NCBI GenBank assembly: GCA_964628305.1
Contig: CAZVNC010000001.1
Span: 1 to 31,199 of the forward strand
DNA length: 31,199 nucleotides
Reading direction: 5' to 3'
Source of the DNA: an uncultured Ideonella sp.
Lineage (GTDB): Bacteria; Pseudomonadota; Gammaproteobacteria; Burkholderiales; Burkholderiaceae_C
In this document: positions 1 through 31,199 of the stretch, in pieces
How positions within the stretch are numbered: the first letter of the stretch is position 1
How the letters are laid out: the number at the start of each line of letters is the position of its first letter
Notes under the pieces: model-generated
The model's database searches: none
What the model was told of the DNA's origin: nothing
The model's input: only the letters and a program-made list of their open reading frames with translations
Program-made: the position numbers and the translations under genes

Positions 1-1
1 C

Positions 2-205
2 GGCAGCCACCGCATCGACGATGCGAGCGGCGCGCCGCTGCCCGACCGCAACGAGACCGACCTGCGCGCCGACTACCGCTTCGCCAAGGGCAGCGCGCTG
101 CAAGGCCTGTGGATCACGCTGCGCTACTCGTGGCTGCGTCAGGACGGTTCGCCGCAGACACAGACCCAGGCGCGGGTGATCGTCAACTACCCGCTCTCGT
201 TCTGA
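2..205 (+). CDS. OprD-family outer-membrane porin, C-terminal fragment (5' partial)
   Basis: Frame 2 is open from the window edge to TGA at 203-205 and reads ...DRNETDLRADYRFAKGSALQGLWITLRYSWLRQDGSPQTQTQARVIVNYPLSF*. It has alternating beta-strand patterning, an OprD-like end (L.GL...LRY...R.IVNY.L) and a terminal Phe. Not listed in the ORF track. Confidence 0.65.
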   Translation, partial: GSHRIDDASGAPLPDRNETDLRADYRFAKGSALQGLWITLRYSWLRQDGSPQTQTQARVIVNYPLSF

Positions 206-213
206 CGGCTTCC

Positions 214-233
214 CGAAGCGGCGCGCCGCTTCG
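214..233. terminator. Perfect 20-bp palindrome between convergent genes; candidate bidirectional terminator
   Basis: CGAAGCGGCGCGCCGCTTCG is its own reverse complement and lies between the porin stop (205) and the enamidase stop (243). No poly-U tail. Confidence 0.5.
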
Positions 234-242
234 ATACCGCGC

Positions 243-1430
243 TCAGACGACGACCGGAATTTCGGTCGCAGGCGGCGTGTTGCGGCTGCGGCCGCAGCGC
301 ACGATGCCGTCGATCATCACCATGCCGATGCCGGGAATGTCGCCGAGCTGGACGCTCTCGAGCAGGGTGCGTCCGGCAGTGTGCTGTGCGCGGTCCATGA
401 AGACGAAATCCGCGGCGCGGCCGGGTTCGATCAGGCCGCAGTCGAGCGAGCGCACGCGCGCCGTGTTGCCGGTCGCGAAGCAGAAGGCCTGCTCGGCCGG
501 GATGCCGCCGACGCTCGCCAGCAGCGCGATCACGCGCAGGATGCCGAGCGGCTGCACCCCCGATCCGGCCGGGCCGTCGGTGCCCAGGATGATGCGGTGC
601 GGGCACTTGAGCTGGATCGCCGCGCGCGCGGCCTCGATCGCGACTCTCTCGTTGCCGTTGTGGACGATCTCGATCCCGCGCGTCGACTTCTCGCACAGCT
701 CGCAGACGTGCGCCAGCGGCAGCGATGTGTGGCCGCCGTTGATGTGGCCGATGATGTCGGCGTCGGCTTCGAGCACCACGTCCTTGTCGATCAGCCCCGA
801 GCCGGGGATCGAAGGCCCGCCGGTGTGAATCGTGCTCTGGATGCCGTGCTTGCGCGCCCACGCCACCATGCGCTGCGCTTCCTCGCCGGCCTTGACGGAA
901 CCGAGGCCGACTTCGCCGAGCAGCTTGACACCCGCGTTGGCAAGGTCTTCGAAGTCCTGCTCGACCATGCCCTTCTCGAGCACCGGCGCGCCGGCCAGCA
1001 CCTTCACACCACCGGGACGGAAATTGTCGAACGCGCGCTGCGCGGTGATCGCGAGCGCCTTCAGTCCGACGATGTCCTTCGGGCGGCCCGGCAGGTGCAC
1101 TTCGCCGGCCGAGACCATCGTCGTCACGCCGCCGTTCATCGTCGAGTCGATCCAGCCGAGCTGATTCTGGCGCGGCGTCCAGTCGCCGAACACCGGGTGA
1201 ACGTGGCTGTCGATCAGGCCCGGGCAGACGCAGGTCCCGCGGGCGTCGATCTCCGTGTCGGGCTGCGAGATGTCGCAGTCGGCCTCCTTGCCGACCGCGG
1301 TGATCAGACCCTCGTTGACGACGATCGTGTCGGCTTGCAGGATCGGCTTGTCGATGTCACCCGAGAGCATCAGGCCGATGTTTCGAATCACGACTTTGCC
1401 GGAAGTCGGTGTTGCTGCTGCTTGTGCCAT
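243..1430 (-). CDS. ena: Enamidase-like metal-dependent amidohydrolase (1,4,5,6-tetrahydro-6-oxonicotinate hydrolase)
   Basis: HxH motif (DSHVH) and motifs recalled from E. barkeri enamidase: IG...SGDI..P.LQADTIVV, PRQ, GVTTMxSAG, PGRPKD, LEKG, GEVGLG, HTGGxSIPGS, HINGG, GDIPGI, SRNTPPA. RBS GAGGAG upstream. Sits in an hnr/nicAB context. Confidence 0.85.
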   Translation of the reverse strand: MAQAAATPTSGKVVIRNIGLMLSGDIDKPILQADTIVVNEGLITAVGKEADCDISQPDTEIDARGTCVCPGLIDSHVHPVFGDWTPRQNQLGWIDSTMNGGVTTMVSAGEVHLPGRPKDIVGLKALAITAQRAFDNFRPGGVKVLAGAPVLEKGMVEQDFEDLANAGVKLLGEVGLGSVKAGEEAQRMVAWARKHGIQSTIHTGGPSIPGSGLIDKDVVLEADADIIGHINGGHTSLPLAHVCELCEKSTRGIEIVHNGNERVAIEAARAAIQLKCPHRIILGTDGPAGSGVQPLGILRVIALLASVGGIPAEQAFCFATGNTARVRSLDCGLIEPGRAADFVFMDRAQHTAGRTLLESVQLGDIPGIGMVMIDGIVRCGRSRNTPPATEIPVVV

Positions 1431-1485
1431 GCGTGCGCTCCTCGAGTGCTGAATGGTGGAGAAGGGCGAGCCGGGTGCCGGCCGC

Positions 1486-2190
1486 TCACGAGGCAGTCAT
1501 CGACCGCGCGTCGAGCAAGACAGTGCGCAATACGGACTGCTTGACAAACGCTTCCCAGTGCGCGACGGCCTCGGGATGACCGAGGTCTTCGCCGAGGAAT
1601 GCCGACAGTGTGTAGCGGTTGGACTGGTAGAAGTAGCCCGTCGCCGCGATCAGCAGATAAACGTCGCGCGCCGCCACATCGGCGCGAAAGAGACCCTGGT
1701 CGACGCCGCTGCGCAGAACCTGTCCGACGACGCCGATCGCGGGCGAGGAGTACTCGCCGGCCCGACGCGACTTGCTGATGTGCCGGCCGCGGTGCAGGTT
1801 CTCGCTGTTGAGCAGCGTGACGAATTCGGGGTGCTCGCGGTAGTACGCCATCACGAAGGCGACGATCTCCAGCAGCGACTCGACCGGCCGTTCGTTGTCG
1901 AGTTCGAGCGCTGCCTCGGCCTCGTCGAATCGCCGGTAGGCCTCTTCGAGCACCGCGACGAACAGGCCTTCCTTGCTGCCGAAGTAGTAGTAGATCATCC
2001 GGTCGTAGGACTTGGCCGCCATCGAGATCTTCTCGACGCTGGCGCCGCTCAAGCCATACTTTGCGAAGATCTTCGTCGCCGCGCGCAGCAGGCTGTCGCG
2101 CGTCGCCTGCGCAGCGAGTTCGCGCACGCCCGGCTTGCGCGCCGTGCGCGGCCGGCTGCGTGAAGGACTCCTGGCGCTGCGGGGGGTCAT
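1486..2190 (-). CDS. TetR-family transcriptional regulator (NicS/RutR-like)
   Basis: TetR HTH: LLRAATKIFAKYGLSGASVEKISMAAKSYDRMIYYYFGSKEGLF. Start set at ATG 2190 (MTPRS) because the longer ORF start at 2256 overlaps the ferredoxin gene. Confidence 0.85.
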   Translation of the reverse strand: MTPRSARSPSRSRPRTARKPGVRELAAQATRDSLLRAATKIFAKYGLSGASVEKISMAAKSYDRMIYYYFGSKEGLFVAVLEEAYRRFDEAEAALELDNERPVESLLEIVAFVMAYYREHPEFVTLLNSENLHRGRHISKSRRAGEYSSPAIGVVGQVLRSGVDQGLFRADVAARDVYLLIAATGYFYQSNRYTLSAFLGEDLGHPEAVAHWEAFVKQSVLRTVLLDARSMTAS

Positions 2191-2221
2191 CGCCAAGCGC
2201 TCTAGGTGGTCGACGAAACCA

Positions 2222-2560
2222 TCAGGCCTTGTCGTCAGGCAGCTTGTAGTTGGCAAGCTTGTTCTTCTCGTCCTTCCAGCGATCGACTTCGGGCAGCGGA
2301 TCCTTGCTCGAGGAGAGCACCGGCCATTGCGGCGCGAAGCGCTTGTTGATGGCGAGAAAGACCTCCTGCCCGGCAGGCACGTCTTCCTCGGCGAAGATCG
2401 CCTCGACCGGGCACTCGGGGATGCATACGGCGCAGTCGATGCACTCGTCCGGATCGATGACGAGGAAGTCGGGGCCTTCGTGGAAACAATCGACCGGGCA
2501 GACGTCGACGCAGTCGGTGTATTTGCAAAGGATGCAGCTGTCGGTCACGACATGGGTCAT
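2222..2560 (-). CDS. fdxA: 7Fe ([3Fe-4S]/[4Fe-4S]) ferredoxin, Azotobacter FdI type
   Basis: MTHVVTDSCILCKYTDCVDVCPVDCFHEG...IDPDECIDCAVCIPECPVEAI is the FdxA signature. ATG at 2560 with GAGG upstream; the ORF-track extension to 2656 is unlikely. Confidence 0.92.
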   Translation of the reverse strand: MTHVVTDSCILCKYTDCVDVCPVDCFHEGPDFLVIDPDECIDCAVCIPECPVEAIFAEEDVPAGQEVFLAINKRFAPQWPVLSSSKDPLPEVDRWKDEKNKLANYKLPDDKA

Positions 2561-2642
2561 GCGGGTACCTCGTGGGTGATGAGGAGAGAGGAGAGGTGGC
2601 GAAAAAAACAGTTTGCCAGACGCCGGCGAAGGCGCTAAAGTC

Positions 2643-2686
2643 CACTCCCGGTTCATGGAGTGTTCACAACATCAACGTTAAGTGAA
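2643..2686. promoter_or_regulatory. Inverted repeats in the divergent fdxA/hnr promoter region; candidate TetR operators
   Basis: CACTCC-N8-GGAGTG (2643-2662) and TTCAC-N14-GTGAA (2663-2686) lie in the AT-richer gap between the two divergent operons. Short arms; function inferred only. Confidence 0.35.
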
Positions 2687-2749
2687 TGCTACATCGTCGA
2701 TCGGGTTCGGGCAAGCTGATTCAGCGCCGCAGTCGAAGGGATCTTGGCA

Positions 2750-4354
2750 ATGACGGAACACACGAAGACCGACGGCCTGCCGGGCATGGATGTGCCGCCT
2801 GTGGTGCAGGTGCTCGATCGCGCGCCGCTGCGCAACGAGCGGATGGCGGCCGACAAGGTCGAGTGCAACGCGTGCCCGATCCTGTGCCAGATCAGCCCCG
2901 GCAAGACCGGCGCCTGTGACCGCTATGCGAACGAGGACGGCACCCTCGTGCGGGTCGATCCGGTGCTTCTGCTGCGCCGCACGCTCGGCAAGAACACGCC
3001 GCCGCTGGTCGCGTTCGCGCCGCAGGGCGCGGCCGACACTACGCCCGCGCCGGCCGACTGGGACGGCGATCTGCTGCTCGCCGACGAGGTGTTCGTGACC
3101 GCGGTTGGTTCGTCGACGACCTATCCCGACTACAAGCCGGCGCCGTTCATCGTCGGCTCGAAGGCGGCCGGCGTCGACATGGTCACCGTCGTCACCGAGG
3201 GCATTTTCAGCTACTGCAGCCTGAAGGTGAAGATCGACACCGACCGCTACCTTGGCCCGGAACAGGCCAACGTGCGCTGCAAGGGCGAGGTGGTCGGACA
3301 CGTGACGACGGTCGAATACGGCTCGCAGATGCTGTCGCTCGGCGGCGTTCACCATCTCACCGGCGGCAGCAAGAAGGAAGGGCGCATCACGCTCGAGACG
3401 ATGGAGGCGCTCGGCAACAAGCGGGCGGTCGATCTGACGATCGACGGCGGCTCGCAGGTCGTGGTGCAGGCCGGGCGGGCGCCGATCGTCAACGGCGTCG
3501 AAGAGCAGCGCATGCGCGTCGGCTGCGGTTCCGCGACGATTGGCATCTTCGCGAAGCAGTTCTTCGGTCAGGCCGATGAAGTCGTCGTCGTCGACGATCA
3601 CATCACCGGCGTCCTGACCGAGCATCAGGCCGGGCGCTGCCTCGGGATGCGCCACTCGGGCATCAAGATGCGCGGGCGAAAGTCGACCCCCGGCAGGTAC
3701 TTCCAGGTCGCGAATCCCGGCACCGGCTGGGGCGGGACGGACATCGCCGATCCGCTGTCGATCGTCGATTCCTGGGATCCGAAGACGGCCTGGCCGGGCC
3801 TGCGCCTGCTGATGACGTCGACGACCGGCGAGCATGCGTCGTGGTACGTGCTCGACGAGCAACTCCAGCCGCGAGAGGAAGAGGTGCCGTCCGCGCTGCG
3901 CTCGATCATCGACCGCATTGGCGAGAACTGCGAACCGTCGCTGTGCACGGTGCTATTCCTCGGCGGTGCAGGCGGCAGCCTGCGCGCCGGGGTGACCGAG
4001 AACCCGGTGCTGCTGACGCGCTCGATCAAGCAGGCGCTCGTCAACGTGACCTGCGGCGGCGCGCCGGCCTACGTCTGGCCGGGCGGCGGCATCACGATCA
4101 TGGTCGACGTCATGCGCATGCCCGACAACAGCTTCGGAACGGTGCCGACGCCGGCGATCGTCGCGCCGATCGAGTTCAGCATGACACTCGACGACTTCGG
4201 TGCGCTCGGCGGTCACGTCGACAGCGTACGCACGCTGGAGGAGGTGCTGCGCCACGGCGCGCGCAACAACGACGGCGCGCCGACGGCGCGCCGTTGGGAG
4301 GCGGTCAATCCGGCCAATCCGTGGCCGATCGGCCATGCGCCCTTGCTAGGCTGA
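2750..4354 (+). CDS. hnr: 6-hydroxynicotinate reductase (Fe-S flavoprotein)
   Basis: N-terminal CxxCxxxC...GACDRY, TTYPDYKPAPFIV, VDMVTVVTEGIFSYC, MRVGCGSATIG, DDHITGVLTEH, STPGRYF, AGGSLRAGV and VTCGGAPAYVWPGGGI, as recalled for Hnr. Context with ena and nicAB. ATG 2750 follows GAAGGGA. Confidence 0.85.
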   Translation: MTEHTKTDGLPGMDVPPVVQVLDRAPLRNERMAADKVECNACPILCQISPGKTGACDRYANEDGTLVRVDPVLLLRRTLGKNTPPLVAFAPQGAADTTPAPADWDGDLLLADEVFVTAVGSSTTYPDYKPAPFIVGSKAAGVDMVTVVTEGIFSYCSLKVKIDTDRYLGPEQANVRCKGEVVGHVTTVEYGSQMLSLGGVHHLTGGSKKEGRITLETMEALGNKRAVDLTIDGGSQVVVQAGRAPIVNGVEEQRMRVGCGSATIGIFAKQFFGQADEVVVVDDHITGVLTEHQAGRCLGMRHSGIKMRGRKSTPGRYFQVANPGTGWGGTDIADPLSIVDSWDPKTAWPGLRLLMTSTTGEHASWYVLDEQLQPREEEVPSALRSIIDRIGENCEPSLCTVLFLGGAGGSLRAGVTENPVLLTRSIKQALVNVTCGGAPAYVWPGGGITIMVDVMRMPDNSFGTVPTPAIVAPIEFSMTLDDFGALGGHVDSVRTLEEVLRHGARNNDGAPTARRWEAVNPANPWPIGHAPLLG

Positions 4355-4359
4355 GCGCG

Positions 4360-5268
4360 ATGCCTGCCTGCCAAGCGCGCCTGCCGGATGGGAGGCTGCA
4401 TTTCCAGCACGGTCCGATCGACATCGTGATCGGCGCCGATGGCGATACGCGCGCGATCGAAGCGGCGCACGCGCTGGCGTGGCATCGCTTCGAGGGCGTG
4501 CTGGGCGAGCTCGTCGCCGAACTGCCGTTGCTGCGCAGGCCGATCGACGGCCCGTGCCGGCTGACGGGTCCAATCGCGCGGCGCATGTGGCTCGCGTGCG
4601 AGCCGTACCGCGAGGGCTACATCACGCCGATGGCCGCGGTCGCGGGTGCGGTCGCGCAGGAGTTGATCGCGTGCTACGAGCGCGACGGCATCGAGCGCGC
4701 CTGGGTCAACGACGGCGGCGACATCGCCTGGCACCTGGCGTCGCACCGTTCGCTGCGCGTCGGCCTGTTCGCCGACCTCTCCCGGCTCGACGCAGACCAG
4801 ATCCTGAACGGCATCCGCAGCGACGGCCAACTCGACGTGACGCACGACATGCCGGTGCGCGGCGTCGCGACCAGCGGCTGGCGCGGACGCAGCTTCTCGC
4901 GCGGCATCGCCGACAGCGTCACGGTGCTTGCGCGCACCGCGGCCGAGGCGGACGCTGCGGCGACGGTCATCGCGAATGCGGTCGACGTGAACGATGCGCG
5001 CATCGTTCGCAAGCCGGCCTGCGAACTGAAGGACGACAGCGATCTCGGCGCAATCGCCGTCACGGTCGACGTGCCGCCGCTCGGCGCCGACGTCGCGCGG
5101 CGCGCGCTGGCGGCCGGCGCGCGCTGCGCCGCGGGCCTGCGCGATGCGGGTCGGATCTGGTCTTGCACCCTCGTTTGCCAGGGTCAGGTAACCTACGTCG
5201 GCGAGACGCAGTTCGAGCACGCGGTCGAAGTGCACGCGACACCTGTTCACGCCACAGCGGTGGTTTGA
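4360..5268 (+). CDS. UPF0280-family protein (ApbE-like fold)
   Basis: HFQHGPID, TPMAAVAGAVA, VNDGGDIA, GVATSGWRGRSFSRGIADSVTV, AEADAAATVIAN are typical of UPF0280/ApbE-like proteins. ATG 5 nt after the hnr stop; no signal peptide. Confidence 0.85.
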   Translation: MPACQARLPDGRLHFQHGPIDIVIGADGDTRAIEAAHALAWHRFEGVLGELVAELPLLRRPIDGPCRLTGPIARRMWLACEPYREGYITPMAAVAGAVAQELIACYERDGIERAWVNDGGDIAWHLASHRSLRVGLFADLSRLDADQILNGIRSDGQLDVTHDMPVRGVATSGWRGRSFSRGIADSVTVLARTAAEADAAATVIANAVDVNDARIVRKPACELKDDSDLGAIAVTVDVPPLGADVARRALAAGARCAAGLRDAGRIWSCTLVCQGQVTYVGETQFEHAVEVHATPVHATAVV

Positions 5269-5295
5269 ACCGAAGTCCGAGAGGAGTCCGAGTTG

Positions 5296-5937
5296 ATGAT
5301 CGAAGTTCGACGCGTCCTGACCCAGGTGGAGGAGATCCGCCACGAGTTCGGCCCTGCGCCCGAAGTGCCACTGTTGCGCGGTGCGATCGCGGTCGTGATG
5401 CGTAACCCGTTTGCGGGCCGCTACGAGGCCGACCTCCTGCCGATGATGGAAGCGCTCGAGCCGGTCGGTGTCGACATGGCGCACCGCCTGCGCGCGGCGA
5501 TGGGCATCGCGGTCGAGCGCATCGAGGGCTACGGCAAGGGATCGATCGTCGGCAGTGGCGGCGAACTCGAGCATGGTGCGCTGTGGCACGTGCCGGGCGG
5601 CTATGCGATGCGCGAACTGCTCGGCTGGAAGGGCGATCGCGCCGCGTATGCAAAGGGGCAGGGCGAAGCGAAGAGCGGTCAGCCCGGCAATGCGCTTGCG
5701 ATCGTGCCGTCGACGAAGAAGGTCGGCGCCCCCGGCACGGCGCTCGACGTGCCGCTGACGCACATCAACGCCGCCTATGTGCGCAGCCATTTCGACGCCA
5801 TGGAGGTGCGCGTGCCAGGTGCTCCGGCGGCGGACGAGCTGGTCTTCATCCTCGCGATGAGTACCGGATCGCGAATCCACGCCCGCGTCGGCGGCCTGGC
5901 CGCGAGCGCGATCAAGAACTGGGACGGCCTGCGCTGA
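5296..5937 (+). CDS. AA_synth (DUF1185, chorismate-mutase-like fold) family protein, paralogue 1
   Basis: NPFAGRY, IEGYGKGSIVG..GELEHGA, VPSTKKVG, DVPL.H.NAAYVRSHFDAME. RBS GAGGAG at 5281-5286. Start could be TTG 5293 or ATG 5296. Confidence 0.8.
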   Translation: MIEVRRVLTQVEEIRHEFGPAPEVPLLRGAIAVVMRNPFAGRYEADLLPMMEALEPVGVDMAHRLRAAMGIAVERIEGYGKGSIVGSGGELEHGALWHVPGGYAMRELLGWKGDRAAYAKGQGEAKSGQPGNALAIVPSTKKVGAPGTALDVPLTHINAAYVRSHFDAMEVRVPGAPAADELVFILAMSTGSRIHARVGGLAASAIKNWDGLR

Positions 5938-5978
5938 GCCGCCGGCCTTGTTTCGATACTCGAGCATTGGGGAAGCAC

Positions 5979-6563
5979 ATGTCTGCCAAGATTCGCAAGA
6001 TCGTGGTTCAGGTCGACGAAGTCCGCATCGAGATGGGCCGCCCGGTCGAGCCGCCGACCCGCCGCGCGCTGGCCATGGCGGTAATCGACAACCCCTGCGC
6101 CGGCCGCTACGTCGAGAACCTCGACGAACTCAGCGCCATCGGCGAGGAACTCGGCGGACTGCTCGGCAAGCGCTGCGTCGACGCGCTCGGCATCGCGCCG
6201 GGGCAGGCGCAAAGTTACGGCAAGGCGGCGATCGTCGGTGAAGCGGGCGAGATCGAACACGCCGCCGCCATCCTGCACCCCAAGCTCGGCGCGCCGCTGC
6301 GCGCCGCGGTCGAGAAGGGCGCCGCGCTCGTTCCGTCGAGCAAGAAGCGCGGCGGCCTCGGCACCGCGATCGACGTGCCGCTCGGCCACAAGGACGCGGC
6401 CTTCGTGCGCAGCCATTTCGACGCCATGGAGGCGCGCATCGGCGACGCGCCGCGCGCGAACGAGATCGTCGTCGCGGTCGTCGTCACCGACAGCGGCCGG
6501 CCGCTGGCGCGCGTCGGCGGGCTGAAGGCAAGCGAGATCAAGGGCGAGGACGGCCTGCGTTGA
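5979..6563 (+). CDS. AA_synth (DUF1185) family protein, paralogue 2
   Basis: MSAKIRKIVVQVDE, NPCAGRY, QSYGKAAIVGEAGEIEHAAAILHP, VPSSKKRG, DVPLGHKDAAFVRSHFDAME, GRPLARVGGL. Start at ATG 5979; the ORF-track start at 5583 lies inside the previous gene. Confidence 0.82.
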   Translation: MSAKIRKIVVQVDEVRIEMGRPVEPPTRRALAMAVIDNPCAGRYVENLDELSAIGEELGGLLGKRCVDALGIAPGQAQSYGKAAIVGEAGEIEHAAAILHPKLGAPLRAAVEKGAALVPSSKKRGGLGTAIDVPLGHKDAAFVRSHFDAMEARIGDAPRANEIVVAVVVTDSGRPLARVGGLKASEIKGEDGLR

Positions 6564-6615
6564 GGCAGGCAGTCGATCCGAAGGTTTTTCAACCCACTCC
6601 CACAGGAGACTGACG

Positions 6616-7827
6616 ATGACCCACCGCAGACAGGTTTGGCGCGCCGCCGCCGCATCGATGGCCTTTGCCGTCGTCGGCATGTCGCAGGCGTACGGCGCCG
6701 ACGTGATCAAGATCGGCGAGATCAACAGCTACAAGGCACAGCCGCAGTTCCTCGAGCCCTACAAGAAGGGCATGGAACTCGCCGTCGAGGAGATCAACGC
6801 GGCCGGCGGCATCAACGGCAAGAAGGTCGAACTGATCACGCGCGACGACAACGCCAACCCGGGCGATGCGGTGCGCGCAGCCGAGGAGTTGATCTCGCGC
6901 GAAAAGGTCGACGTGCTGACGGGAACCTTCCTTTCGCACATCGGCCTTGCGGTCACGGACTTTGCCAAACAGAAGAAGACCTTCTTTCTCGCCGCCGAAC
7001 CGCTGACCGACAAGATCGTCTGGGAGGACGGCAACAAGTACACCTACCGTCTGCGCCCCTCCACCTACATGCAGGTCGCGATGCTGGTGCCCGAAGCGGT
7101 GAAGATGAACAAGAAGCGCTGGGCGGTCGTCTACCCGAACTATGAGTACGGGCAATCGGCGGTCGCGACCTTCAAGAAGCTGATGAAGGCGGCTCAGCCC
7201 GATATCGAATTCGTCGCCGAGCAGGCGCCGCCACTGGGCAAGGTCGACGCGGGCAGCGTGGTGCAGGCGCTCGCCGATGCCAAACCCGATGCGATCTTCA
7301 ACGTGCTGTTCGGCGCCGACCTCGCGAAGTTCGTGCGCGAAGGCAATACGCGCGGCCTGTTCAAGGACCGTGAAGTCGTGAGCATGCTGACCGGCGAGCC
7401 CGAGTACCTGGAACCGCTGAAGAACGAGGCACCCAACGGCTGGGTCGTGACTGGCTACCCGTGGTATGGCATCGACATTCCCGAGCACAAGACCTTTCTT
7501 GCGGCCTACCAGGCGAAGTGGAAGGACCATCCGTACCTCGGCTCGATCGTCGGCTACAGCGCGATCAAGTCGCTCGCCGCCGGCATCAAGAAGGCCAATT
7601 CGACGCAGACCGACGCGCTGGTACAGGCCTTCAGCGGACTCGAGGTCGACTCGCCGTTCGGCAAGATCACCTACCGGCCGATCGATCACCAATCGACCAT
7701 GGGCGGCTTCGTCGGCCGCACCAAGAACGTCGACGGCAAGGGCGTGATGGTCGACTACAAGTATCTCGACGGCGCGAAGTACATGCCGTCGGACGCGGAA
7801 GTGAAGAAGATGCGGCCCGCCGACTGA
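6616..7827 (+). CDS. ABC transporter substrate-binding protein, branched-chain amino-acid (LivK-like) family; probable nicotinate-type ligand
   Basis: Signal peptide, IKIGEINSY, EEINAAGGINGKKVELITRDD, YTYRLRPST, PNYEYGQS. RBS AGGAG. Confidence 0.88.
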   Translation: MTHRRQVWRAAAASMAFAVVGMSQAYGADVIKIGEINSYKAQPQFLEPYKKGMELAVEEINAAGGINGKKVELITRDDNANPGDAVRAAEELISREKVDVLTGTFLSHIGLAVTDFAKQKKTFFLAAEPLTDKIVWEDGNKYTYRLRPSTYMQVAMLVPEAVKMNKKRWAVVYPNYEYGQSAVATFKKLMKAAQPDIEFVAEQAPPLGKVDAGSVVQALADAKPDAIFNVLFGADLAKFVREGNTRGLFKDREVVSMLTGEPEYLEPLKNEAPNGWVVTGYPWYGIDIPEHKTFLAAYQAKWKDHPYLGSIVGYSAIKSLAAGIKKANSTQTDALVQAFSGLEVDSPFGKITYRPIDHQSTMGGFVGRTKNVDGKGVMVDYKYLDGAKYMPSDAEVKKMRPAD

Positions 7828-7836
7828 TTCTGCGTT

Positions 7837-7922
7837 GCTTCGATCGACATGGGCGCGTGCCCCACGGCACGTGCCCCATTCGATCCGCGCGCCATCGAAG
7901 CCGGTGGGCTGCAAAGCCCGCC
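7837..7922 (+). other. Intercistronic stem-loops downstream of the binding-protein gene (candidate mRNA-stabilising element)
   Basis: GGGCGCGTGCC-CCAC-GGCACGTGCCC (7851-7876), flanked by GCTTCGAT/ATCGAAGC (7837-7844, 7894-7901), then GGTGGGCT-GCAA-AGCCCGCC (7903-7922) with a GNRA loop. Confidence 0.5.
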
Positions 7923-7968
7923 CTGAGCGATTTCCGGTTCCCTCGAACCCGCAACCGCAGGTCCCGTC

Positions 7969-9861
7969 ATGAGCTTCTCCGGTCTCATCGTTCAGCTTCT
8001 CAACGGCCTGGCGGGCGCCTCGTCGTTGTTCATGGTGGGCGCCGGGTTGTCGCTGATCTTCGGCGTGACCCGGATCGTCAACTTCGCCCACGGATCGTTC
8101 TACATGGTAGGCATCTACGTTGCCTATTCGCTCGTCGAACGCTTCAGCAGCGGCTTCGGCTTCTGGCCGGCGCTGCTGCTCGCGGCGGTTGTCGTCGGCG
8201 TGCTCGGCGCGCTGATCGAGATCGTGCTGCTGCGCCGCATCTATCGCGCGCCCGAGCTTTTCCAGTTGCTCGCGACGTTTGCGCTCGTGCTTGTCTTCAA
8301 GGACGCGGTGCTCTGGTATTGGGGGCCCGAGGAACTGCTCGGGCCGCGCGCGCCGGGCCTGTCGGGATCGGTCATGATCCTCGGGCGCCAGTTCCCGTCC
8401 TACGACCTGCTGCTCATCTTCGTCGGCCCGATCGTCCTCGGCCTGCTCTGGCTGCTGCTCACGCGCACCCGCTGGGGCACGCTGGTGCGCGCCGCGACGC
8501 AGGACCGCGAGATGGTCGCCGCACTCGGCGTCAACCAGGCGTGGCTGTTCACGGCGGTGTTCGCGCTCGGCGCGATGCTCGCCGGACTCGGCGGCGCGCT
8601 GCAACTGCCGCGCGAACCGGCCAATCTCGAACTCGACCTGCAGATCATCGGTGGCGCATTCGTCGTCGTCGTCGTCGGCGGCATGGGATCGATTCCGGGC
8701 GCCTTCGTCGCCGCGCTGCTGATTGCGGAGCTGAAGGCGATCTGCATCTGGCTCGGCCTGGTCGATGTGCTGGGCGTCAGCGTCTCGTTCTCCAAGCTGA
8801 CATTGGTTGTCGAGTTTCTCGTCATGGCAGTCGTCCTGGTGTGGCGCCCATGGGGATTGATGGGGCGTGAGCAAGCGCCGAGCCGGCATGTCGGCCCGGT
8901 CGAGGCGCCGCTTCGTCCGGCCGACAACCTGTTCAAGGCGGGCGCCGCGATCCTGCTGCTGGCGCTCGTCGTGACGCCGCTGCTGACTGCCGACTCGCCG
9001 TATACGACGGTGCTGATCATCGACCTGCTGATCGCCGCGCTGTTCGCGACAAGCCTGCACTTCATCATGGGCCCCGGGGGCATGCATTCGTTCGGCCACG
9101 CCGCCTATTTCGGGCTCGGTGCGTACGGCGCGGCGCTGCTGCTGCGGGCGCTGCCGATGGAGCTGGCGCTGATCCTCGCGCCGGTCGTCGGCGCCCTTGG
9201 CGCAGTGCTCTTCGGCTGGTTCTGCGTGCGCCTGTCGGGGGTCTATCTCGCGATGCTGACGCTCGCCTTCGCGCAGATCGCGTGGGCGATCGTCTATCAA
9301 TGGGACAGCTTCACCGGCGGCAGCAACGGCATCACCGGAGTCTGGCCAGCGTCGTGGCTGACGGGAGGCAGCAGCTACTACTACCTGACGCTCGTGCTGG
9401 TCGTCGGCTCGATGCTGCTGCTGCGGCGCGCGCTGTTCTCGCCGTTCGGCTATGCGATGCGCGCCGGCCGCGATTCGCCGCTGCGCGCCGACGCGATCGG
9501 TATCGACGTCAAGCGCAACCAGTGGATCGCGTTCACGATCGCGGGTCTTTTTGCCGGGCTGGCCGGGGCGCTGTTCGCGTTCTCGAAGGGCAGCATTTCG
9601 CCCGAAGGGCTGTACGTCAGCAAGTCGATCGACGGCCTGGTGATGGTGCTGCTCGGCGGCTTGCAGACGCTTTCGGGCGGTGCGGTCGGTGCGGTTGTCT
9701 TCACCTGGCTGCACGACACCGTCGCCCGCAATACCGAGTACTGGCGGGCGATGCTGGGCGCGATCATCCTGATTCTGGTGCTGCTCTTTCCGCAGGGGAT
9801 CGCCGGCTTCCTGCGTCAGATCGTCTACGGCCAGCGTGAAGCGAAGGGAGGGCAGCCATGA
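7969..9861 (+). CDS. Fused ABC permease (LivH + LivM domains)
   Basis: N-half has GLSLIFGVTRIVNFAHG and GGMGSIPGA (LivH-like). C-half has GMHSFGHAAYFGLGAY, YLAMLTLAFAQ and TGGSNGI (LivM-like). One continuous 630-aa hydrophobic ORF. Confidence 0.88.
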   Translation: MSFSGLIVQLLNGLAGASSLFMVGAGLSLIFGVTRIVNFAHGSFYMVGIYVAYSLVERFSSGFGFWPALLLAAVVVGVLGALIEIVLLRRIYRAPELFQLLATFALVLVFKDAVLWYWGPEELLGPRAPGLSGSVMILGRQFPSYDLLLIFVGPIVLGLLWLLLTRTRWGTLVRAATQDREMVAALGVNQAWLFTAVFALGAMLAGLGGALQLPREPANLELDLQIIGGAFVVVVVGGMGSIPGAFVAALLIAELKAICIWLGLVDVLGVSVSFSKLTLVVEFLVMAVVLVWRPWGLMGREQAPSRHVGPVEAPLRPADNLFKAGAAILLLALVVTPLLTADSPYTTVLIIDLLIAALFATSLHFIMGPGGMHSFGHAAYFGLGAYGAALLLRALPMELALILAPVVGALGAVLFGWFCVRLSGVYLAMLTLAFAQIAWAIVYQWDSFTGGSNGITGVWPASWLTGGSSYYYLTLVLVVGSMLLLRRALFSPFGYAMRAGRDSPLRADAIGIDVKRNQWIAFTIAGLFAGLAGALFAFSKGSISPEGLYVSKSIDGLVMVLLGGLQTLSGGAVGAVVFTWLHDTVARNTEYWRAMLGAIILILVLLFPQGIAGFLRQIVYGQREAKGGQP

Positions 9862-10640
9862 GCCTGCTCGAGGTGCGCGGTCTGGGCAAGTCCTTCGGCG
9901 GCAACAGGGCGGTGGACGGGGTCGACTTCAGGCTCGAAGCGGGTGAACTGCTGGCCCTGATCGGACCGAACGGCGCCGGCAAGTCGACGACCTTCAACAT
10001 GGTCAACGGCCAGTTGCGCGCCGATTCCGGCTCGATCCTGCTCGACGGCAAGGAACTCATCGGCCTGCGGCCGCGCCAGATCTGGCAGCTCGGGGTCGGG
10101 CGCACTTTCCAGATCGCCGCCACGTTCGCGTCGCTGACGGTCGTCGAGAACGTGCAGATGGCGCTGATCTCCGCCGACCGCAAGCTGTACTCGATGTGGC
10201 GGCCGGCAGCCGCGCACAAGCGTCTGGAGGCGATCGAGTTGTTGGCCCAGGTGGGGATGTCCGAACAGGCCGATCGGCCGTGCAGCGTGCTCGCCTACGG
10301 CGACGTGAAAAGGGTCGAGCTGGCAATCGCGATGGCGAACCAGCCCAAGCTGCTGCTGATGGACGAGCCGACGGCCGGGATGGCGCCCAAGGAGCGCAAC
10401 GAACTGATGGCGCTGACCAAGAAGCTCGTCGTCGAGCGCAACATCGGCGTGCTCTTCACCGAGCACAGCATGGACGTTGTCTTCGCCTACGCCGATCGCA
10501 TGATCGTCCTGGCCCGCGGGCGACTGATCGCCGAAGGCAAGCCGCTCGAGATTCGCGATCACCCGAAGGTGCAGGAGGTCTACTTCGGCTCCGGCAAGAC
10601 CTTCGAGAAGGAAGCGGCGGGCGCAGGAGCGCCAGCATGA
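9858..10640 (+). CDS. ABC ATP-binding protein (LivG-like)
   Basis: Walker A GPNGAGKST, LLLMDEPTAG, TEHSM. ATGA overlap with the permease stop. Confidence 0.92.
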   Translation: MSLLEVRGLGKSFGGNRAVDGVDFRLEAGELLALIGPNGAGKSTTFNMVNGQLRADSGSILLDGKELIGLRPRQIWQLGVGRTFQIAATFASLTVVENVQMALISADRKLYSMWRPAAAHKRLEAIELLAQVGMSEQADRPCSVLAYGDVKRVELAIAMANQPKLLLMDEPTAGMAPKERNELMALTKKLVVERNIGVLFTEHSMDVVFAYADRMIVLARGRLIAEGKPLEIRDHPKVQEVYFGSGKTFEKEAAGAGAPA

Positions 10641-11386
10641 GCGCAGCGACGAAGGCCGCCGAGCAGCCGTTGCTCGAGGTGATCGATCTCGCGGCCTGGT
10701 ATGGCGCGGCGCAGATCCTGTTCCAGGTCGACGTCGAGGTGCGGCGCGGCGAAGTCGTCGCGCTGATGGGGCGCAACGGCGCCGGCAAGTCGACGACCCT
10801 GAAGGCGATCATGGGTTTGCTCGACAAGTACAAGGGCACGATGAGCTTCATGGGGCGCGACATCTCGACCAGCGACCCGCACGACGTGGCGTCGCACGGG
10901 CTCGGCTACGTACCCGAAGACCGCCGCATCTTCACCGACCTCACGGTGCTCGAGAACCTCGAGGTCGGCCGGCAGGACGCCCGCCAGTGGCCGGACGGGT
11001 CGCCGGCGCCGCTGTGGACGGCCGAGCGCCTGTTCAAGCTGTTCCCGAATCTCGGCGAGATGCCGAATCGTCCCGGCGGCAGCATGAGCGGCGGCGAGCA
11101 GCAGATGCTGACCGTGGCACGAACGCTGATGGGCAACCCCTTTCTCGTGCTGCTCGACGAGCCGTCCGAAGGCGTCGCGCCTGTCATTGTCGAGCAGATG
11201 GCGCACATGATCCAGGAGTTGAAGACGCAGGGCGTGAGCATCTTGCTGTCCGAGCAGAACATGCACTTTGCCGAACTCGTTTCCGATCGCGCCTACGTGC
11301 TCGAGAAGGGCCAGATCCGGTTCAAGGGCACGATGGCGGAACTCGCTGCCGCCGAGGATGTGCGGCGCGCCTACCTGAGTGTCTGA
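10637..11386 (+). CDS. ABC ATP-binding protein (LivF-like)
   Basis: GRNGAGKST, signature MSGGEQQML, LLDEPSEG, SEQN. ATGA overlap at 10637-10640. Confidence 0.92.
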   Translation: MSAATKAAEQPLLEVIDLAAWYGAAQILFQVDVEVRRGEVVALMGRNGAGKSTTLKAIMGLLDKYKGTMSFMGRDISTSDPHDVASHGLGYVPEDRRIFTDLTVLENLEVGRQDARQWPDGSPAPLWTAERLFKLFPNLGEMPNRPGGSMSGGEQQMLTVARTLMGNPFLVLLDEPSEGVAPVIVEQMAHMIQELKTQGVSILLSEQNMHFAELVSDRAYVLEKGQIRFKGTMAELAAAEDVRRAYLSV

Positions 11387-11930
11387 CGCAGGGGCCTTGG
11401 CGCCGGTGCGGCTGAAGGAATCCGTGTCCGCCACCATGCCCGCGCTCGTCGAGACGAAGCTCGTCGTGAACGGCAAGCCGCAGGCCCTGTCGTGTCTGCC
11501 CGGCACGACGCTGCTCACCGCGCTGCGCAATGACCTGTGCCTGAACGGCCCGAAGTACGGTTGCGGTCTGGGCGAGTGCGGCGCCTGCACCGTGCTCGTC
11601 GACGGCGTCGCGGCGCGCGCCTGCGTGATTCCGCTCGCCGGCGTTGCCGGCCGCTCGGTGACGACGCTCGAAGGGCTGGCTGACGAACGCGGACTGCATC
11701 CGGTGCAGAAGGCCTTCATCGACGCCCAGGCCGCGCAATGCGGTTATTGCCTGAACGGCATGCTGATGATGACGGTCGCGCTGCTCGCGCGCACGCCGCA
11801 GCCGACCGAGCAGCAGGTGCGCCAGGCGCTGTCGGCGAATCTCTGCCGTTGCGGCACGCACGTCGAGATCATCGCTGCCGCGCTGCGGGCGGCCGAATTG
11901 ACCGCGCGTGCGGCGAAAGGATCGGCGTGA
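11379..11930 (+). CDS. nicA: Nicotinate dehydrogenase small [2Fe-2S]x2 subunit (NicA-like)
   Basis: GPKYGCGLGECGACTV, AQCGYC and NLCRCGT xanthine-oxidase-family Fe-S motifs; directly upstream of a NicB-like gene. Start uncertain (GTG 11379 or ATG 11436). Confidence 0.8.
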   Translation: MSDAGALAPVRLKESVSATMPALVETKLVVNGKPQALSCLPGTTLLTALRNDLCLNGPKYGCGLGECGACTVLVDGVAARACVIPLAGVAGRSVTTLEGLADERGLHPVQKAFIDAQAAQCGYCLNGMLMMTVALLARTPQPTEQQVRQALSANLCRCGTHVEIIAAALRAAELTARAAKGSA

Positions 11931-14900
11931 GCGCCGCGCGCATGCTGCGTACGCGGCGCGACTTCCTGCAGGCCTCCGGCGCGCTCGTCGTGATGCGCGA
12001 GCCGCCCGAGGCGCAGCCGCAGGCGCCGGGCCAGCCGCCGATGATCCCGCCCAATCCGGACGAGGGCGTCGAGATCCTGCTTGCGGTCTGGGACGACGGC
12101 CGGGTCACGGGGCTCAACGGCCACGTCGACCTCGGCACCGGCATCCGCACCGCGCTCGCGCAGATCATCGCCGAGGAACTCGATGTCGAACCGGGGCAGG
12201 TGGACATGGTGCTCGGCGACACCGCGATGGCGCCGAACCAGGGGCCGACGATCGCGAGCGCGTCGATCCAGATCACCGCCGTGCCGCTGCGCCAGGCGGC
12301 GGCGCAGGCGCGTGCGTTCCTGCTCGCGCGCGCCGCCGACGCGCTTGGCGCCGCAGCGGCCGAACTCGTCGTCGAACGCGGCGTCATCAACCACGGGCAG
12401 CGCCACATCGGCTACGCCGATCTGGTGCGCGGCGAGCGGCTGCATCTGATGCTCGACCCCGAGATCGCTGTCAAGCCGGTGCAGCAGTACCGGGTCGTCG
12501 GCCAGTCGGCGCCGCGCGTCGACATTGCGGCGAAGGTCGCCGGCGAACTCGTCTTCGTGCACGACAAGCGGCTGCCCGGCATGCTGCACGGGCGCGTCGT
12601 GCGCCCGCCGTATGCCGGCGCGGACCACGGCGACTTCATCGGCAACACGCTCGAATCGGTCGATGAATCCTCGATCGCGCACATCCCGGGGGTGCGCGCC
12701 GTGGTCGTGATCCGGGACTTCGTCGGCGTCGTCGCCGAGCGCGAAGAGCAGGCCGAGGCCGCCGCGCTTGCACTGAAGGTGGTCTGGCGCGCGTGGCCCG
12801 GGTTTCCGTCGCTCGACGATCCGGCCCGCGCCTTGCGCGACAACCCGGCGGTTGCGCGCCAGGTGGTCGACGACGGCGATGTGGATGCGGCGCTTTCGAC
12901 CGCGGCGCACGCATTGCACCGCGAATACGTCTGGCCCTACCAGATGCACGCCTCGATCGGCCCGTCGTGCGGCGTCGCGCAGTGGCATGGCGGCGATTCG
13001 CATCCGGCGCTGACGGTCTGGACCGGAAGCCAGAACCCGCACGTGCTGCGCGCCGACCTGTCGAAGTTGATGCAACTGCCCGACGTCGATGTCGAGGTCA
13101 TCCGGATGGAGGCCTCCGGCTGCTACGGCCGCAACAGCGCCGACGACGTCTGCGCCGATGCCGCGCTGCTGTCGCGCGCGGTGCGGGCCCCGGTTCGCGT
13201 GCAACTGAGCCGCGAGCAGGAGAACCTCTGGGAGCCGAAGGGCGCGGCGCAACTGATGACGGTGCGCGGCGCACTCGACGCTGGCGGGGCGATGGCGGCC
13301 TATGACTTCGCGACCTCGTACCCGTCGAACGCGGCGCCGACGCTGGCATTGCTGCTGACGCGCACGATCGAGCCGCTGGCGCAGGCGTTCGCGATGGGCG
13401 ACCGCACCGCGCGGCCGCCGTATGAAGTGCCCAATCTGCGCGTCACGATCAACGACATGGCGCCGATTCTTCGCGCGTCGTGGCTGCGCGGCGTGTCGGC
13501 GCTGCCGAACTCGTTCGCCCACGAGTCCTATGTCGACGAGCTGGCGACTGCGGCGGGCGTCGATCCGGTCCAGTTCCGGCTGCGCCATCTGACGGACCCG
13601 CGCGCGATCGACGTGCTGCGCAGCACCGCCGAACGTGCCGGCTGGGTGGCGCACACCGGCCCGCAACAAATGGAGTCGAGCGGCGACCGGCTGCGCGGGC
13701 AGGGCGTCGCGTACGCGCGCTACATGCACAGCAAGTGGCCGGGGTTCGGCGCCGCGTGGACGGCCTGGGTCGCCGACGTCGAGGTCGATCGCAACACCGG
13801 CGAGGTGCACGTCAGCCGGATCGTCGTCGGCCACGATTCGGGGCAGGTCGTCAACCCGGCCGGCGTGCGCCACCAGGTGCAGGGCAACGTCGTGCAGACG
13901 ACGAGCCGCGCGCTGAAGGAGCGCGTGGAGGTCGATCCGGCGACCTCGGCGATCGTCAATCGCGAGTGGGGCAGCTACCCGATCCTCGGTTTCGCTGATC
14001 TGCCGACGATCGAGGTCCACATCATGCCGCGCCAGAGCGAGCCGCCGCTCGGTGCCGGCGAGTCGTCGTCGGTGCCGGGCACGGCGGCGATCGCGAACGC
14101 GATCTTCGATGCGACCGGGGTGCGATTTCGCCATCCGCCGTTCACTGCCGAGGTCGTCCGGGCGGCAATCAACCCGTTGCCTGCGCCGGCGGCGCCGCCG
14201 GTGGAAGCCGTCGGCCATCCGACGCCGGCCGATGCGTCATGGCCGCGGCGGCGGTCCTGGTGGGCGAAGGGCCTGGCGCTCGCGGCAAGCGTCGCCGGTG
14301 TCGCGGCGGCGGCCTTCGGTTGGAGGCCGGCGATCGCGCCGGTGTCGCGCATCGACACCTCGGTCTACGCTGCTGACGCGATCGAGCGCGGCCGGGTGCT
14401 CGCCGCGGCCGGCAACTGCGCGACCTGCCACACGGCGCCCGGCGGTGCGGTCAACGCCGGCGGCCTCGCGATGCCGACGCCGTTCGGCACCGTCTACTCG
14501 ACGAACCTGACGCCCGACGCCGACACCGGCATCGGCGCCTGGTCGTTCAGCGCGTTCCAGCGCGCGATGCGCGAAGGCGTCTCGCGCGACGGCCATCTGC
14601 TGTACCCCGCGTTTCCGTACACCGCGTTCGCGAAGGTGAGCGACGACGATCTGATGGCGCTCTACGCGTATCTGATGGTGCAGCCCGCGGTGCGCGCTGC
14701 GGTGCCCGAGACAAAGCTTGCATTCCCGTTCGGCATGCGTCCGCTGCTGGCGTTCTGGAATGCCTTGTTCCACGACCCGAAGGCGGTTGCGCAGACCGAC
14801 CCGGTGCGCTCTGCACAGTGGAACCGCGGCGCCTACCTCGTCGACGGGCTCGGGCACTGCGGCGCCTGCCACACCGAGCGCAACGCGTTTGGCGCCGAGC

Positions 14901-15553
14901 GCGAAGGCAAGGCGTATCTCGGCGGCGCGTTCGTCAAGGGCTGGGAGGCACCGGCGCTCACGTCGGCGACGCGCGCCCCGGTGCCGTGGACCGAGCAGTC
15001 GCTGTTCGACTACCTGCGCGTCGGGCACAGCGCGCTGCACGGCGTCGCGTCCGGCCCGATGGCGCCGGTGGTGCGCGAGTTCTCCGCGCTGCCCGACGCC
15101 GACATCCGCGCGATGGCGCACTACCTGGCGTCGTTCAACCCGCCGCTGACAGACGCGCAGGCGGCGAGTGCAGCGGCGGCCGCGGTGGCGACGGCGCAGG
15201 CCGGTGCGGCGATGCTTGCCGGACCGGCGCAGCGCATGTTCGATACGGCGTGCGCCGGCTGCCACCACGACGGCGACGGCCCGCAATTGCTCGGCGCGAA
15301 CGTGCCGCTCGCGTTGAACAGCAACCTGCACGCGGACCGCCCCGACAATCTGCTGCGCGTGATCCTCGAAGGGCACCTCGAGCCGGCGTCGATCGAACTC
15401 GGCTTCATGCCGGCCTTTGGCGCGGCCTACAGCGACCGCCAGCTTGCTGAGTTGGCCGACTTCATGCGCCAGCGCTTCGCGCCCGGCAAGCCGCGCTGGA
15501 CGAATCTGGAGGCCGAGGTGGCGCGGGTGCGCGCCGCGCCGTCCAATCCGTGA
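11927..15553 (+). CDS. nicB: Nicotinate dehydrogenase large subunit (NicB-like): molybdopterin-binding domains, a transmembrane helix and three c-type cytochrome sites
   Basis: GHVDLGTGIRTALAQ, QGPTIASAS, SGCYGRN, ASWLRGVSALPN and GAGE, then a hydrophobic helix (WWAKGLALAASVAGVAAAAFGW) and three CxxCH motifs (CATCH, CGACH, CAGCH). This is the architecture known for P. putida NicB. GTGA overlap with nicA at 11927-11930. Confidence 0.82.
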   Translation: MSAARMLRTRRDFLQASGALVVMREPPEAQPQAPGQPPMIPPNPDEGVEILLAVWDDGRVTGLNGHVDLGTGIRTALAQIIAEELDVEPGQVDMVLGDTAMAPNQGPTIASASIQITAVPLRQAAAQARAFLLARAADALGAAAAELVVERGVINHGQRHIGYADLVRGERLHLMLDPEIAVKPVQQYRVVGQSAPRVDIAAKVAGELVFVHDKRLPGMLHGRVVRPPYAGADHGDFIGNTLESVDESSIAHIPGVRAVVVIRDFVGVVAEREEQAEAAALALKVVWRAWPGFPSLDDPARALRDNPAVARQVVDDGDVDAALSTAAHALHREYVWPYQMHASIGPSCGVAQWHGGDSHPALTVWTGSQNPHVLRADLSKLMQLPDVDVEVIRMEASGCYGRNSADDVCADAALLSRAVRAPVRVQLSREQENLWEPKGAAQLMTVRGALDAGGAMAAYDFATSYPSNAAPTLALLLTRTIEPLAQAFAMGDRTARPPYEVPNLRVTINDMAPILRASWLRGVSALPNSFAHESYVDELATAAGVDPVQFRLRHLTDPRAIDVLRSTAERAGWVAHTGPQQMESSGDRLRGQGVAYARYMHSKWPGFGAAWTAWVADVEVDRNTGEVHVSRIVVGHDSGQVVNPAGVRHQVQGNVVQTTSRALKERVEVDPATSAIVNREWGSYPILGFADLPTIEVHIMPRQSEPPLGAGESSSVPGTAAIANAIFDATGVRFRHPPFTAEVVRAAINPLPAPAAPPVEAVGHPTPADASWPRRRSWWAKGLALAASVAGVAAAAFGWRPAIAPVSRIDTSVYAADAIERGRVLAAAGNCATCHTAPGGAVNAGGLAMPTPFGTVYSTNLTPDADTGIGAWSFSAFQRAMREGVSRDGHLLYPAFPYTAFAKVSDDDLMALYAYLMVQPAVRAAVPETKLAFPFGMRPLLAFWNALFHDPKAVAQTDPVRSAQWNRGAYLVDGLGHCGACHTERNAFGAEREGKAYLGGAFVKGWEAPALTSATRAPVPWTEQSLFDYLRVGHSALHGVASGPMAPVVREFSALPDADIRAMAHYLASFNPPLTDAQAASAAAAAVATAQAGAAMLAGPAQRMFDTACAGCHHDGDGPQLLGANVPLALNSNLHADRPDNLLRVILEGHLEPASIELGFMPAFGAAYSDRQLAELADFMRQRFAPGKPRWTNLEAEVARVRAAPSNP

Positions 15554-15556
15554 CCG

Positions 15557-16483
15557 ATGGTGCAGAGATGGCAGCCGAAATCCTCCGCACTCGGGCTCTG
15601 GCTGGGCATGCTCGCAATGGCCTTGTTCGGCCTCACGCTGCCGATGACAAGGCTTGCGATCGGGTCGGCCGCGGCGCCGCAGCTTTCGCCGTGGTTCGTC
15701 ACCTTCGGGCGTGCAGTGTTCGCCGCGACGCTGTCGGCGACCTTCCTGCTCGCGACGCGCTCGCGCATCCCGGCGCGCGCGCATTGGCCCGATCTGGCGC
15801 TTGCCGCGCTCGGCAACGCGATCGGCTATCCGCTGTTGCTCGCGTTCGCGTTGCGCTCGGTCAGCGCGAGCCACGCAGCGGTCGTCACCGCGCTGCTGCC
15901 GCTTGCGACGGCGGTCGCCGCGGCGTGGATGCTGCGCCAGCGCGCGCCATTCGGCTTCTGGGCGAGCGCGGTCGCAGGGACGGGGCTCGTTGTGATCTTC
16001 GCGATGCTGAAGGCGGCGCAATCCGGCCAGTCCTATGTGCCGACCCATGCCGACATCTGGCTCGTCGGCGCGGTGGCCGCGGCGTCCATCGGCTATGTCG
16101 CCGGTGCGCGCCTGACGCCGGTCCTGGGCGCCGAACGCGTGATCTGCTGGGTGACGATACTCATGCTGCCGCTCAGCCTGCCGGCCGCCGCATTGACGTG
16201 GCCCGCGACGCCGGTCGCGCCGTCCGCGTGGGCCGGCTTCATCTACGTCGGTCTGTTCTCGATGTGGGCCGCATTCTTCGCCTGGTATCGCGCGCTCCAT
16301 CTGGGCGGCGCCGTGCTCGTCAGTCAGGTCCAGGTGCTGCAGCCGTTCTTCGCGATCGCCTTCGCGGTGCCGCTGCTCGGCGAAGCTATCGATCCGATGA
16401 CGATCGTCTTCGCCGTTGCGGTGATGGTGACGGTCGCGCTCGGGCGGCGCTTTCATCGCCAGTCGCGCAACGGTGAGGCTTGA
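15557..16483 (+). CDS. DMT/EamA-family transporter (about 10 TM)
   Basis: Two EamA-like hydrophobic repeats (FGLTLPMTRLA...GRAVFAA; AVLVSQVQVLQPFFAIAFAVPLLGE). Begins 3 nt after the nicB stop. Confidence 0.85.
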   Translation: MVQRWQPKSSALGLWLGMLAMALFGLTLPMTRLAIGSAAAPQLSPWFVTFGRAVFAATLSATFLLATRSRIPARAHWPDLALAALGNAIGYPLLLAFALRSVSASHAAVVTALLPLATAVAAAWMLRQRAPFGFWASAVAGTGLVVIFAMLKAAQSGQSYVPTHADIWLVGAVAAASIGYVAGARLTPVLGAERVICWVTILMLPLSLPAAALTWPATPVAPSAWAGFIYVGLFSMWAAFFAWYRALHLGGAVLVSQVQVLQPFFAIAFAVPLLGEAIDPMTIVFAVAVMVTVALGRRFHRQSRNGEA

Positions 16484-16486
16484 GGA

Positions 16487-16942
16487 CTAGCGCAGCGCGA
16501 CCAGCACCGCACCGGCGCCAAGCAGGATCAGCCCGATCAGCCGTTTCAGGTCCACTGGTTGCAATGGCGCGCCAAACAGGCCGAACTGGTCTATCACGGT
16601 GGATGCAACGAGCTGGGCAACCACCGCGCACATCACGAAATTGCCAACGCCGAAGCGCGGTGCGAGGACGGTGGCGCTGATGGCGTAAAAGCCCATCGCC
16701 ATCCCGCCGACCCAGGCCAGCGGCGGGACCGTCGTCAGCAGTTGACCCGCCGGCATCGCCGGTCGGATCGCAGCGAAGGCGATACCGACAGTGATGATGG
16801 ACATCCCGACCGCGATCAGCGATGCATGGAGTGGCGACTGGATCGCCCGTCCGAGTGTTCCTTGCAAGGCCGCCATCACGGGAATCAATACGCCCGCGAC
16901 GGCTGCCCATGCCGCATAAATCAGAGCGCTATTCGAGTTCAA
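16487..16942 (-). CDS. DMT-family transporter, YdcZ/DUF606 type
   Basis: AGVLIPVMAALQGTLG, WVGGMAMG, APRFGVG, AQLVASTVIDQFGLFG, RLIG..L..AG. TTG start is uncertain. Confidence 0.78.
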   Translation of the reverse strand: MNSNSALIYAAWAAVAGVLIPVMAALQGTLGRAIQSPLHASLIAVGMSIITVGIAFAAIRPAMPAGQLLTTVPPLAWVGGMAMGFYAISATVLAPRFGVGNFVMCAVVAQLVASTVIDQFGLFGAPLQPVDLKRLIGLILLGAGAVLVALR

Positions 16943-17056
16943 TCAAATCCGCCGCGTTGTCGCGGGCGGCCGGGTAGGCGCGACGGCCGAGTCTCGATCC
17001 GGCAGCGCAAGGATCAACATGAAACGGCTCGATGGGTGCGGCCCGCATCTTCGGCT

Positions 17057-18775
17057 CTAGCTGAACCTGGTGCGTTGCAGGGCCTGTTGCGTGATCGCAC
17101 CCAACGTCACACGCGTCGAGATCACTTCGGGGGAGAGCTTGATCTCGATGAGCGTTCCTTGTTCCCTGCCGAGTGCGGCGCGCAACGCTTCCTTGAACTC
17201 GGCAGCGTCCTTCACCGGCTCCGCATGCATGCCGTAGGCACGCGCCAACGCGCAGAAGTCCGGATTGATCAGCGTCGTGCCGCTGACGCGCTGCGGATAC
17301 TCGCGCTCCTGATGCATTCGAATCGTGCCGTACATCCCGTTGTTGAGCAGCAGGACGATCAACTTGGCGCCGTGCTGAGCCGCGGTTGCCAGTTCCTGCC
17401 CGTTCATCAGGAAGTCGCCATCGCCGCTGATCGTGAACGCGACCCTTCCCGTCGTCAGGTTCGCCGCGACCGCGGCCGGAATGCCGTACCCCATCGCACC
17501 ATTGGTTGGCGCAAGCTGTGTCTTGTGGCCCTTTGCCAAACCGTGATAGCGGAAGTAGCGGTGCGTCCAGCTTGCAAAGTTGCCGGCACCGTTCGTCAAC
17601 ACCGCGTCGGCAGGCAGTTGGCGCTGCAGCTCGGCGACGATCGCGGGCATGTCGACGGAGCCTTCGCTCGTCGGGTCCAACCCGGGTAAGGCCTCCGGCA
17701 TCAGATTGGCATCGTAGTCCGCATGCACCGCCTGGGCCCAGGTCGCCCATCGCACTGCAGTCGGTGGCACCAAGTCCTGCAACGAGTGTGCCGCCGCGTC
17801 GGCGGTTGCACAGATCGCGAGGTCAGCCCGATAGACGCGGTGCAACTCGTCGGCACAGGGATGGATGTGCACCAGCTTTTGAGACGGCTGCGGCACCGTC
17901 AGCAAGGAGTAGCCGCTGGTCGTCATCTCACCGAGTCGGGCACCGATCGCGATCACGAGGTCGCAGTCGCGGATGGTCCGGGCGAGTTTCGGATTGATGC
18001 CGATGCCGACGTCGCCTGCATACAGCGCGTGATGGTTGTCGAAGATGTCCTGAAAGCGAAACGCATTGCCCACCGGCAGCTGCCACGCCTCGGCGAACGC
18101 CTGCAGCGCGCGTGCACCGTCAGGGCTCCAGCGCCCGCCTGCGATCACGAGCGGGCGTTCGGCCGCCTGCAGCAAGGCACCCAACTCTCGCACTGCGGAT
18201 GGGGCCAACCCGGCTTGCGAGACCTCCGCGCGGGGGAGTGGCTTTGCGTCGACGTGCTGGTGCAGCATGTCCTCCGGCAGCACCAGAACCACGGGCCCGG
18301 GGCGACCGTTCATCGCGGTGGCAAAGGCGCGGGAGATGTACTCCGGGATTCGCGTGGCATCGTCGATCCGTTCGACGCGCTTGGCCAGCCCCGTGGTGCT
18401 CGGGCCGAACATCGACGTGTACTCGATCTCCTGGAACGCCTCGCGGTGTCGGAAGTCAGCGCCGACGTCGCCGACGAGCAGCACCATCGGGGTGGAGTCC
18501 TGGAACGCCGTGTGGACGCCGATCGCCGCATTTGTCGCCCCCGGCCCCCGCGTGACGAGGCACACGCCCGGGCGTCCGGTGAGTTTGCCGTGCGCTTCGG
18601 CCATGAACGCTGCGCCGCCTTCCTGGCGGCAGGTGATGAAGCGGATCATGTCGCAGTGTTCGTGGAAGCCTTCGAGTACTGGCAGATAGCTCTCGCCGGG
18701 CACGCCGAAAGCGACCTCGACGCCTTGCGCGATCAGGCATTCCACGACCAGGCTGCCAGCCAATTTTGCGGTCAT
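17057..18775 (-). CDS. ThDP-dependent enzyme, acetolactate-synthase-like fold; substrate unknown
   Basis: FGVPGESYL, catalytic Glu in CRQEGGAAFMA, TRGPGATN, and the ThDP motif GDGDFLMNGQEL...NNGMYG. RBS GAAGGAG. No regulatory small subunit gene adjacent. Confidence 0.85.
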   Translation of the reverse strand: MTAKLAGSLVVECLIAQGVEVAFGVPGESYLPVLEGFHEHCDMIRFITCRQEGGAAFMAEAHGKLTGRPGVCLVTRGPGATNAAIGVHTAFQDSTPMVLLVGDVGADFRHREAFQEIEYTSMFGPSTTGLAKRVERIDDATRIPEYISRAFATAMNGRPGPVVLVLPEDMLHQHVDAKPLPRAEVSQAGLAPSAVRELGALLQAAERPLVIAGGRWSPDGARALQAFAEAWQLPVGNAFRFQDIFDNHHALYAGDVGIGINPKLARTIRDCDLVIAIGARLGEMTTSGYSLLTVPQPSQKLVHIHPCADELHRVYRADLAICATADAAAHSLQDLVPPTAVRWATWAQAVHADYDANLMPEALPGLDPTSEGSVDMPAIVAELQRQLPADAVLTNGAGNFASWTHRYFRYHGLAKGHKTQLAPTNGAMGYGIPAAVAANLTTGRVAFTISGDGDFLMNGQELATAAQHGAKLIVLLLNNGMYGTIRMHQEREYPQRVSGTTLINPDFCALARAYGMHAEPVKDAAEFKEALRAALGREQGTLIEIKLSPEVISTRVTLGAITQQALQRTRFS

Positions 18776-18950
18776 CGCAGAGACTCCTTCAAACTGAGGT
18801 GGTACGCGCCACGCGTGTTCGCAGCGCCCGAATCGAGGTGCCGGATTCGCAGTAGATGACGCCGATCAGGTGGGTGCTCGACGCCATCTGCGGTCTTCTT
18901 GCCGAAGACTGCCGACAATGGATGTTCGGGGAATGTCCCAAGTTCGTGAC

Positions 18951-18987
18951 GAGACATGTTGCGCTATAGTTAGTATACTATCAATCA
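18951..18987 (+). promoter_or_regulatory. Candidate sigma70 promoter of the DUF2848 gene overlapped by a palindromic operator
   Basis: GAGACA (18951-18956), 17-nt spacer, TATACT (18974-18979). Perfect palindrome TAGTATACTA (18971-18980) within ATAGTTAGTATACTATCAAT. RBS AAGGAG at 18993-18998. Confidence 0.6.
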
Positions 18988-19004
18988 AGCTAAAGGAGCT
19001 TCGG

Positions 19005-19709
19005 ATGAGTGATCTGCACACGCTGGATTTCGACTTCATCACCCAGCGCGAGACCGCGCATCGCACGACCACGATCGCGCGCGCCGTCATCGCCGGTTGG
19101 ACCGCGCGCGATGTGGCGGCCATGGAGCACCACATCGTCGAACTCGAGAAGATTGGCGTGCCGCGGCCTAAGCACACGCCGATGTTCTACCGCGTCGGAG
19201 CGCGCCGGATCACGACGGCGGACCGCATCGAGGCGGTTGGTGGGGACTCGTCGGGCGAGGCCGAGTTCGTGATCGTCAATGCTCACGGGCAGTTGTGGAT
19301 TGGCGTCGGGTCCGATCACACCGATCGAAAGGTCGAGACCTACGGCATCACGGTGTCCAAGCAGATGTGCGACAAGCCGGTGGCGCCGCAATTGTGGCTA
19401 CTGTCGGAGGTGGAGGCGCACTGGGATCGATTGCAACTGCATTCCGAAGTGAAGATTGATGGTCGCAGCAGCATCTATCAGGATGGCGCTGTCGCGTCGA
19501 TGCGCAGTCCTCGAGAGCTGATTTCGCTCTTCGAGCGCGACTACGGACCCTTCGGCGAAGGATCGCTGATGTTCTGCGGCACGCTCGCCGCGATCGGCGG
19601 CATCCGGCCCGCCGAGCGCTTCGAGTTCGCGTTGGTCGATCCGGTCTTCGAGCGGCGCATCGGGCACGCCTACGACGTGGCGATCCTTCCGATCGTCGAA
19701 GCCGAGTAG
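19005..19709 (+). CDS. DUF2848-family protein (FAH-like fold, function unknown)
   Basis: VIAGWTARD..AMEHHI.ELE.IGVPRP...P.FYRV, SSGEAE, GVGSDHTDRKVE, VSKQMCDKP, FCGT. ATG 19005 follows AAGGAG; the ORF-track extension to 18870 spans the promoter. Confidence 0.8.
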   Translation: MSDLHTLDFDFITQRETAHRTTTIARAVIAGWTARDVAAMEHHIVELEKIGVPRPKHTPMFYRVGARRITTADRIEAVGGDSSGEAEFVIVNAHGQLWIGVGSDHTDRKVETYGITVSKQMCDKPVAPQLWLLSEVEAHWDRLQLHSEVKIDGRSSIYQDGAVASMRSPRELISLFERDYGPFGEGSLMFCGTLAAIGGIRPAERFEFALVDPVFERRIGHAYDVAILPIVEAE

Positions 19710-19720
19710 AAGGGCGAGGC

Positions 19721-19746
19721 GCGAGAGGTACAACGCGACCTCTCGC
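19721..19746. terminator. Stem-loop between convergent DUF2848 and amidase genes
   Basis: GCGAGAGGT-N8-ACCTCTCGC, a 9-bp perfect stem in the 43-nt gap. Confidence 0.55.
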
Positions 19747-19752
19747 CAAAGA

Positions 19753-21123
19753 TCATCTGCGCAGAGCCTGGAGTGCCGCCTCGGCCTGCTCGGCAATCGC
19801 CAGCAGACGCCGGTCCTGACCCGGGGCGCCGATCAGCATCAGGCCAACCGGTGGATCGCCACGGCGATGAATCGGAATCGAGATTGCACAGCCGTCGAGA
19901 AAGTTGACGAACGCCGGATTGCGCAGCACGAGCAGATTGGTCTTGTTGCTGACCTCGGATTGCTCGAGCTCGTCGAGTCGGGGCGCGACGATGGGCACGG
20001 TCGGGCAGAGCAGCACATCGAATGCGCGCATCTTCGGGTGCACGATGTCGTGCATGCGCCGGCGCGCTTCGAGAACATCGATGTAGTCGGCGGCACACTG
20101 CGAACGCCCGGCATCGAATCTCTGAAGAACCCACGGGTCGTACAGCTCGGAACGCTGGTCCAGCAAAGGCCGATGCCAGGCGTATGCCTCGGCGCCGACC
20201 AGCCCGCCCTTCGAATTGATGCGTGGGATCTGCTGCAACTCGGGCAGCGACGCTTCCTTCAATTGCACACCGGCGCCGGAAAGCTCGCTCAGCGCTCTCT
20301 CGAAAGCGCCGGCGACCTCATCGTCCATTCCATCCGTCGCGTAGGCGCCGATCAGACCGGCACGAAGGCCCGGCAGATCAGGCGCGGAACGCGCCTGCTC
20401 GGCGTCTTGTGCACTCGCGTCCGCAATGATGGCGTCGATCGCTGCGCAACAAGCCACCGAATTGGCAAGCGGTCCGATCGAATCGAGGCTCGATGACAAG
20501 GGCACCGCACCCTCGCGAGGGACGCGCCGGGCCGTCGGTTTGAAGCCTGTGATGCCACACAGCGCAGCGGGAATGCGGCAGGAGCCACCGGTGTCGCTGC
20601 CCAATCCGAAGGGCACCATGCCGTCGGCAACCCCGACCGCGGCGCCGGACGATGAACCGCCGGGGATTCGGCCTTGCTCGCGCTGCCAGGGGTTGCGCGG
20701 CGTGCCGTAGTGCGCGTTGATGCCGAGGCCGGAGTAGGCGAATTCGGTCATGTTCGTGCGGCCGACGATCACGAATCCGGCCGCCCGCAGCCGGGCGACG
20801 GCAGGGGCGTCGACTGTGGCATGGGGACGTCCGGCCAACACGCGAGACCCGGCACGCGTCTCCTGTCCGGCGACGTCGAACAAGTCCTTGATCGAGATCG
20901 GAATGCCGGCATACGGGCTCGGCGCGGCGCCCGCCGCCCTGAGCCGATCAAACGCACCCGCGCTAGCGCGCGCGCCGTCGGCGAATACGCCGATGAACGC
21001 GCGTGCCCCTTCGCCCGCGGGATCGAGCATCCGATCCAGGCTGTCTTCGACGAGTGCACGACTGGTTGTTTCGCCGCGCGCCAGCGCACGTGCAGCGGCC
21101 TTCAGCGTCAGTGGCTCGCCCAT
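19753..21123 (-). CDS. Amidase-signature family hydrolase
   Basis: SIKDLF (catalytic Lys), GRTNMTEFAYSGLG, PGGSSSGAA, GSDTGGSCRIPAALCG (Ser-cisSer-Lys triad). Start at ATG 21123 (GAGG upstream) or GTG 21147. Confidence 0.88.
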   Translation of the reverse strand: MGEPLTLKAAARALARGETTSRALVEDSLDRMLDPAGEGARAFIGVFADGARASAGAFDRLRAAGAAPSPYAGIPISIKDLFDVAGQETRAGSRVLAGRPHATVDAPAVARLRAAGFVIVGRTNMTEFAYSGLGINAHYGTPRNPWQREQGRIPGGSSSGAAVGVADGMVPFGLGSDTGGSCRIPAALCGITGFKPTARRVPREGAVPLSSSLDSIGPLANSVACCAAIDAIIADASAQDAEQARSAPDLPGLRAGLIGAYATDGMDDEVAGAFERALSELSGAGVQLKEASLPELQQIPRINSKGGLVGAEAYAWHRPLLDQRSELYDPWVLQRFDAGRSQCAADYIDVLEARRRMHDIVHPKMRAFDVLLCPTVPIVAPRLDELEQSEVSNKTNLLVLRNPAFVNFLDGCAISIPIHRRGDPPVGLMLIGAPGQDRRLLAIAEQAEAALQALRR

Positions 21124-21143
21124 ATCGTGCCTCGTCGTTTCCT

Positions 21144-21524
21144 TCACTGCGGATCGTAGTAGTGCATCTCGATCAGCAGCGCTCCGCCTTCGGAGCGGAA
21201 CGGACCGTGCCAGACGCCCGGCGGCCTGACTGCGTACGTGTTAGCGGCGAACTTCTCGCCCCCGGTGCCGTCCACTTCGCTGCTGACCCAGAGGTCGCCG
21301 CTCACGATGAAGACCTCTTCCCAGTAGTCGTGGATGATCTTCTCGGTGGTGAACGAACCTGGCGCCCAGCGCAGCAGCCGCGTGTGCCCGCCGCGCCGAT
21401 TCTCGCGATCCAGCGTACCAGAGATGATCTTCTGCTGAACGCCGGGCGGGAAGCCGGCAGGGGTCTCCCAGCCCGATTCCATGTCGACCTGATAGAACTC
21501 GCGATGCAGTCTGTTGACGGCCAT
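21144..21524 (-). CDS. Small cupin-domain protein (ChrR-like)
   Basis: 126 aa with cupin motifs HDYWEEVFIVSGDL and RPPGVWHGPF. Strong RBS GAAAGGAGAG before ATG 21524. Confidence 0.78.
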   Translation of the reverse strand: MAVNRLHREFYQVDMESGWETPAGFPPGVQQKIISGTLDRENRRGGHTRLLRWAPGSFTTEKIIHDYWEEVFIVSGDLWVSSEVDGTGGEKFAANTYAVRPPGVWHGPFRSEGGALLIEMHYYDPQ

Positions 21525-21550
21525 TTCAAACTCTCCTTTCTCGGTTGTGA

Positions 21551-22870
21551 TCAGTCCTTGACCCGGGCGAGGCTGATGCCGCGCACGAATCCTTTCTCGA
21601 ACTTGTCCGTTTCGAACACGCTCTCGGGGATCTGGTAATAGTCGCCCGAGGCTTGCTGCTCGGCCGTGTTGCCGTACATGTGGATCGAATCGAACGGACA
21701 AGTCTGGGTGCACAGCTCGCAGCCGATGCAGTTGTGGTACAGCTCGCCCACCGTGGCGTCCTCGGCCTGGCGCAGCGCGTCGTAGAAGCAGGTCTGGATG
21801 CAGATCGTGCAGGTCGGGTTCTTGCAGGTGGCGTCCCTAACCTCGACGTGCATGCGGTCCTTGCGGAACTGCTCGCCGTAGTCCTTCACCGAGCGGCGCG
21901 ACGCGATGCCGAGCATCGATTCGATGTCATCGTAGCCGTGGTCGTCCATGAAGGCGTCCAGGCCGTCGATGATCTTGGGCAGGAACTTGATGCCCTTGAG
22001 CATCAGCACCGAGCCCACCTGCACCAGCGGCGCGCCGGCCATGATGAACTCGACGATGTCGCGGTGGTCGTAGACGCCGTTCGAGCCGGTGATCGGGATG
22101 CCGAGCTCGGTGTAGATGCGGTGGACCCAGCGCAGCGAGAGCGGCTTGGCCCAGACCCCGCCGATGCCGGCCGGGCCGCCGAGCCGCGGCGAGCCGGTTT
22201 CGATGTCGATCGAGAAGCCGGTGTACCTGTTGGTCGCGGTCACTGCCGAGGCTCCGGCCGCCTTCACTGCGCGCGCGACCTCGAGCACCGGAGACTGGTC
22301 TGGTGTGAGCTTGATGATGACCGGAATCTTCACCGCCTCGCAGACCCGCCGCGTGATCTCGGCGGCCACATCGGGCACCTGCCCGATCATGCTGCCGCCG
22401 TGGGTGCCGGGCATCATTGCCGGGTGCGGGCAGCCGAAGTTGAGTTCGACCATTGGCAGGCCGCAGTCCTCGATCGTGCGGCAGATGTCGACCCAGCTCT
22501 GTACGGTCTTGCCGCCTGCGCTACCGATCAGGTGCGAGCCACGATCCGCGGCGTACTTCTGCAGATCCTTGAGGTACGGTATCCACTCCCGCAACGGTGT
22601 GGACGAATAGCCGGAGCGGCTATAGAAGACGAAGTTCTTGTTGACCTTGCCCTTGATCGGCTCGTTCTTCTCGTTGAGGATCGCGTACTTCGAGTTCTGC
22701 GTCAGCCGCGCCATGTCCTCGATGTCGGTCAATGTTTTGATGATCATGCCGCCGGCGCCGGCGTCGACGCACTCGCGGATCACCTCGGGGCTGTTGGTCG
22801 TCTCGATCGATGCGATGACGACCGGGTTCTTGAACTTGACACCACAGAATTCGAGAGCCAGGTTTGCCAT
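21551..22870 (-). CDS. PreA/dihydropyrimidine-dehydrogenase-like FMN protein with C-terminal 2x[4Fe-4S] domain
   Basis: F.GVKFKNP..IAS, IIKT, ELNFGCPH (catalytic Cys loop), IIKLTP, TATN, GGP...KPLSL, ITGSNGV, VQVGS. C-terminal CKNPTCTICIQTC and CIGCELCTQTCP. RBS AGGAG. Confidence 0.82.
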   Translation of the reverse strand: MANLALEFCGVKFKNPVVIASIETTNSPEVIRECVDAGAGGMIIKTLTDIEDMARLTQNSKYAILNEKNEPIKGKVNKNFVFYSRSGYSSTPLREWIPYLKDLQKYAADRGSHLIGSAGGKTVQSWVDICRTIEDCGLPMVELNFGCPHPAMMPGTHGGSMIGQVPDVAAEITRRVCEAVKIPVIIKLTPDQSPVLEVARAVKAAGASAVTATNRYTGFSIDIETGSPRLGGPAGIGGVWAKPLSLRWVHRIYTELGIPITGSNGVYDHRDIVEFIMAGAPLVQVGSVLMLKGIKFLPKIIDGLDAFMDDHGYDDIESMLGIASRRSVKDYGEQFRKDRMHVEVRDATCKNPTCTICIQTCFYDALRQAEDATVGELYHNCIGCELCTQTCPFDSIHMYGNTAEQQASGDYYQIPESVFETDKFEKGFVRGISLARVKD

Positions 22871-22932
22871 GTCTGCAATCTCCTAGGAAGGTTGGTCGTT
22901 CTGCGTGACGGTACGGCGTCACCCCGCTCACT

Positions 22933-22969
22933 CAATTGTTAGTATACGAACGATTGGCGCGCCGGTCAA
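22933..22969 (-). promoter_or_regulatory. Near-consensus sigma70 promoter for the preA-like/cupin/amidase operon, overlapped by a palindromic operator
   Basis: On the minus strand: TTGACC (22969-22964), 17 nt, TATACT (22946-22941). The imperfect 24-bp palindrome CAATTGTTAGTATACGAACGATTG (22933-22956) is centred on the -10 box. Confidence 0.75.
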
Positions 22970-22984
22970 CCCGGAGCGCAAAGC

Positions 22985-24307
22985 TCATCGCTTGATCGCC
23001 ATCTGGTCCGGCAGCCAGGTCACGAGCTCGGGAAACAGATAGATCACTCCGACGAACAGCAGGAGGATCACGAAAAACGGAAAGGCGGCTTTCGTGACGA
23101 AGCCGATGTCGCGCTTCGTCATGCTCTGCAGCACGAAGAGGTTGAAGCCGACCGGCGGCGTGACCTGTGCCATCTCGACGACGATCACGACGTAGATGCC
23201 GAACCACAGCAGATCGAACTGCGCCGCGGTCACCATCGGCAACAGGACGGCCATCGTCAGTAGCACCATCGAAATACCGTCGAGCAGGCAGCCGAGAACG
23301 AGGTAGAGCAGGGTGATCGCAAGCAGCAGCTGTCCCTGCGACAGCCCCAGTTGCCCAACCCACTCCGCGAGCGCCATCGGGATACCGGTGAATCCCATCG
23401 CGATCGTGAGGAACGACGATCCAGCCAGAATCAGCATGATCATGGTCGTTGTCTTCATCGCACCCATCACCGTGGCGACAAAGGTTCGCCAACTGAATCC
23501 GCCCTGCACGACCGACAGAATCAACGCGCCGAGCACGCCGACCGCTGCGGATTCGGTCGCCGTGGCGATGCCGGCATAGATCGAGCCCAGTACGGCAACG
23601 ATCAGCAGGACCGTCGGCACGAGGTCGGCGCTGGCCTTGAGTTTGCCCAGAAAACTCACCCGCAGGTCGTTTACCGGGATGCGGTCGGCATTGATGATCG
23701 ACCAGGCGCCGACATAGGCCATGAACAGTGCGGCCAGCAGCAGCCCTGGAATCACGCCGGCGATGAAGAGCTTGTTGATCGACACGTCGGCCGTCACGCC
23801 GTAGACGATCATGATGATCGACGGCGGTATCAGCAGCCCCAGAGTGCCGGCGCCCGCCAGCGAGCCGACGACCATCTCGATCGGATAGCCGCGCTTGTTC
23901 AGCTCCGGCATCGTCATCTTTCCTATCGTCGCGCAGGTCGCCGCCGACGAGCCAGAGATGGCCGCGAAGATCGCGGAGCCGACGACGTTGACCTGCATCA
24001 GCCGGCCGGGCAAAGGCGCCATCCATGGCGCCAAGCCGCGAAACATGTACTCAGAGATCCGGGATCGAAACAGGATCTCGCCCATCCAGATGAACAGCGG
24101 CAGCGAGGTCAGCGTCCAACTCGTGAGCGACCCGAAGATCGTCGTCGCCATCGCTTCGCCGGGCATGCGCGTCGAGTACATCAAGGTCGCGACCAGGCCC
24201 ACGCCCAGCAGCGCAAGCCCGATCCAGACCCCGATGCCCAGCAGCAGGAACATCGCACCGATGATCGCAGCCGCGAGCAGCGGCCCCTGAAGTTCAGCGG
24301 TCGGCAC
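22985..24307 (-). CDS. dctM: TRAP transporter large permease
   Basis: LPLFIWMGEIL, FAAISGSSAAT, GTLGLLIPPSI, LFIAGVIPG, ATATESAA, LGCLLDG, TPPVGFNLFV. Start set at GTG 24307 (GGAGG 7 nt upstream, overlapping the dctQ end); uncertain. Confidence 0.88.
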   Translation of the reverse strand: MPTAELQGPLLAAAIIGAMFLLLGIGVWIGLALLGVGLVATLMYSTRMPGEAMATTIFGSLTSWTLTSLPLFIWMGEILFRSRISEYMFRGLAPWMAPLPGRLMQVNVVGSAIFAAISGSSAATCATIGKMTMPELNKRGYPIEMVVGSLAGAGTLGLLIPPSIIMIVYGVTADVSINKLFIAGVIPGLLLAALFMAYVGAWSIINADRIPVNDLRVSFLGKLKASADLVPTVLLIVAVLGSIYAGIATATESAAVGVLGALILSVVQGGFSWRTFVATVMGAMKTTTMIMLILAGSSFLTIAMGFTGIPMALAEWVGQLGLSQGQLLLAITLLYLVLGCLLDGISMVLLTMAVLLPMVTAAQFDLLWFGIYVVIVVEMAQVTPPVGFNLFVLQSMTKRDIGFVTKAAFPFFVILLLFVGVIYLFPELVTWLPDQMAIKR

Positions 24308-24812
24308 GGCCCACCTCCACATCTCCATGCTGCGCTTGGACCGCCGCCCCGCCCCAGACGCGCACGGCACGCTCGGCGACCGCTGCGAAGAAGGCGACTG
24401 CACCGAACGCCATCGCCCCTTGCGGAATCCAAATCGGCAGTGCGATCAAGCCCGAGCTGCGCTCGTCGAGCTGCCAAGATACCCAGGCGAGCTTGCAGAA
24501 GTGCCAGGCCAGATAGCCGCCCAGCGCCGCGGCGATCGTTACCGCGACGCGCTCCAGTACGCTGCGCACCGAAGGCGACACGTGCTCCAGGACCAGCGTG
24601 ACCCGGATGTGTTCGTCGTTCACGAACGTGTAGGCCAGCGCGAGGAAGGCCGAGGCACCCATGAAGTAGCCCGCGAACTCATCGGCCGAGCGCGGGATGT
24701 AGGGCGCGAACTGCCCGCCGAGCTGGTACAGGATCATCACCTCGATGGCGACGAAGCTGAGCGCGCCCAGAAAGGCGGATGCCCCGATGATCAAGCGCAG
24801 CACGGCGTTCAT
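24294..24812 (-). CDS. dctQ: TRAP transporter small permease
   Basis: 172 aa, four hydrophobic segments, ADEFAGY, FLALAYTF...EHIRVTL, IWIPQ. Lies between dctP and dctM. Confidence 0.85.
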   Translation of the reverse strand: MNAVLRLIIGASAFLGALSFVAIEVMILYQLGGQFAPYIPRSADEFAGYFMGASAFLALAYTFVNDEHIRVTLVLEHVSPSVRSVLERVAVTIAAALGGYLAWHFCKLAWVSWQLDERSSGLIALPIWIPQGAMAFGAVAFFAAVAERAVRVWGGAAVQAQHGDVEVGRADR

Positions 24813-24854
24813 CCTGCAGGCCCCCTGGCGATTCGCCGATGTATCGATCCGCGT

Positions 24855-25832
24855 CTACTTCCGGTAGGCCTCGACCAGCGCCTTGCCGTCCGGCCCCGCC
24901 GTGGCGAGCCATTCGTCGACGAGTTGCTTGCCGATCTGGTTGAAGTCGGCAGCGAGCTTGGGTGAAGGCGGCAGAACTTTCATGCCGTGCTCGGAGAGCA
25001 CCTTCTTCGTCGCGTCGGCGACTTGCTCGCTCGCCGCCCAGCCCGCCTCCTCGGCCTTCTTCGCCTCGGCAAGCACCGCGTCCTGGGTCGCCTTGTCGAG
25101 CGCATTGAACGCGGCCTTGTTGACGATCACCATGTTCTTGGGCAGCCAGGCCTGCACATCGTAGAAGTACTTCAGCGACTCCCAGGCCTTGTAGTCGACG
25201 GCTGACTGCGCCGACGACATCAGCGAGTTGATCTTGCCAGTCGCGAGCGCCTGCGCCACCTCGGCGGCCTGGATCGTGACCGGGCGCGCCTTGACGAGCT
25301 CGCCGATACGGGAAGTCTGTTTGTCGTAGGCGCGGAAGTTCAGGCCTTCCAGATCGGCGGCCGACTGCACCTCCTTCGCGGTGATCAGGCCCTGCGGAGG
25401 CCATGGCACGGCAAACAGCAGGCGCATGCCCTGCGCGTCGAGCGCCTTCTCGATATACGGCCGCTGCACGGTCCAGAGCTTCTTCGCGTCGGCGTAGCTC
25501 GTCGCCAGAAACGGCAGGCCATCGACGGCGTAGAGCGGATTCTCGTTGACGAGCGTGACCATCAGCACCTCGCCGATCGGCACCTGCCCGGTCTGGACGG
25601 CGCGCTTGATCTCCGGCATCTTGTACAGCGACGCCCCCGAATGAACCTTCAGGACGAACTTGCCGCCGGTCGCCTGCTTGACCCCGGCTGCGAAGCGGTC
25701 GATGTTCTGGGTGTGGAAGTTGGTCGGCGCGTACGGCGTTGGCATGTCCCAGCTCTGCGCGTGTGCAGCACCGGGAAAGATCGCAATTGCAGCCGCAGCG
25801 GCGATGGAGGCAGTGAGCTTCGACATGTGCAT
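24855..25832 (-). CDS. dctP: TRAP transporter substrate-binding protein
   Basis: Signal peptide (AAHAQ), WDMPTPY, IKRAVQTGQVPIGE, DGLPFLA, WPPQGL, DLEGLNFRAY (conserved Arg), PKNMVIVN. ATG 25832 follows AAAGGA. Confidence 0.88.
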   Translation of the reverse strand: MHMSKLTASIAAAAAIAIFPGAAHAQSWDMPTPYAPTNFHTQNIDRFAAGVKQATGGKFVLKVHSGASLYKMPEIKRAVQTGQVPIGEVLMVTLVNENPLYAVDGLPFLATSYADAKKLWTVQRPYIEKALDAQGMRLLFAVPWPPQGLITAKEVQSAADLEGLNFRAYDKQTSRIGELVKARPVTIQAAEVAQALATGKINSLMSSAQSAVDYKAWESLKYFYDVQAWLPKNMVIVNKAAFNALDKATQDAVLAEAKKAEEAGWAASEQVADATKKVLSEHGMKVLPPSPKLAADFNQIGKQLVDEWLATAGPDGKALVEAYRK

Positions 25833-25854
25833 TGGAGATCCTTTCGTGGTGGGG

Positions 25855-26451
25855 TCAGACAAGTTGCTTGGAGTCGGCGTTCGATCCGGAGAGCCTTTGA
25901 CCTTGCGGACGCAACGCCGTTCGGCCGTACACGTTGTTCGCTTCGACCAGGTCATGCAGCAGTTGCATGAACATCGTCCGCTCGCCCTCATCCAGCGGCG
26001 CGAGGAGGCGCTTCTGCGCCTCCTGCATGCGCGGGTAGATACGGGCGACGAGTTCGGCCCCCTCGCGGCTGGCCAGGCAGAGCTTGCGGCGCCTGTTGTG
26101 CGGATCGACGACGCGGGCGACAAGCTTGCGCGACTCGAGGCGCTTCAACACATCGTGGACGTTGGCCCGGTCGATGCCGAGTTCCTCGGCGACCGAGAAC
26201 TGATCCAGCCCCGGCATGTCGACGAGGATGCTCATCAGGCCGTACTGCACCGGCGTCATGCCGTACTCCTCGAGCACCTCCATGAACATCGAGACATGGA
26301 TCTGGTGCAGGCGTCGGACGAGGAACCCCGGGCGCGCCCAGAGCGAGGTGTGCTCGCGCATGCGAAACGCATTCTGATCCGCCTTCGCCTGGGCTCGGCG
26401 GACGGCGCTGATGTCGGCCGCGCTCTTGCGTCGTAGCGAAGGCTTGCTCAT
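25855..26451 (-). CDS. MarR-family transcriptional regulator
   Basis: RPGFLVRRLHQ, MTPVQYGLM, LDQFSVAEELGIDRANVHDVLKRLESRKLVAR, DPHNRRRK. Start uncertain (ATG 26451 chosen). Confidence 0.87.
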   Translation of the reverse strand: MSKPSLRRKSAADISAVRRAQAKADQNAFRMREHTSLWARPGFLVRRLHQIHVSMFMEVLEEYGMTPVQYGLMSILVDMPGLDQFSVAEELGIDRANVHDVLKRLESRKLVARVVDPHNRRRKLCLASREGAELVARIYPRMQEAQKRLLAPLDEGERTMFMQLLHDLVEANNVYGRTALRPQGQRLSGSNADSKQLV

Positions 26452-26486
26452 GTTCGTGCAATCAAGGTTGGGTGATGTTCCGCAGT

Positions 26487-27622
<1,136 letters not shown>

Positions 27623-27626
<4 letters not shown>

Positions 27627-28450
27627 GCCAGGATGTCCTCGAGGGCACGGCGCAGCATCGCCCGGCAGGCCTGCTGCCGCGCCGGTGGGGCGCCGTGCAG
27701 CGCGGGGCGGCAGGCGAGGTCGAGTTGCTCTTCGCTCAGCGCCTCGCGTCCGTTGCGCGCGATGTCGCCGGCCAGCCCGGCAAGCGCCGTCGGCCGGCCG
27801 GCGGGCGTGCCGATGAAAACCCGGGCGACGCGTCGCGGCGGATCGAGCAGCACCGCGACGGCAGCCTCGGCGAACTCGCCCGGTTTGCGGCAGAACTTGC
27901 GATAGGACCACCGCGCCTGCGCCGACAGCCGGGGCCAGTGCACCGCGGTGAGCAACTCCGCGGGCTGGAGCGCCGTGACATAGGCGCCCGACATGAACGC
28001 ATCGGCGGCGACGCGCCTTGTCCCCGAGCGGCCCTGAATCTCGATGCTGGCGCCCCAGGTCGCTGCGATCAGCGGCCAGTCGCCCGCCGGGTCGGCATGC
28101 GCGAGGCTGCCGCCGACCGTGCCGCGGTTGCGAATCGCGCGGTAGGCGATGCCGCGCGCCGCGTGGGCGAGCGGCTCAAGGCCGGAGATCGCGTTCGCGC
28201 GATCCTCGAACCAGGCGTGCGTCGTGCAGGCGCCGATGCGCACGGCGGCGTCGGCCTCGTCGACTTTGGTCAGCGCGTCGATCGCCGAAATGTCGATCAG
28301 CCGCGCCGGACGCACCAGGCGCAGGTTGAGCATCGGCCCGAGCGACTGCCCGCCGGCGACAACCTTTGATTCGACCTCGGCGTCTCCCAGCGCGTCGAGC
28401 GCCTCGGCGATCGAGCGCGCCTTCATATAGTCGAAACGCGCCGGCTTCAC
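27623..28450 (-). CDS. Mo-hydroxylase FAD-binding medium subunit (CoxM/CutM-like)
   Basis: MKPARFDY, VAGGQSLGPMLNLRL, IRNRGTVGGSLAHADPAGD. GTGA overlap with the large-subunit stop. Confidence 0.88.
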
Positions 28451-30855
28451 GATCCGGCTCCCGGCGCCGCAGGGCCGGCTGCCATCGCCGCAAGGAGCCG
28501 CGCCGGAGTCAACGGTGTCTGCGACAACTCGGCGGCGCGGCCGCGCAGCGCGTCGTTGACGGCGTTGAAGATCGCTGCCGGGGGCGCGATCGCACCGCCT
28601 TCACCCATGCCCTTGATGCCGAACTTAGTGTACGGCGACGGTGTCTCGGAGTGGTGGATCCGGATCGGCGGCGACTCGGTCGCGCCCGGCATGATGTAGT
28701 CCATCAGCGTCGACGCGAGCGGCTGGCCGTTCGCGTCGTAGGGCGACTCCTCGTAGAGGGCGGTGCCGATGCCCTGCACCACGCCGCCAATCGTCTGCCC
28801 TTCGACGATCATCGGGTTGACCATCGTGCCGCAGTCCTCGCTGATCACGTAGTCGAGCAGCTCGACCGACCCGGTGCGCGGATCCACGGCGACGACCACC
28901 GCGTGCGACGCGTAGCTGAACACGCCGGTGTCGATCTTGGGCCGGTGCGAGACGCTGACCTCCAGGCCGCCGCGATCGACGTCCTTGGGCAGCCGCTCGG
29001 GCCGCACGAACCAGGCCTGTGCAACATCGCGAATCGATACCTCGCCCGCCGGCCCCACGACCCGCCCCGATTCGAAGCGAGCCTCCTGCTCGCCGCAGCC
29101 GAGCAGCGCCGCGCCGATGCGCAGCAGCCGCGGCACGAGCGCCTCGCAGGCCTCGGCGACCGCGCCTCCGGCCATCACGATGCTGCGCGACGCGTAGGTT
29201 CCGGTCGAGAATGGCGTCGTTCCGGTGTCGCCATGCACGACGCGGATGCGTGCGACGTCGACGCCAAGCACCTGGTGAGCGACCTGCGCCAGCGTCGTCT
29301 CCATGCCCTGGCCGTGCGAGTGCACGCCGACGCAGAGTTCCAGTCCGCCGTCGGGCGTCACGCGCACCGTCGCCTGGTCGTAGCCCGGAACGAGCGGCAG
29401 GCCCCACGACGCGAACACCGATGTGCCGTGCGCCGACTGCTCGCAGTAGCTCGCGAAGCCGACGCCGATCAGCCTGCCGTCGTTCTCGCCGCGGCGCTGG
29501 CGCTCGCGCACCGCATCGAGGCCGATCGCATCGACCACCCATTCGAGGCTGCGCGGATAGTCGCCGCTGTCGTAGTGCTTGCGCGCCACGTTGTTGTAGG
29601 GCATCTGCTCGGGCCGGATCAGGTTCTCGGCGCGCACCTGCCACGGCTCGCGGCCGACCTCGCGCGCGATGGCGTCGATCAGCAATTCGATCGCGAAGCA
29701 CACGCCGGTGCGCGCGACGCCGCGATACGGCAGGAAGCCGGGCTTGTTCGTCGCGACGCACCACGTCTTGGCGCGATAGCCGGCGATCGCGTAGGGGCCG
29801 GGCAGGTTGCCGGTCGCCTGCCCGGGCTCGAGGCCGACGGTGAACGGCCAGTTCGAGTACGCGCCGCCGTCGATCGTGATCTCGGCGTCGAGCGCGAGCA
29901 GCCGGCCGCGATCGTCGACGTGCGCCGCGAGCCGGTAGTGGTGCTGGCGCGTGTTCGCCGCCGCGACCAGGTGCTCGCGCCGGTCCTCGACGTAGCGAAA
30001 CGGCGTGCGATAGCGCAGTGCGAGCCACGCGACGCAAAGCTCTTCGGGCTGGAGCACGCACTTGTAGCCGAACGCGCCGCCGACGTCGGGCGCGATGATG
30101 CGCAGCTTGCGCTCCTCGATCCCCAGGCACTGCGCCAGGCCGACGCGGATCATGTGCGGCACCTGCGTCGAGCTGTAGACGATCAACTGGTCGGCGCGCT
30201 CGTCCCAGTAGGCGACGATGGCCTTGCCTTCCATCGGATTCATCGCCTGGCGCGCGAGCGAGATCTCGCGCCGCACAATCCGCGTCGCGCGCGCTGCCTG
30301 CTCGTCGAAACTGTTGTCGTAGGCGAGCGAGAGAAAGAGGTTGTCGCGCCATTCGTCGTGCACGCGCACGCCGGGCTCGGCGAGCGCGCGGTGCGCGTCG
30401 ACCAGCGCCGGAAGCGGCTCGATGCGCAGATCGATCTCCTCGGCAAGATCCTCGGCCATCGCGCGTGTGGGCGCGACGCACATCGCGACCGGCTCGCCGA
30501 CGAAGCGCACCTTGCCCGATGCGAGCGCGTGATGCTCCGAGACCTGATAGCTTGGCAGCGTCGAGGTTGCGACGATCGGCTTCAGGCCTTCCAGATCGTC
30601 ATTTACGAACACCCGACCTTCCGATCCGGACGGCTTGGCTATGGCGACGATGCGGCCATGCGCGATCGGGCTGCGCAGGAACGCCACCTCCTGCTGACCC
30701 GGCAGCAGCATGTCCGATACATACTGGCCGCGGCCGCGCATCAGCCGCGCGTCTTCCTTGCGCGGCATGCGCGCGCCTATGCCCTGCTTCCGATCGTCCA
30801 TCGGGTCGTGGTTCACGGTGTCGCTGCCATCGGCGCTTGCTGGATCCGGCTTCAT
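28447..30855 (-). CDS. Xanthine-oxidase-family Mo-hydroxylase large subunit (CoxL/CutL-like, not a CO dehydrogenase)
   Basis: RKEDARLMRGRGQY, STQVPH, VGGAFGYK, active-site loop PYRGVAR, HGQGMETT, TYASRS, GGVVQGIG..LYE, KGMGEGG (catalytic Glu). Confidence 0.88.
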   Translation of the reverse strand: MKPDPASADGSDTVNHDPMDDRKQGIGARMPRKEDARLMRGRGQYVSDMLLPGQQEVAFLRSPIAHGRIVAIAKPSGSEGRVFVNDDLEGLKPIVATSTLPSYQVSEHHALASGKVRFVGEPVAMCVAPTRAMAEDLAEEIDLRIEPLPALVDAHRALAEPGVRVHDEWRDNLFLSLAYDNSFDEQAARATRIVRREISLARQAMNPMEGKAIVAYWDERADQLIVYSSTQVPHMIRVGLAQCLGIEERKLRIIAPDVGGAFGYKCVLQPEELCVAWLALRYRTPFRYVEDRREHLVAAANTRQHHYRLAAHVDDRGRLLALDAEITIDGGAYSNWPFTVGLEPGQATGNLPGPYAIAGYRAKTWCVATNKPGFLPYRGVARTGVCFAIELLIDAIAREVGREPWQVRAENLIRPEQMPYNNVARKHYDSGDYPRSLEWVVDAIGLDAVRERQRRGENDGRLIGVGFASYCEQSAHGTSVFASWGLPLVPGYDQATVRVTPDGGLELCVGVHSHGQGMETTLAQVAHQVLGVDVARIRVVHGDTGTTPFSTGTYASRSIVMAGGAVAEACEALVPRLLRIGAALLGCGEQEARFESGRVVGPAGEVSIRDVAQAWFVRPERLPKDVDRGGLEVSVSHRPKIDTGVFSYASHAVVVAVDPRTGSVELLDYVISEDCGTMVNPMIVEGQTIGGVVQGIGTALYEESPYDANGQPLASTLMDYIMPGATESPPIRIHHSETPSPYTKFGIKGMGEGGAIAPPAAIFNAVNDALRGRAAELSQTPLTPARLLAAMAAGPAAPGAGS

Positions 30856-30876
30856 GTCGCGTCAAGGTCCATCGGG

Positions 30877-31199
30877 TCAACGCGTCTTCCCACCAGGGGA
30901 CGCAGCCGGATCGGCTGGTGCGCCGAAGGGATCAAGGGAGTGGTCGGGGTCGTCGGCCTGGTGCGGTACCTCGATGCGGACCTTGTCCAGATCGACCTCC
31001 TTGTGCTTCTCCAGGTTGCCGGTCACGAGCCCCGGAAACGCGATCACCAGCCCCACCATCACCAACTGAATGATCACGAACGGTATCGCGCCGCGATAGA
31101 TGTCGGCGGTCTTGATCGACTTGTCAGCAACCGACCGCAGGTAGAACAGCGCAAAGCCGAAAGGCGGGTGCATGAACGAGGTCTGCATGTTCACCGCCA
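30877..31199 (-). CDS. dctM: Second TRAP large permease, C-terminal fragment (5' partial)
   Basis: AVNMQTSFMHPPFGFALFYLRSVA...IYRGAIPFVIIQL..VGLVIAFPGLV, a DctM C-terminus. Runs off the window edge; stop is 21 nt before the large-subunit start. Confidence 0.8.
   Translation of the reverse strand, partial: AVNMQTSFMHPPFGFALFYLRSVADKSIKTADIYRGAIPFVIIQLVMVGLVIAFPGLVTGNLEKHKEVDLDKVRIEVPHQADDPDHSLDPFGAPADPAASPGGKTR

Follow-up and report, generated by a model that had tools for sequence, protein, structure and literature searches.

Gene clusters for nicotinate breakdown of the Azorhizobium/Bradyrhizobium type were reportedly first noted by Alhapel et al. in 2006. The hydroxylase NicAB of Pseudomonas putida KT2440, reportedly described by Jimenez in 2008, is said to consist of a [2Fe-2S] subunit and a molybdopterin subunit with three cytochrome c domains. 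The cluster type nearest to the one considered here is that of Azorhizobium caulinodans ORS571 (AZC_2790-2804), Bradyrhizobium japonicum USDA110 (blr3818-3830) and strain SG-6C (PMC3511419). As in the present case, one cluster combines a hydroxylase, a homologue of 6-hydroxynicotinate reductase (Hnr), an enamidase and an ABC transporter with conserved proteins to which no function is assigned, and the physiological route of the Azorhizobium type runs via a tetrahydro-oxo intermediate to glutarate. The nicotinate fermentation cluster of Eubacterium barkeri likewise encodes a homologous Hnr and enamidase, and the Hnr of the proteobacterial strain SG-6C is 42% identical to that of E. barkeri (PMC3511419).

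The 31,199 nucleotides of an uncultured Ideonella sp. analysed here (the window) come from an organism known solely as a metagenome-assembled genome that is 72% complete, and typify a kind of cluster previously seen in further soil bacteria, in which nicotinate (vitamin B3) is broken down by hydroxylation, reduction and hydrolysis of the ring; it does not represent a novel cluster. The nicotinate genes are confirmed within positions 243-15553, where the minus strand carries ena, tetR and fdxA and the plus strand hnr, the Liv-type ABC importer and nicA/nicB (Table 1). Each of the genes that a first-pass annotation had named (nicA/nicB, hnr, ena, ferredoxin, TetR, ABC importer) was found at its span by domain, family or homologue matches, but the list was not complete, as three conserved genes inside the same span, a UPF0280 gene and two DUF1185/AA_synth genes, had been left out. 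The hybrid design that it had claimed, a cytochrome c-linked NicAB combined with a ferredoxin-type Hnr and an enamidase, is real and conserved in relatives, and it had rightly regarded the upper pathway as not new and similar proteobacterial clusters as already noted, since the cluster is shown for A. caulinodans ORS571, B. japonicum USDA110 and others, among Azorhizobium and the Bradyrhizobiaceae (PMC3511419). The segment 243-16483 quite probably constitutes one regulated unit for oxygenase-free nicotinate breakdown, of the cluster type described for Azorhizobium/Bradyrhizobiaceae and with the pathway proposed below.

Table 1. Features of the nicotinate cluster, in order of position in the window
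Feature	Position	Strand	Evidence or remark
ena, enamidase (6-oxo-1,4,5,6-tetrahydronicotinate amidohydrolase)	243-1430	-	PDB 2VUN full-length match, Pfam Amidohydro_1
tetR, TetR-family regulator	1486-2190	-	Pfam TetR_N + TetR_C_29; ORF open to 2256, ATG 2190 likely start
fdxA, 7Fe-type ferredoxin	2222-2560	-	NF045490 FdxA_Protbact; ATG 2560
divergent control region	2561-2749	.	single promoter-like site in promoter scan, 2613-2641 (+), not above chance expectation for the region; motif AATGCTACA 2685-2693
hnr, 6-hydroxynicotinate reductase, short form without N-terminal 2x[4Fe-4S] domain	2750-4354	+	named homologues
UPF0280, ApbE-like	4360-5268	+	NF003322; weak ApbE Pfam match
AAS1, AA_synth/DUF1185 paralogue 1, ~27-aa insertion	5293-5937	+	PF06684, E 2e-66
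AAS2, AA_synth/DUF1185 paralogue 2, enamidase-linked type	5979-6563	+	PF06684, E 2e-72
Liv-type ABC importer	6616-11386	+	Pfam Peripla_BP_6, BPD_transp_2, ABC_tran
importer, binding protein	6616-7827	+	
importer, fused permease	7969-9861	+	
importer, ATPase	9858-10640	+	
importer, ATPase	10637-11386	+	
nicA, small [2Fe-2S] subunit of nicotinate hydroxylase	11436-11930	+	Pfam Fer2 + Fer2_2
nicB, molybdopterin subunit fused to three cytochrome c domains	11942-15553	+	MoCoBD_1/2, Cytochrom_C, Cytochrome_CBB3
eamA-family transporter	15557-16483	+	Pfam EamA; starts 3 nt after nicB

Unlike the Azorhizobium type, the present copy is betaproteobacterial, has a TetR instead of a MarR-type regulator and encodes FdxA within the cluster; furthermore, it contains two DUF1185 paralogues, whereas a Bradyrhizobium-like genome (G097) has one. 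The two-gene, cytochrome c-linked NicAB differs from the E. barkeri hydroxylase, a four-subunit selenium enzyme, but shares the two-component architecture reported for KT2440 (a [2Fe-2S] subunit and a molybdopterin/three-cytochrome-c subunit), and the Hnr lacks the fused 2x[4Fe-4S] domain of the E. barkeri protein. Every sizeable open reading frame of the window was scanned against Pfam and, in agreement with the first-pass annotation, none has the domains expected of Hgd, Hmd, Mgm or Mii of E. barkeri (dmd and dml were also not found in the window) or of the NicC monooxygenase, the NicX dioxygenase, NicD, NicF or NicE of the KT2440 maleamate pathway. In comparison with KT2440, the route after 6-hydroxynicotinate would be reductive and hydrolytic here, with O2 not needed as a substrate.

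The order ena-tetR-(fdxA)-hnr-UPF0280-AAS1-AAS2-importer-nicAB recurs in 80 Burkholderiales species retrieved by an Hnr search, with single elements found less often (tetR between ena and hnr in 70/80 loci, the importer with conserved gene order in ~60/80, fdxA in just 14/80), and the core of the cluster is also present in alphaproteobacteria and on distant sediment contigs. Since nicA or nicAB clusters with hnr and ena in these 80 species wherever the available sequence extends that far, a reductive, oxygenase-free route is most likely in these genomes. In a recent study the nic cluster is paired with the aerobic Pseudomonas pathway in the pathway scheme, according to its figure legend (PMC13510662).

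Homology and context underlie the NicAB, Hnr and enamidase steps of the proposed route, while the remaining steps we infer. NicAB, Tat-exported and with three haem c sites, would convert nicotinate and water to 6-hydroxynicotinate and deliver the electrons to the respiratory chain, and the Liv-type ABC system may import nicotinate or periplasmic 6-hydroxynicotinate. Hnr would then form 6-oxo-tetrahydronicotinate, with the stand-alone FdxA presumably feeding electrons to it in place of the ferredoxin domain fused to the anaerobe Hnr, and the ApbE-like UPF0280 protein helping it, most likely by attaching a covalent flavin. The enamidase is predicted to open the ring, yielding 2-formylglutarate and ammonium, and the DUF1185 proteins may handle 2-(aminomethylene)glutarate or 2-formylglutarate, most likely as a Rid-like hydrolase/tautomerase. 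The remaining carbon would reach glutaryl-CoA or glutarate by enzymes encoded elsewhere: either an aldehyde dehydrogenase of the MSDH type or a decarboxylase together with an aldehyde dehydrogenase, and then a CoA-transferase and glutaryl-CoA dehydrogenase.

NicA contains two [2Fe-2S] domains and NicB molybdopterin domains and three cytochrome c domains, without an FAD subunit; CxxCH motifs are located at residues 828, 975 and 1106 of NicB, and its N-terminus is Tat-like with an RRDFL motif. Among the enzyme genes of the hnr operon these two come last, and eamA is likely the last gene of the operon as a whole; it is found at the same position in a genome of the same genus (G009, 85% identity), and EamA genes recur near anaerobe-type clusters. 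The function of NicAB is supported by a knock-out in the related genus Pseudorhodoferax, where loss of nicAB abolishes the formation of 6-hydroxynicotinate, which is mostly extracellular (PMC13510662). This phenotype argues against a different substrate of the cluster, such as imported 6-hydroxynicotinate or a substituted nicotinate, with NicAB acting as a general heterocycle or aldehyde dehydrogenase. Such a function would be in line with IorB-type molybdenum enzymes with cytochrome c partners, which include aldehyde dehydrogenases, and with the split forms (31-46% identical) that are the sole NicB relatives in five gammaproteobacterial genomes. However, two non-homologous hydroxylase types, NicAB and a three-subunit CoxSML-like enzyme, alternate at the same position of related clusters, and NAPRTase and nicotinamidase genes adjoin them, so that another substrate is very improbable. 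Equally hard to credit is a lower pathway for 2-formylglutarate in the block 17057-31199 (ThDP enzyme, DUF2848, amidase, PreA-like reductase, TRAP transporter, second molybdenum hydroxylase), although it directly adjoins the nicotinate operon and its ThDP enzyme and DUF2848 protein might conceivably act on an oxo-acid. Since a separate hydroxylase, a ring reductase, an amidase, a transporter and a regulator of the MarR type are encoded in it, the block represents a parallel upper pathway for another substrate; moreover, none of its genes is found beyond eamA in G009 or in any of the 80 related loci. It was rejected as the nicotinate lower pathway and is regarded as a separate module.

Within the nicotinate unit, the ena product aligns to the enamidase of PDB 2VUN over residues 11-390 (against 2-381; E 9.9e-109), and its N-terminal HxH metal motif is retained (DSHVHP opposite DTHVHV); ena and hnr are 1.3 kb apart in the same cluster. 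FdxA scores 158 bits against NF045490 (cut-off 135), the match beginning at residue 33 of the long open reading frame, and is likely the electron donor to Hnr; two more fdxA paralogues are present elsewhere in the same genome. A search of solved structures found no informative relative of TetR. Upstream of hnr, AATGCTACA or near variants occur in 68/79 loci, and in Variovorax a perfect palindrome is present at this position. No inverted repeat was detected in the control region of the window itself. A scan of five relatives with the Variovorax palindrome returned nic sites only, plus one beside an apparent insertion-sequence transposase, which is likely due to chance.

Hnr has >8000 homologues, many of them, full-length ones included, named 6-hydroxynicotinate reductase. 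It is 31-40% identical to the forms with a fused ferredoxin domain, which is missing here, and two proteins (P0129 and P0137) combine Hnr with GltD-like NAD(P)H modules in a fusion. C41, C44, C48 and C58 are invariant in the family alignment and C261 is near-invariant. Searches of Pfam and of PDB sequences gave no match for Hnr; with the whole model, undivided into domains, Foldseek against the PDB gave no match up to E 0.001 and VIA-align a best Z of 4.1, to a small barrel only, and the claim of no known fold is not made. The neighbouring UPF0280 protein scores 385 bits against NF003322 (cut-off 290), but just 17 bits against the ApbE Pfam model (cut-off 25.6). In phylogenetic profiles of 393 high-quality Pseudomonadota genomes, Hnr is present in 28 and UPF0280 in exactly those 28, adjacent to hnr each time. 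Because UPF0280 is confined to Hnr-positive genomes and always lies beside hnr, it appears to serve Hnr, as a candidate dedicated helper that most likely installs the covalent flavin. Against flavin transfer, which for ApbE enzymes involves an acceptor of the Dxx[ST]GA[ST] type in the partner protein, counts that the Hnr family is without a conserved Thr/Ser acceptor: Hnr carries GCGSAT, yet the Thr varies across the family, the residue after GCGSA being variable and Cys261 the conserved one. A further counterpoint is that a few distant clusters (L094-L102), examined over 6-21 kb, contain hnr and ena but lack AA_synth or UPF0280 in that stretch.

AAS2 matches PDB 2QTP (SPO0826) with E 1e-85 and is 58-69% identical to its counterparts in distant anaerobe-type operons. 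Enamidase orthologues occur in 15 of the 393 genomes, and AAS2-type proteins (at least 66% identity) in exactly those 15, on the same contig. In G217 and G301, aas1-aas2-ena and hnr are located on different contigs, and in three further genomes (G303, G339, G379) AA_synth lies beside an enamidase-like gene while Hnr was not found. As the AAS2 type thus tracks the enamidase, and pairs of AA_synth with enamidase-like genes occur where Hnr was not found, AA_synth appears to serve the ring-opening step or its product, and we infer that the DUF1185 pair acts with the enamidase or on what it releases. Compared with Rid/YjgF proteins, which have their active site at a trimer interface, DUF1185 is a hexameric variant with a conserved cavity at a dimer interface (PMC2954203). 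Besides DUF1185 structures, the fold neighbours of AAS2 are Rid/YjgF proteins (Z 7.0 to 4.4, rated middling by the tool), with RutC at Z 4.8, and chorismate mutase (Z 5.8); Foldseek with AAS2 returned two DUF1185 structures and nothing else. The RutB/RutC pair, an amidohydrolase with a Rid-family protein for 3-aminoacrylate, may serve as a working analogy for Ena and DUF1185, in that a ring-derived amide would be hydrolysed to an enamine, the hydrolysis of which would give a malonate-semialdehyde-type product. Unlike RutC, DUF1185 has the hexameric arrangement and no sequence similarity to Rid proteins, and its activity is putative. The most likely role is that of a Rid-like enamine/imine hydrolase or tautomerase for 2-(aminomethylene)glutarate or 2-formylglutarate. 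Counting against such a role, the enamidase of E. barkeri reportedly performs both hydrolytic steps unaided (Alhapel in 2006).

Decarboxylation is a less likely role, in which the DUF1185 pair would supply the decarboxylase for 2-formylglutarate that is missing from the Azorhizobium route, with glutarate semialdehyde as the product and a housekeeping aldehyde dehydrogenase oxidising it to glutarate. AA_synth follows the ring-opening enzyme and not Hnr, is rich in invariant Arg, Lys, His, Glu and Asp suited to a dicarboxylate, and is found near MSDH-like and HIBADH-like genes in G196; in addition, Kitts in 1992 reportedly placed decarboxylation right after ring opening. By contrast, the anaerobe-type operons pair AA_synth with an MSDH-family enzyme that is itself decarboxylating, four loci combine AA_synth with an Hgd-like reductase, for which 2-formylglutarate would need to be intact, and structure searches detected no decarboxylase fold, so that this role is rather unlikely. 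From Burkholderiales through to distant contigs of the anaerobe type, hnr, UPF0280 and AA_synth follow one another in this order, and clusters without Ena retain AA_synth adjoining hnr, which could indicate that both the UPF0280 and the DUF1185 proteins either are subunits of Hnr or assist its assembly, without a role after ring opening. This is improbable in view of the separation of AAS2-type genes and ena from hnr in G217 and G301, the three genomes with AA_synth and enamidase-like genes where Hnr was not found, and the presence of hnr and UPF0280 with no AA_synth match in G247.

As for the steps after ring opening, a literature search found no genetic resolution of the lower part, as the first-pass annotation had stated. 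Its view that the fate of 2-formylglutarate rests on uncharacterised or distant genes is supported, except that uncharacterised genes are in fact present inside its span. No lower-pathway genes are conserved beside the cluster in the 80 Burkholderiales species, and the left flank beyond ena in the 80 loci holds MetH, glycosyltransferases and similar, with no conserved catabolic gene. The best Hgd-like match in the organism's own genome (72% complete) is 27% identical, and PF02073, which we take to be the family of NicX, gave no match in this genome and four relatives, with no positive control for the model. Distant anaerobe-type operons add a homologue of the CoA-acylating methylmalonate-semialdehyde dehydrogenase MmsA/IolA (PDB 1T90), which passes the TIGR01722 MMSDH model (461.5 bits, cut-off 448.5). 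In the PDB, each of the ten top matches is an MSDH, and the motif GAKNH stands where hydrolytic aldehyde dehydrogenases have ELGGK. 2-Formylglutarate resembles the substrates of this family in being a 2-substituted malonate semialdehyde, and the in-operon homologue points to a conversion of 2-formylglutarate to glutaryl-CoA. If it occurs as in these other lineages, this step must be encoded elsewhere in the present organism; no MSDH gene was found beside the cluster in the window, the own genome or five relatives, just ordinary MSDH genes elsewhere there, with a single truncated one in the own genome (72% complete). An alphaproteobacterial cluster without Ena carries a family III CoA-transferase. 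Judged by ORF sizes and N-termini only, no acyl-CoA dehydrogenase is evident beside the four CoA-transferase III genes inspected in the own genome; in G066, a 391-aa candidate for glutaryl-CoA dehydrogenase matched nothing in the PDB.

The physiology of the steps that follow ring opening dates from 1992. Co-occurrence now gives concrete knock-out targets, as its patterns tie three unstudied cluster genes (UPF0280, AAS1 and AAS2) to specific, testable steps. That DUF1185 partners ring-opening amidohydrolases, as an enamine hydrolase, tautomerase or decarboxylase, and that this UPF0280 subfamily is a dedicated cytoplasmic flavin-attachment factor for Hnr is a tentative proposal, possible but still doubtful. 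If true, it would give first roles to two structurally solved families of unknown function, DUF1185/'AA_synth' and UPF0280, for the Azorhizobium route DUF1185 would represent the first step after ring opening with an assigned gene, and an MSDH-type enzyme would complete an O2-independent path that starts with nicotinate and ends at glutaryl-CoA. Plant roots exude nicotinate. For its first product, 6-hydroxynicotinate, a priming effect on plant immunity was recently reported (PMC13510662). As the co-occurrence patterns also show, PF06684 probably owes its 'amino acid synthesis' label to a misreading of the Liv-type importer of nicotinate clusters.

The nicotinate cluster in the window is of a well-conserved, previously described type, as the first-pass annotation had correctly read it. 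Genes in the window, the G+C content of which is 64–72%, were chosen by third-position G+C and then checked against Pfam, NCBIfam and PDB. The resulting family and domain matches confirm the genes named before, i.e. nicA/nicB, hnr, ena, a ferredoxin, TetR and an ABC importer, but the list was incomplete, having left out the UPF0280 gene and the two DUF1185 genes AAS1 and AAS2 inside the same span. No ORF in the window carries the domains of the maleamate-route or of the E. barkeri lower-pathway genes, in agreement with their reported absence. Absences from the genome as a whole carry little weight, since the assembly of 3.25 Mb, in which the window is the whole of one contig, is 72% complete and divided into 705 contigs. 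The junctions between plus-strand genes are short or overlapping, the exception being a gap of approximately 140 nt that separates the permease gene from the binding-protein gene.

Features of the window and their matches
Feature	Position	Strand	Match or content
ena	243-1430	minus	whole-length alignment with E. barkeri enamidase PDB 2VUN, E 1e-108
tetR	1486-2190	minus	TetR_C_29 regulator
fdxA	2222-2560	minus	7Fe FdxA ferredoxin
hnr	2750-4354	plus	many homologues named 6-hydroxynicotinate reductase
UPF0280 gene	4360-5268	plus	
AAS1	5293-5937	plus	PF06684 "AA_synth"/DUF1185
AAS2	5979-6563	plus	PF06684 "AA_synth"/DUF1185
Liv-type ABC importer	6616-11386	plus	
nicA	11436-11930	plus	
nicB	11942-15553	plus	molybdopterin-binding domains, three CxxCH haem c sites, RRDFL Tat-like N-terminus
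eamA	15557-16483	plus	
Second heterocycle-type module	17057-31199		ThDP enzyme, DUF2848, amidase, PreA-like reductase with Fer4 domain, TRAP transporter, MarR, CoxL/M/S(+CoxG) molybdenum hydroxylase

Among species-representative genomes, a scan picked out 80 Burkholderiales species (from Polaromonas, Variovorax, Acidovorax, Ottowia, Xenophilus, Methylibium, Caldimonas and other genera) in which the order ena-tetR-(fdxA)-hnr-UPF0280-AAS1-AAS2-importer-nicA(-nicB) is kept. Outside ena the flanking genes are unrelated housekeeping genes (MetH, glycosyltransferases), indicating that ena is the boundary of the cluster. In Methylibium sp. NZG, as in most of the alphaproteobacterial copies, a CoxSML-like three-subunit hydroxylase replaces NicAB, and within the genus the occurrence of Hnr is patchy (4 of 14 genomes). 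Since the same cluster had already been drawn for A. caulinodans ORS571, B. japonicum USDA110, R. palustris HaA2 and strain SG-6C (PMC3511419), the upper pathway is known, as had been stated before. What is added here is that UPF0280 can be assigned to Hnr and DUF1185 to the enamidase step, together with an MSDH-type (methylmalonate-semialdehyde dehydrogenase) clue to the lower route; all of these are hypotheses open to testing, and not a discovery made in the window. The second module of the window is separate from the nicotinate cluster and is not syntenic with it in relatives; the same-genus genome G009 keeps eamA 3′ of nicB and has none of the window genes from 16487 onward.

The window Hnr is matched by no Pfam or NCBIfam model. 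Its close homologues number more than 8000, many of them named 6-hydroxynicotinate reductase at source; an exhaustive profile search, with E 1e-10 as the limit, gave 840 relatives. In distant full-length relatives (31–40% identical) the N-terminus holds a 2x[4Fe-4S] ferredoxin domain, which is missing from the window Hnr and would be replaced by the stand-alone FdxA. Two long forms of approximately 1000 aa (homologues P0129 and P0137) have a GltD-like Fer4_20 + Pyr_redox_2 module instead of this domain, which suggests that they are NAD(P)H-driven variants. Two more long Hnr ORFs (L098:8492-11497 and L104:1404-4382) are similar to these forms in length. Cysteines C41, C44, C48 and C58 are invariant and would hold the [2Fe-2S] center, while the near-invariant C261 in the GCGSA motif, rather than the variable residue following this motif, is the candidate covalent flavin site. 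The AlphaFold model of Hnr has a pLDDT of 79 (core >90), and a structure search against PDB found no convincing neighbor.

Of 393 high-quality Pseudomonadota genomes sampled, 28 have Hnr, and the UPF0280 subfamily of the window occurs in exactly the same 28 genomes, being adjacent to hnr in all of them (28/28), which makes it an obligate companion of this reductase. Attachment of a cofactor to Hnr is a plausible role, but unproven, because the similarity of UPF0280 to ApbE lies below the Pfam threshold and the classical Thr flavin acceptor is not conserved among Hnr relatives. In the complete genome G066 hnr appears as two overlapping matches (C1:2969820-2971258), possibly due to a frameshift or a pseudogene. 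The 189-nt spacer between fdxA and hnr contains one promoter-like site, followed before the hnr start by the motif AATGCTACA at 2685-2693. Most Burkholderiales loci (68 of 79) have this motif or a close variant of it upstream of hnr, the Variovorax form being a perfect palindrome, CTACATTGA-N3-TCAATGTAG; the motif is probably the TetR operator or else belongs to the promoter. When five relatives were scanned with the palindrome as a guessed operator, no further regulated locus came up.

DUF1185 genes of the AAS2 type co-occur with the enamidase. Enamidase orthologues (at least 61% identity) are encoded in 15 of the 28 Hnr-positive genomes, and AAS2-type genes (at least 66% identity) are found in exactly these 15, on the same contig as the enamidase gene. 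Presence and absence of Ena alternate inside three separate families of the sample (f58, f65 and f71), and AAS2 tracks Ena in all three. G217 and G301 have aas1-aas2-ena on one contig and hnr-UPF0280 on another, while in G303, G339 and G379 (L205, L206 and L207), where the 393-genome search found no Hnr, an AA_synth gene stands directly upstream of an enamidase-like amidohydrolase (41–42% identical), a pair that may act on another cyclic amide. Operons on distant low-G+C sediment contigs combine a TRAP transporter, an aldehyde dehydrogenase, a three-subunit hydroxylase, ena, hnr, UPF0280 and a single AA_synth, the latter being 58–69% identical to AAS2 and thus better conserved than Hnr (41–45%) or Ena (45–52%). 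This co-occurrence and linkage tie DUF1185 to ring opening or its product, and not to Hnr.

AAS2 is the orthologue of SPO0826 (PDB 2QTP, E 1e-85), the structure of which is a hexameric variant of the Bacillus chorismate-mutase fold (PMC2954203). Outside DUF1185, its nearest structural neighbors are Rid/YjgF proteins (Z 7.0, 6.4, 5.1, 5.0 and 4.8) and chorismate mutase (Z 5.8), middling scores that are consistent with the published fold. A place in amino-acid metabolism was guessed for SPO0826 from the adjacent branched-chain-type ABC genes SPO0822-0825 (PMC2954203); these resemble the Liv-type importer of the nicotinate cluster in type and position, so that the Pfam name "Amino acid synthesis" of PF06684 is probably a misreading, and hence misleading. 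AAS1 and AAS2 have approximately 50 invariant positions in common, many of which are Arg, Lys, His, Glu or Asp. By analogy with RutB/RutC, we favor an enamine/imine hydrolase or tautomerase that would act on 2-(aminomethylene)glutarate or 2-formylglutarate, the main alternative being a decarboxylase.

For the lower route, the clue comes from 20 anaerobe-type metagenome loci with an in-operon aldehyde dehydrogenase (L112:573-2087 and 19 more, e.g. L127-L129 and L165). The enzyme passes the NCBIfam model for CoA-acylating MSDH (461.5 bits vs. a cut-off of 448.5), MSDH structures account for all ten of its best matches in PDB (1T90 at E 4e-115, with the next enzyme class at 1e-68), and it carries GAKNH in place of the ELGGK of hydrolytic aldehyde dehydrogenases. 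As a 2-substituted malonate semialdehyde, 2-formylglutarate would be taken directly to glutaryl-CoA and CO2 by an MSDH-type enzyme, which is a candidate for this step. At four loci an Hgd-like reductase is found in place of or besides the aldehyde dehydrogenase. MSDH genes are present in the genome of the window, where the copy is broken off at a contig end, and in five relatives; in none of these six genomes does the gene lie beside the nicotinate cluster. The earlier proposal that the fate of 2-formylglutarate rests on uncharacterized genes or on genes elsewhere holds, with both the DUF1185 genes of the cluster and genes elsewhere as the candidates. One anaerobe-type hnr-ena locus, L102 (1340-5175 and 12809-13615), has an aspartate-dehydrogenase-like gene 3′ of ena, and genes for a 2-oxoacid:ferredoxin oxidoreductase and a GltD-like protein on its flanks; UPF0280 and AA_synth are absent from its 19 kb of sequence.

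As for the entry step, deletion of nicAB in Pseudorhodoferax A332 abolished 6-hydroxynicotinate formation and impaired growth on nicotinate, and 6-hydroxynicotinate is also made by Methylibium, Roseateles, Caldimonas and Rhizobacter isolates (PMC13510662). Early on, more than 80% of it was extracellular (PMC13510662), which fits a Tat-exported, haem c-bearing NicB, whose N-terminus and three haem c motifs imply a predicted periplasmic location. The ABC importer of the cluster may therefore take up 6-hydroxynicotinate.

The remaining 13 of the 28 Hnr-positive genomes lack an enamidase at a cut-off of E 1e-30, and none was found at E 1e-10 in the five complete alphaproteobacterial genomes rechecked, G066 (loci L203/L204), G157 (L189/L190), G247 (L191/L192), G371 (L199/L200) and G422 (L195/L196). 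Each of these five variant clusters contains a molybdenum hydroxylase, hnr and UPF0280. In G066, G371 and G422 hnr and UPF0280 are accompanied by an AAS1-like gene, with a hydantoinase A homologue nearby, and in G371 hydantoinase B and a family III CoA-transferase are encoded as well; G247 has the hydantoinase A homologue and no AA_synth, and G157 has the AAS1-like gene, but within 20 kb no hydantoinase. Opening of the lactam ring in this variant may rely on an ATP-dependent lactamase. A conserved protein of 458–498 aa without a Pfam match is encoded beside a second Liv-type importer (L200:2039-3415 in G371, with homologues in G054, G157 and G422). NAPRTase is encoded in the G157 and G422 clusters, and a nicotinamidase-like isochorismatase also in G157. 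A gene elsewhere in the genome of the window (C160:4805-5398) is 52% identical to the isochorismatase-family gene adjoining the G157 cluster and, judged by this similarity, may encode a nicotinamidase that could feed nicotinamide into the pathway.

Follow-up and report, generated by a model that had tools for sequence, protein, structure and literature searches.

A UPF0280 gene paired with hnr in bacterial nicotinate clusters: a probable helper of 6-hydroxynicotinate reductase and candidate flavin transferase

What does a member of the UPF0280/COG2122 family do directly downstream of hnr, the gene for 6-hydroxynicotinate reductase (Hnr), which reduces the ring in the degradation of nicotinate (vitamin B3)? 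The question is raised by a nicotinate cluster from an uncultured Ideonella sp. (assembly GCA_964628305.1, contig CAZVNC010000001.1), analysed here as a single stretch of 31,199 nt that we call the window. The family is widespread, with 1,851 clusters at 50% identity in a search of representatives, and has been assigned no biochemical function; the only members studied so far are needed to make homocysteine anaerobically. Among the searchable papers, none assigns a function to the nicotinate-cluster gene. The original prediction was that this ApbE-like protein is a cytoplasmic flavin transferase dedicated to Hnr. As discussed below, the position of its gene behind hnr in almost all genomes examined makes the UPF0280 protein very probably a dedicated helper of Hnr; for its chemistry, FMN transfer is the leading candidate but is unproven.

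The hnr-UPF0280 pair and its nicotinate cluster

The features of the cluster are collected in Table 1. Relatives of the 534-aa protein carry the NCBI name 6-hydroxynicotinate reductase, and Foldseek matches it to the Eubacterium barkeri enzyme Q0QLF7 (E 9.6e-49, TM 0.68/0.72, 39% identity over 470 residues). Its gene shares the cluster with NicAB-type genes and an Amidohydro_1 gene, the context expected of Hnr. Set against the nicotinate clusters of E. barkeri, Azorhizobium caulinodans and Bradyrhizobiaceae (Alhapel et al. 2006; Shettigar et al. 2012, PMC3511419), the present one has an Hnr at that level of identity to the E. barkeri enzyme, a NicAB-type hydroxylase that includes cytochrome c domains, and two AA_synth paralogues. 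In 73 of 83 related loci an ena gene is likewise found next to hnr, at a median identity of 84%. AA_synth paralogue 1 is found in 79 of the 83 (the fetched flanks of L086, L087 and L118 do not contain it), and paralogue 2, with a median identity of 50%, is the fastest-evolving gene of the cluster. The divergently transcribed ferredoxin is the likely electron donor to Hnr, and the ABC importer, judging from its context, presumably takes up nicotinate.

Table 1. Features of the nicotinate cluster in the window
Feature	Coordinates	Strand	Basis or remark
Enamidase-like amidohydrolase (ena), ring-opening step after Hnr	243..1430	-	Pfam Amidohydro_1 E 5e-14
TetR-family regulator	1486..2190	-	Pfam TetR_N + TetR_C_29, E 9e-40
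7Fe-type ferredoxin (Fer4 + DUF3470; fdxA), divergent from hnr	2222..2560	-	Pfam DUF3470 E 1e-12, Fer4 families
hnr, 6-hydroxynicotinate reductase (EC 1.3.7.1) homologue, 534 aa	2750..4354	+	NCBI relatives' names; Foldseek to Q0QLF7
Spacer, 5 nt, hnr stop to UPF0280 start	4355..4359	+	Read from sequence
UPF0280/COG2122/DUF375-type ApbE-fold protein	4360..5268	+	302 aa, cytoplasmic (predicted)
AA_synth (PF06684/DUF1185) paralogue 1	5293..5937	+	Pfam E 2e-66
AA_synth (PF06684/DUF1185) paralogue 2	5979..6563	+	Pfam E 2e-72
Branched-chain-type ABC importer: binding protein, fused permease, two ATPases	6616..11386	+	Pfam Peripla_BP_6, BPD_transp_2, ABC_tran twice
NicA/NicB-type nicotinate hydroxylase: 2Fe-2S subunit; Mo subunit fused to cytochrome c domains	11379..15553	+	Pfam Fer2_2, MoCoBD_1/2, Cytochrom_C, Cytochrome_CBB3

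The hnr frame closes with TGA at 4352-4354 and is followed by GCGCG and then by the ATG of a 302-codon UPF0280 frame, so that the frame coordinates bear out the 5-nt spacing noted originally. In relatives, the tblastn matches of the two genes lie 5 to 156 nt apart, with a median of about 16. The predicted lack of a signal peptide also held: no hydrophobic stretch is present at the N-terminus, where the highest 11-residue Kyte-Doolittle mean within the first 50 residues is 0.63, whereas a canonical ApbE encoded elsewhere in the same genome has a twin-arginine (Tat) signal. A lipobox is found on the canonical ApbE of a related genome. Judged by its sequence, the UPF0280 product is a cytoplasmic protein and is not exported.

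The original prediction suggested a survey of co-occurrence, and this revealed a near-obligate pair. In a sample of 301 genomes from the same order, 28 encode Hnr and 29 have a match to the UPF0280 model NF003322, all 28 included; among 351 genomes sampled across the phylum, both proteins occur in an identical set of 19 and are encoded by adjacent genes in every one. All told, UPF0280 lies directly downstream of hnr on the same strand in 82 of 83 hnr loci, and in the one exception just 145 bases of contig are left downstream of hnr. Such adjacency far exceeds chance, and the two genes are, almost without exception, passed on and transcribed together. UPF0280 without detectable Hnr occurs in one genome, G099 (97% complete), a case that is counted against FMN transfer to Hnr as the function of the protein.

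Adjacency of this kind could also mean that the UPF0280 protein is a stoichiometric subunit of Hnr in Proteobacteria, or an electron-transfer or regulatory partner, and not a modifying enzyme; it might then hold a nucleotide or flavin non-covalently. Genes for the subunits of one complex typically show strict same-strand adjacency, with junctions that are short or overlap, and the modelled fold of the protein includes a nucleotide-binding pocket. Even so, we consider such a role improbable. UPF0280 diverges much faster than Hnr (median identity across related loci 63% vs 79%), a difference that, in our reading, is often seen for accessory factors, and its conserved catalytic-type residues (the Mg2+ ligands, Ser and Arg described below) suggest turnover, not scaffolding. 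Moreover, E. barkeri Hnr was reportedly purified as a single polypeptide type.

The composition of the cluster bears on another possibility, namely that UPF0280 is a separate small-molecule enzyme of nicotinate catabolism, acting for example on an intermediate formed after ring reduction and tied to hnr by shared regulation only. The lower pathway after enamidase is indeed unaccounted for in the window, and four Arg residues conserved among 102 homologues (R12, R59, R177 and R217) could bind a carboxylate substrate. The pairing is nevertheless specific to hnr. It persists in five divergent clusters that have another type of nicotinate dehydrogenase, three of them with no AA_synth gene and two with no ena-like amidohydrolase within the fetched flanks; in two of the five, L118 and L119, the called hnr and UPF0280 genes share 4 or 8 nt. 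In addition, we know of no ApbE-fold protein that serves as a small-molecule catabolic enzyme, and a pathway role of this sort appears very improbable.

Fold and active site of the UPF0280 protein

The 302-aa product scores 385.4 bits against NF003322 (PRK04334/UPF0280; cut-off 290), a separate NCBIfam equivalog that holds the hnr-linked UPF0280 branch, and 66-76 bits against the other PRK04334 models. Precomputed Pfam matches place PF27030 (AbpE_bact, Pfam 38) on its relatives. The AF2 model (pLDDT 93.2) has the two-T-fold ApbE architecture along the entire chain, with the fold match starting at residue 9, and resembles DVU1097 (PDB 2o34). The protein is a member of the UPF0280/COG2122/DUF375 branch of the ApbE superfamily. 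The description "ApbE-like" stands for the fold over the whole chain and does not extend to membership of the Pfam ApbE family (PF02424), where the score of 17.2 bits (E 0.0038) falls below the cut-off of 25.6. Likewise, PDB ApbE chains match the UPF0280 family profile at an E of about 1. When the family is aligned with 26 canonical ApbEs by hhalign, the match has a probability of 96.6% and an E of 5.6e-10.

The same alignment locates the residues of interest. D198 and T202 align with the A-D-x-x-x-T segment of ApbE (D284 and T288 of Ftp), S172 with the Ser of T-S-G (S240 of the Treponema pallidum protein, Ftp_Tp), R177 with the Arg at Ftp_Tp R245, and D121 with the G-G-D segment. Conservation of the matching residues among the 102 homologues is 97-100% (D198 100%, T202 99%, S172 100%, R177 97%). 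D284 and T288 serve as Mg2+ ligands in T. pallidum Ftp, where the D284A change removes both activities (PMC4436053); for FMN transfer, the Mg2+ ligands alone proved critical (PMC4767422). The bimetal (Mg2+) centre of ApbE-type transferases and the neighbouring Ser and Arg are thus retained in UPF0280.

Other parts of the ApbE active site are missing. The H-x-x-D-P-x-T-G loop, which carries the proposed general-base His (H256 of Ftp, H257 of Vibrio cholerae ApbE), is a gap in the UPF0280 profile, the AKGY Lys of ApbE is absent, and a Gly stands opposite Ftp_Tp E244 of the T-S-G-x-x-E-R segment. Two UPF0280 His residues, H14 and H17, are conserved in 88% and 77% of the 102 homologues and lie outside the position of the ApbE His loop. 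At the sequence level, the match to ApbE is confined to the C-terminal half: nothing aligns before residue 92 in hhalign, and the N-terminal, FAD-binding half, which in ApbE holds the isoalloxazine-stacking Tyr or Asn, has no sequence similarity to ApbE. The proposed check of the Mg- and FAD-binding residues therefore gave a divided answer, with D198, T202, S172 and R177 kept, the His loop deleted and the FAD-binding half not alignable by sequence. Compared with ApbE, Ftp and FmnB (PF02424, EC 2.7.1.180), UPF0280 keeps the fold, Mg2+ ligands, Ser and Arg, but it lies below the Pfam threshold, lacks the His loop and the Lys, and superposes on ApbE structures with a Foldseek TM of 0.31-0.49. The subthreshold score, the deleted loop and the partial alignment are counted against FMN transfer.

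Hnr as a candidate flavin acceptor

Hnr belongs to no Pfam or NCBIfam family; a Pfam search with E values up to 10 returned nothing beyond a chance match to GCV_T_C. There is no solved structural relative in the PDB, no recognisable flavin-binding fold was found, and a protein-language-model atlas search returned no named family beyond Fer4-containing relatives. The protein has seven invariant cysteines (C39, C42, C46, C56, C156, C259 and C394) as well as invariant His residues. Among the long representatives there are no Hnr-UPF0280 fusions, the extra length being internal insertions or N-terminal extensions. The protein P0295 is an internally duplicated Hnr and probably a product of misassembly.

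The E. barkeri enzyme is reported to carry a covalently bound flavin, an observation attributed to Alhapel et al. 2006. A search of the accessible papers found no literature linking Hnr and flavin. The acceptor motif of canonical flavin transferases, D-x-x-[ST]-G-A-[ST], is absent from Hnr, from 50 homologues and from every frame of the window, as had been noted for Hnr at the outset, and Hnr also has no FMN_bind domain, where the motif usually lies in acceptors of ApbE and Ftp enzymes. Two near-variants had been put forward instead, and both have lost ground. In GCGSATIG, the candidate T263 is not conserved. DHITGVLT is the sole match to relaxed versions of the motif, and in the more distant homologues L118 and L119 this DHITGVL[TS] segment has lost its D or its G. 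The Ser and Thr residues of Hnr regarded as candidate acceptors are T286, S/T290, S261, S312/T313 and S410. Most covalent flavoproteins attach their flavin autocatalytically through His or Cys (PMC12052999), and the invariant His and Cys residues of Hnr, which could bind flavin in this way, are likewise counted against FMN transfer by UPF0280.

Proposed chemistry and the COG2122 relatives

Our tentative proposal, which we hold to be plausible and place a little short of an even chance, is that UPF0280 is a dedicated cytoplasmic accessory enzyme that transfers FMN from FAD onto a non-canonical hydroxyl site of Hnr. After translation of the hnr-UPF0280 message, UPF0280 would bind a pyrophosphate-linked dinucleotide, most likely FAD, at its Mg2+ site and would move the FMN moiety onto a hydroxyl side chain of Hnr, giving a covalently bound flavin like that reported for the E. 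barkeri enzyme. With the general-base His loop of ApbE gone, the acceptor would need to be activated by Hnr itself or by some other residue of UPF0280, for which H14 is one candidate. The flavin of Hnr would then couple the one-electron ferredoxin encoded upstream (fdxA) to the two-electron reduction of 6-hydroxynicotinate. A precedent exists in Klebsiella pneumoniae, where a cytoplasmic ApbE serves a neighbouring soluble (fumarate) reductase (PMC12052999).

The nearest studied relatives are the COG2122 proteins MA1715, DvMF_0044 and DVU1097. Genetics links them to the DUF39 (COG1900) pathway that makes homocysteine, and a role in sulfur trafficking has been ascribed to them. In Desulfovibrio vulgaris, the COG2122 protein is required for homocysteine synthesis and has a fitness correlation of 0.98 with the DUF39 enzyme (PMC5764234). 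No flavin is known in that pathway, a further point counted against FMN transfer. UPF0280 might accordingly be a dedicated maturation factor whose chemistry is not flavin transfer, doing for Hnr the job that COG2122 does for COG1900/DUF39 enzymes, for instance by filling or restoring a different cofactor or metal site, or by passing on a small group from a nucleotide-activated donor. Both Hnr and the COG1900 partners are ferredoxin-linked reductive Fe-S enzymes, and the nearest non-Hnr neighbours of the Hnr model in the ESM Atlas are PF01837/COG1900 clusters; in the Swiss-Prot AFDB, a Methanothermobacter protein matches it at a probability of 0.98. That said, the Hnr-COG1900 likeness is weak, at a TM of 0.32-0.44, and is not backed by sequence, and the conserved Mg2+ ligands, Ser and Arg suggest chemistry of the phosphoryl or nucleotidyl type, for which FAD fits as well as other donors. 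We regard a maturation factor of this kind as less likely than FMN transfer.

One version of such a role can be set aside. A C-terminal Cys-rich motif has been described in the methanogen COG2122 protein (PMC9431491), and here, where the partner is Hnr, the UPF0280 branch has no conserved Cys among the 102 homologues. A persulfide relay, as proposed for MA1715, is ruled out for the hnr-linked branch because of this absence. PF01837 was found neither in the window's genome (72% complete; E up to 10) nor in 401 sampled genomes of the phylum.

The FMN-transfer proposal could also be extended to these relatives. Hnr may be distantly related in structure to COG1900/DUF39, the group of L-aspartate-semialdehyde sulfurtransferase and coenzyme M synthase MMP16, with the UPF0280/COG2122 proteins as ancestral ApbE-like modifiers of these ferredoxin-dependent reductases; we think this unlikely. 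Were it true, the "sulfur-trafficking" MA1715 would equip its COG1900 partner with a cofactor derived from a nucleotide, FMN being the simplest choice, and that cofactor would explain how the COG1900/Hnr group turns one-electron input from ferredoxin into two-electron reductions.

The hnr-linked branch is a clean test system, consisting of one soluble enzyme and one helper, both expressible in E. coli. If FMN transfer is indeed the chemistry of the helper, protein flavinylation would gain an acceptor site outside the canonical motif and a mechanism that works without the His, and names could be put to two "conserved unknowns" in a nicotinate pathway that matters for bacteria of soil and roots. 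It would also redirect work on homocysteine and coenzyme M synthesis in methanogens and sulfate reducers.

The hnr-UPF0280 pair and its inheritance

The neighborhood of hnr and UPF0280 is a nicotinate catabolic cluster, set in a window of 62-72% GC (1-kb windows) from a metagenome-assembled genome that is 72% complete; the closest related record, an Ideonella MAG, is 94% identical. Reading of the frames reproduced exactly the coordinates of the two genes and the 5-nt spacing that had been given in the original prediction.

Features of the cluster, of the source genome and of related loci
Feature	Location	Strand	Remarks
hnr	2750-4354	plus	stop TGA at 4352-4354
UPF0280 gene	4360-5268	plus	ATG at 4360, 302 codons; 5 bases after hnr stop
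Stretch considered for an assumed extra N-terminal two-[4Fe-4S] domain of Hnr	2750-2870		
Two tandem AA_synth (PF06684) paralogues	5293-6563	plus	median identity to relatives 78% vs 50%
Branched-chain-type ABC importer		plus	
NicA/NicB-type nicotinate hydroxylase genes		plus	
Enamidase-like (ena-like) amidohydrolase		minus	
TetR regulator		minus	
7Fe-type ferredoxin		minus	
Canonical ApbE gene, source genome (G000)	C38:2516-3361		Tat signal
Canonical ApbE gene, source genome (G000)	C227:1961-2823		matched as two pieces, different frames
UPF0280 locus L116	G099:C121:1-8000		UPF0280 at 3732-4646
Divergent cluster L118	L118:5475-14611		hnr-UPF0280 pair, then ABC importer and hydantoinase A gene
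Divergent cluster L119	L119:5434-11706		hnr, UPF0280, two AA_synth, ena, Pyr_redox_2 reductase, 2Fe-2S ferredoxin
hnr locus in genome G342	G342:C1:2969820-2972130		hnr in two overlapping pieces (residues 36-276, 248-528); downstream UPF0280 intact

Co-occurrence of the two genes, one of the checks proposed, is borne out across genomes. Of 301 sampled genomes from the same order, 29 matched NF003322, the UPF0280 family, and Hnr turned up in 28, all of them among these 29; in a 351-genome sample of the phylum, Hnr and UPF0280 occurred in the identical 19, adjacent every time. These figures are given as counts without statistics because related genomes are not independent. UPF0280 lies directly downstream of hnr on the same strand in 82 of the 83 fetched hnr loci, and the contig of the remaining one ends 145 bases downstream. 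The gap, measured between tblastn matches, is 5-156 nt (median about 16), and UPF0280 diverges faster than its neighbor (median identity to the window 63% vs 79% for Hnr). The hnr match in G342 suggests a frameshift or a split gene.

There are exceptions to this arrangement. The two genes are 13.6 kb apart in one genome (G264). In another, G099 (97% complete), UPF0280 is intact and accompanied by AA_synth and the ABC binding protein, and Hnr is undetectable anywhere in the genome, even with the family profile. The latter locus is either a decaying cluster or the sign of a second UPF0280 client; on the opposite strand, upstream of its UPF0280, is a gene for an FMN-dependent dehydrogenase (PF01070).

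The pair is also kept in five divergent metagenomic clusters despite changes in other parts, and in two of them hnr and UPF0280 as called share 4 or 8 nt. Four encode a FAD/Fe-S/Mo xanthine-dehydrogenase-type nicotinate dehydrogenase; the flanks of the fifth, L119, showed none. Within the fetched flanks, three have no AA_synth gene and two no ena-like amidohydrolase; a hydantoinase replaces the latter in L118, and in one cluster genes for a ferredoxin reductase and a 2Fe-2S ferredoxin are also present. L118, where neither an ena-like amidohydrolase nor an AA_synth gene lies within 7 kb, may represent a variant ring-opening route. The L119 operon, with no nicotinate hydroxylase nearby, appears to supply every step needed to carry electrons from NAD(P)H to Hnr. 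The tandem AA_synth paralogues of the window evolve at very unequal rates and are more loosely linked to hnr than is UPF0280.

ApbE active-site elements in UPF0280

The UPF0280 product scores 385 bits against NCBIfam NF003322 (PRK04334, UPF0280) and 17 bits, under the cut-off, against Pfam ApbE. It has no hydrophobic N-terminus, in agreement with the noted lack of a signal peptide; in contrast, one canonical ApbE encoded elsewhere in this genome carries a twin-arginine signal, and one from a related genome a lipobox. The fragmented ApbE match on C227 suggests a frameshift or sequencing error.

A representative search returned 1,851 clusters at 50% identity, of which 102 form the alignment underlying the AF2 model (pLDDT 93.2, pTM 0.90) and the conservation figures. 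Profile-profile comparison with 26 canonical ApbEs of related genomes gave a probability of 96.6% (E 5.6e-10), over residues 92-201 only. Among the 102 homologues, ApbE G-G-D corresponds to D121 (100% conserved), the Ser of T-S-G to S172 (100%), an Arg to R177 (97%), and the Asp and Thr of A-D-x-x-x-T to D198 (100%) and T202 (99%); the counterparts in Ftp_Tp, the ApbE-type FMN transferase of T. pallidum, are S240, R245, D284 and T288 for the last four. Two other ApbE elements are missing: the H-x-x-D-P-x-T-G loop with its general-base His is deleted, and the A-K-G-Y Lys is absent. First-sphere coordination of Mg2+ in Ftp_Tp falls to D284 and T288; both activities are lost in D284A, while S240, E244, R245 and H256 mutants lose activity only in part (PMC4436053). 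For FMN transfer, the Mg2+ ligands alone proved critical (PMC4767422). Since these ligands persist as D198 and T202, UPF0280 retains what matters most in an ApbE active site.

Hnr and candidate acceptor residues

The 534-aa Hnr matched no Pfam or NCBIfam family, and no PDB relative was found by sequence; NCBI names its relatives 6-hydroxynicotinate reductase. The best-characterised counterpart of its AF2 model (pLDDT 74, core 130-500 well predicted) is Q0QLF7, the E. barkeri enzyme (E 9.6e-49, TM 0.68/0.72, 39% identity). Q0QLF7 is 499 aa long, and its alignment covers residues 29-498 of the window's Hnr, which leaves little room for an extra N-terminal two-[4Fe-4S] domain; Fer4 domains were found in other Bacillota and Thermodesulfobacteriota relatives. 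In one metagenomic homologue (P0295, 654 aa, on a 2.7-kb contig), residues 10-329 and 323-636 each match Hnr; this internally duplicated protein is probably an assembly artefact.

A motif search of Hnr found no canonical acceptor site, as anticipated. Two near-variants had been named in its place. DHITGVLT belongs to a segment, DHITG[VQI]L[TS], conserved in 50 Hnr homologues, with T286 invariant and position 290, just ahead of helix 293-297 in the model, always Ser or Thr. Its motif-like Asp and Gly are not constrained, as the segment reads DDHITAVLT in L118 and DEHITGVLS in L119. In GCGSATIG, S261 is invariant and T263 is not. Further invariant hydroxyl residues include S312/T313 and S410, and invariant His and Cys residues could be candidate carriers of an autocatalytic linkage.

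Proposed FMN transfer and COG1900 partners

The sole studied members of the family, COG2122 proteins, belong to the homocysteine route that runs through DUF39/COG1900 (PMC5764234; PMC12068725). The D. vulgaris Miyazaki gene is needed for methionine prototrophy and shows a fitness correlation of 0.98 with the DUF39 gene (PMC5764234). Price et al. noted that COG2122 homology to ApbE seems to stop short of the flavin-binding region (PMC5764234), and M. acetivorans MA1715 has been interpreted as a sulfur-trafficking protein (PMC5764234; PMC12068725). The hnr-linked branch has no conserved Cys among the 102 homologues. A search for DUF39 genes came up empty in the window's genome (72% complete) and in a sample of 401 genomes from the phylum, which argues that this branch, unlike the COG2122 proteins of the homocysteine route, serves Hnr and not DUF39.

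The main rival to FMN transfer is that UPF0280 performs a different maturation chemistry, common to COG2122-COG1900 pairs. Because the one partner known for the family belongs to COG1900, a likeness of Hnr to COG1900 had been asked about beforehand. Comparison by sequence gave no signal. A shape search of the ESM Atlas ranked two PF01837 (HcyBio/COG1900) clusters first among families other than Hnr, one L-ASST-like (TM 0.32/0.44, 208 residues) and one "methanogenesis marker 16" (MMP16; TM 0.34/0.41, 224 residues), both aligned to residues 133-533 of Hnr. Next and lower came radical SAM clusters (0.21-0.22/0.30). The only other high-probability match in Swiss-Prot AFDB was O27719 (probability 0.98, TM 0.26/0.32), an uncharacterised Methanothermobacter protein of 431 aa. 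Fer4 domains are carried by Bacillota relatives of Hnr, and MMP16 has a ferredoxin domain inserted within its COG1900 domain (PMC12068725). The modeled resemblance of Hnr to COG1900 enzymes is suggestive but weak, since TM is below 0.5.

FMN transfer is favored because the bimetal centre is conserved, there is precedent for cytoplasmic ApbE, and a covalent flavin was reportedly described in E. barkeri Hnr by Alhapel et al. in 2006. It is the best single mechanism for UPF0280, albeit a putative one to be held tentatively; UPF0280 is almost certainly a functional partner dedicated to Hnr.

Follow-up and report, generated by a model that had tools for sequence, protein, structure and literature searches.

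A candidate hydroxylate–reduce–hydrolyse gene cluster for an N-heteroaromatic acid in an uncultured Ideonella sp.

Gene content of the cluster

The window analysed here (the whole stretch of 31,199 nucleotides) makes up the whole of contig C1 in a MAG that is 72% complete and assembled into 705 contigs (3.25 Mb), and the sequence flanking it is therefore unreadable. A first-pass annotation had proposed that positions 17057–31199 encode a pathway for a picolinate-like acid, and every gene family that it named was confirmed in its place with Pfam and NCBIfam (Table 1). DUF2848 is present as described, but it is encoded on the plus strand, divergently from the ThDP gene and unlike the minus-strand run of its neighbours. 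The reported absence of a ring oxygenase also holds within the window, where the Rieske, flavin-monooxygenase and extradiol families gave no match in any sizeable open reading frame; the contig stops 340 nt beyond CoxL, with the fragment of a second DctM lying 21 nt upstream of that gene, and an oxygenase could lie past this end. The left half of the window carries a separate nicotinate set consisting of NicAB, an Hnr-like protein and an enamidase (2VUN, E = 1e-108), whereas neither an Hnr-type reductase nor an enamidase is found in 17057–31199 itself.

Table 1. Features of the cluster and a ferredoxin gene elsewhere in the window
Feature	Coordinates	Strand	Evidence or remark
ALS-like ThDP enzyme (PRK08199 subfamily), accessory	17057..18775	-	TPP_enzyme N/M/C; NCBIfam PRK08199, 772 bits
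Operator-like motif GTTAGTATAC, copy 1, inside palindrome TAGTATACTA	18969..18978		Divergent ThDP/DUF2848 promoter region
DUF2848, FAH-superfamily enzyme (by predicted fold), core	19005..19709	+	Pfam E 1.6e-77; start set by alignment
Amidase-signature amidase, PRK07056 subfamily	19753..21147	-	640 bits; start overlaps cupin stop
Small metal cupin, Cupin_7-like, core	21144..21524	-	Cupin_7 weak, 27.8 bits
PreT-less PreA/DHOD-like FMN + 2x[4Fe-4S] ene-reductase (predicted)	21551..22870	-	DHO_dh + Fer4
Operator-like motif GTTAGTATAC, copy 2	22938..22947		About 70 nt upstream of reductase start
TRAP large membrane subunit DctM	22985..24307	-	DctM E 2.3e-81; start chosen by ribosome-binding site
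TRAP small membrane subunit DctQ	24294..24812	-	DctQ E 2.7e-18
TRAP solute receptor DctP	24855..25832	-	Pfam DctP; 5-oxoproline-binding subfamily by sequence
MarR-family regulator	25855..26451	-	MarR_2 E 1.2e-11
CoxS (2x[2Fe-2S]) fused to CoxG/SRPBCC	26487..27626	-	Fer2, Fer2_2, COXG; ATG 27626 overlaps CoxM stop
CoxM, FAD subunit	27623..28450	-	FAD_binding_5 E 5e-43
CoxL, molybdopterin subunit, CoxL/QorL type	28447..30855	-	Ald_Xan_dh_C, MoCoBD_1, MoCoBD_2
Second DctM, C-terminal fragment cut by contig end	30877..31197	-	Pfam DctM E 2.3e-09, profile positions 360-413
7Fe-type ferredoxin, outside 17057-31199	2222..2656	-	Fer4 + DUF3470

The DctP receptor matches two Bordetella pertussis receptors over its full length (2PFZ, E = 1.3e-96; 2PFY, E = 6.8e-79). 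Both of these structures (DctP6 and DctP7) were solved with 5-oxoproline (PMC13274462, PMC3454389), and by sequence DctP resembles this 5-oxoproline-binding subfamily. Orthologues of the MarR regulator, 50–67% identical, adjoin the reductase in most Burkholderiales loci. The 10-nt AT-rich motif GTTAGTATAC is present in both promoter regions of the cluster, with about 0.06 copies expected in the window, and occurs only three times in the 3.25-Mb assembly. It was found by reading the two intergenic regions, an automated repeat search having missed it. On the basis of this shared operator-like motif we propose that the cluster forms one regulon. The recurrence of the genes in other genomes, together with the motif, indicates that their arrangement is not due to chance.

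Reductase, hydroxylase and ring-opening enzymes

The PreA-like protein comprises a DHO_dh TIM barrel (Pfam E = 1.9e-33), a catalytic cysteine loop and a C-terminal [4Fe-4S] pair. Its NFGCPH segment aligns with LSCPH of DPD, and the catalytic residues are retained (C147, equivalent to DPD C671, and N144, equivalent to DPD N668). The protein is about 30% identical to true PreA and reaches only 234.3 bits against the PreA equivalog NF006183, for which the cut-off is 335 bits; in the tree its family forms a separate clade on a long branch from true PreA. The uracil-binding sites of pig DPD (Asn609 and Asn736-Thr737) are altered, such that TATNT reads TATNR, with T737 replaced by R215, and the region of N609 is an invariant FxFxSRSGYS loop. 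Both R85 and R215, which lie at uracil-binding positions of DPD, are invariant across the family. Uracil C2=O presumably maps onto the carboxylate-bearing carbon, an assumption that we do not count as evidence. In public records the relatives of this reductase are named 'PreA' or 'tRNA-dihydrouridine synthase'.

Neither the window nor those parts of the related loci that were annotated or profiled yielded a PreT partner, and no dihydropyrimidinase was found near the reductase. The related loci carry a PyrK/FNR-like protein or a 7Fe ferredoxin instead. The 7Fe ferredoxin of the window, which has homologues (47–53% identical) within the L010 and L011 reductase operons, is a candidate electron donor that may be common to this cluster and the nicotinate cluster, a link that we infer. 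A PyrK/FNR-like gene on contig C86 was rejected as a dedicated donor; it belongs to an aldehyde:ferredoxin oxidoreductase cluster and is thus a possible donor rather than a dedicated one.

All three parts of a xanthine oxidase/CODH-family hydroxylase are present, namely the molybdopterin (hammerhead and MoCoBD_1/2), FAD and 2x[2Fe-2S] subunits. The closest solved relative of CoxL is quinoline 2-oxidoreductase (1T3Q, E = 9e-143), and CoxL scores below the cut-off of every NCBIfam equivalog. In most long loci the reductase adjoins a molybdenum hydroxylase, the CoxL of which is 58–82% identical to that of the window in the L-M-S/G type compared with 26–28% in the M-L-S or M-S-L type (L088, L015). 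The presence of two unrelated hydroxylase lineages beside one reductase family indicates independent recruitment.

The reductase is followed by either the cupin, DUF2848 and an amidase or nitrilase-type amidase, or HyuA-HyuB, but never both; we read this alternation after one reductase as a sign of a lactam intermediate. The cupins are clearly orthologous and share an invariant H-D-x2-E-E...H pattern (H65, D66, E69, E70 and H106), and the AF2 model (pLDDT 89) predicts a monocupin fold resembling TM1459 and KdgF. A search of the PDB with the DUF2848 sequence returned nothing, and the protein was placed by fold search only: its AF2 model (pLDDT 92.6) matches Cg1458, fumarylpyruvate hydrolase, KdaD, FAHD1 and HpcE (Foldseek probability 1.0, TM 0.57–0.65), and by this modelled fold DUF2848 is an FAH-superfamily enzyme. 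Its invariant SGExE, GSDHTDR and KQ segments show a pattern-level likeness to the FAH metal site (E-x-E ... D) and lysine, and the solved FAH-fold members among the matches all bind 2-oxo or 2,4-dioxo acids. DUF2848 has more than 7,800 homologues, and our literature search found no paper on it.

A nitrilase-superfamily amidase stands in for the amidase-signature enzyme in the anaerobe loci. The best NCBIfam match of HyuAB is caprolactamase (492 and 194 bits, below the cut-off), and in the tree the HyuAB loci are one clade nested among the trio loci, with reductases 77–80% identical to that of the window. Cultured Xanthobacter have the orthologous trio of cupin, amidase and DUF2848 beside a two-component HpaB-type monooxygenase and have neither the reductase nor a molybdenum enzyme, so that the trio does not depend on a single precursor. 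A Rieske/VanA_C gene near the HyuAB loci, considered as a possible aerobic N-demethylase, gave no informative family and was dropped.

Three unrelated ThDP 2-oxo-acid enzymes accompany the module in different genomes. That of the window, whose relatives in the PDB are only generic ALS-like ones, has orthologues only in L001 (87%) and, in the operon after DUF2848, in L010 (50%). In Dehalococcoidales the position directly upstream of the cupin is taken by a KOR-like 2-oxoacid:ferredoxin oxidoreductase, and L091 has an acyl-CoA dehydrogenase and ETF together with a fused E1 2-oxo-acid dehydrogenase; profile comparison could not assign this acyl-CoA dehydrogenase to glutaryl-CoA dehydrogenase. Taken together, the ThDP enzymes, the FAH fold and the amidases point to a 2-oxo-dicarboxylate and ammonia as the probable products of the pathway. 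We note that the Dehalococcoidales oxidoreductase fits 2-oxoglutarate equally well.

Reductase orthologues at least 64% identical to that of the window were found in 14 genome loci. The module spans five phyla, from Burkholderiales to Desulfobacter, Dehalococcoidales, Desulfohalobiaceae and Cloacibacillus, and the hosts of the full module are all MAGs. Co-occurrence had been set beforehand as a point on which the pathway could fail, and the same genes do lie together in other genomes: the reductase, amidase, cupin and DUF2848 recur, and the ThDP enzyme is found in three loci. DUF2848, which had been placed alongside the pathway, is better described as a core member, while the same placement of the ThDP enzyme stands, as an accessory. 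A search of 399 genomes from the class and 400 from the family returned no orthologue, indicating that the module is rare and patchy; a plasmid search gave no match, and the reductase orthologues in L012, L013 and L087 lie in unrelated contexts. The module adjoins a nicotinate cluster here and in Ideonella L001, and at the other loci no NicAB, Hnr or enamidase gene lies within 10 kb of it. In Desulfobacter a single strand reads cupin-DUF2848-CN_hydrolase-reductase-BCCT-MttB-CoxMSL, where BCCT is a betaine carrier and MttB is a non-Pyl methyltransferase. By sequence this pair fits the demethylation of homarine (N-methylpicolinate). A literature search on homarine and MttB returned only an unrelated oxygenolytic homarine operon. 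The BCCT/MttB pair would suit trigonelline too.

Proposed pathway and competing explanations

In the pathway that we propose, the acid would be imported by the TRAP system and CoxLMS/G would put an oxo group from water on the free carbon beside nitrogen, which from picolinate would give 6-hydroxypicolinate (6-oxo-1,6-dihydropyridine-2-carboxylate). The PreA-like enzyme, with electrons from ferredoxin and not from PreT and with the carboxylate held by its new arginines, would reduce the C=C bond conjugated to the lactam carbonyl to give the cyclic enamide-lactam 6-oxo-1,4,5,6-tetrahydropicolinate. The cupin and DUF2848 would hydrate or tautomerize the enamide and open the ring at C2-N, yielding the omega-amide of a 2-oxo-dicarboxylate, 2-oxoadipamate. 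The amidase would release ammonia and 2-oxoadipate, and the ThDP enzyme would decarboxylate the 2-oxo acid. In the sister clade an ATP-dependent HyuAB lactamase would take the place of the ring-opening and amidase steps. Gene content, synteny and folds are seen directly; from hydroxylation onwards the steps are those that we infer. If the hydroxylase and the reductase exchange electrons through ferredoxin, as they may, the first two enzymatic steps would be redox-neutral. The hydroxylate–reduce–hydrolyse–ThDP logic of the first-pass annotation fits the gene neighbourhoods, with changes to the roles of DUF2848, the amidase and the ThDP enzyme; in particular, for the amidase, given there as hydrolysing the ring with or without the cupin, the more likely substrate is a linear omega-amide left once the cupin and DUF2848 have opened the ring.

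We give an even chance to the view that the cluster serves the oxygen-independent catabolism of an N-heteroaromatic acid with its carboxylate beside the ring nitrogen, most likely picolinate. Its presence in Desulfobacter, Dehalococcoidales, Desulfohalobiaceae and Cloacibacillus is counted as a sign of oxygen independence. The replacement of uracil-binding positions by R85 and R215 and the likeness of DctP to 5-oxoproline receptors are counted for a carboxylate beside nitrogen. A 2-oxo-acid product needs the carboxylate to be alpha to nitrogen, and picolinate (or homarine) is therefore the best single guess from the gene neighbourhoods; the window's own nicotinate set and the Desulfobacter BCCT-MttB pair are counted for picolinate specifically. 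More tentatively, and at clearly less than an even chance, this could be the first O2-independent route by which picolinate is degraded, and homarine too once a corrinoid-dependent step has removed its N-methyl group, with a PreT-less DPD-like ene-reductase making a cyclic alpha-carboxy enamide-lactam and an ATP-free opening to 2-oxoadipamate by a KdgF-like cupin and DUF2848.

The same enzyme logic could instead act on a five-membered ring acid (pyrrole-2-carboxylate or an imidazole carboxylate), with a 5-oxoproline-like lactam leading to 2-oxoglutarate or glutamate, which we regard as unlikely. This reading is kept alive by DctP, the nearest characterized relatives of which (2PFZ and 2PFY) bind 5-oxoproline (PMC13274462). 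In addition, HyuAB is of the oxoprolinase/hydantoinase family, the amidases of the nitrilase type are similar to omega-amidases, and the oxidoreductase is of KOR-like type. The HpaB-type monooxygenase beside the Xanthobacter trio is moreover the type of enzyme reported to hydroxylate pyrrole-2-carboxylate. However, molybdenum hydroxylases act on electron-poor azines and not on electron-rich pyrroles, and hydroxylated pyrrole-2-carboxylate would already be at the enamide-lactam oxidation level; the reductase would yield 5-oxoproline, which the ATP-free trio could not convert to a 2-oxo acid without an oxidase. Wherever a molybdenum enzyme is present the reductase always accompanies the trio, the L091 acyl-CoA dehydrogenase and ETF suit glutaryl-CoA from a C6 product better, and no natural betaine precursor would account for the BCCT/MttB pair. 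A comparably low probability attaches to another azine carboxylate, such as pyrazine-2-carboxylate, quinolinate, a pyridine dicarboxylate, quinaldate or a pyrimidine carboxylate. The computed evidence fixes the ring only to a carboxylate beside nitrogen and one free alpha carbon, and the closest solved relative of CoxL acts on quinoline, but these compounds are rarer in nature and a small receptor of the 5-oxoproline type speaks against bicyclic or dicarboxylic ligands. The BCCT/MttB pair suits a natural N-methyl betaine, of which homarine is the known abundant alpha-carboxy azine example (PMC13236597).

That the module degrades nicotinate or 6-hydroxynicotinate by a second route (via 1,4,5,6-tetrahydro-6-oxonicotinate), or supplies the lower pathway that the neighbouring NicAB-Hnr-enamidase cluster lacks, would agree with the adjoining nicotinate genes here and in L001, with the hydroxylate–reduce–hydrolyse logic of nicotinate fermentation and with trigonelline as a substrate of BCCT/MttB. 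We consider it very unlikely, as the window already carries Hnr and a true enamidase, the module has its own hydroxylase and importer and elsewhere has no such nicotinate genes within 10 kb, and ring opening would give 2-formylglutarate, not a 2-oxo acid, leaving three ThDP types and an FAH-fold enzyme unexplained. Least probable of all, to an extreme degree, is that unrelated operons lie side by side and that the PreA-like protein is an ordinary pyrimidine or dihydroorotate reductase. The public names and the orthologues in unrelated contexts would suit this, but it is opposed by synteny that recurs in five phyla and with two lineages of hydroxylase, by the motif common to both promoter regions, by the absence of PreT and dihydropyrimidinase from the neighbourhoods searched, and by the replaced uracil-binding residues, the score below the PreA cut-off and the long branch from PreA.

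Picolinate arises from tryptophan breakdown and from microbial products, and both it and the betaine homarine are abundant. The described routes for the two compounds are oxygen-dependent only (bioRxiv 10.1101/530550; PMC13236597). If the picolinate pathway is correct, it would explain anaerobic picolinate and homarine turnover by sulfate reducers, Dehalococcoidia and gut Synergistota, and would provide a new enzymatic ring-opening reaction, a first function for DUF2848, and first functions for a Cupin_7 family and for a large branch of the DPD family that lacks PreT and carries wrong names in databases. It would also constitute a natural experiment in which HyuAB spends ATP to open the same ring that the trio opens without ATP.

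Comparison with known systems

A literature search that included reductive picolinate, tetrahydropicolinate and 6-oxopipecolate topics found no paper on this gene set. Reductive pyrimidine catabolism (PreT-PreA/DPD; PDB entries 1GT8 and 1H7W) has in common with it the TIM-barrel FMN domain, the catalytic Cys/Asn and the C-terminal 2x[4Fe-4S], and in both the pyrimidine route and our proposal ring hydrolysis comes after the reduction of a C=C bond in conjugation with an amide carbonyl of the ring. The pyrimidine route has PreT and a cyclic amidase, whereas the present cluster is without PreT, dihydropyrimidinase and beta-ureidopropionase. The HyuA/HyuB lactamases (5-oxoprolinase, caprolactamase) that are exchanged for the trio in the sister clade are absent from the window and use ATP, which ring opening by the enzymes of the window would not require.

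The pic cluster of Alcaligenes faecalis JQ135 consists of the molybdenum dehydrogenase PicA, the monooxygenase PicB, the decarboxylase PicC and the dioxygenase PicD (bioRxiv 10.1101/530550). It has the same proposed first step, picolinate 6-hydroxylation by a three-component molybdenum enzyme, but after 6-hydroxypicolinate it uses O2 twice (monooxygenase and ring-cleaving dioxygenase); the window has no such genes, and the module, unlike the O2-requiring pic route, occurs in strict anaerobes. In aerobic homarine degradation (homABCDER) the N-methylated ring is opened by a TgnAB-like flavin/oxygenase pair to give N-methylglutamate (PMC13236597). The ultimate environmental substrate may be common to that system and the Desulfobacter BCCT and MttB variant, but homABCDER has no gene family in common with the cluster.

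The nicotinate fermentation of Eubacterium barkeri, and the Azorhizobium-type hybrid, follow the same order of chemistry as the route proposed here: water-based molybdenum hydroxylation beside nitrogen, ferredoxin-dependent pyridone reduction, and hydrolytic ring opening with ammonia release, all without an oxygenase. The enzymes after hydroxylation are all non-homologous, being here a DPD/DHOD-family reductase followed by the cupin, DUF2848 and amidase or by HyuAB, and the product there is 2-formylglutarate compared with the putative 2-oxo acid of the present pathway. We therefore rate what appears to be new here as a variant enzyme set on the known hydroxylate–reduce–hydrolyse logic of nicotinate fermentation.

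Gene content of the window

The window is the whole of contig C1 (31.2 kb) in a metagenome-assembled genome of 705 contigs (3.25 Mb, 72% complete). Gene families were called with Pfam and NCBIfam, and gene starts were adjusted using alignments and ribosome-binding sites. Together they back the gene run named by the first-pass annotation. Its statement that no ring oxygenase is present also held, as a profile search returned no match to Rieske, flavin-monooxygenase or extradiol families among the sizeable ORFs of the window. The best solved relative of CoxL is quinoline 2-oxidoreductase. Given the fragment of a second DctM, the cluster operon may start with another TRAP system beyond the contig end. 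We note that the CoxG/SRPBCC domain fused to the hydroxylase [2Fe-2S] subunit is found in the same fusion in related L-M-S/G loci of other genomes (L081, L083 and L091); it may anchor the enzyme to the membrane or carry a ligand.

Features of the window (CoxL, CoxM and CoxS are the large, FAD and 2x[2Fe-2S] subunits of the Mo hydroxylase)
Feature	Position	Strand	Remarks
Enamidase (amidohydrolase)	243-1430		matches E. barkeri enamidase 2VUN, E 1e-108
Hnr candidate	2744-4354		no Pfam match
NicA and NicB-cytochrome c fusion	11379-15553		NicAB-like hydroxylase
EamA transporter	15557-16483		between the two catabolic clusters
YdcZ-type DMT membrane protein	16487-16942		between the two catabolic clusters
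ALS-like ThDP enzyme	17057-18775	-	Pfam/NCBIfam
DUF2848	19005-19709	+	divergent from ThDP gene
Amidase-signature enzyme	19753-21147	-	Pfam/NCBIfam
Small cupin	21144-21524	-	Pfam/NCBIfam
PreA/DHOD-like Fe-S flavoprotein (reductase)	21551-22870	-	Pfam/NCBIfam
DctM	22985-24307	-	Pfam/NCBIfam
DctQ	24294-24812	-	Pfam/NCBIfam
DctP	24855-25832	-	Pfam/NCBIfam
MarR	25855-26451	-	Pfam/NCBIfam
CoxS-CoxG fusion	26487-27626	-	Pfam/NCBIfam
CoxM	27623-28450	-	Pfam/NCBIfam
CoxL	28447-30855	-	Pfam/NCBIfam
Second DctM, C-terminal fragment	30877-31197	-	ends 21 nt before CoxL; cut by contig end

The left half of the window (243-15553) is a separate nicotinate-type cluster, which also holds two AA_synth/DUF1185 paralogues and a Bra-type ABC importer. 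The window thus has two hydroxylate-reduce-hydrolyse systems next to each other, a pairing also found in the Ideonella locus L001.

The operator-like 10-mer GTTAGTATAC is present in both AT-rich intergenic regions, one preceding DUF2848/ThDP and the other preceding the reductase, and the copy in the first of these sits inside the palindrome TAGTATACTA. With up to one mismatch allowed, the window contains four matches (two sites, both strands) against 0.06 expected, and exact copies number only three in the whole assembly. As the motif is common to both promoter regions, it ties DUF2848 and the ThDP gene to the reductase-cupin-amidase operon. The third copy, at the end of contig C238 (155-164), lies just upstream of a gene running off the contig, divergent from a small membrane-protein ORF, and may mark a further regulon member or the regulator itself.

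The reductase family and its conserved loci

Homologues of the reductase number more than 2,000. Those closest to it, at 66-95% identity, belong to metagenome bins of Burkholderiales and Hyphomicrobiales and bear only default names such as 'tRNA-dihydrouridine synthase' or 'PreA'. Relatives at 37-51% identity occur in Neptunomonas, Desulfobacter, Dehalococcoidales, Cloacibacillus and Desulfohalobiaceae; true PreA comes next, at about 30%, and a long, fully supported branch sets the family apart from it in a maximum-likelihood tree. Three of the five features by which PreA membership is judged are lacking. The Cys and Asn that are catalytic in DPD are retained, Thr737 is replaced by Arg215, and the Asn609 loop is rewritten with an invariant Arg85. 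These arginines, new to the pocket, would suit an anionic substrate.

In a survey of one genome per species, orthologues with at least 64% identity were found at 14 loci. Failure of the genes to co-occur elsewhere had been named as the outcome that would count against the first-pass reading, and the same genes were found clustered in other genomes. Three reductase orthologues lie in unrelated gene contexts. The module is rare: a sample of 399 genomes from the class and one of 400 from the family, two congeners included, yielded no orthologue.

Layouts of the loci compared with the window
Layout	Loci	Arrangement
a	Window; Ideonella L001, L002	CoxL-M-S/G, MarR, TRAP, reductase-cupin-amidase, ThDP; DUF2848 divergent
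b	Nine Burkholderiales loci	DctP-CoxL-M-S/G, MarR, reductase-HyuA-HyuB; PyrK/FNR-like gene next where visible; cupin, DUF2848 and amidase all absent
c	L088	CoxM-L-S and MFS carrier, divergent from reductase-cupin-amidase-DUF2848-TetR
d	L091	acyl-CoA dehydrogenase and fused E1 2-oxo-acid dehydrogenase, divergent from reductase-cupin-amidase-DUF2848-7Fe ferredoxin-FNR-like-ETF; CoxS/G-M-L nearby
e	Desulfobacter	GntR-GntR-cupin-DUF2848-CN_hydrolase-reductase-BCCT-MttB-CoxM-S-L, single strand
f	Dehalococcoidales	2-oxoacid:ferredoxin oxidoreductase (three subunits), then cupin-DUF2848-reductase-GntR-CN_hydrolase
g	Cloacibacillus	GntR-DUF2848-cupin-reductase-unknown-CoxS, then contig end
h	Rhodospirillaceae L010	reductase-cupin-amidase-DUF2848-ThDP-ferredoxin, one operon

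CoxL is 58-82% identical to that of the window in one hydroxylase lineage and 26-28% identical in the other, with a different subunit order. The recruitment of hydroxylases of two lineages beside the reductase argues that hydroxylase and reductase act jointly. The reductase is followed either by HyuAB, of the ATP-dependent hydantoinase/oxoprolinase/caprolactamase family, or by cupin-DUF2848-amidase (the trio), but never by both. The HyuAB loci form one clade nested among the trio loci, and their reductases are 77-80% identical to that of the window. From this mutual exclusion beside the same reductase we infer that HyuAB and the trio are equivalent in role, doing one job on one compound; the pattern implies that the reductase product would be a lactam.

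Some aerobic loci have Rieske/VanA_C oxygenase genes close to the reductase (L081:1105-2124 and L087:12426-16150), which could conceivably encode N-demethylases that supply the pathway; an NCBIfam scan gave no informative name for the L081 gene.

No electron-donor gene for the reductase lies within the cluster itself. The nicotinate half of the window encodes a 7Fe ferredoxin that has homologues within the operons of L010 and L011, and contig C86 of the same assembly carries a PyrK/FNR-like gene in an aldehyde:ferredoxin oxidoreductase cluster. This cluster (L097, C86:1-8308) comprises CoA-transferase III, the FNR/PyrK-like protein (65% identical to the protein after HyuB in sister loci), MarR, a tungsten-type aldehyde:ferredoxin oxidoreductase, a 7Fe ferredoxin (67% identical to that of the window) and TRAP DctPQ, and might supply the window's reductases with reduced ferredoxin.

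Proposed ring opening, amide hydrolysis and 2-oxo-acid product

The DUF2848 model (pLDDT 92.6) has the FAH fold. The members of this fold with solved structures (oxaloacetate decarboxylase, fumarylpyruvate hydrolase, 2-keto-3-deoxyarabinonate dehydratase and HpcE) each have a metal on which a 2-oxo or dioxo acid is bound, and the invariant DUF2848 motifs SGExE, GSDHTDR and KQ appear compatible with a metal-bound 2-oxo-acid site. Three unrelated kinds of ThDP 2-oxo-acid enzyme are joined to the module (ALS-like, KOR-like ferredoxin oxidoreductase and E1), which together with the fold of DUF2848 implies that the end product would be a 2-oxo acid. In anaerobes a nitrilase-superfamily amidase takes the place of the amidase-signature enzyme, a swap suggesting that the amide cleaved is probably linear. 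In one further locus (L095:9624-10699) DUF2848 directly follows RidA, an enamine/imine deaminase, in a cluster with LigB, Amidohydro_2 and gamma-glutamyltranspeptidase; it therefore has further metabolic contexts.

A dioxygenase role for the cupin is rejected on the basis of its invariant metal motif (H-D-x2-E-E...H), its occurrence in strict anaerobes and a model resembling the Mn cupin TM1459 and KdgF. KdgF converts a carboxylate-bearing cyclic enol ether to a linear keto acid, which may serve, by analogy only, as a parallel for ring opening by the cupin.

Orthologous cupin-amidase-DUF2848 genes occur in cultured Xanthobacter (L092-L094, approximately 10001-16150) together with a flavin reductase, an HpaB-type two-component monooxygenase, GntR and a Bra-type ABC importer. 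Their DUF2848 is 61% identical to that of the window and their amidase is of the same PRK07056 subfamily; these loci have neither a Mo hydroxylase nor a PreA-like reductase. They offer a tractable system for learning what the trio does.

Proposed pathway, substrate and known systems

Gene content, synteny and folds are observed, and from them we infer every chemical step of the following route. A ring acid bearing its carboxylate beside the nitrogen would be hydroxylated on its second alpha carbon, after which the C=C in conjugation with the lactam so formed would be reduced. The cupin and DUF2848 would then cleave the enamide C-N bond, opening the ring to the omega-amide of a 2-oxo-dicarboxylate, from which the amidase would take off the amide nitrogen before decarboxylation of the 2-oxo acid by the ThDP enzyme. 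Starting from picolinate, the route would pass through 6-hydroxypicolinate, 6-oxo-1,4,5,6-tetrahydropicolinate, 2-oxoadipamate and 2-oxoadipate. In L091 the acyl-CoA dehydrogenase, whose type is unassigned, and ETF would suit glutaryl-CoA from such a C6 product. We give this pathway, acting on an alpha-carboxy N-heteroaromatic acid, about an even chance of being correct, with roughly two thirds of that chance falling to picolinate itself.

Picolinate is favoured because only an alpha carboxylate yields a 2-oxo acid, because the window has its own dedicated nicotinate set and because the Desulfobacter operon holds a betaine carrier and MttB, which suit homarine demethylation. In this operon (L089, from a Desulfobacter MAG of the coral Oculina; 8082-18069) BCCT and an uninterrupted (non-Pyl) MttB lie between reductase and hydroxylase on one strand, making it a candidate for the anaerobic breakdown of an N-methylpyridinium betaine (homarine or trigonelline). 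Homarine (N-methylpicolinate) is an abundant marine metabolite for which the sole known route is oxygenolytic (PMC13236597). That trigonelline also suits the MttB context leaves the substrate less settled, as does the location of the Xanthobacter trio beside a monooxygenase, with neither reductase nor Mo enzyme. As reasoning rather than evidence, an oxygenase could bring an electron-rich pyrrole acid to the same enamide-lactam level with no reduction, and an electron-poor pyridine acid would be open to a Mo enzyme and would then require one reduction. The TRAP receptor also makes the substrate less settled, because its characterised relatives bind a five-membered lactam; 5-oxoproline is a ring lactam with its carboxylate next to the nitrogen. 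The window's DctP matches B. pertussis DctP6 and DctP7 over the full length (E 1e-96 and 7e-79, respectively), both of which were crystallised with 5-oxoproline, DctP7 having a reported KD of 0.3 uM (PMC13274462; PMC3454389). A Lautropia locus of the HyuAB type encodes a 70%-identical receptor.

The literature searched made no mention of DUF2848 or of a reductive picolinate route. The aerobic pic and hom pathways each have no downstream gene family in common with the window cluster. Nicotinate fermentation follows the same logic as that proposed here, but the enzymes acting after the hydroxylase in the window are not homologous to those of that pathway.

Follow-up and report, generated by a model that had tools for sequence, protein, structure and literature searches.

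Promoter-overlapping palindromes as candidate operators of a local MarR-family repressor in a catabolic cluster of an uncultured Ideonella species

Introduction

Do two short palindromes in the genome of an uncultured Ideonella species act as operators of one local repressor, and do they tie an oppositely oriented DUF2848 gene to a reductase-cupin-amidase unit? This question was raised by an earlier note on the window analysed here, a stretch of 31,199 nt, in which the palindromes were assigned to the product of a nearby marR gene (hereafter MarR1).

Precedents exist for such an arrangement in more than one repressor family. PcaV is a MarR repressor that responds to protocatechuate; its ~20-bp palindromic operators, which it leaves upon binding of the aromatic carboxylate, are located at more than one position of the catabolic cluster, its own promoter included (PMC3616709). 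A GTATAC centre, in turn, is typical of operators bound by repressors of the GntR/FadR family, DipR among them (PMC11472048).

Results

The palindromes are rare and confined to one cluster

Both 24-mers were found at the positions given in the earlier note (Table 1), with an identity of 17/24 on the same strand, and 18/24 positions are identical when site 1 is compared with the reverse complement of site 2. Self-complementarity amounts to 16/24 positions in site 1 and 20/24 in site 2, and both sites have the length of MarR-type operators (~16-24 bp). Their description as AT-rich islands also holds, the two sites being 75% and 67% AT compared with ~33% for the window.

Table 1. Genes, candidate operators and predicted promoters of the window
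Feature	Position	Strand	Remarks
ThDP-dependent enzyme, acetolactate-synthase-like, 572 aa	17057..18775	-	Pfam, NCBIfam PRK08199; divergent from DUF2848
Predicted sigma70-type promoter of DUF2848	18951..18979	+	GAGACA-17 nt-TATACT; -10 inside operator 1
Operator copy 1 (candidate)	18964..18987	.	core GTTAGTATACTATC 18969-18982; within 229-nt ThDP gene/DUF2848 gap
DUF2848 gene, 234 aa	19005..19709	+	Pfam PF11010, E 1e-77; convergent with amidase gene
Amidase-signature amidase	19753..21147	-	
Cupin gene	21144..21713	-	Pfam Cupin_7; listed ORF overlaps PreA-like gene
PreA-like reductase, DHODH fold + 4Fe-4S domain	21551..22870	-	
Operator copy 2 (candidate)	22933..22956	.	core GTTAGTATACGAAC 22938-22951; within 114-nt dctM/PreA-like gene gap
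Predicted sigma70-type promoter of PreA-cupin-amidase unit	22941..22969	-	TTGACC-17 nt-TATACT; -10 inside operator 2
TRAP transporter genes	22985..25901	-	dctP 24855-~25900, dctQ 24294-24812, dctM 22985-24403
MarR-family regulator MarR1	25855..26451	-	Pfam MarR + MarR_2; embedded in long operon
Three-subunit molybdenum hydroxylase	26487..30855	-	large subunit 28447-30855, FAD subunit 27623-28450
Molybdenum hydroxylase 2Fe-2S + CoxG subunit	26487-27911	-	
Fused dctQM gene, 3' end	30877..31197	-	rest on contig C86

Counting both strands, the 3.25-Mb assembly (72% complete) has three occurrences of the shared 10-mer GTTAGTATAC, two of them being these sites, and GTTNGTATACNAWC with at most one mismatch gives four strand-hits in the window, compared with 0.01 expected from shuffles. 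The core GTTnGTATACnAWC has four sites in the assembly, two in the window and two on contig C86; all four belong to one catabolic cluster, and no core site was found elsewhere in the 3.25 Mb. A symmetric consensus derived from six orthologous sites, ATnGTTnGTA.TACnAACnAT, describes a palindrome of ~22 bp with conserved symmetric positions reaching +/-10 bp, and operator 1 has a PWM score of 39.8 against a genome background of at most 14. A dispersed repeat or mobile element was dismissed because just four copies exist, each at a promoter of the cluster. The third copy of the 10-mer, at C238:155, was rejected as a member: it shares the left half alone, has a PWM score of 13.7 and is not kept at the orthologous place in genomes G001 and G002. 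This copy directly precedes a small gene of 127 aa.

The earlier note had also predicted copies upstream of the TRAP/Mo-hydroxylase operon, beyond the right end of the window, and the genome-wide motif scan located them on C86. The end of this contig shares 55 identical bases with the reverse complement of the right end of the window, and it holds the divergent ferredoxin/TRAP promoter region, with which the long operon containing the MarR1 gene begins (order SBP-dctQM-Mo hydroxylase-MarR-dctPQM). Two strong operators (L009 5091-5112 and 5211-5232) and a weak one are found there, adjoined by a second conserved inverted repeat, AGGGAnnACCCTA, and the orthologous regions of G001 and G011 likewise bear sites. 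C86 also carries a second marR gene, encoding the NicR/BpsR-like MarR2 (L009 2112-2555, minus strand).

Each window site overlaps a predicted promoter

In a promoter scan of positions 18700-23200, only two sigma70-like promoters were obtained, one per palindrome, which bears out the claim that both palindromes contain TATACT with a -35 element at 17-nt spacing. For site 2, TATACT is the minus-strand reading, i.e. that of the PreA-like operon, a detail beyond the earlier note. Thus, by consensus scan, the candidate operators overlap their target promoters as MarR-type operators do. Downstream of site 1, an AAGGAG ribosome-binding site precedes the ATG of DUF2848 at 19005, and the start of the divergent ThDP gene is ~190 nt from operator 1. 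Since the listed cupin ORF overlaps the PreA-like gene, the true cupin start is probably near 21540; conservation with relatives begins near residue 57.

From the two promoters, transcription would be expected to start near 18986 (+) and 22934 (-). Data from RNA libraries are ambiguous, and the ends of their contigs do not fix transcription starts. One contig begins at 18979, which is weak evidence for the DUF2848 promoter, and another spans site 2 and ends at 23005, away from the predicted start. In runs X16/X17, depth was ~10 on PreA-cupin-amidase versus 0-3 on dctMQP, DNA carry-over being possible; this step fits an internal promoter before PreA-cupin-amidase.

Might promoter elements (-35 TTGAC, -10 TATACT), chance or an RNA hairpin explain the conservation, with no repressor involved? 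The -10 hexamer is indeed among the most conserved bases. However, symmetric conservation extends beyond it, to GTT upstream and AAC downstream, and the C86 region has the same palindrome with no consensus promoter found around its operators. Chance is opposed by the shuffle expectation of 0.01 given above, and a hairpin was rejected, as predicted RNA folding of the sites is not stronger than that of shuffled sequence (z 0.30 to -1.45). We therefore consider a repressor-free origin extremely improbable.

The sites recur with MarR1 homologues in related loci

Homologues of MarR1 were obtained by looking up metagenome proteins and contigs. A sample of the GTDB family yielded no MarR1 orthologue at E 1e-35 or better in its other 400 genomes, and the cluster is therefore rare in that family. 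Both window sites are at the same positions in the two congeneric genomes G001 and G011, where the flanks have diverged, and the site preceding the PreA-like gene is retained in eight independent loci, site 1 being degenerate in L013. When the gap upstream of the PreA-like gene is aligned over seven loci (A1), only the operator core, the ribosome-binding site and the invariant -35 TTGAC are conserved.

A winged-helix MarR protein, either MarR1 or a homologue, is encoded in all 15 loci; it is the sole regulator gene that accompanies the motif throughout, and no other regulator family recurs across the 15 loci. The TetR gene at 1486-2256 of the window was discarded as a candidate, being part of another module and absent from all related loci. 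The PreA-like gene is present at 14 of the 15 loci with a MarR1 homologue, the exception being L014, whose contig breaks off immediately behind the MarR gene. Moreover, related palindromes stand beside MarR1 homologues of down to 54% identity in rearranged clusters. Two sites separate the ferredoxin gene from MarR in L014; in L012, MarR is relocated beside the PreA-like gene with one site in between; and in L040, one site is 39 nt upstream of MarR and TTGACG-17-TACACT precedes the PreA-like gene. Hence candidate operators immediately precede marR in L014 and L040 and stand before the marR1 transcription unit on C86, the arrangement of an autoregulated gene as far as sequence can tell. Loci L035-L039 have divergent gene arrangements and related palindromes. 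At PWM >=20, 4 of 6 distant loci give 1-3 hits, compared with 0.003-0.05 per locus in shuffles, and the distant loci L038 and L039 give none.

Gene order in other genomes supports the claim that DUF2848 and the rest of module 2 are a single system. DUF2848 directly follows the amidase gene, in the same direction, in L011 and L034. The ThDP gene comes next in the same orientation in L011, and in L034 it overlaps DUF2848 by 4 nt. Because both genes are co-directional within the operon there, we regard module 2 as one unit. In G011, the ThDP/DUF2848 gap is just 83 nt and contains the operator.

MarR1 and competing binders

As the palindromes are conserved, co-occur with MarR1 and have no competing recurrent regulator, binding by MarR1 is well supported, and it is from this pattern that we infer it. 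The sequence comparisons support reading the sites as conserved, promoter-overlapping candidate operators, and it is likely that they belong to a local pathway-specific repressor, MarR1 being the foremost candidate. Helix alpha1 and the wHTH hardly vary at all, the latter across 16 MarR1 homologues. Among solved structures the best match is PcaV of Streptomyces coelicolor (PDB 4FHT/4G9Y; E 5e-20), ahead of BpsR (E 4e-16), and the helix alpha1 stretch RRLxQxH is common to PcaV and MarR1. As with PcaV, the proposed system has ~20-bp palindromes at several positions of a catabolic cluster, the promoter of its own gene included. The two differ in phylum and pathway, and marR1 is embedded in a long operon whereas the PcaV gene is divergent from its target. 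Counting against MarR1 is that PcaV, its closest solved relative, has the operator TCAG-N4-CTGA instead of GTTnGTA.TACnAAC, and we found no published MarR operator resembling the present consensus.

The GTATAC centre also suggests a binder that the earlier note did not consider, a repressor of the GntR/FadR family whose gene would lie in another part of the genome. TAGTATACTA and TAGTATACGA match the GntR-type T.GT..AC.A core centred on GTATAC, and the same centre is present in DipR footprints, e.g. GATAGTATACCG (PMC11472048). In Alcaligenes faecalis, DipR has GWATAC sites at six promoters of the dipicolinate (pyridine-dicarboxylate) cluster; the present system resembles it in having several GTATAC-centred operators at all cluster promoters, also within Burkholderiales (PMC11472048). 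With the assembly at 72% completeness, a trans-acting regulator could have a part. However, DipR belongs to another protein family, and neither the window nor C86 nor any of the 14 related loci, including loci from contigs of 56-408 kb, contains a GntR gene; nor does the assembly have a site beyond the cluster that could mark an autoregulated GntR gene. The symmetry is conserved to +/-10 bp, and distant lineages depart from GTATAC at the centre (GTAGGC, GTACGC) but keep the outer TTAG/CTAA arms. The dip pathway differs as well: it begins with a monooxygenase, and the pathway is reported to be independent of the molybdenum cofactor (PMC11472048). Taken together, a GntR/FadR binder is unlikely.

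A further candidate, likewise absent from the earlier note, is MarR2, in which case MarR1 would read another element. NicR/BpsR (PDB 6PCP/6PCO) is a 6-hydroxynicotinate-responsive MarR repressor that controls an N-heterocycle catabolic cluster with a molybdenum hydroxylase among its enzymes, and the organism's true NicR-like protein is MarR2, a close relative of BpsR (E 2e-48); MarR1 is only distantly matched, with PcaV the better hit, and does not qualify as a NicR/BpsR orthologue. In G000, G011 and G432, the gene for MarR2 belongs to the ferredoxin-AOR operon, which is divergent from the operator-bearing region, and the second inverted repeat AGGGAnnACCCTA beside the C86 operators means that two proteins may act there. 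Against this, no MarR2 orthologue was found in the (possibly incomplete) genomes of L013 and L014, where the motif adjoins MarR1; in G429 the MarR2 homologue is on a separate contig with no motif within 1.5 kb; and L035-L040 have no MarR2 homologue within 8 kb. Binding of the palindromes by MarR2 is thus very unlikely in our judgement, and MarR1 is retained as the probable binder.

Discussion

We propose that a MarR1 dimer would occupy the ~22-bp palindrome. Because the -10 TATACT lies within the palindrome, a repressor bound at sites 1 and 2 would block RNA polymerase at the promoters of DUF2848 and of PreA-cupin-amidase, and because the C86 operators head the operon containing MarR1, MarR1 would repress its own synthesis through them. 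Binding, repression and autoregulation, and likewise the nature of the effector, are what we infer from these comparisons. The effector would likely be an aromatic or N-heterocyclic substrate with a carboxyl group, or the hydroxylated product of this substrate, imported by the TRAP systems; lodged in the conserved Arg/His pocket of helix alpha1, it would release the repressor and turn on the whole cluster together. In BpsR, Arg26 and His32 bind 6-hydroxynicotinate and align with conserved MarR1 residues, while His23 aligns with a Phe in MarR1 (PMC6837509).

At the level of the pathway, our tentative reading, which may well prove wrong, is that the operator and MarR1 are the signature of a regulon for a route not described so far, 'hydroxylate, reduce, open the lactam', which would act on a carboxylated N-heterocycle and be common in wastewater Burkholderiales. 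PicR is known as a MarR regulator of picolinate catabolism. If our pathway reading is true, the invariant core would consist of the MarR protein and the PreA-like reductase, in most cases joined by the Mo hydroxylase and a TRAP importer. The ring-opening module would be exchangeable, with cupin, amidase, DUF2848 and ThDP enzyme in one group of loci and an ATP-dependent hydantoinase A/B elsewhere. In that case MarR1 would be a sensor of new effector specificity, and DUF2848, for which we found no paper mentioning the family, would gain its first functional context.

The type of regulation is conventional, and the worth of the finding lies in annotation and in an entry to an uncharacterised pathway. 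The sequence delimits a putative regulon of ~20 genes with three promoter regions, comprising the ferredoxin-AOR unit, the TRAP-Mo hydroxylase-MarR-TRAP operon, the PreA-cupin-amidase unit, DUF2848 and probably the ThDP gene. In this way DUF2848, an orphan family, is tied to one catabolic unit together with a stand-alone ThDP enzyme, and a defined pair of operator and candidate repressor offers a handle for substrate discovery via a ligand screen or reporter.

Palindromic operators at two predicted promoters of the window

Direct comparison of the two 24-mers (sites 1 and 2, Table) bore out the 17/24 match claimed in the earlier note; 18 of 24 positions are identical when site 1 is set against the reverse complement of site 2, and self-complementarity is 20/24 for site 2 and 16/24 for site 1. 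The sites are indeed AT-rich islands in GC-rich DNA (67-75% A+T, against 67% G+C for the window, which is the whole of contig C1 in an assembly of 705 contigs, 3.25 Mb, 69% G+C and 72% completeness). Allowing up to one mismatch, a search of the window for GTTNGTATACNAWC gave 4 strand-hits versus 0.01 expected from shuffles. A consensus promoter scan of 18700-23200 found only two sigma70-like promoters, each with its -10 TATACT inside a palindrome and its -35 at 17-nt spacing, as had been proposed.

The 10-mer GTTAGTATAC shared by the two sites has three copies in the whole assembly on both strands, two being the window sites. The third, on contig C238 (region L001, 1-178), lies immediately 5′ of the start codon of a small gene, is unconserved in relatives and was set aside. 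The gene itself is conserved in relatives (127 aa) and has a helix-turn-helix-like N-terminus with no Pfam match; TATACT 9 nt before its ATG hints at a leaderless transcript.

Genes, sites and predicted promoters of the window
Feature	Position	Strand	Remark
TetR gene	1486-2256		in the other half of the window
ThDP enzyme	17057-18775	minus	divergent from DUF2848, co-directional with the operon
Promoter GAGACA-17-TATACT	18951-18979	plus	predicted, consensus scan; overlaps site 1
Site 1	18964-18987		upstream of DUF2848
DUF2848	19005-19709	plus
Amidase	19753-21147	minus
Cupin	21144-21713	minus	longest ORF
PreA-like reductase	21551-22870	minus
Site 2	22933-22956		between dctM and PreA-like gene
Promoter TTGACC-17-TATACT	22969-22941	minus	predicted, consensus scan; overlaps site 2
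dctP, dctQ, dctM	22985 to about 25900	minus
MarR (MarR1)	25855-26451	minus
Mo hydroxylase, 2Fe-2S plus CoxG subunit	26487-27911	minus
Mo hydroxylase, FAD subunit	27623-28450	minus
Mo hydroxylase, large subunit	28447-30855	minus
Fused dctQM, 3′ end	30877-31197	minus

About 160 nt (21551-21713) of the longest cupin ORF lie within the end of the PreA-like gene; since conservation with relatives begins near residue 57, the true cupin start is probably near 21540. In an ESM Atlas feature search, the neighbours of DUF2848 included clusters with FAA_hydrolase (PF01557) and '2-keto-4-pentenoate hydratase', a lead towards a fumarylacetoacetate-hydrolase-like fold; no solved structure matched DUF2848 by sequence.

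Further copies at the head of the MarR operon

Further copies had been predicted upstream of the TRAP/Mo-hydroxylase operon, and a scan of the assembly with a 22-nt weight matrix, built from six orthologous sites of three congeneric genomes, found them on contig C86. The window sites score 38-40. Outside the window, the only strong matches in the whole assembly, at C86 positions 5091 and 5211, score about 21-34; C86 5289 is a weak match, and the next best score anywhere is about 14. The 3′ end of C86 (region L009, 8254-8308) matches the reverse complement of the right end of the window (31145-31199) at all 55 overlapping bases, with a dctQM reading frame that is unbroken across the joint; thus, C86 provides the head of the MarR operon and lengthens the cluster by ~8 kb. 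At this head, two gene sets diverge from a region of about 430 nt: on one side are genes for a 7Fe ferredoxin, aldehyde:ferredoxin oxidoreductase (AOR), a MoaD-like protein, a second MarR and an FNR-like reductase, and on the other those for a solute-binding protein, dctQM and the rest of the operon; the added stretch also includes a CoA-transferase gene. Operators of the same kind thus precede the transcription unit that includes the MarR1 gene, and through them MarR1 would also autoregulate.

A second inverted repeat, AGGGAnnACCCTA, adjoins each C86 operator (coordinates L009 5113-5125 and 5233-5245, and L020 4946-4958) and recurs in congener G011 and, in a weaker form, in congener G001. The similar GGGGAATGTCCCA (window 18927-18939), conserved in G001, is ~25 nt upstream of operator 1. 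A second regulator may bind this repeat.

Conservation of the operator and its probable reader

The whole locus is kept in the two congeneric genomes, with both window sites at the same positions in diverged flanking intergenic DNA, and sites of the ferredoxin/TRAP region are also kept (one in G001, three in G011, whose site-bearing contig joins its main contig via a 77-nt overlap). Searching through the MarR protein gave orthologues of about 70% identity at five further distinct loci, L011 (Ramlibacter sp.), L012, L013 and L014 (Burkholderiales MAGs) and L015 (metagenome contig); a sixth record, the 2.1-kb fragment L016, has no site. In an alignment of seven gaps preceding the PreA-like gene, conservation is confined to an invariant TTGAC, the operator core GTT[CA]GTA[TC]ACT..C 17 nt downstream of it, the start codon and the ribosome-binding site. 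As explanations of the sites, chance, conservation of the promoter alone, a repeat element and an RNA hairpin are all disfavoured. A weaker operator-like element, CGTGTACTAACTG, occurs ~125 nt upstream of the main site before the PreA-like gene in relatives (L011 10656; alignment columns 91-104; also L015, L013, L012 and G001) and is absent from the window, whose gap measures only 114 nt.

No regulator gene other than MarR1 is shared by all loci examined, and the motif accompanies MarR1 through changed gene contexts. In L014, where the neighbouring hydroxylase is a different one (30% identical), two sites lie in the gap that separates a ferredoxin gene from MarR, and in L012 MarR is relocated beside the PreA-like gene with a site in between. 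L034 (MarR identity 64%) has a window-like architecture with sites in both regions, and in L040 (68%) one site precedes MarR by 39 nt while the PreA-like gene is preceded by TTGACG-17-TACACT. In L035-L038 (54-58%), MarR is the first gene of a PreA-hydantoinase A/B operon that diverges from a dctP-hydroxylase unit, with palindromes of the type AATTGTTAG-N4-CTAACAATT, and in L039 (62%) the perfect palindrome AATCAGTATACTGATT lies between divergent MarR and PreA-like genes. Four of the six distant loci (L035-L040) gave 1-3 matrix matches at scores of at least 20, versus 0.003-0.05 per locus in block-shuffled controls; none reached 20 in L038 and L039, where the palindromes are more divergent.

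The core also fits the pattern of the GntR/FadR family, which binds GTATAC-centred sites, as DipR does at six promoters of the Alcaligenes dipicolinate cluster (PMC11472048). However, no locus examined has a GntR gene, there is no site elsewhere in the assembly, and distant lineages vary the palindrome centre while the outer arms persist. The second MarR (L009 2112-2555, minus strand, at the end of the ferredoxin-AOR operon divergent from the main operon) is another candidate reader, being a close BpsR relative (6PCP, E 2e-48) with orthologues in genomes G011 and G432, but the genomes of L013 and L014, both of which have the motif, yielded no orthologue, and genome G429 carries a homologue on another contig with no motif within 1.5 kb. 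On these sequence comparisons, the most likely reader of the operator is MarR1, the PcaV/NicR-like protein of the cluster itself, as the earlier note had proposed.

In 16 homologues, helix alpha1 (GFLVRRLHQIHV) and the winged helix-turn-helix of MarR1 are almost invariant, and the few recognition-helix changes (H/A/G at position 99, D/G at position 100) seem to go with operator variants, only a hint given the small sample of related sequences. Among proteins of solved structure, PcaV (E 5e-20) and BpsR/NicR (E 4e-16) are its closest relatives. In BpsR, Arg and His hold 6-hydroxynicotinate (PMC6837509), and both align with conserved MarR1 residues. By analogy with PcaV (PMC3616709), we infer an effector that may be an aromatic or heteroaromatic carboxylate, which fits the two TRAP importers.

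In L035-L038 and L040, the cupin-amidase-DUF2848-ThDP genes give way to genes for hydantoinase A/B (oxoprolinase-like) downstream of the PreA-like gene. Since MarR1 and the PreA-like reductase form the invariant pair while downstream genes are swapped, interchangeable lactam-opening modules are suggested.

DUF2848 and the ThDP enzyme as probable parts of one unit

The earlier note had placed DUF2848, and perhaps the ThDP gene, in one system with the operon, which gene order in relatives supports. In L011 and L034 the amidase, DUF2848 and ThDP genes stand in this order on one strand, the latter two overlapping by 4 nt in L034; in the genus of the window and in L013, DUF2848 is inverted, with its own operator-bearing promoter. 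Among the sequence evidence that both genes would belong to the same unit, this order is the best.

Sludge and bioreactor metagenomes commonly contain the sequence, which also occurs in contigs of six RNA libraries. In runs X16 and X17, depth is about 10 on PreA-cupin-amidase versus 0-3 on dctMQP, a step that fits an internal promoter, with the limit that the libraries may contain DNA. One X18 contig starts at 18979 and one from X16 spans site 2, ending at 23005; such contig ends do not define transcription starts.

Judged from sequence, this is a real, conserved operator, whose four strong sites are spread over three promoter regions of a single catabolic super-cluster. As regulation it follows the usual scheme of MarR-controlled catabolic clusters, and the operator offers a way into DUF2848 and a pathway so far uncharacterised.

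Follow-up and report, generated by a model that had tools for sequence, protein, structure and literature searches.

Picolinate, which chelates metals, is a common metabolite derived from tryptophan, and to our knowledge its sole genetically defined breakdown route requires two oxygenases. Reduction of N-heterocyclic rings is represented by mammalian DPD, in which Asn609, Asn668, Asn736 and Thr737 contact uracil, and by the ferredoxin-dependent enzyme Hnr. In Eubacterium barkeri, with homologues in the nicotinate clusters of Azorhizobium and Bradyrhizobium, Hnr reduces a pyridone made by a Mo hydroxylase, after which a hydrolase opens the ring without O2 (PMC3511419). On the picolinate side, PicA has been experimentally shown to be a picolinate 6-hydroxylase (10.1101/530550), and in Bordetella the protein BB0280 is encoded within the pic cluster bb0268-bb0283 (PMC10142695). 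The literature searched holds no prior description of a 6-hydroxypicolinate reductase, of a reductive picolinate route, or of a DPD-like enzyme paired with a Mo hydroxylase; in the reported work on 2,8-dioxopurine the enzyme is YgfK, which is not of the DHOD fold. A picolinate pathway with the reductase presented here is apparently undescribed.

This reductase was identified in the window, i.e. the whole stretch of 31,199 nucleotides that was analysed (Table 1). It is probably a PreT-independent 6-hydroxypicolinate reductase, serving a reductive picolinate pathway as its ring (ene-)reductase. Since it resembles PreA without two of the pyrimidine-binding residues and without the NADH-feeding partner, and shares a conserved operon with a Mo hydroxylase of the picolinate type, reduction of a hydroxylated picolinate ring is its most likely function.

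Table 1. Features of the reductase gene and its surroundings, with positions in the window.
Feature	Position	Strand	Remarks
7Fe-type ferredoxin, Fer4 + DUF3470	2222..2671	-	neighbouring nicotinate module; candidate electron carrier
Hnr homologue	2744-4354		
ThDP-dependent enzyme, PRK08199 type	17057..18775	-	divergent from DUF2848; candidate lower-pathway 2-oxoacid decarboxylase
Operator-like palindrome, second copy	18966..18985	.	between ThDP enzyme and DUF2848
DUF2848 protein	19002..19709	+	FAH fold; E-x-E...D metal-site pattern
Amidase-signature amidase, PRK07056 type	19753..21147	-	candidate ring-opening or deamidating step (proposed)
Small ChrR-type cupin	21144..21524	-	126 aa; 26 nt downstream of reductase; stop overlaps amidase start
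PreA-like FMN / 2x[4Fe-4S] reductase	21551..22870	-	439 aa; candidate 6-hydroxypicolinate reductase (proposed)
Ferredoxin-like C-terminal domain	21695..21826	-	eight invariant Cys forming two [4Fe-4S] sites; C-x4-C spacing in the first
N214-R215	22226..22231	-	R215 at the place of DPD Thr737; invariant in family and wider clade
N144-F-G-C147-P-H active-site loop	22424..22441	-	equivalents of DPD Asn668/Cys671; invariant across family
S84-R85-S86-G87-Y88 loop	22607..22621	-	stands where PreA/DPD have the F-x-N-(I/M)-E uracil-binding loop; R85 invariant
AT-rich operator-like palindrome	22935..22954	.	upstream of reductase
TRAP transporter DctP/DctQ/DctM	22985..26123	-	binding protein nearest to the pyroglutamate-binding DctP6/DctP7/6WGM subfamily
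MarR-family regulator	25855..26613	-	ORF as listed; real start probably later
Three-subunit Mo hydroxylase, PicA-like (picolinate dehydrogenase clade)	26487..30855	-	
[2Fe-2S]+CoxG/SRPBCC subunit of Mo hydroxylase	26487 to about 27620	-	
FAD subunit of Mo hydroxylase	27623-28450	-	
Large MoCo subunit of Mo hydroxylase	28447-30855	-	

The translation carries both FMN lysine motifs, GMIIKT (K45) and IIKLTP (K187), the acid loop ELNFGCPH with N144 and C147, the strand motif TATNR with N214-R215 and the loop FYSRSGYS with S84-R85. Two Pfam domains were detected, DHO_dh (PF01180, E = 1.9e-33) and the 4Fe-4S dicluster domain Fer4_21; barrel, FMN lysines, Cys loop and eight cysteines assign the protein to the DHOD/DPD superfamily with a C-terminal 2x[4Fe-4S] domain. 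In the HMMER alignment with pig DPD, K45 is paired with the lysine of ‘TKT’, NFGCPH with NLSCPH, IIKLTP with FAKLTP and TATNR with TATNT, bearing out the statement of an earlier note on this DNA that the catalytic loop and the FMN lysines are intact. K45, N144, C147, K187, N214 and the eight cysteines are invariant among the 121 members of the reductase family. The Fe-S motifs read CKNPTCTICIQTCF (C-x4-C-x2-C-x3-C-F) and CIGCELCTQTCP, respectively. The first had been described as unusual, which is correct for its C-x4-C spacing, peculiar to the reductase family (14 of the 121 members have C-x5-C), but not for the lack of a proline behind the fourth Cys, which is normal in PreA and DPD (C-Y in E. 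coli PreA, C-N in pig DPD).

The residues contacting uracil in DPD are retained in part: Asn668 and Asn736 are kept (N144 and N214), while Thr737 is replaced by R215 and the Asn609 loop by S84-R85-S86. Because HMMER pairs TATNR with the TATNT of DPD, R215 stands exactly at the Thr737 position, as the earlier note had read it. The accompanying claim, that the Asn609 equivalent is a serine followed by an arginine, stands as far as FYSRSGYS is present, no conserved Asn occurs in this loop among the 121 family members and R85 is invariant there, but the exact pairing is ambiguous by about two residues, the equivalent being F82 (HMMER), S86 (6-sequence MAFFT) or S84 (113-sequence MAFFT). When solved structures were searched with residues 1-125 alone, the loop region was not aligned.

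Both R85 and R215 are invariant in the 121 family members and still invariant among relatives down to 35% identity, and neither was found in true PreA or DPD in the alignments and the tree, so that they are new relative to true PreA as had been supposed. The tree is split with 98% support into an NT/NS half that includes E. coli PreA and a half that comprises every Arg215 sequence, and the reductase was placed in the latter. Judged from the sequences, the two arginines mark a large, uncharacterised sister clade of true PreA, so that the reductase is not a one-off. Clade members are currently annotated as PreA, DHOD or ‘tRNA-dihydrouridine synthase’. Some of those bearing the arginines are fused to a PreT-like module, and independence from NAD(P)H is thus no rule of the clade. 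With the NCBIfam PreA equivalog (NF006183) the reductase scored 234.3 bits against a cut-off of 335, which leaves it outside the equivalog; in Defluviimonas a true PreA scored 722 bits and its PreA-like paralogue 240. Identity to E. coli PreA was 29%.

No PreT/GltD-like gene (Fer4_20 + Pyr_redox_2), dihydropyrimidinase or beta-ureidopropionase was found within the window, as the earlier note had reported, and a GltD/PreT-like gene was present in none of the 80 reductase family loci. Five genomes were checked for PreT: none was found in four of them, which have GltD only, adjoining GltB, and in the fifth a PreT-like gene adjoins a separate true PreA (722 bits). The source MAG is 72% complete and holds two unplaced GltD-like genes. 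In six alphaproteobacterial loci a 7Fe ferredoxin gene lies within the cluster, after DUF2848, which would be in line with ferredoxin as the donor. Such a donor is plausible by analogy with Hnr; the electrons may alternatively come from the Mo hydroxylase itself. When the reductase and the FAD subunit of the hydroxylase were modelled as a complex, the prediction scored 0.00, which counts neither for nor against binding.

Across the family loci the reductase travels with a Mo hydroxylase (49 of the 67 loci flanked by 8 kb or more), TRAP transporters, a lactam or amide hydrolase and DUF2848. Cultured bacteria that carry the reductase include Zwartia hollandica, Sheuella amnicola and Defluviimonas denitrificans. 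The hydrolase is an amidase-signature enzyme in the window and HyuAB, whose nearest relative is caprolactamase, elsewhere; 51 loci have HyuAB and 18 the amidase, with no locus having both. DUF2848, for which a fold search of the model pointed to the FAH fold (Z 21), stays linked to the reductase clade over deep divergence. The operator-like palindrome, present in two copies (Table 1), links the reductase operon with DUF2848.

The three-subunit Mo hydroxylase, whose nearest solved structure is quinoline 2-oxidoreductase, is of the PicA type both by its domains and by the tree of the large subunit. In this tree the window subunit is sister (100%) to a clade mixing HyuAB-type subunits with PicA1 from classical pic clusters, a label given to loci whose gene context matches the published layout (PMC10142695). 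The model of the binding protein (pLDDT 51) served only to retrieve structure entry titles. In the HyuAB-type clusters, the binding protein shares 76% identity with BB0280 (PDB 4YIC/4YZZ), and we take the ligand in 4YIC to be picolinic acid. A Rieske alpha subunit of the type of PicB, the four-component 6-hydroxypicolinate monooxygenase, was not found in four reductive-cluster genomes (G001, G002, G004, G118) or in this 72%-complete MAG, and an Amidohydro_2 query from a classical pic locus matched only paralogues of at most 45% identity, which is not informative on PicC. TRAP transporter, PicA-type hydroxylase and lactam/amide hydrolases would all fit a carboxylated, non-pyrimidine ring, as proposed earlier, and 6-hydroxypicolinate in particular.

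In the proposed pathway, the TRAP system would import picolinate or a closely similar 2-carboxy N-heteroaromatic, which the PicA-type hydroxylase would convert into 6-hydroxypicolinate (6-oxo-1,6-dihydropyridine-2-carboxylate). Two electrons may then travel via the Fe-S clusters of the reductase to FMN, from which a hydride would reach the pyridone ring while Cys147 donates the proton. The lactam N-H/C=O would be held by N144 and N214 as in DPD, and the ring carboxylate possibly by the clade-specific R85 and R215. With the regiochemistry that we infer, the product would be the non-aromatic 6-oxo-tetrahydropyridine-2-carboxylate, to be opened by the amidase or, in most relatives, by the caprolactamase-like, ATP-dependent HyuAB. 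The resulting 2-amino or 2-oxo C6 dicarboxylate would be processed further by DUF2848 with its FAH fold, by the cupin and by the ThDP enzyme; an FAH-fold enzyme is hard to reconcile with plain 2-oxoadipate as the product. Electrons would be supplied by a low-potential carrier (the 7Fe ferredoxin) and/or the hydroxylase, and not by an NAD(P)H module of the PreT type.

An ordinary pyrimidine reductase PreA, with its PreT partner encoded elsewhere in an incomplete genome, would explain the PreA-like architecture and catalytic Cys, Asn and Lys, the PreA label that JGI gives to relatives, and the two unplaced GltD-like genes of the MAG. Such an identity is extremely improbable and was rejected on the score below the PreA cut-off, the placement outside the PreA half of the tree, the replacement of the uracil-contacting Asn and Thr and the lack of PreT in 80 family loci; moreover, four genomes bearing the gene are without any PreT, in the one with PreT a true PreA of its own lies next to it, and dihydropyrimidinase and ureidopropionase are missing from the context. 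Very unlikely, too, is an oxidative enzyme in the manner of dihydroorotate dehydrogenase, which would desaturate an imported saturated lactam acid (5-oxoproline or 6-oxopipecolate), release the electrons via its Fe-S clusters and leave the Mo hydroxylase to act afterwards. Membership of the DHOD superfamily, the pyroglutamate-type transporter protein and the absence of a reductant-supplying subunit would suit this reaction, but on chemical grounds the C-H beside the carboxylated carbon of 5-oxoproline or 6-oxopipecolate is not activated by a carbonyl as it is in dihydroorotate, hydrolases for saturated or partly reduced lactams lie directly downstream, and the PicA-type hydroxylases of classical clusters catalyse the first step, with the aromatic acid as their substrate (10.1101/530550).

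The same enzyme logic might be applied to another Mo-hydroxylated 2-carboxy N-heteroaromatic, such as pyrrole-2-carboxylate (yielding 5-oxoproline), pyrazine-2-carboxylate or a substituted picolinate, e.g. quinolinate. The window cluster is unlike the BB0280-linked HyuAB type in its transporter-protein family, in having the amidase and not HyuAB, and in a hydroxylase 62-65% identical to the PicA1-type subunits, so that its substrate could be a picolinate analogue. The kinship of its binding protein to the pyroglutamate-binding DctP6/7/6WGM type, the inclusion of 5-oxoprolinase-type ATP-dependent lactamases among HyuAB enzymes and the position of the hydroxylase beside, not inside, the PicA1 clade point in this direction. 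Nevertheless, we consider a different substrate unlikely: window-type and HyuAB-type reductases are about 80% identical, suggesting one substrate, the HyuAB-type clusters combine a BB0280/PicT-like binding protein with hydroxylases nested among PicA1, and in one locus (L182) the two types of binding protein occur together in the same cluster. As for pyrrole-2-carboxylate, 5-hydroxypyrrole-2-carboxylate is hydrolysed in the Rhodococcus pathway without prior reduction, and an ATP-free amidase could not open 5-oxoproline. Reduction of 6-hydroxypicolinate is the more probable reading.

A broader and rather doubtful possibility is that the Arg-Arg PreA-like clade consists of dedicated partner reductases of xanthine-dehydrogenase-family Mo hydroxylases, each pair working as a closed, redox-neutral couple independent of O2 and NAD(P)H. 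Electrons from hydroxylation would enter the [4Fe-4S] chain of the reductase, directly from the FAD/[2Fe-2S] subunits or via the 7Fe ferredoxin, and would be spent at once on dearomatising the hydroxylated product. Such a couple would open picolinate here and other ring acids in sediment and digester bacteria.

If 6-hydroxypicolinate reduction is confirmed, an oxygenase-free picolinate route would mirror the Hnr/enamidase nicotinate route with unrelated proteins, and this candidate route would be widespread in freshwater Burkholderiales and Rhodobacterales. It would offer a first functional handle on a large PreA-like clade and on DUF2848, as well as on a DPD-type Fe-S/FMN module working without the NAD(P)H-feeding half, while R85 and R215, as diagnostic arginines, would permit simple re-annotation.

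Compared with PreA and domains IV-V of DPD, the reductase has in common an FMN-binding TIM barrel complete with its two lysines for FMN, the acid loop motif N-x-x-C-P-H, N144 and N214 as the second and third substrate Asn, and the C-terminal 2x[4Fe-4S] domain, and the hydride-plus-Cys-proton mechanism is presumably similar. It differs from both in the loop Asn, which has become Ser-Arg, in the Thr after the strand Asn, which has become Arg, in the C-x4-C of the first cluster, in a C-terminal tail of about 40 aa and in the lack of a PreT partner and of pyrimidine-pathway neighbours; the acid loop is longer by three residues than in E. coli PreA and by two than in DPD, and, by comparison with the E. 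coli protein, the first lysine is followed by a 13-residue insert. Class 1B DHOD (PyrD/PyrK) gave the best sequence match among solved structures (E ~5e-33 over the barrel) and, including in its orotate-reducing direction, acts at a C=C of a carboxylated N-heterocycle, as proposed for the reductase. In contrast to this class, the reductase carries its Fe-S clusters in a fused domain of the 2x[4Fe-4S] type and has no PyrK subunit (FAD, [2Fe-2S]), the Asn of the N-x-x-G-L loop is lost and the context is catabolic.

The role proposed for the reductase is the same as that of Hnr, reduction of a pyridone before hydrolytic, O2-free ring opening (PMC3511419), on a 2-carboxy and not a 3-carboxy ring, with an amidase-signature enzyme or HyuAB in place of the enamidase, and with unrelated sequence and fold. 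The window already has an Hnr homologue for 6-hydroxynicotinate, named solely via annotations of relatives about 80% identical, and homology of the reductase with it was ruled out (BLASTP E = 3.6); the description ‘analogue of Hnr from a different fold’, offered by the earlier note, is thus apt. By this analogy the reductase is best read as the picolinate counterpart of Hnr, replacing the PicB/PicC oxygenase branch. With the classical pic clusters of Alcaligenes faecalis JQ135 and Bordetella bronchiseptica RB50, the reductase clusters share the PicA-type three-subunit Mo hydroxylase in the same gene order, with the SRPBCC/CoxG domain on the Fe-S subunit as in the window, the PicT/BB0280-type binding protein (in the HyuAB-type clusters) and the MarR regulator (PMC10142695). 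The oxygenase branch of those clusters (PicB Rieske monooxygenase, PicC decarboxylase and 2,5-dihydroxypyridine dioxygenase) is absent from the reductive ones, which instead contain the PreA-like reductase together with a hydrolase for lactams or amides.

The gene of the PreA-like reductase is preceded by a ribosome-binding site of good quality, 6 nt 5′ of its ATG, and its product combines a DHO_dh barrel (Pfam, E = 1.9e-33) with a 4Fe-4S dicluster domain. Against the NCBIfam PreA equivalog it reached 234 bits, far below the 335-bit cut-off for membership. All the motifs quoted for it in the earlier note were found in the translated ORF. In the HMMER alignment with pig DPD, K45 occupies the position of the first FMN lysine, ELNFGCPH pairs with ELNLSCPH (Asn668, Cys671) and IIKLTP with FAKLTP, while R215 of TATNR falls exactly at Thr737 of the DPD motif TATNT, as had been proposed. 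The loop said to have lost Asn609 indeed has no conserved Asn and reads F-Y-S-R-S-G-Y, but the exact partner of Asn609 depends on the alignment (F82, S84 or S86), which makes its placement less certain. Likewise, the C-x4-C spacing of the first Fe-S motif is specific to the family, but the absence of a proline after the first cluster is usual in PreA and DPD.

The reductase belongs to a large family, with 1852 matches below 1e-20. The best 120 relatives are 66–95% identical, come chiefly from Burkholderiales, Hyphomicrobiales and Rhodobacterales, and are labelled PreA, DHOD or “tRNA-dihydrouridine synthase”. Many members carry the last of these as their NCBI name and PreA or DHOD as their JGI name; these names look like misannotations arising from weak Dus/DHO_dh matches. 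Across the 121 members, K45, S84, R85, S86, G87, Y88, N144, C147, K187, N214, R215 and all eight cysteines are invariant or nearly so. The next relatives, among representatives clustered at 50% identity, are at most 39% identical. A tree of 113 sequences is divided into two halves (support 98%): the one with E. coli PreA holds every N-T/N-S sequence and not a single Arg215, and the other holds every Arg215 sequence. The query family forms a fully supported (100%) clade on a long stem, within a subclade also bearing R85, and both arginines persist without exception in relatives as distant as 35% identity, a range in which N144 itself is variable. The arginines are therefore confined to the non-PreA half and absent from true PreA, which removes the objection, raised in the earlier note itself, that they might be common there. 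R85 and R215 define a big uncharacterised sister clade of PreA rather than a single oddity. In the same clade, six proteins of about 700–870 aa (P0136, P0171, P0198, P0214, P0222, P0253) start with an Arg215-type barrel, followed by PreT-like Fer4_20 and Pyr_redox_2 domains and then a ferredoxin domain, an architecture that is a circularly permuted DPD.

On the minus strand of the window, the genes are ordered as Mo large, FAD and [2Fe-2S]+CoxG subunits, MarR, DctP, DctQ, DctM, reductase, cupin and amidase; a plus-strand DUF2848 gene and a ThDP enzyme adjoin this run. The window edge truncates a second DctM-type TRAP permease, leaving its C-terminal end 5′ of the Mo large subunit. Both copies of an AT-rich palindrome share the core TTAGTATAC in a genome of 65–70% GC, and the pair is probably the MarR operator. 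A separate nicotinate module comprises an enamidase-like amidohydrolase, a TetR gene, a 7Fe ferredoxin, an Hnr homologue, an ORF of no assigned kind, two AA_synth/DUF1185 genes, a Liv-type ABC importer and NicA/NicB with cytochrome c domains.

Coordinates of features in the window (first seven rows) and in other loci
Feature	Position	Strand	Remark
Reductase ORF	21551-22870	minus	439 aa
AT-rich palindrome, copy 1	22935-22954		65-85 nt upstream of reductase, operon promoter region
AT-rich palindrome, copy 2	18966-18985		ThDP-enzyme/DUF2848 intergenic promoter region
Second DctM-type permease, C-terminal end	30877-31197		
Nicotinate module	243-15553		
Hnr homologue	2744-4354		no Pfam match
ORF of no assigned kind	4479-5405		
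7Fe ferredoxin, example	L084:13912-14205		
GltD-like flavoprotein locus L002	G000:C91:5190-7890		
HyuAB-type locus L182	G118:C1:2510700-2530600		
Distant reductase with hydroxylase	L109:2904-9161		
Variant cluster	L089/L101:8001-16554		

Two layouts recur across 80 family loci. That of the window has cupin, amidase and DUF2848; the other, which is common, consists of MarR, reductase, HyuA, HyuB, DctP and the Mo large, FAD and Fe-S/CoxG subunits. HyuAB, nearest to an ATP-dependent caprolactamase, was present in 51 loci; the amidase was present in another 18, and no locus had both. Of the 67 loci with 8 kb of flank or more, 49 carry the hydroxylase. Locus L182 unites HyuAB, reductase and hydroxylase with a DctP6/7-type TRAP system and a BB0280-type binding protein. 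Distant clade members (35–53% identical, both arginines kept) from sediment, lake and digester metagenomes (L101–L180) lie beside FAD/[2Fe-2S]/MoCo genes in 36 of 80 loci, or 23 of the 36 whose flanks reach 8 kb or more, often separated by 20–40 nt or less. DUF2848 is directly 5′ in 31 of these 80, with examples at L109, L128, L135 and L153, and amidases of the type found in the window were not seen there. These recurrent hydroxylase and DUF2848 neighbourhoods support a general hydroxylase–reductase partnership. A variant (L089/L101) with reductase, FAD, Fe-S and Mo subunits, SDR, ILVD/EDD dehydratase and Amidohydro_2 may serve an O-heterocyclic or other ring acid.

The claim that the reductase has no PreT partner was borne out: with up to 10 kb of flank on each side, a GltD/PreT-like gene occurs in none of the 80 family loci, and in one of 80 wider-clade loci. 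In four genomes (Zwartia, Sheuella and a further pair of complete Burkholderiales chromosomes), Fer4_20 proteins are limited to GltD, encoded adjacent to GltB, and a form of 635 aa; the MAG counterpart of that form adjoins a pyruvate:ferredoxin-oxidoreductase gamma-subunit gene. In Defluviimonas, a true PreA (722 bits) is encoded separately, adjoining a PreT-like gene, and the PreA-like copy scores 240 bits. Since some clade members are PreT-like fusions, the Arg clade as such can use NAD(P)H modules. Two GltD-like genes lie on other contigs of the MAG (72% complete), neither adjoining a PreA-like gene. Locus L002 of the MAG encodes an orphan Fe-S flavoprotein that is GltD-like and NAD(P)-binding, and the 466-aa protein ahead of it matches nothing in Pfam or NCBIfam; this orphan is a candidate electron feeder. 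Another candidate donor would be a 7Fe ferredoxin, encoded directly 3′ of DUF2848 in six alphaproteobacterial loci (L076–L078, L081, L083, L084) and once in the nicotinate half of the window; alternatively, the hydroxylase itself may donate.

As to the substrate, the nearest solved structure to the hydroxylase large subunit is quinoline 2-oxidoreductase. HyuAB-type clusters encode a binding protein with 76% identity to PDB 4YIC/4YZZ, BB0280 of Bordetella bronchiseptica RB50, and the 4YIC ligand is probably picolinic acid. In that strain, the pic (picolinate) cluster spans genes bb0268–bb0283 (PMC10142695). Of 14 Alcaligenaceae genomes, 13 have the BB0280-like and Mo genes adjoining the published pic layout, which includes a divergent four-component Rieske system together with MarR and Amidohydro_2 genes. 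In the large-subunit tree, classical pic-context and HyuAB-type subunits are interleaved, with the window's clade as their sister group (100%); hydroxylases beside the distant metagenome reductases are far from the pic and window clades. A PicB-type oxygenase was found neither in four genomes with the reductive cluster nor in the MAG. The window's DctP falls in the pyroglutamate-binding DctP6/DctP7/6WGM subfamily, whose members recognise a ring N-H/C=O adjoining a carbon that bears a carboxylate; 6-hydroxypicolinate presents this shape as well. Against 6-hydroxynicotinate as the substrate counts the window's separate nicotinate module, which has its own NicAB and an unrelated Hnr homologue.

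From what is known of the family, electrons would enter through two [4Fe-4S] clusters to FMN, which would pass a hydride to the pyridone, with the ring protonated by C147, the lactam held by N144 and N214, and the carboxylate by R85 and R215. The reduced lactam would then be opened by the amidase or HyuAB. The DUF2848 model (pLDDT 92) has an FAH fold (Z 21 to fumarylpyruvate hydrolase) and retains the E-x-E...D pattern, which points to a putative 2-oxo-dicarboxylate intermediate lower in the pathway.

The observation of an unusual PreA-like reductase is confirmed, and its interpretation is supported to the extent that sequence and context allow. The enzyme very probably reduces a ring other than a pyrimidine, after a Mo hydroxylase has acted; that it serves, without PreT, as the 6-hydroxypicolinate reductase of a reductive picolinate pathway not described before, we consider moderately probable. 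Among known systems, PicA has been shown experimentally to be a picolinate 6-hydroxylase, and the domains named for PicA and related hydroxylases in a figure legend include an SRPBCC domain (10.1101/530550). The window's hydroxylase has the same kind of domain, fused to its Fe-S subunit. With regard to Hnr, the homologue in the nicotinate module is unrelated in sequence to the reductase.
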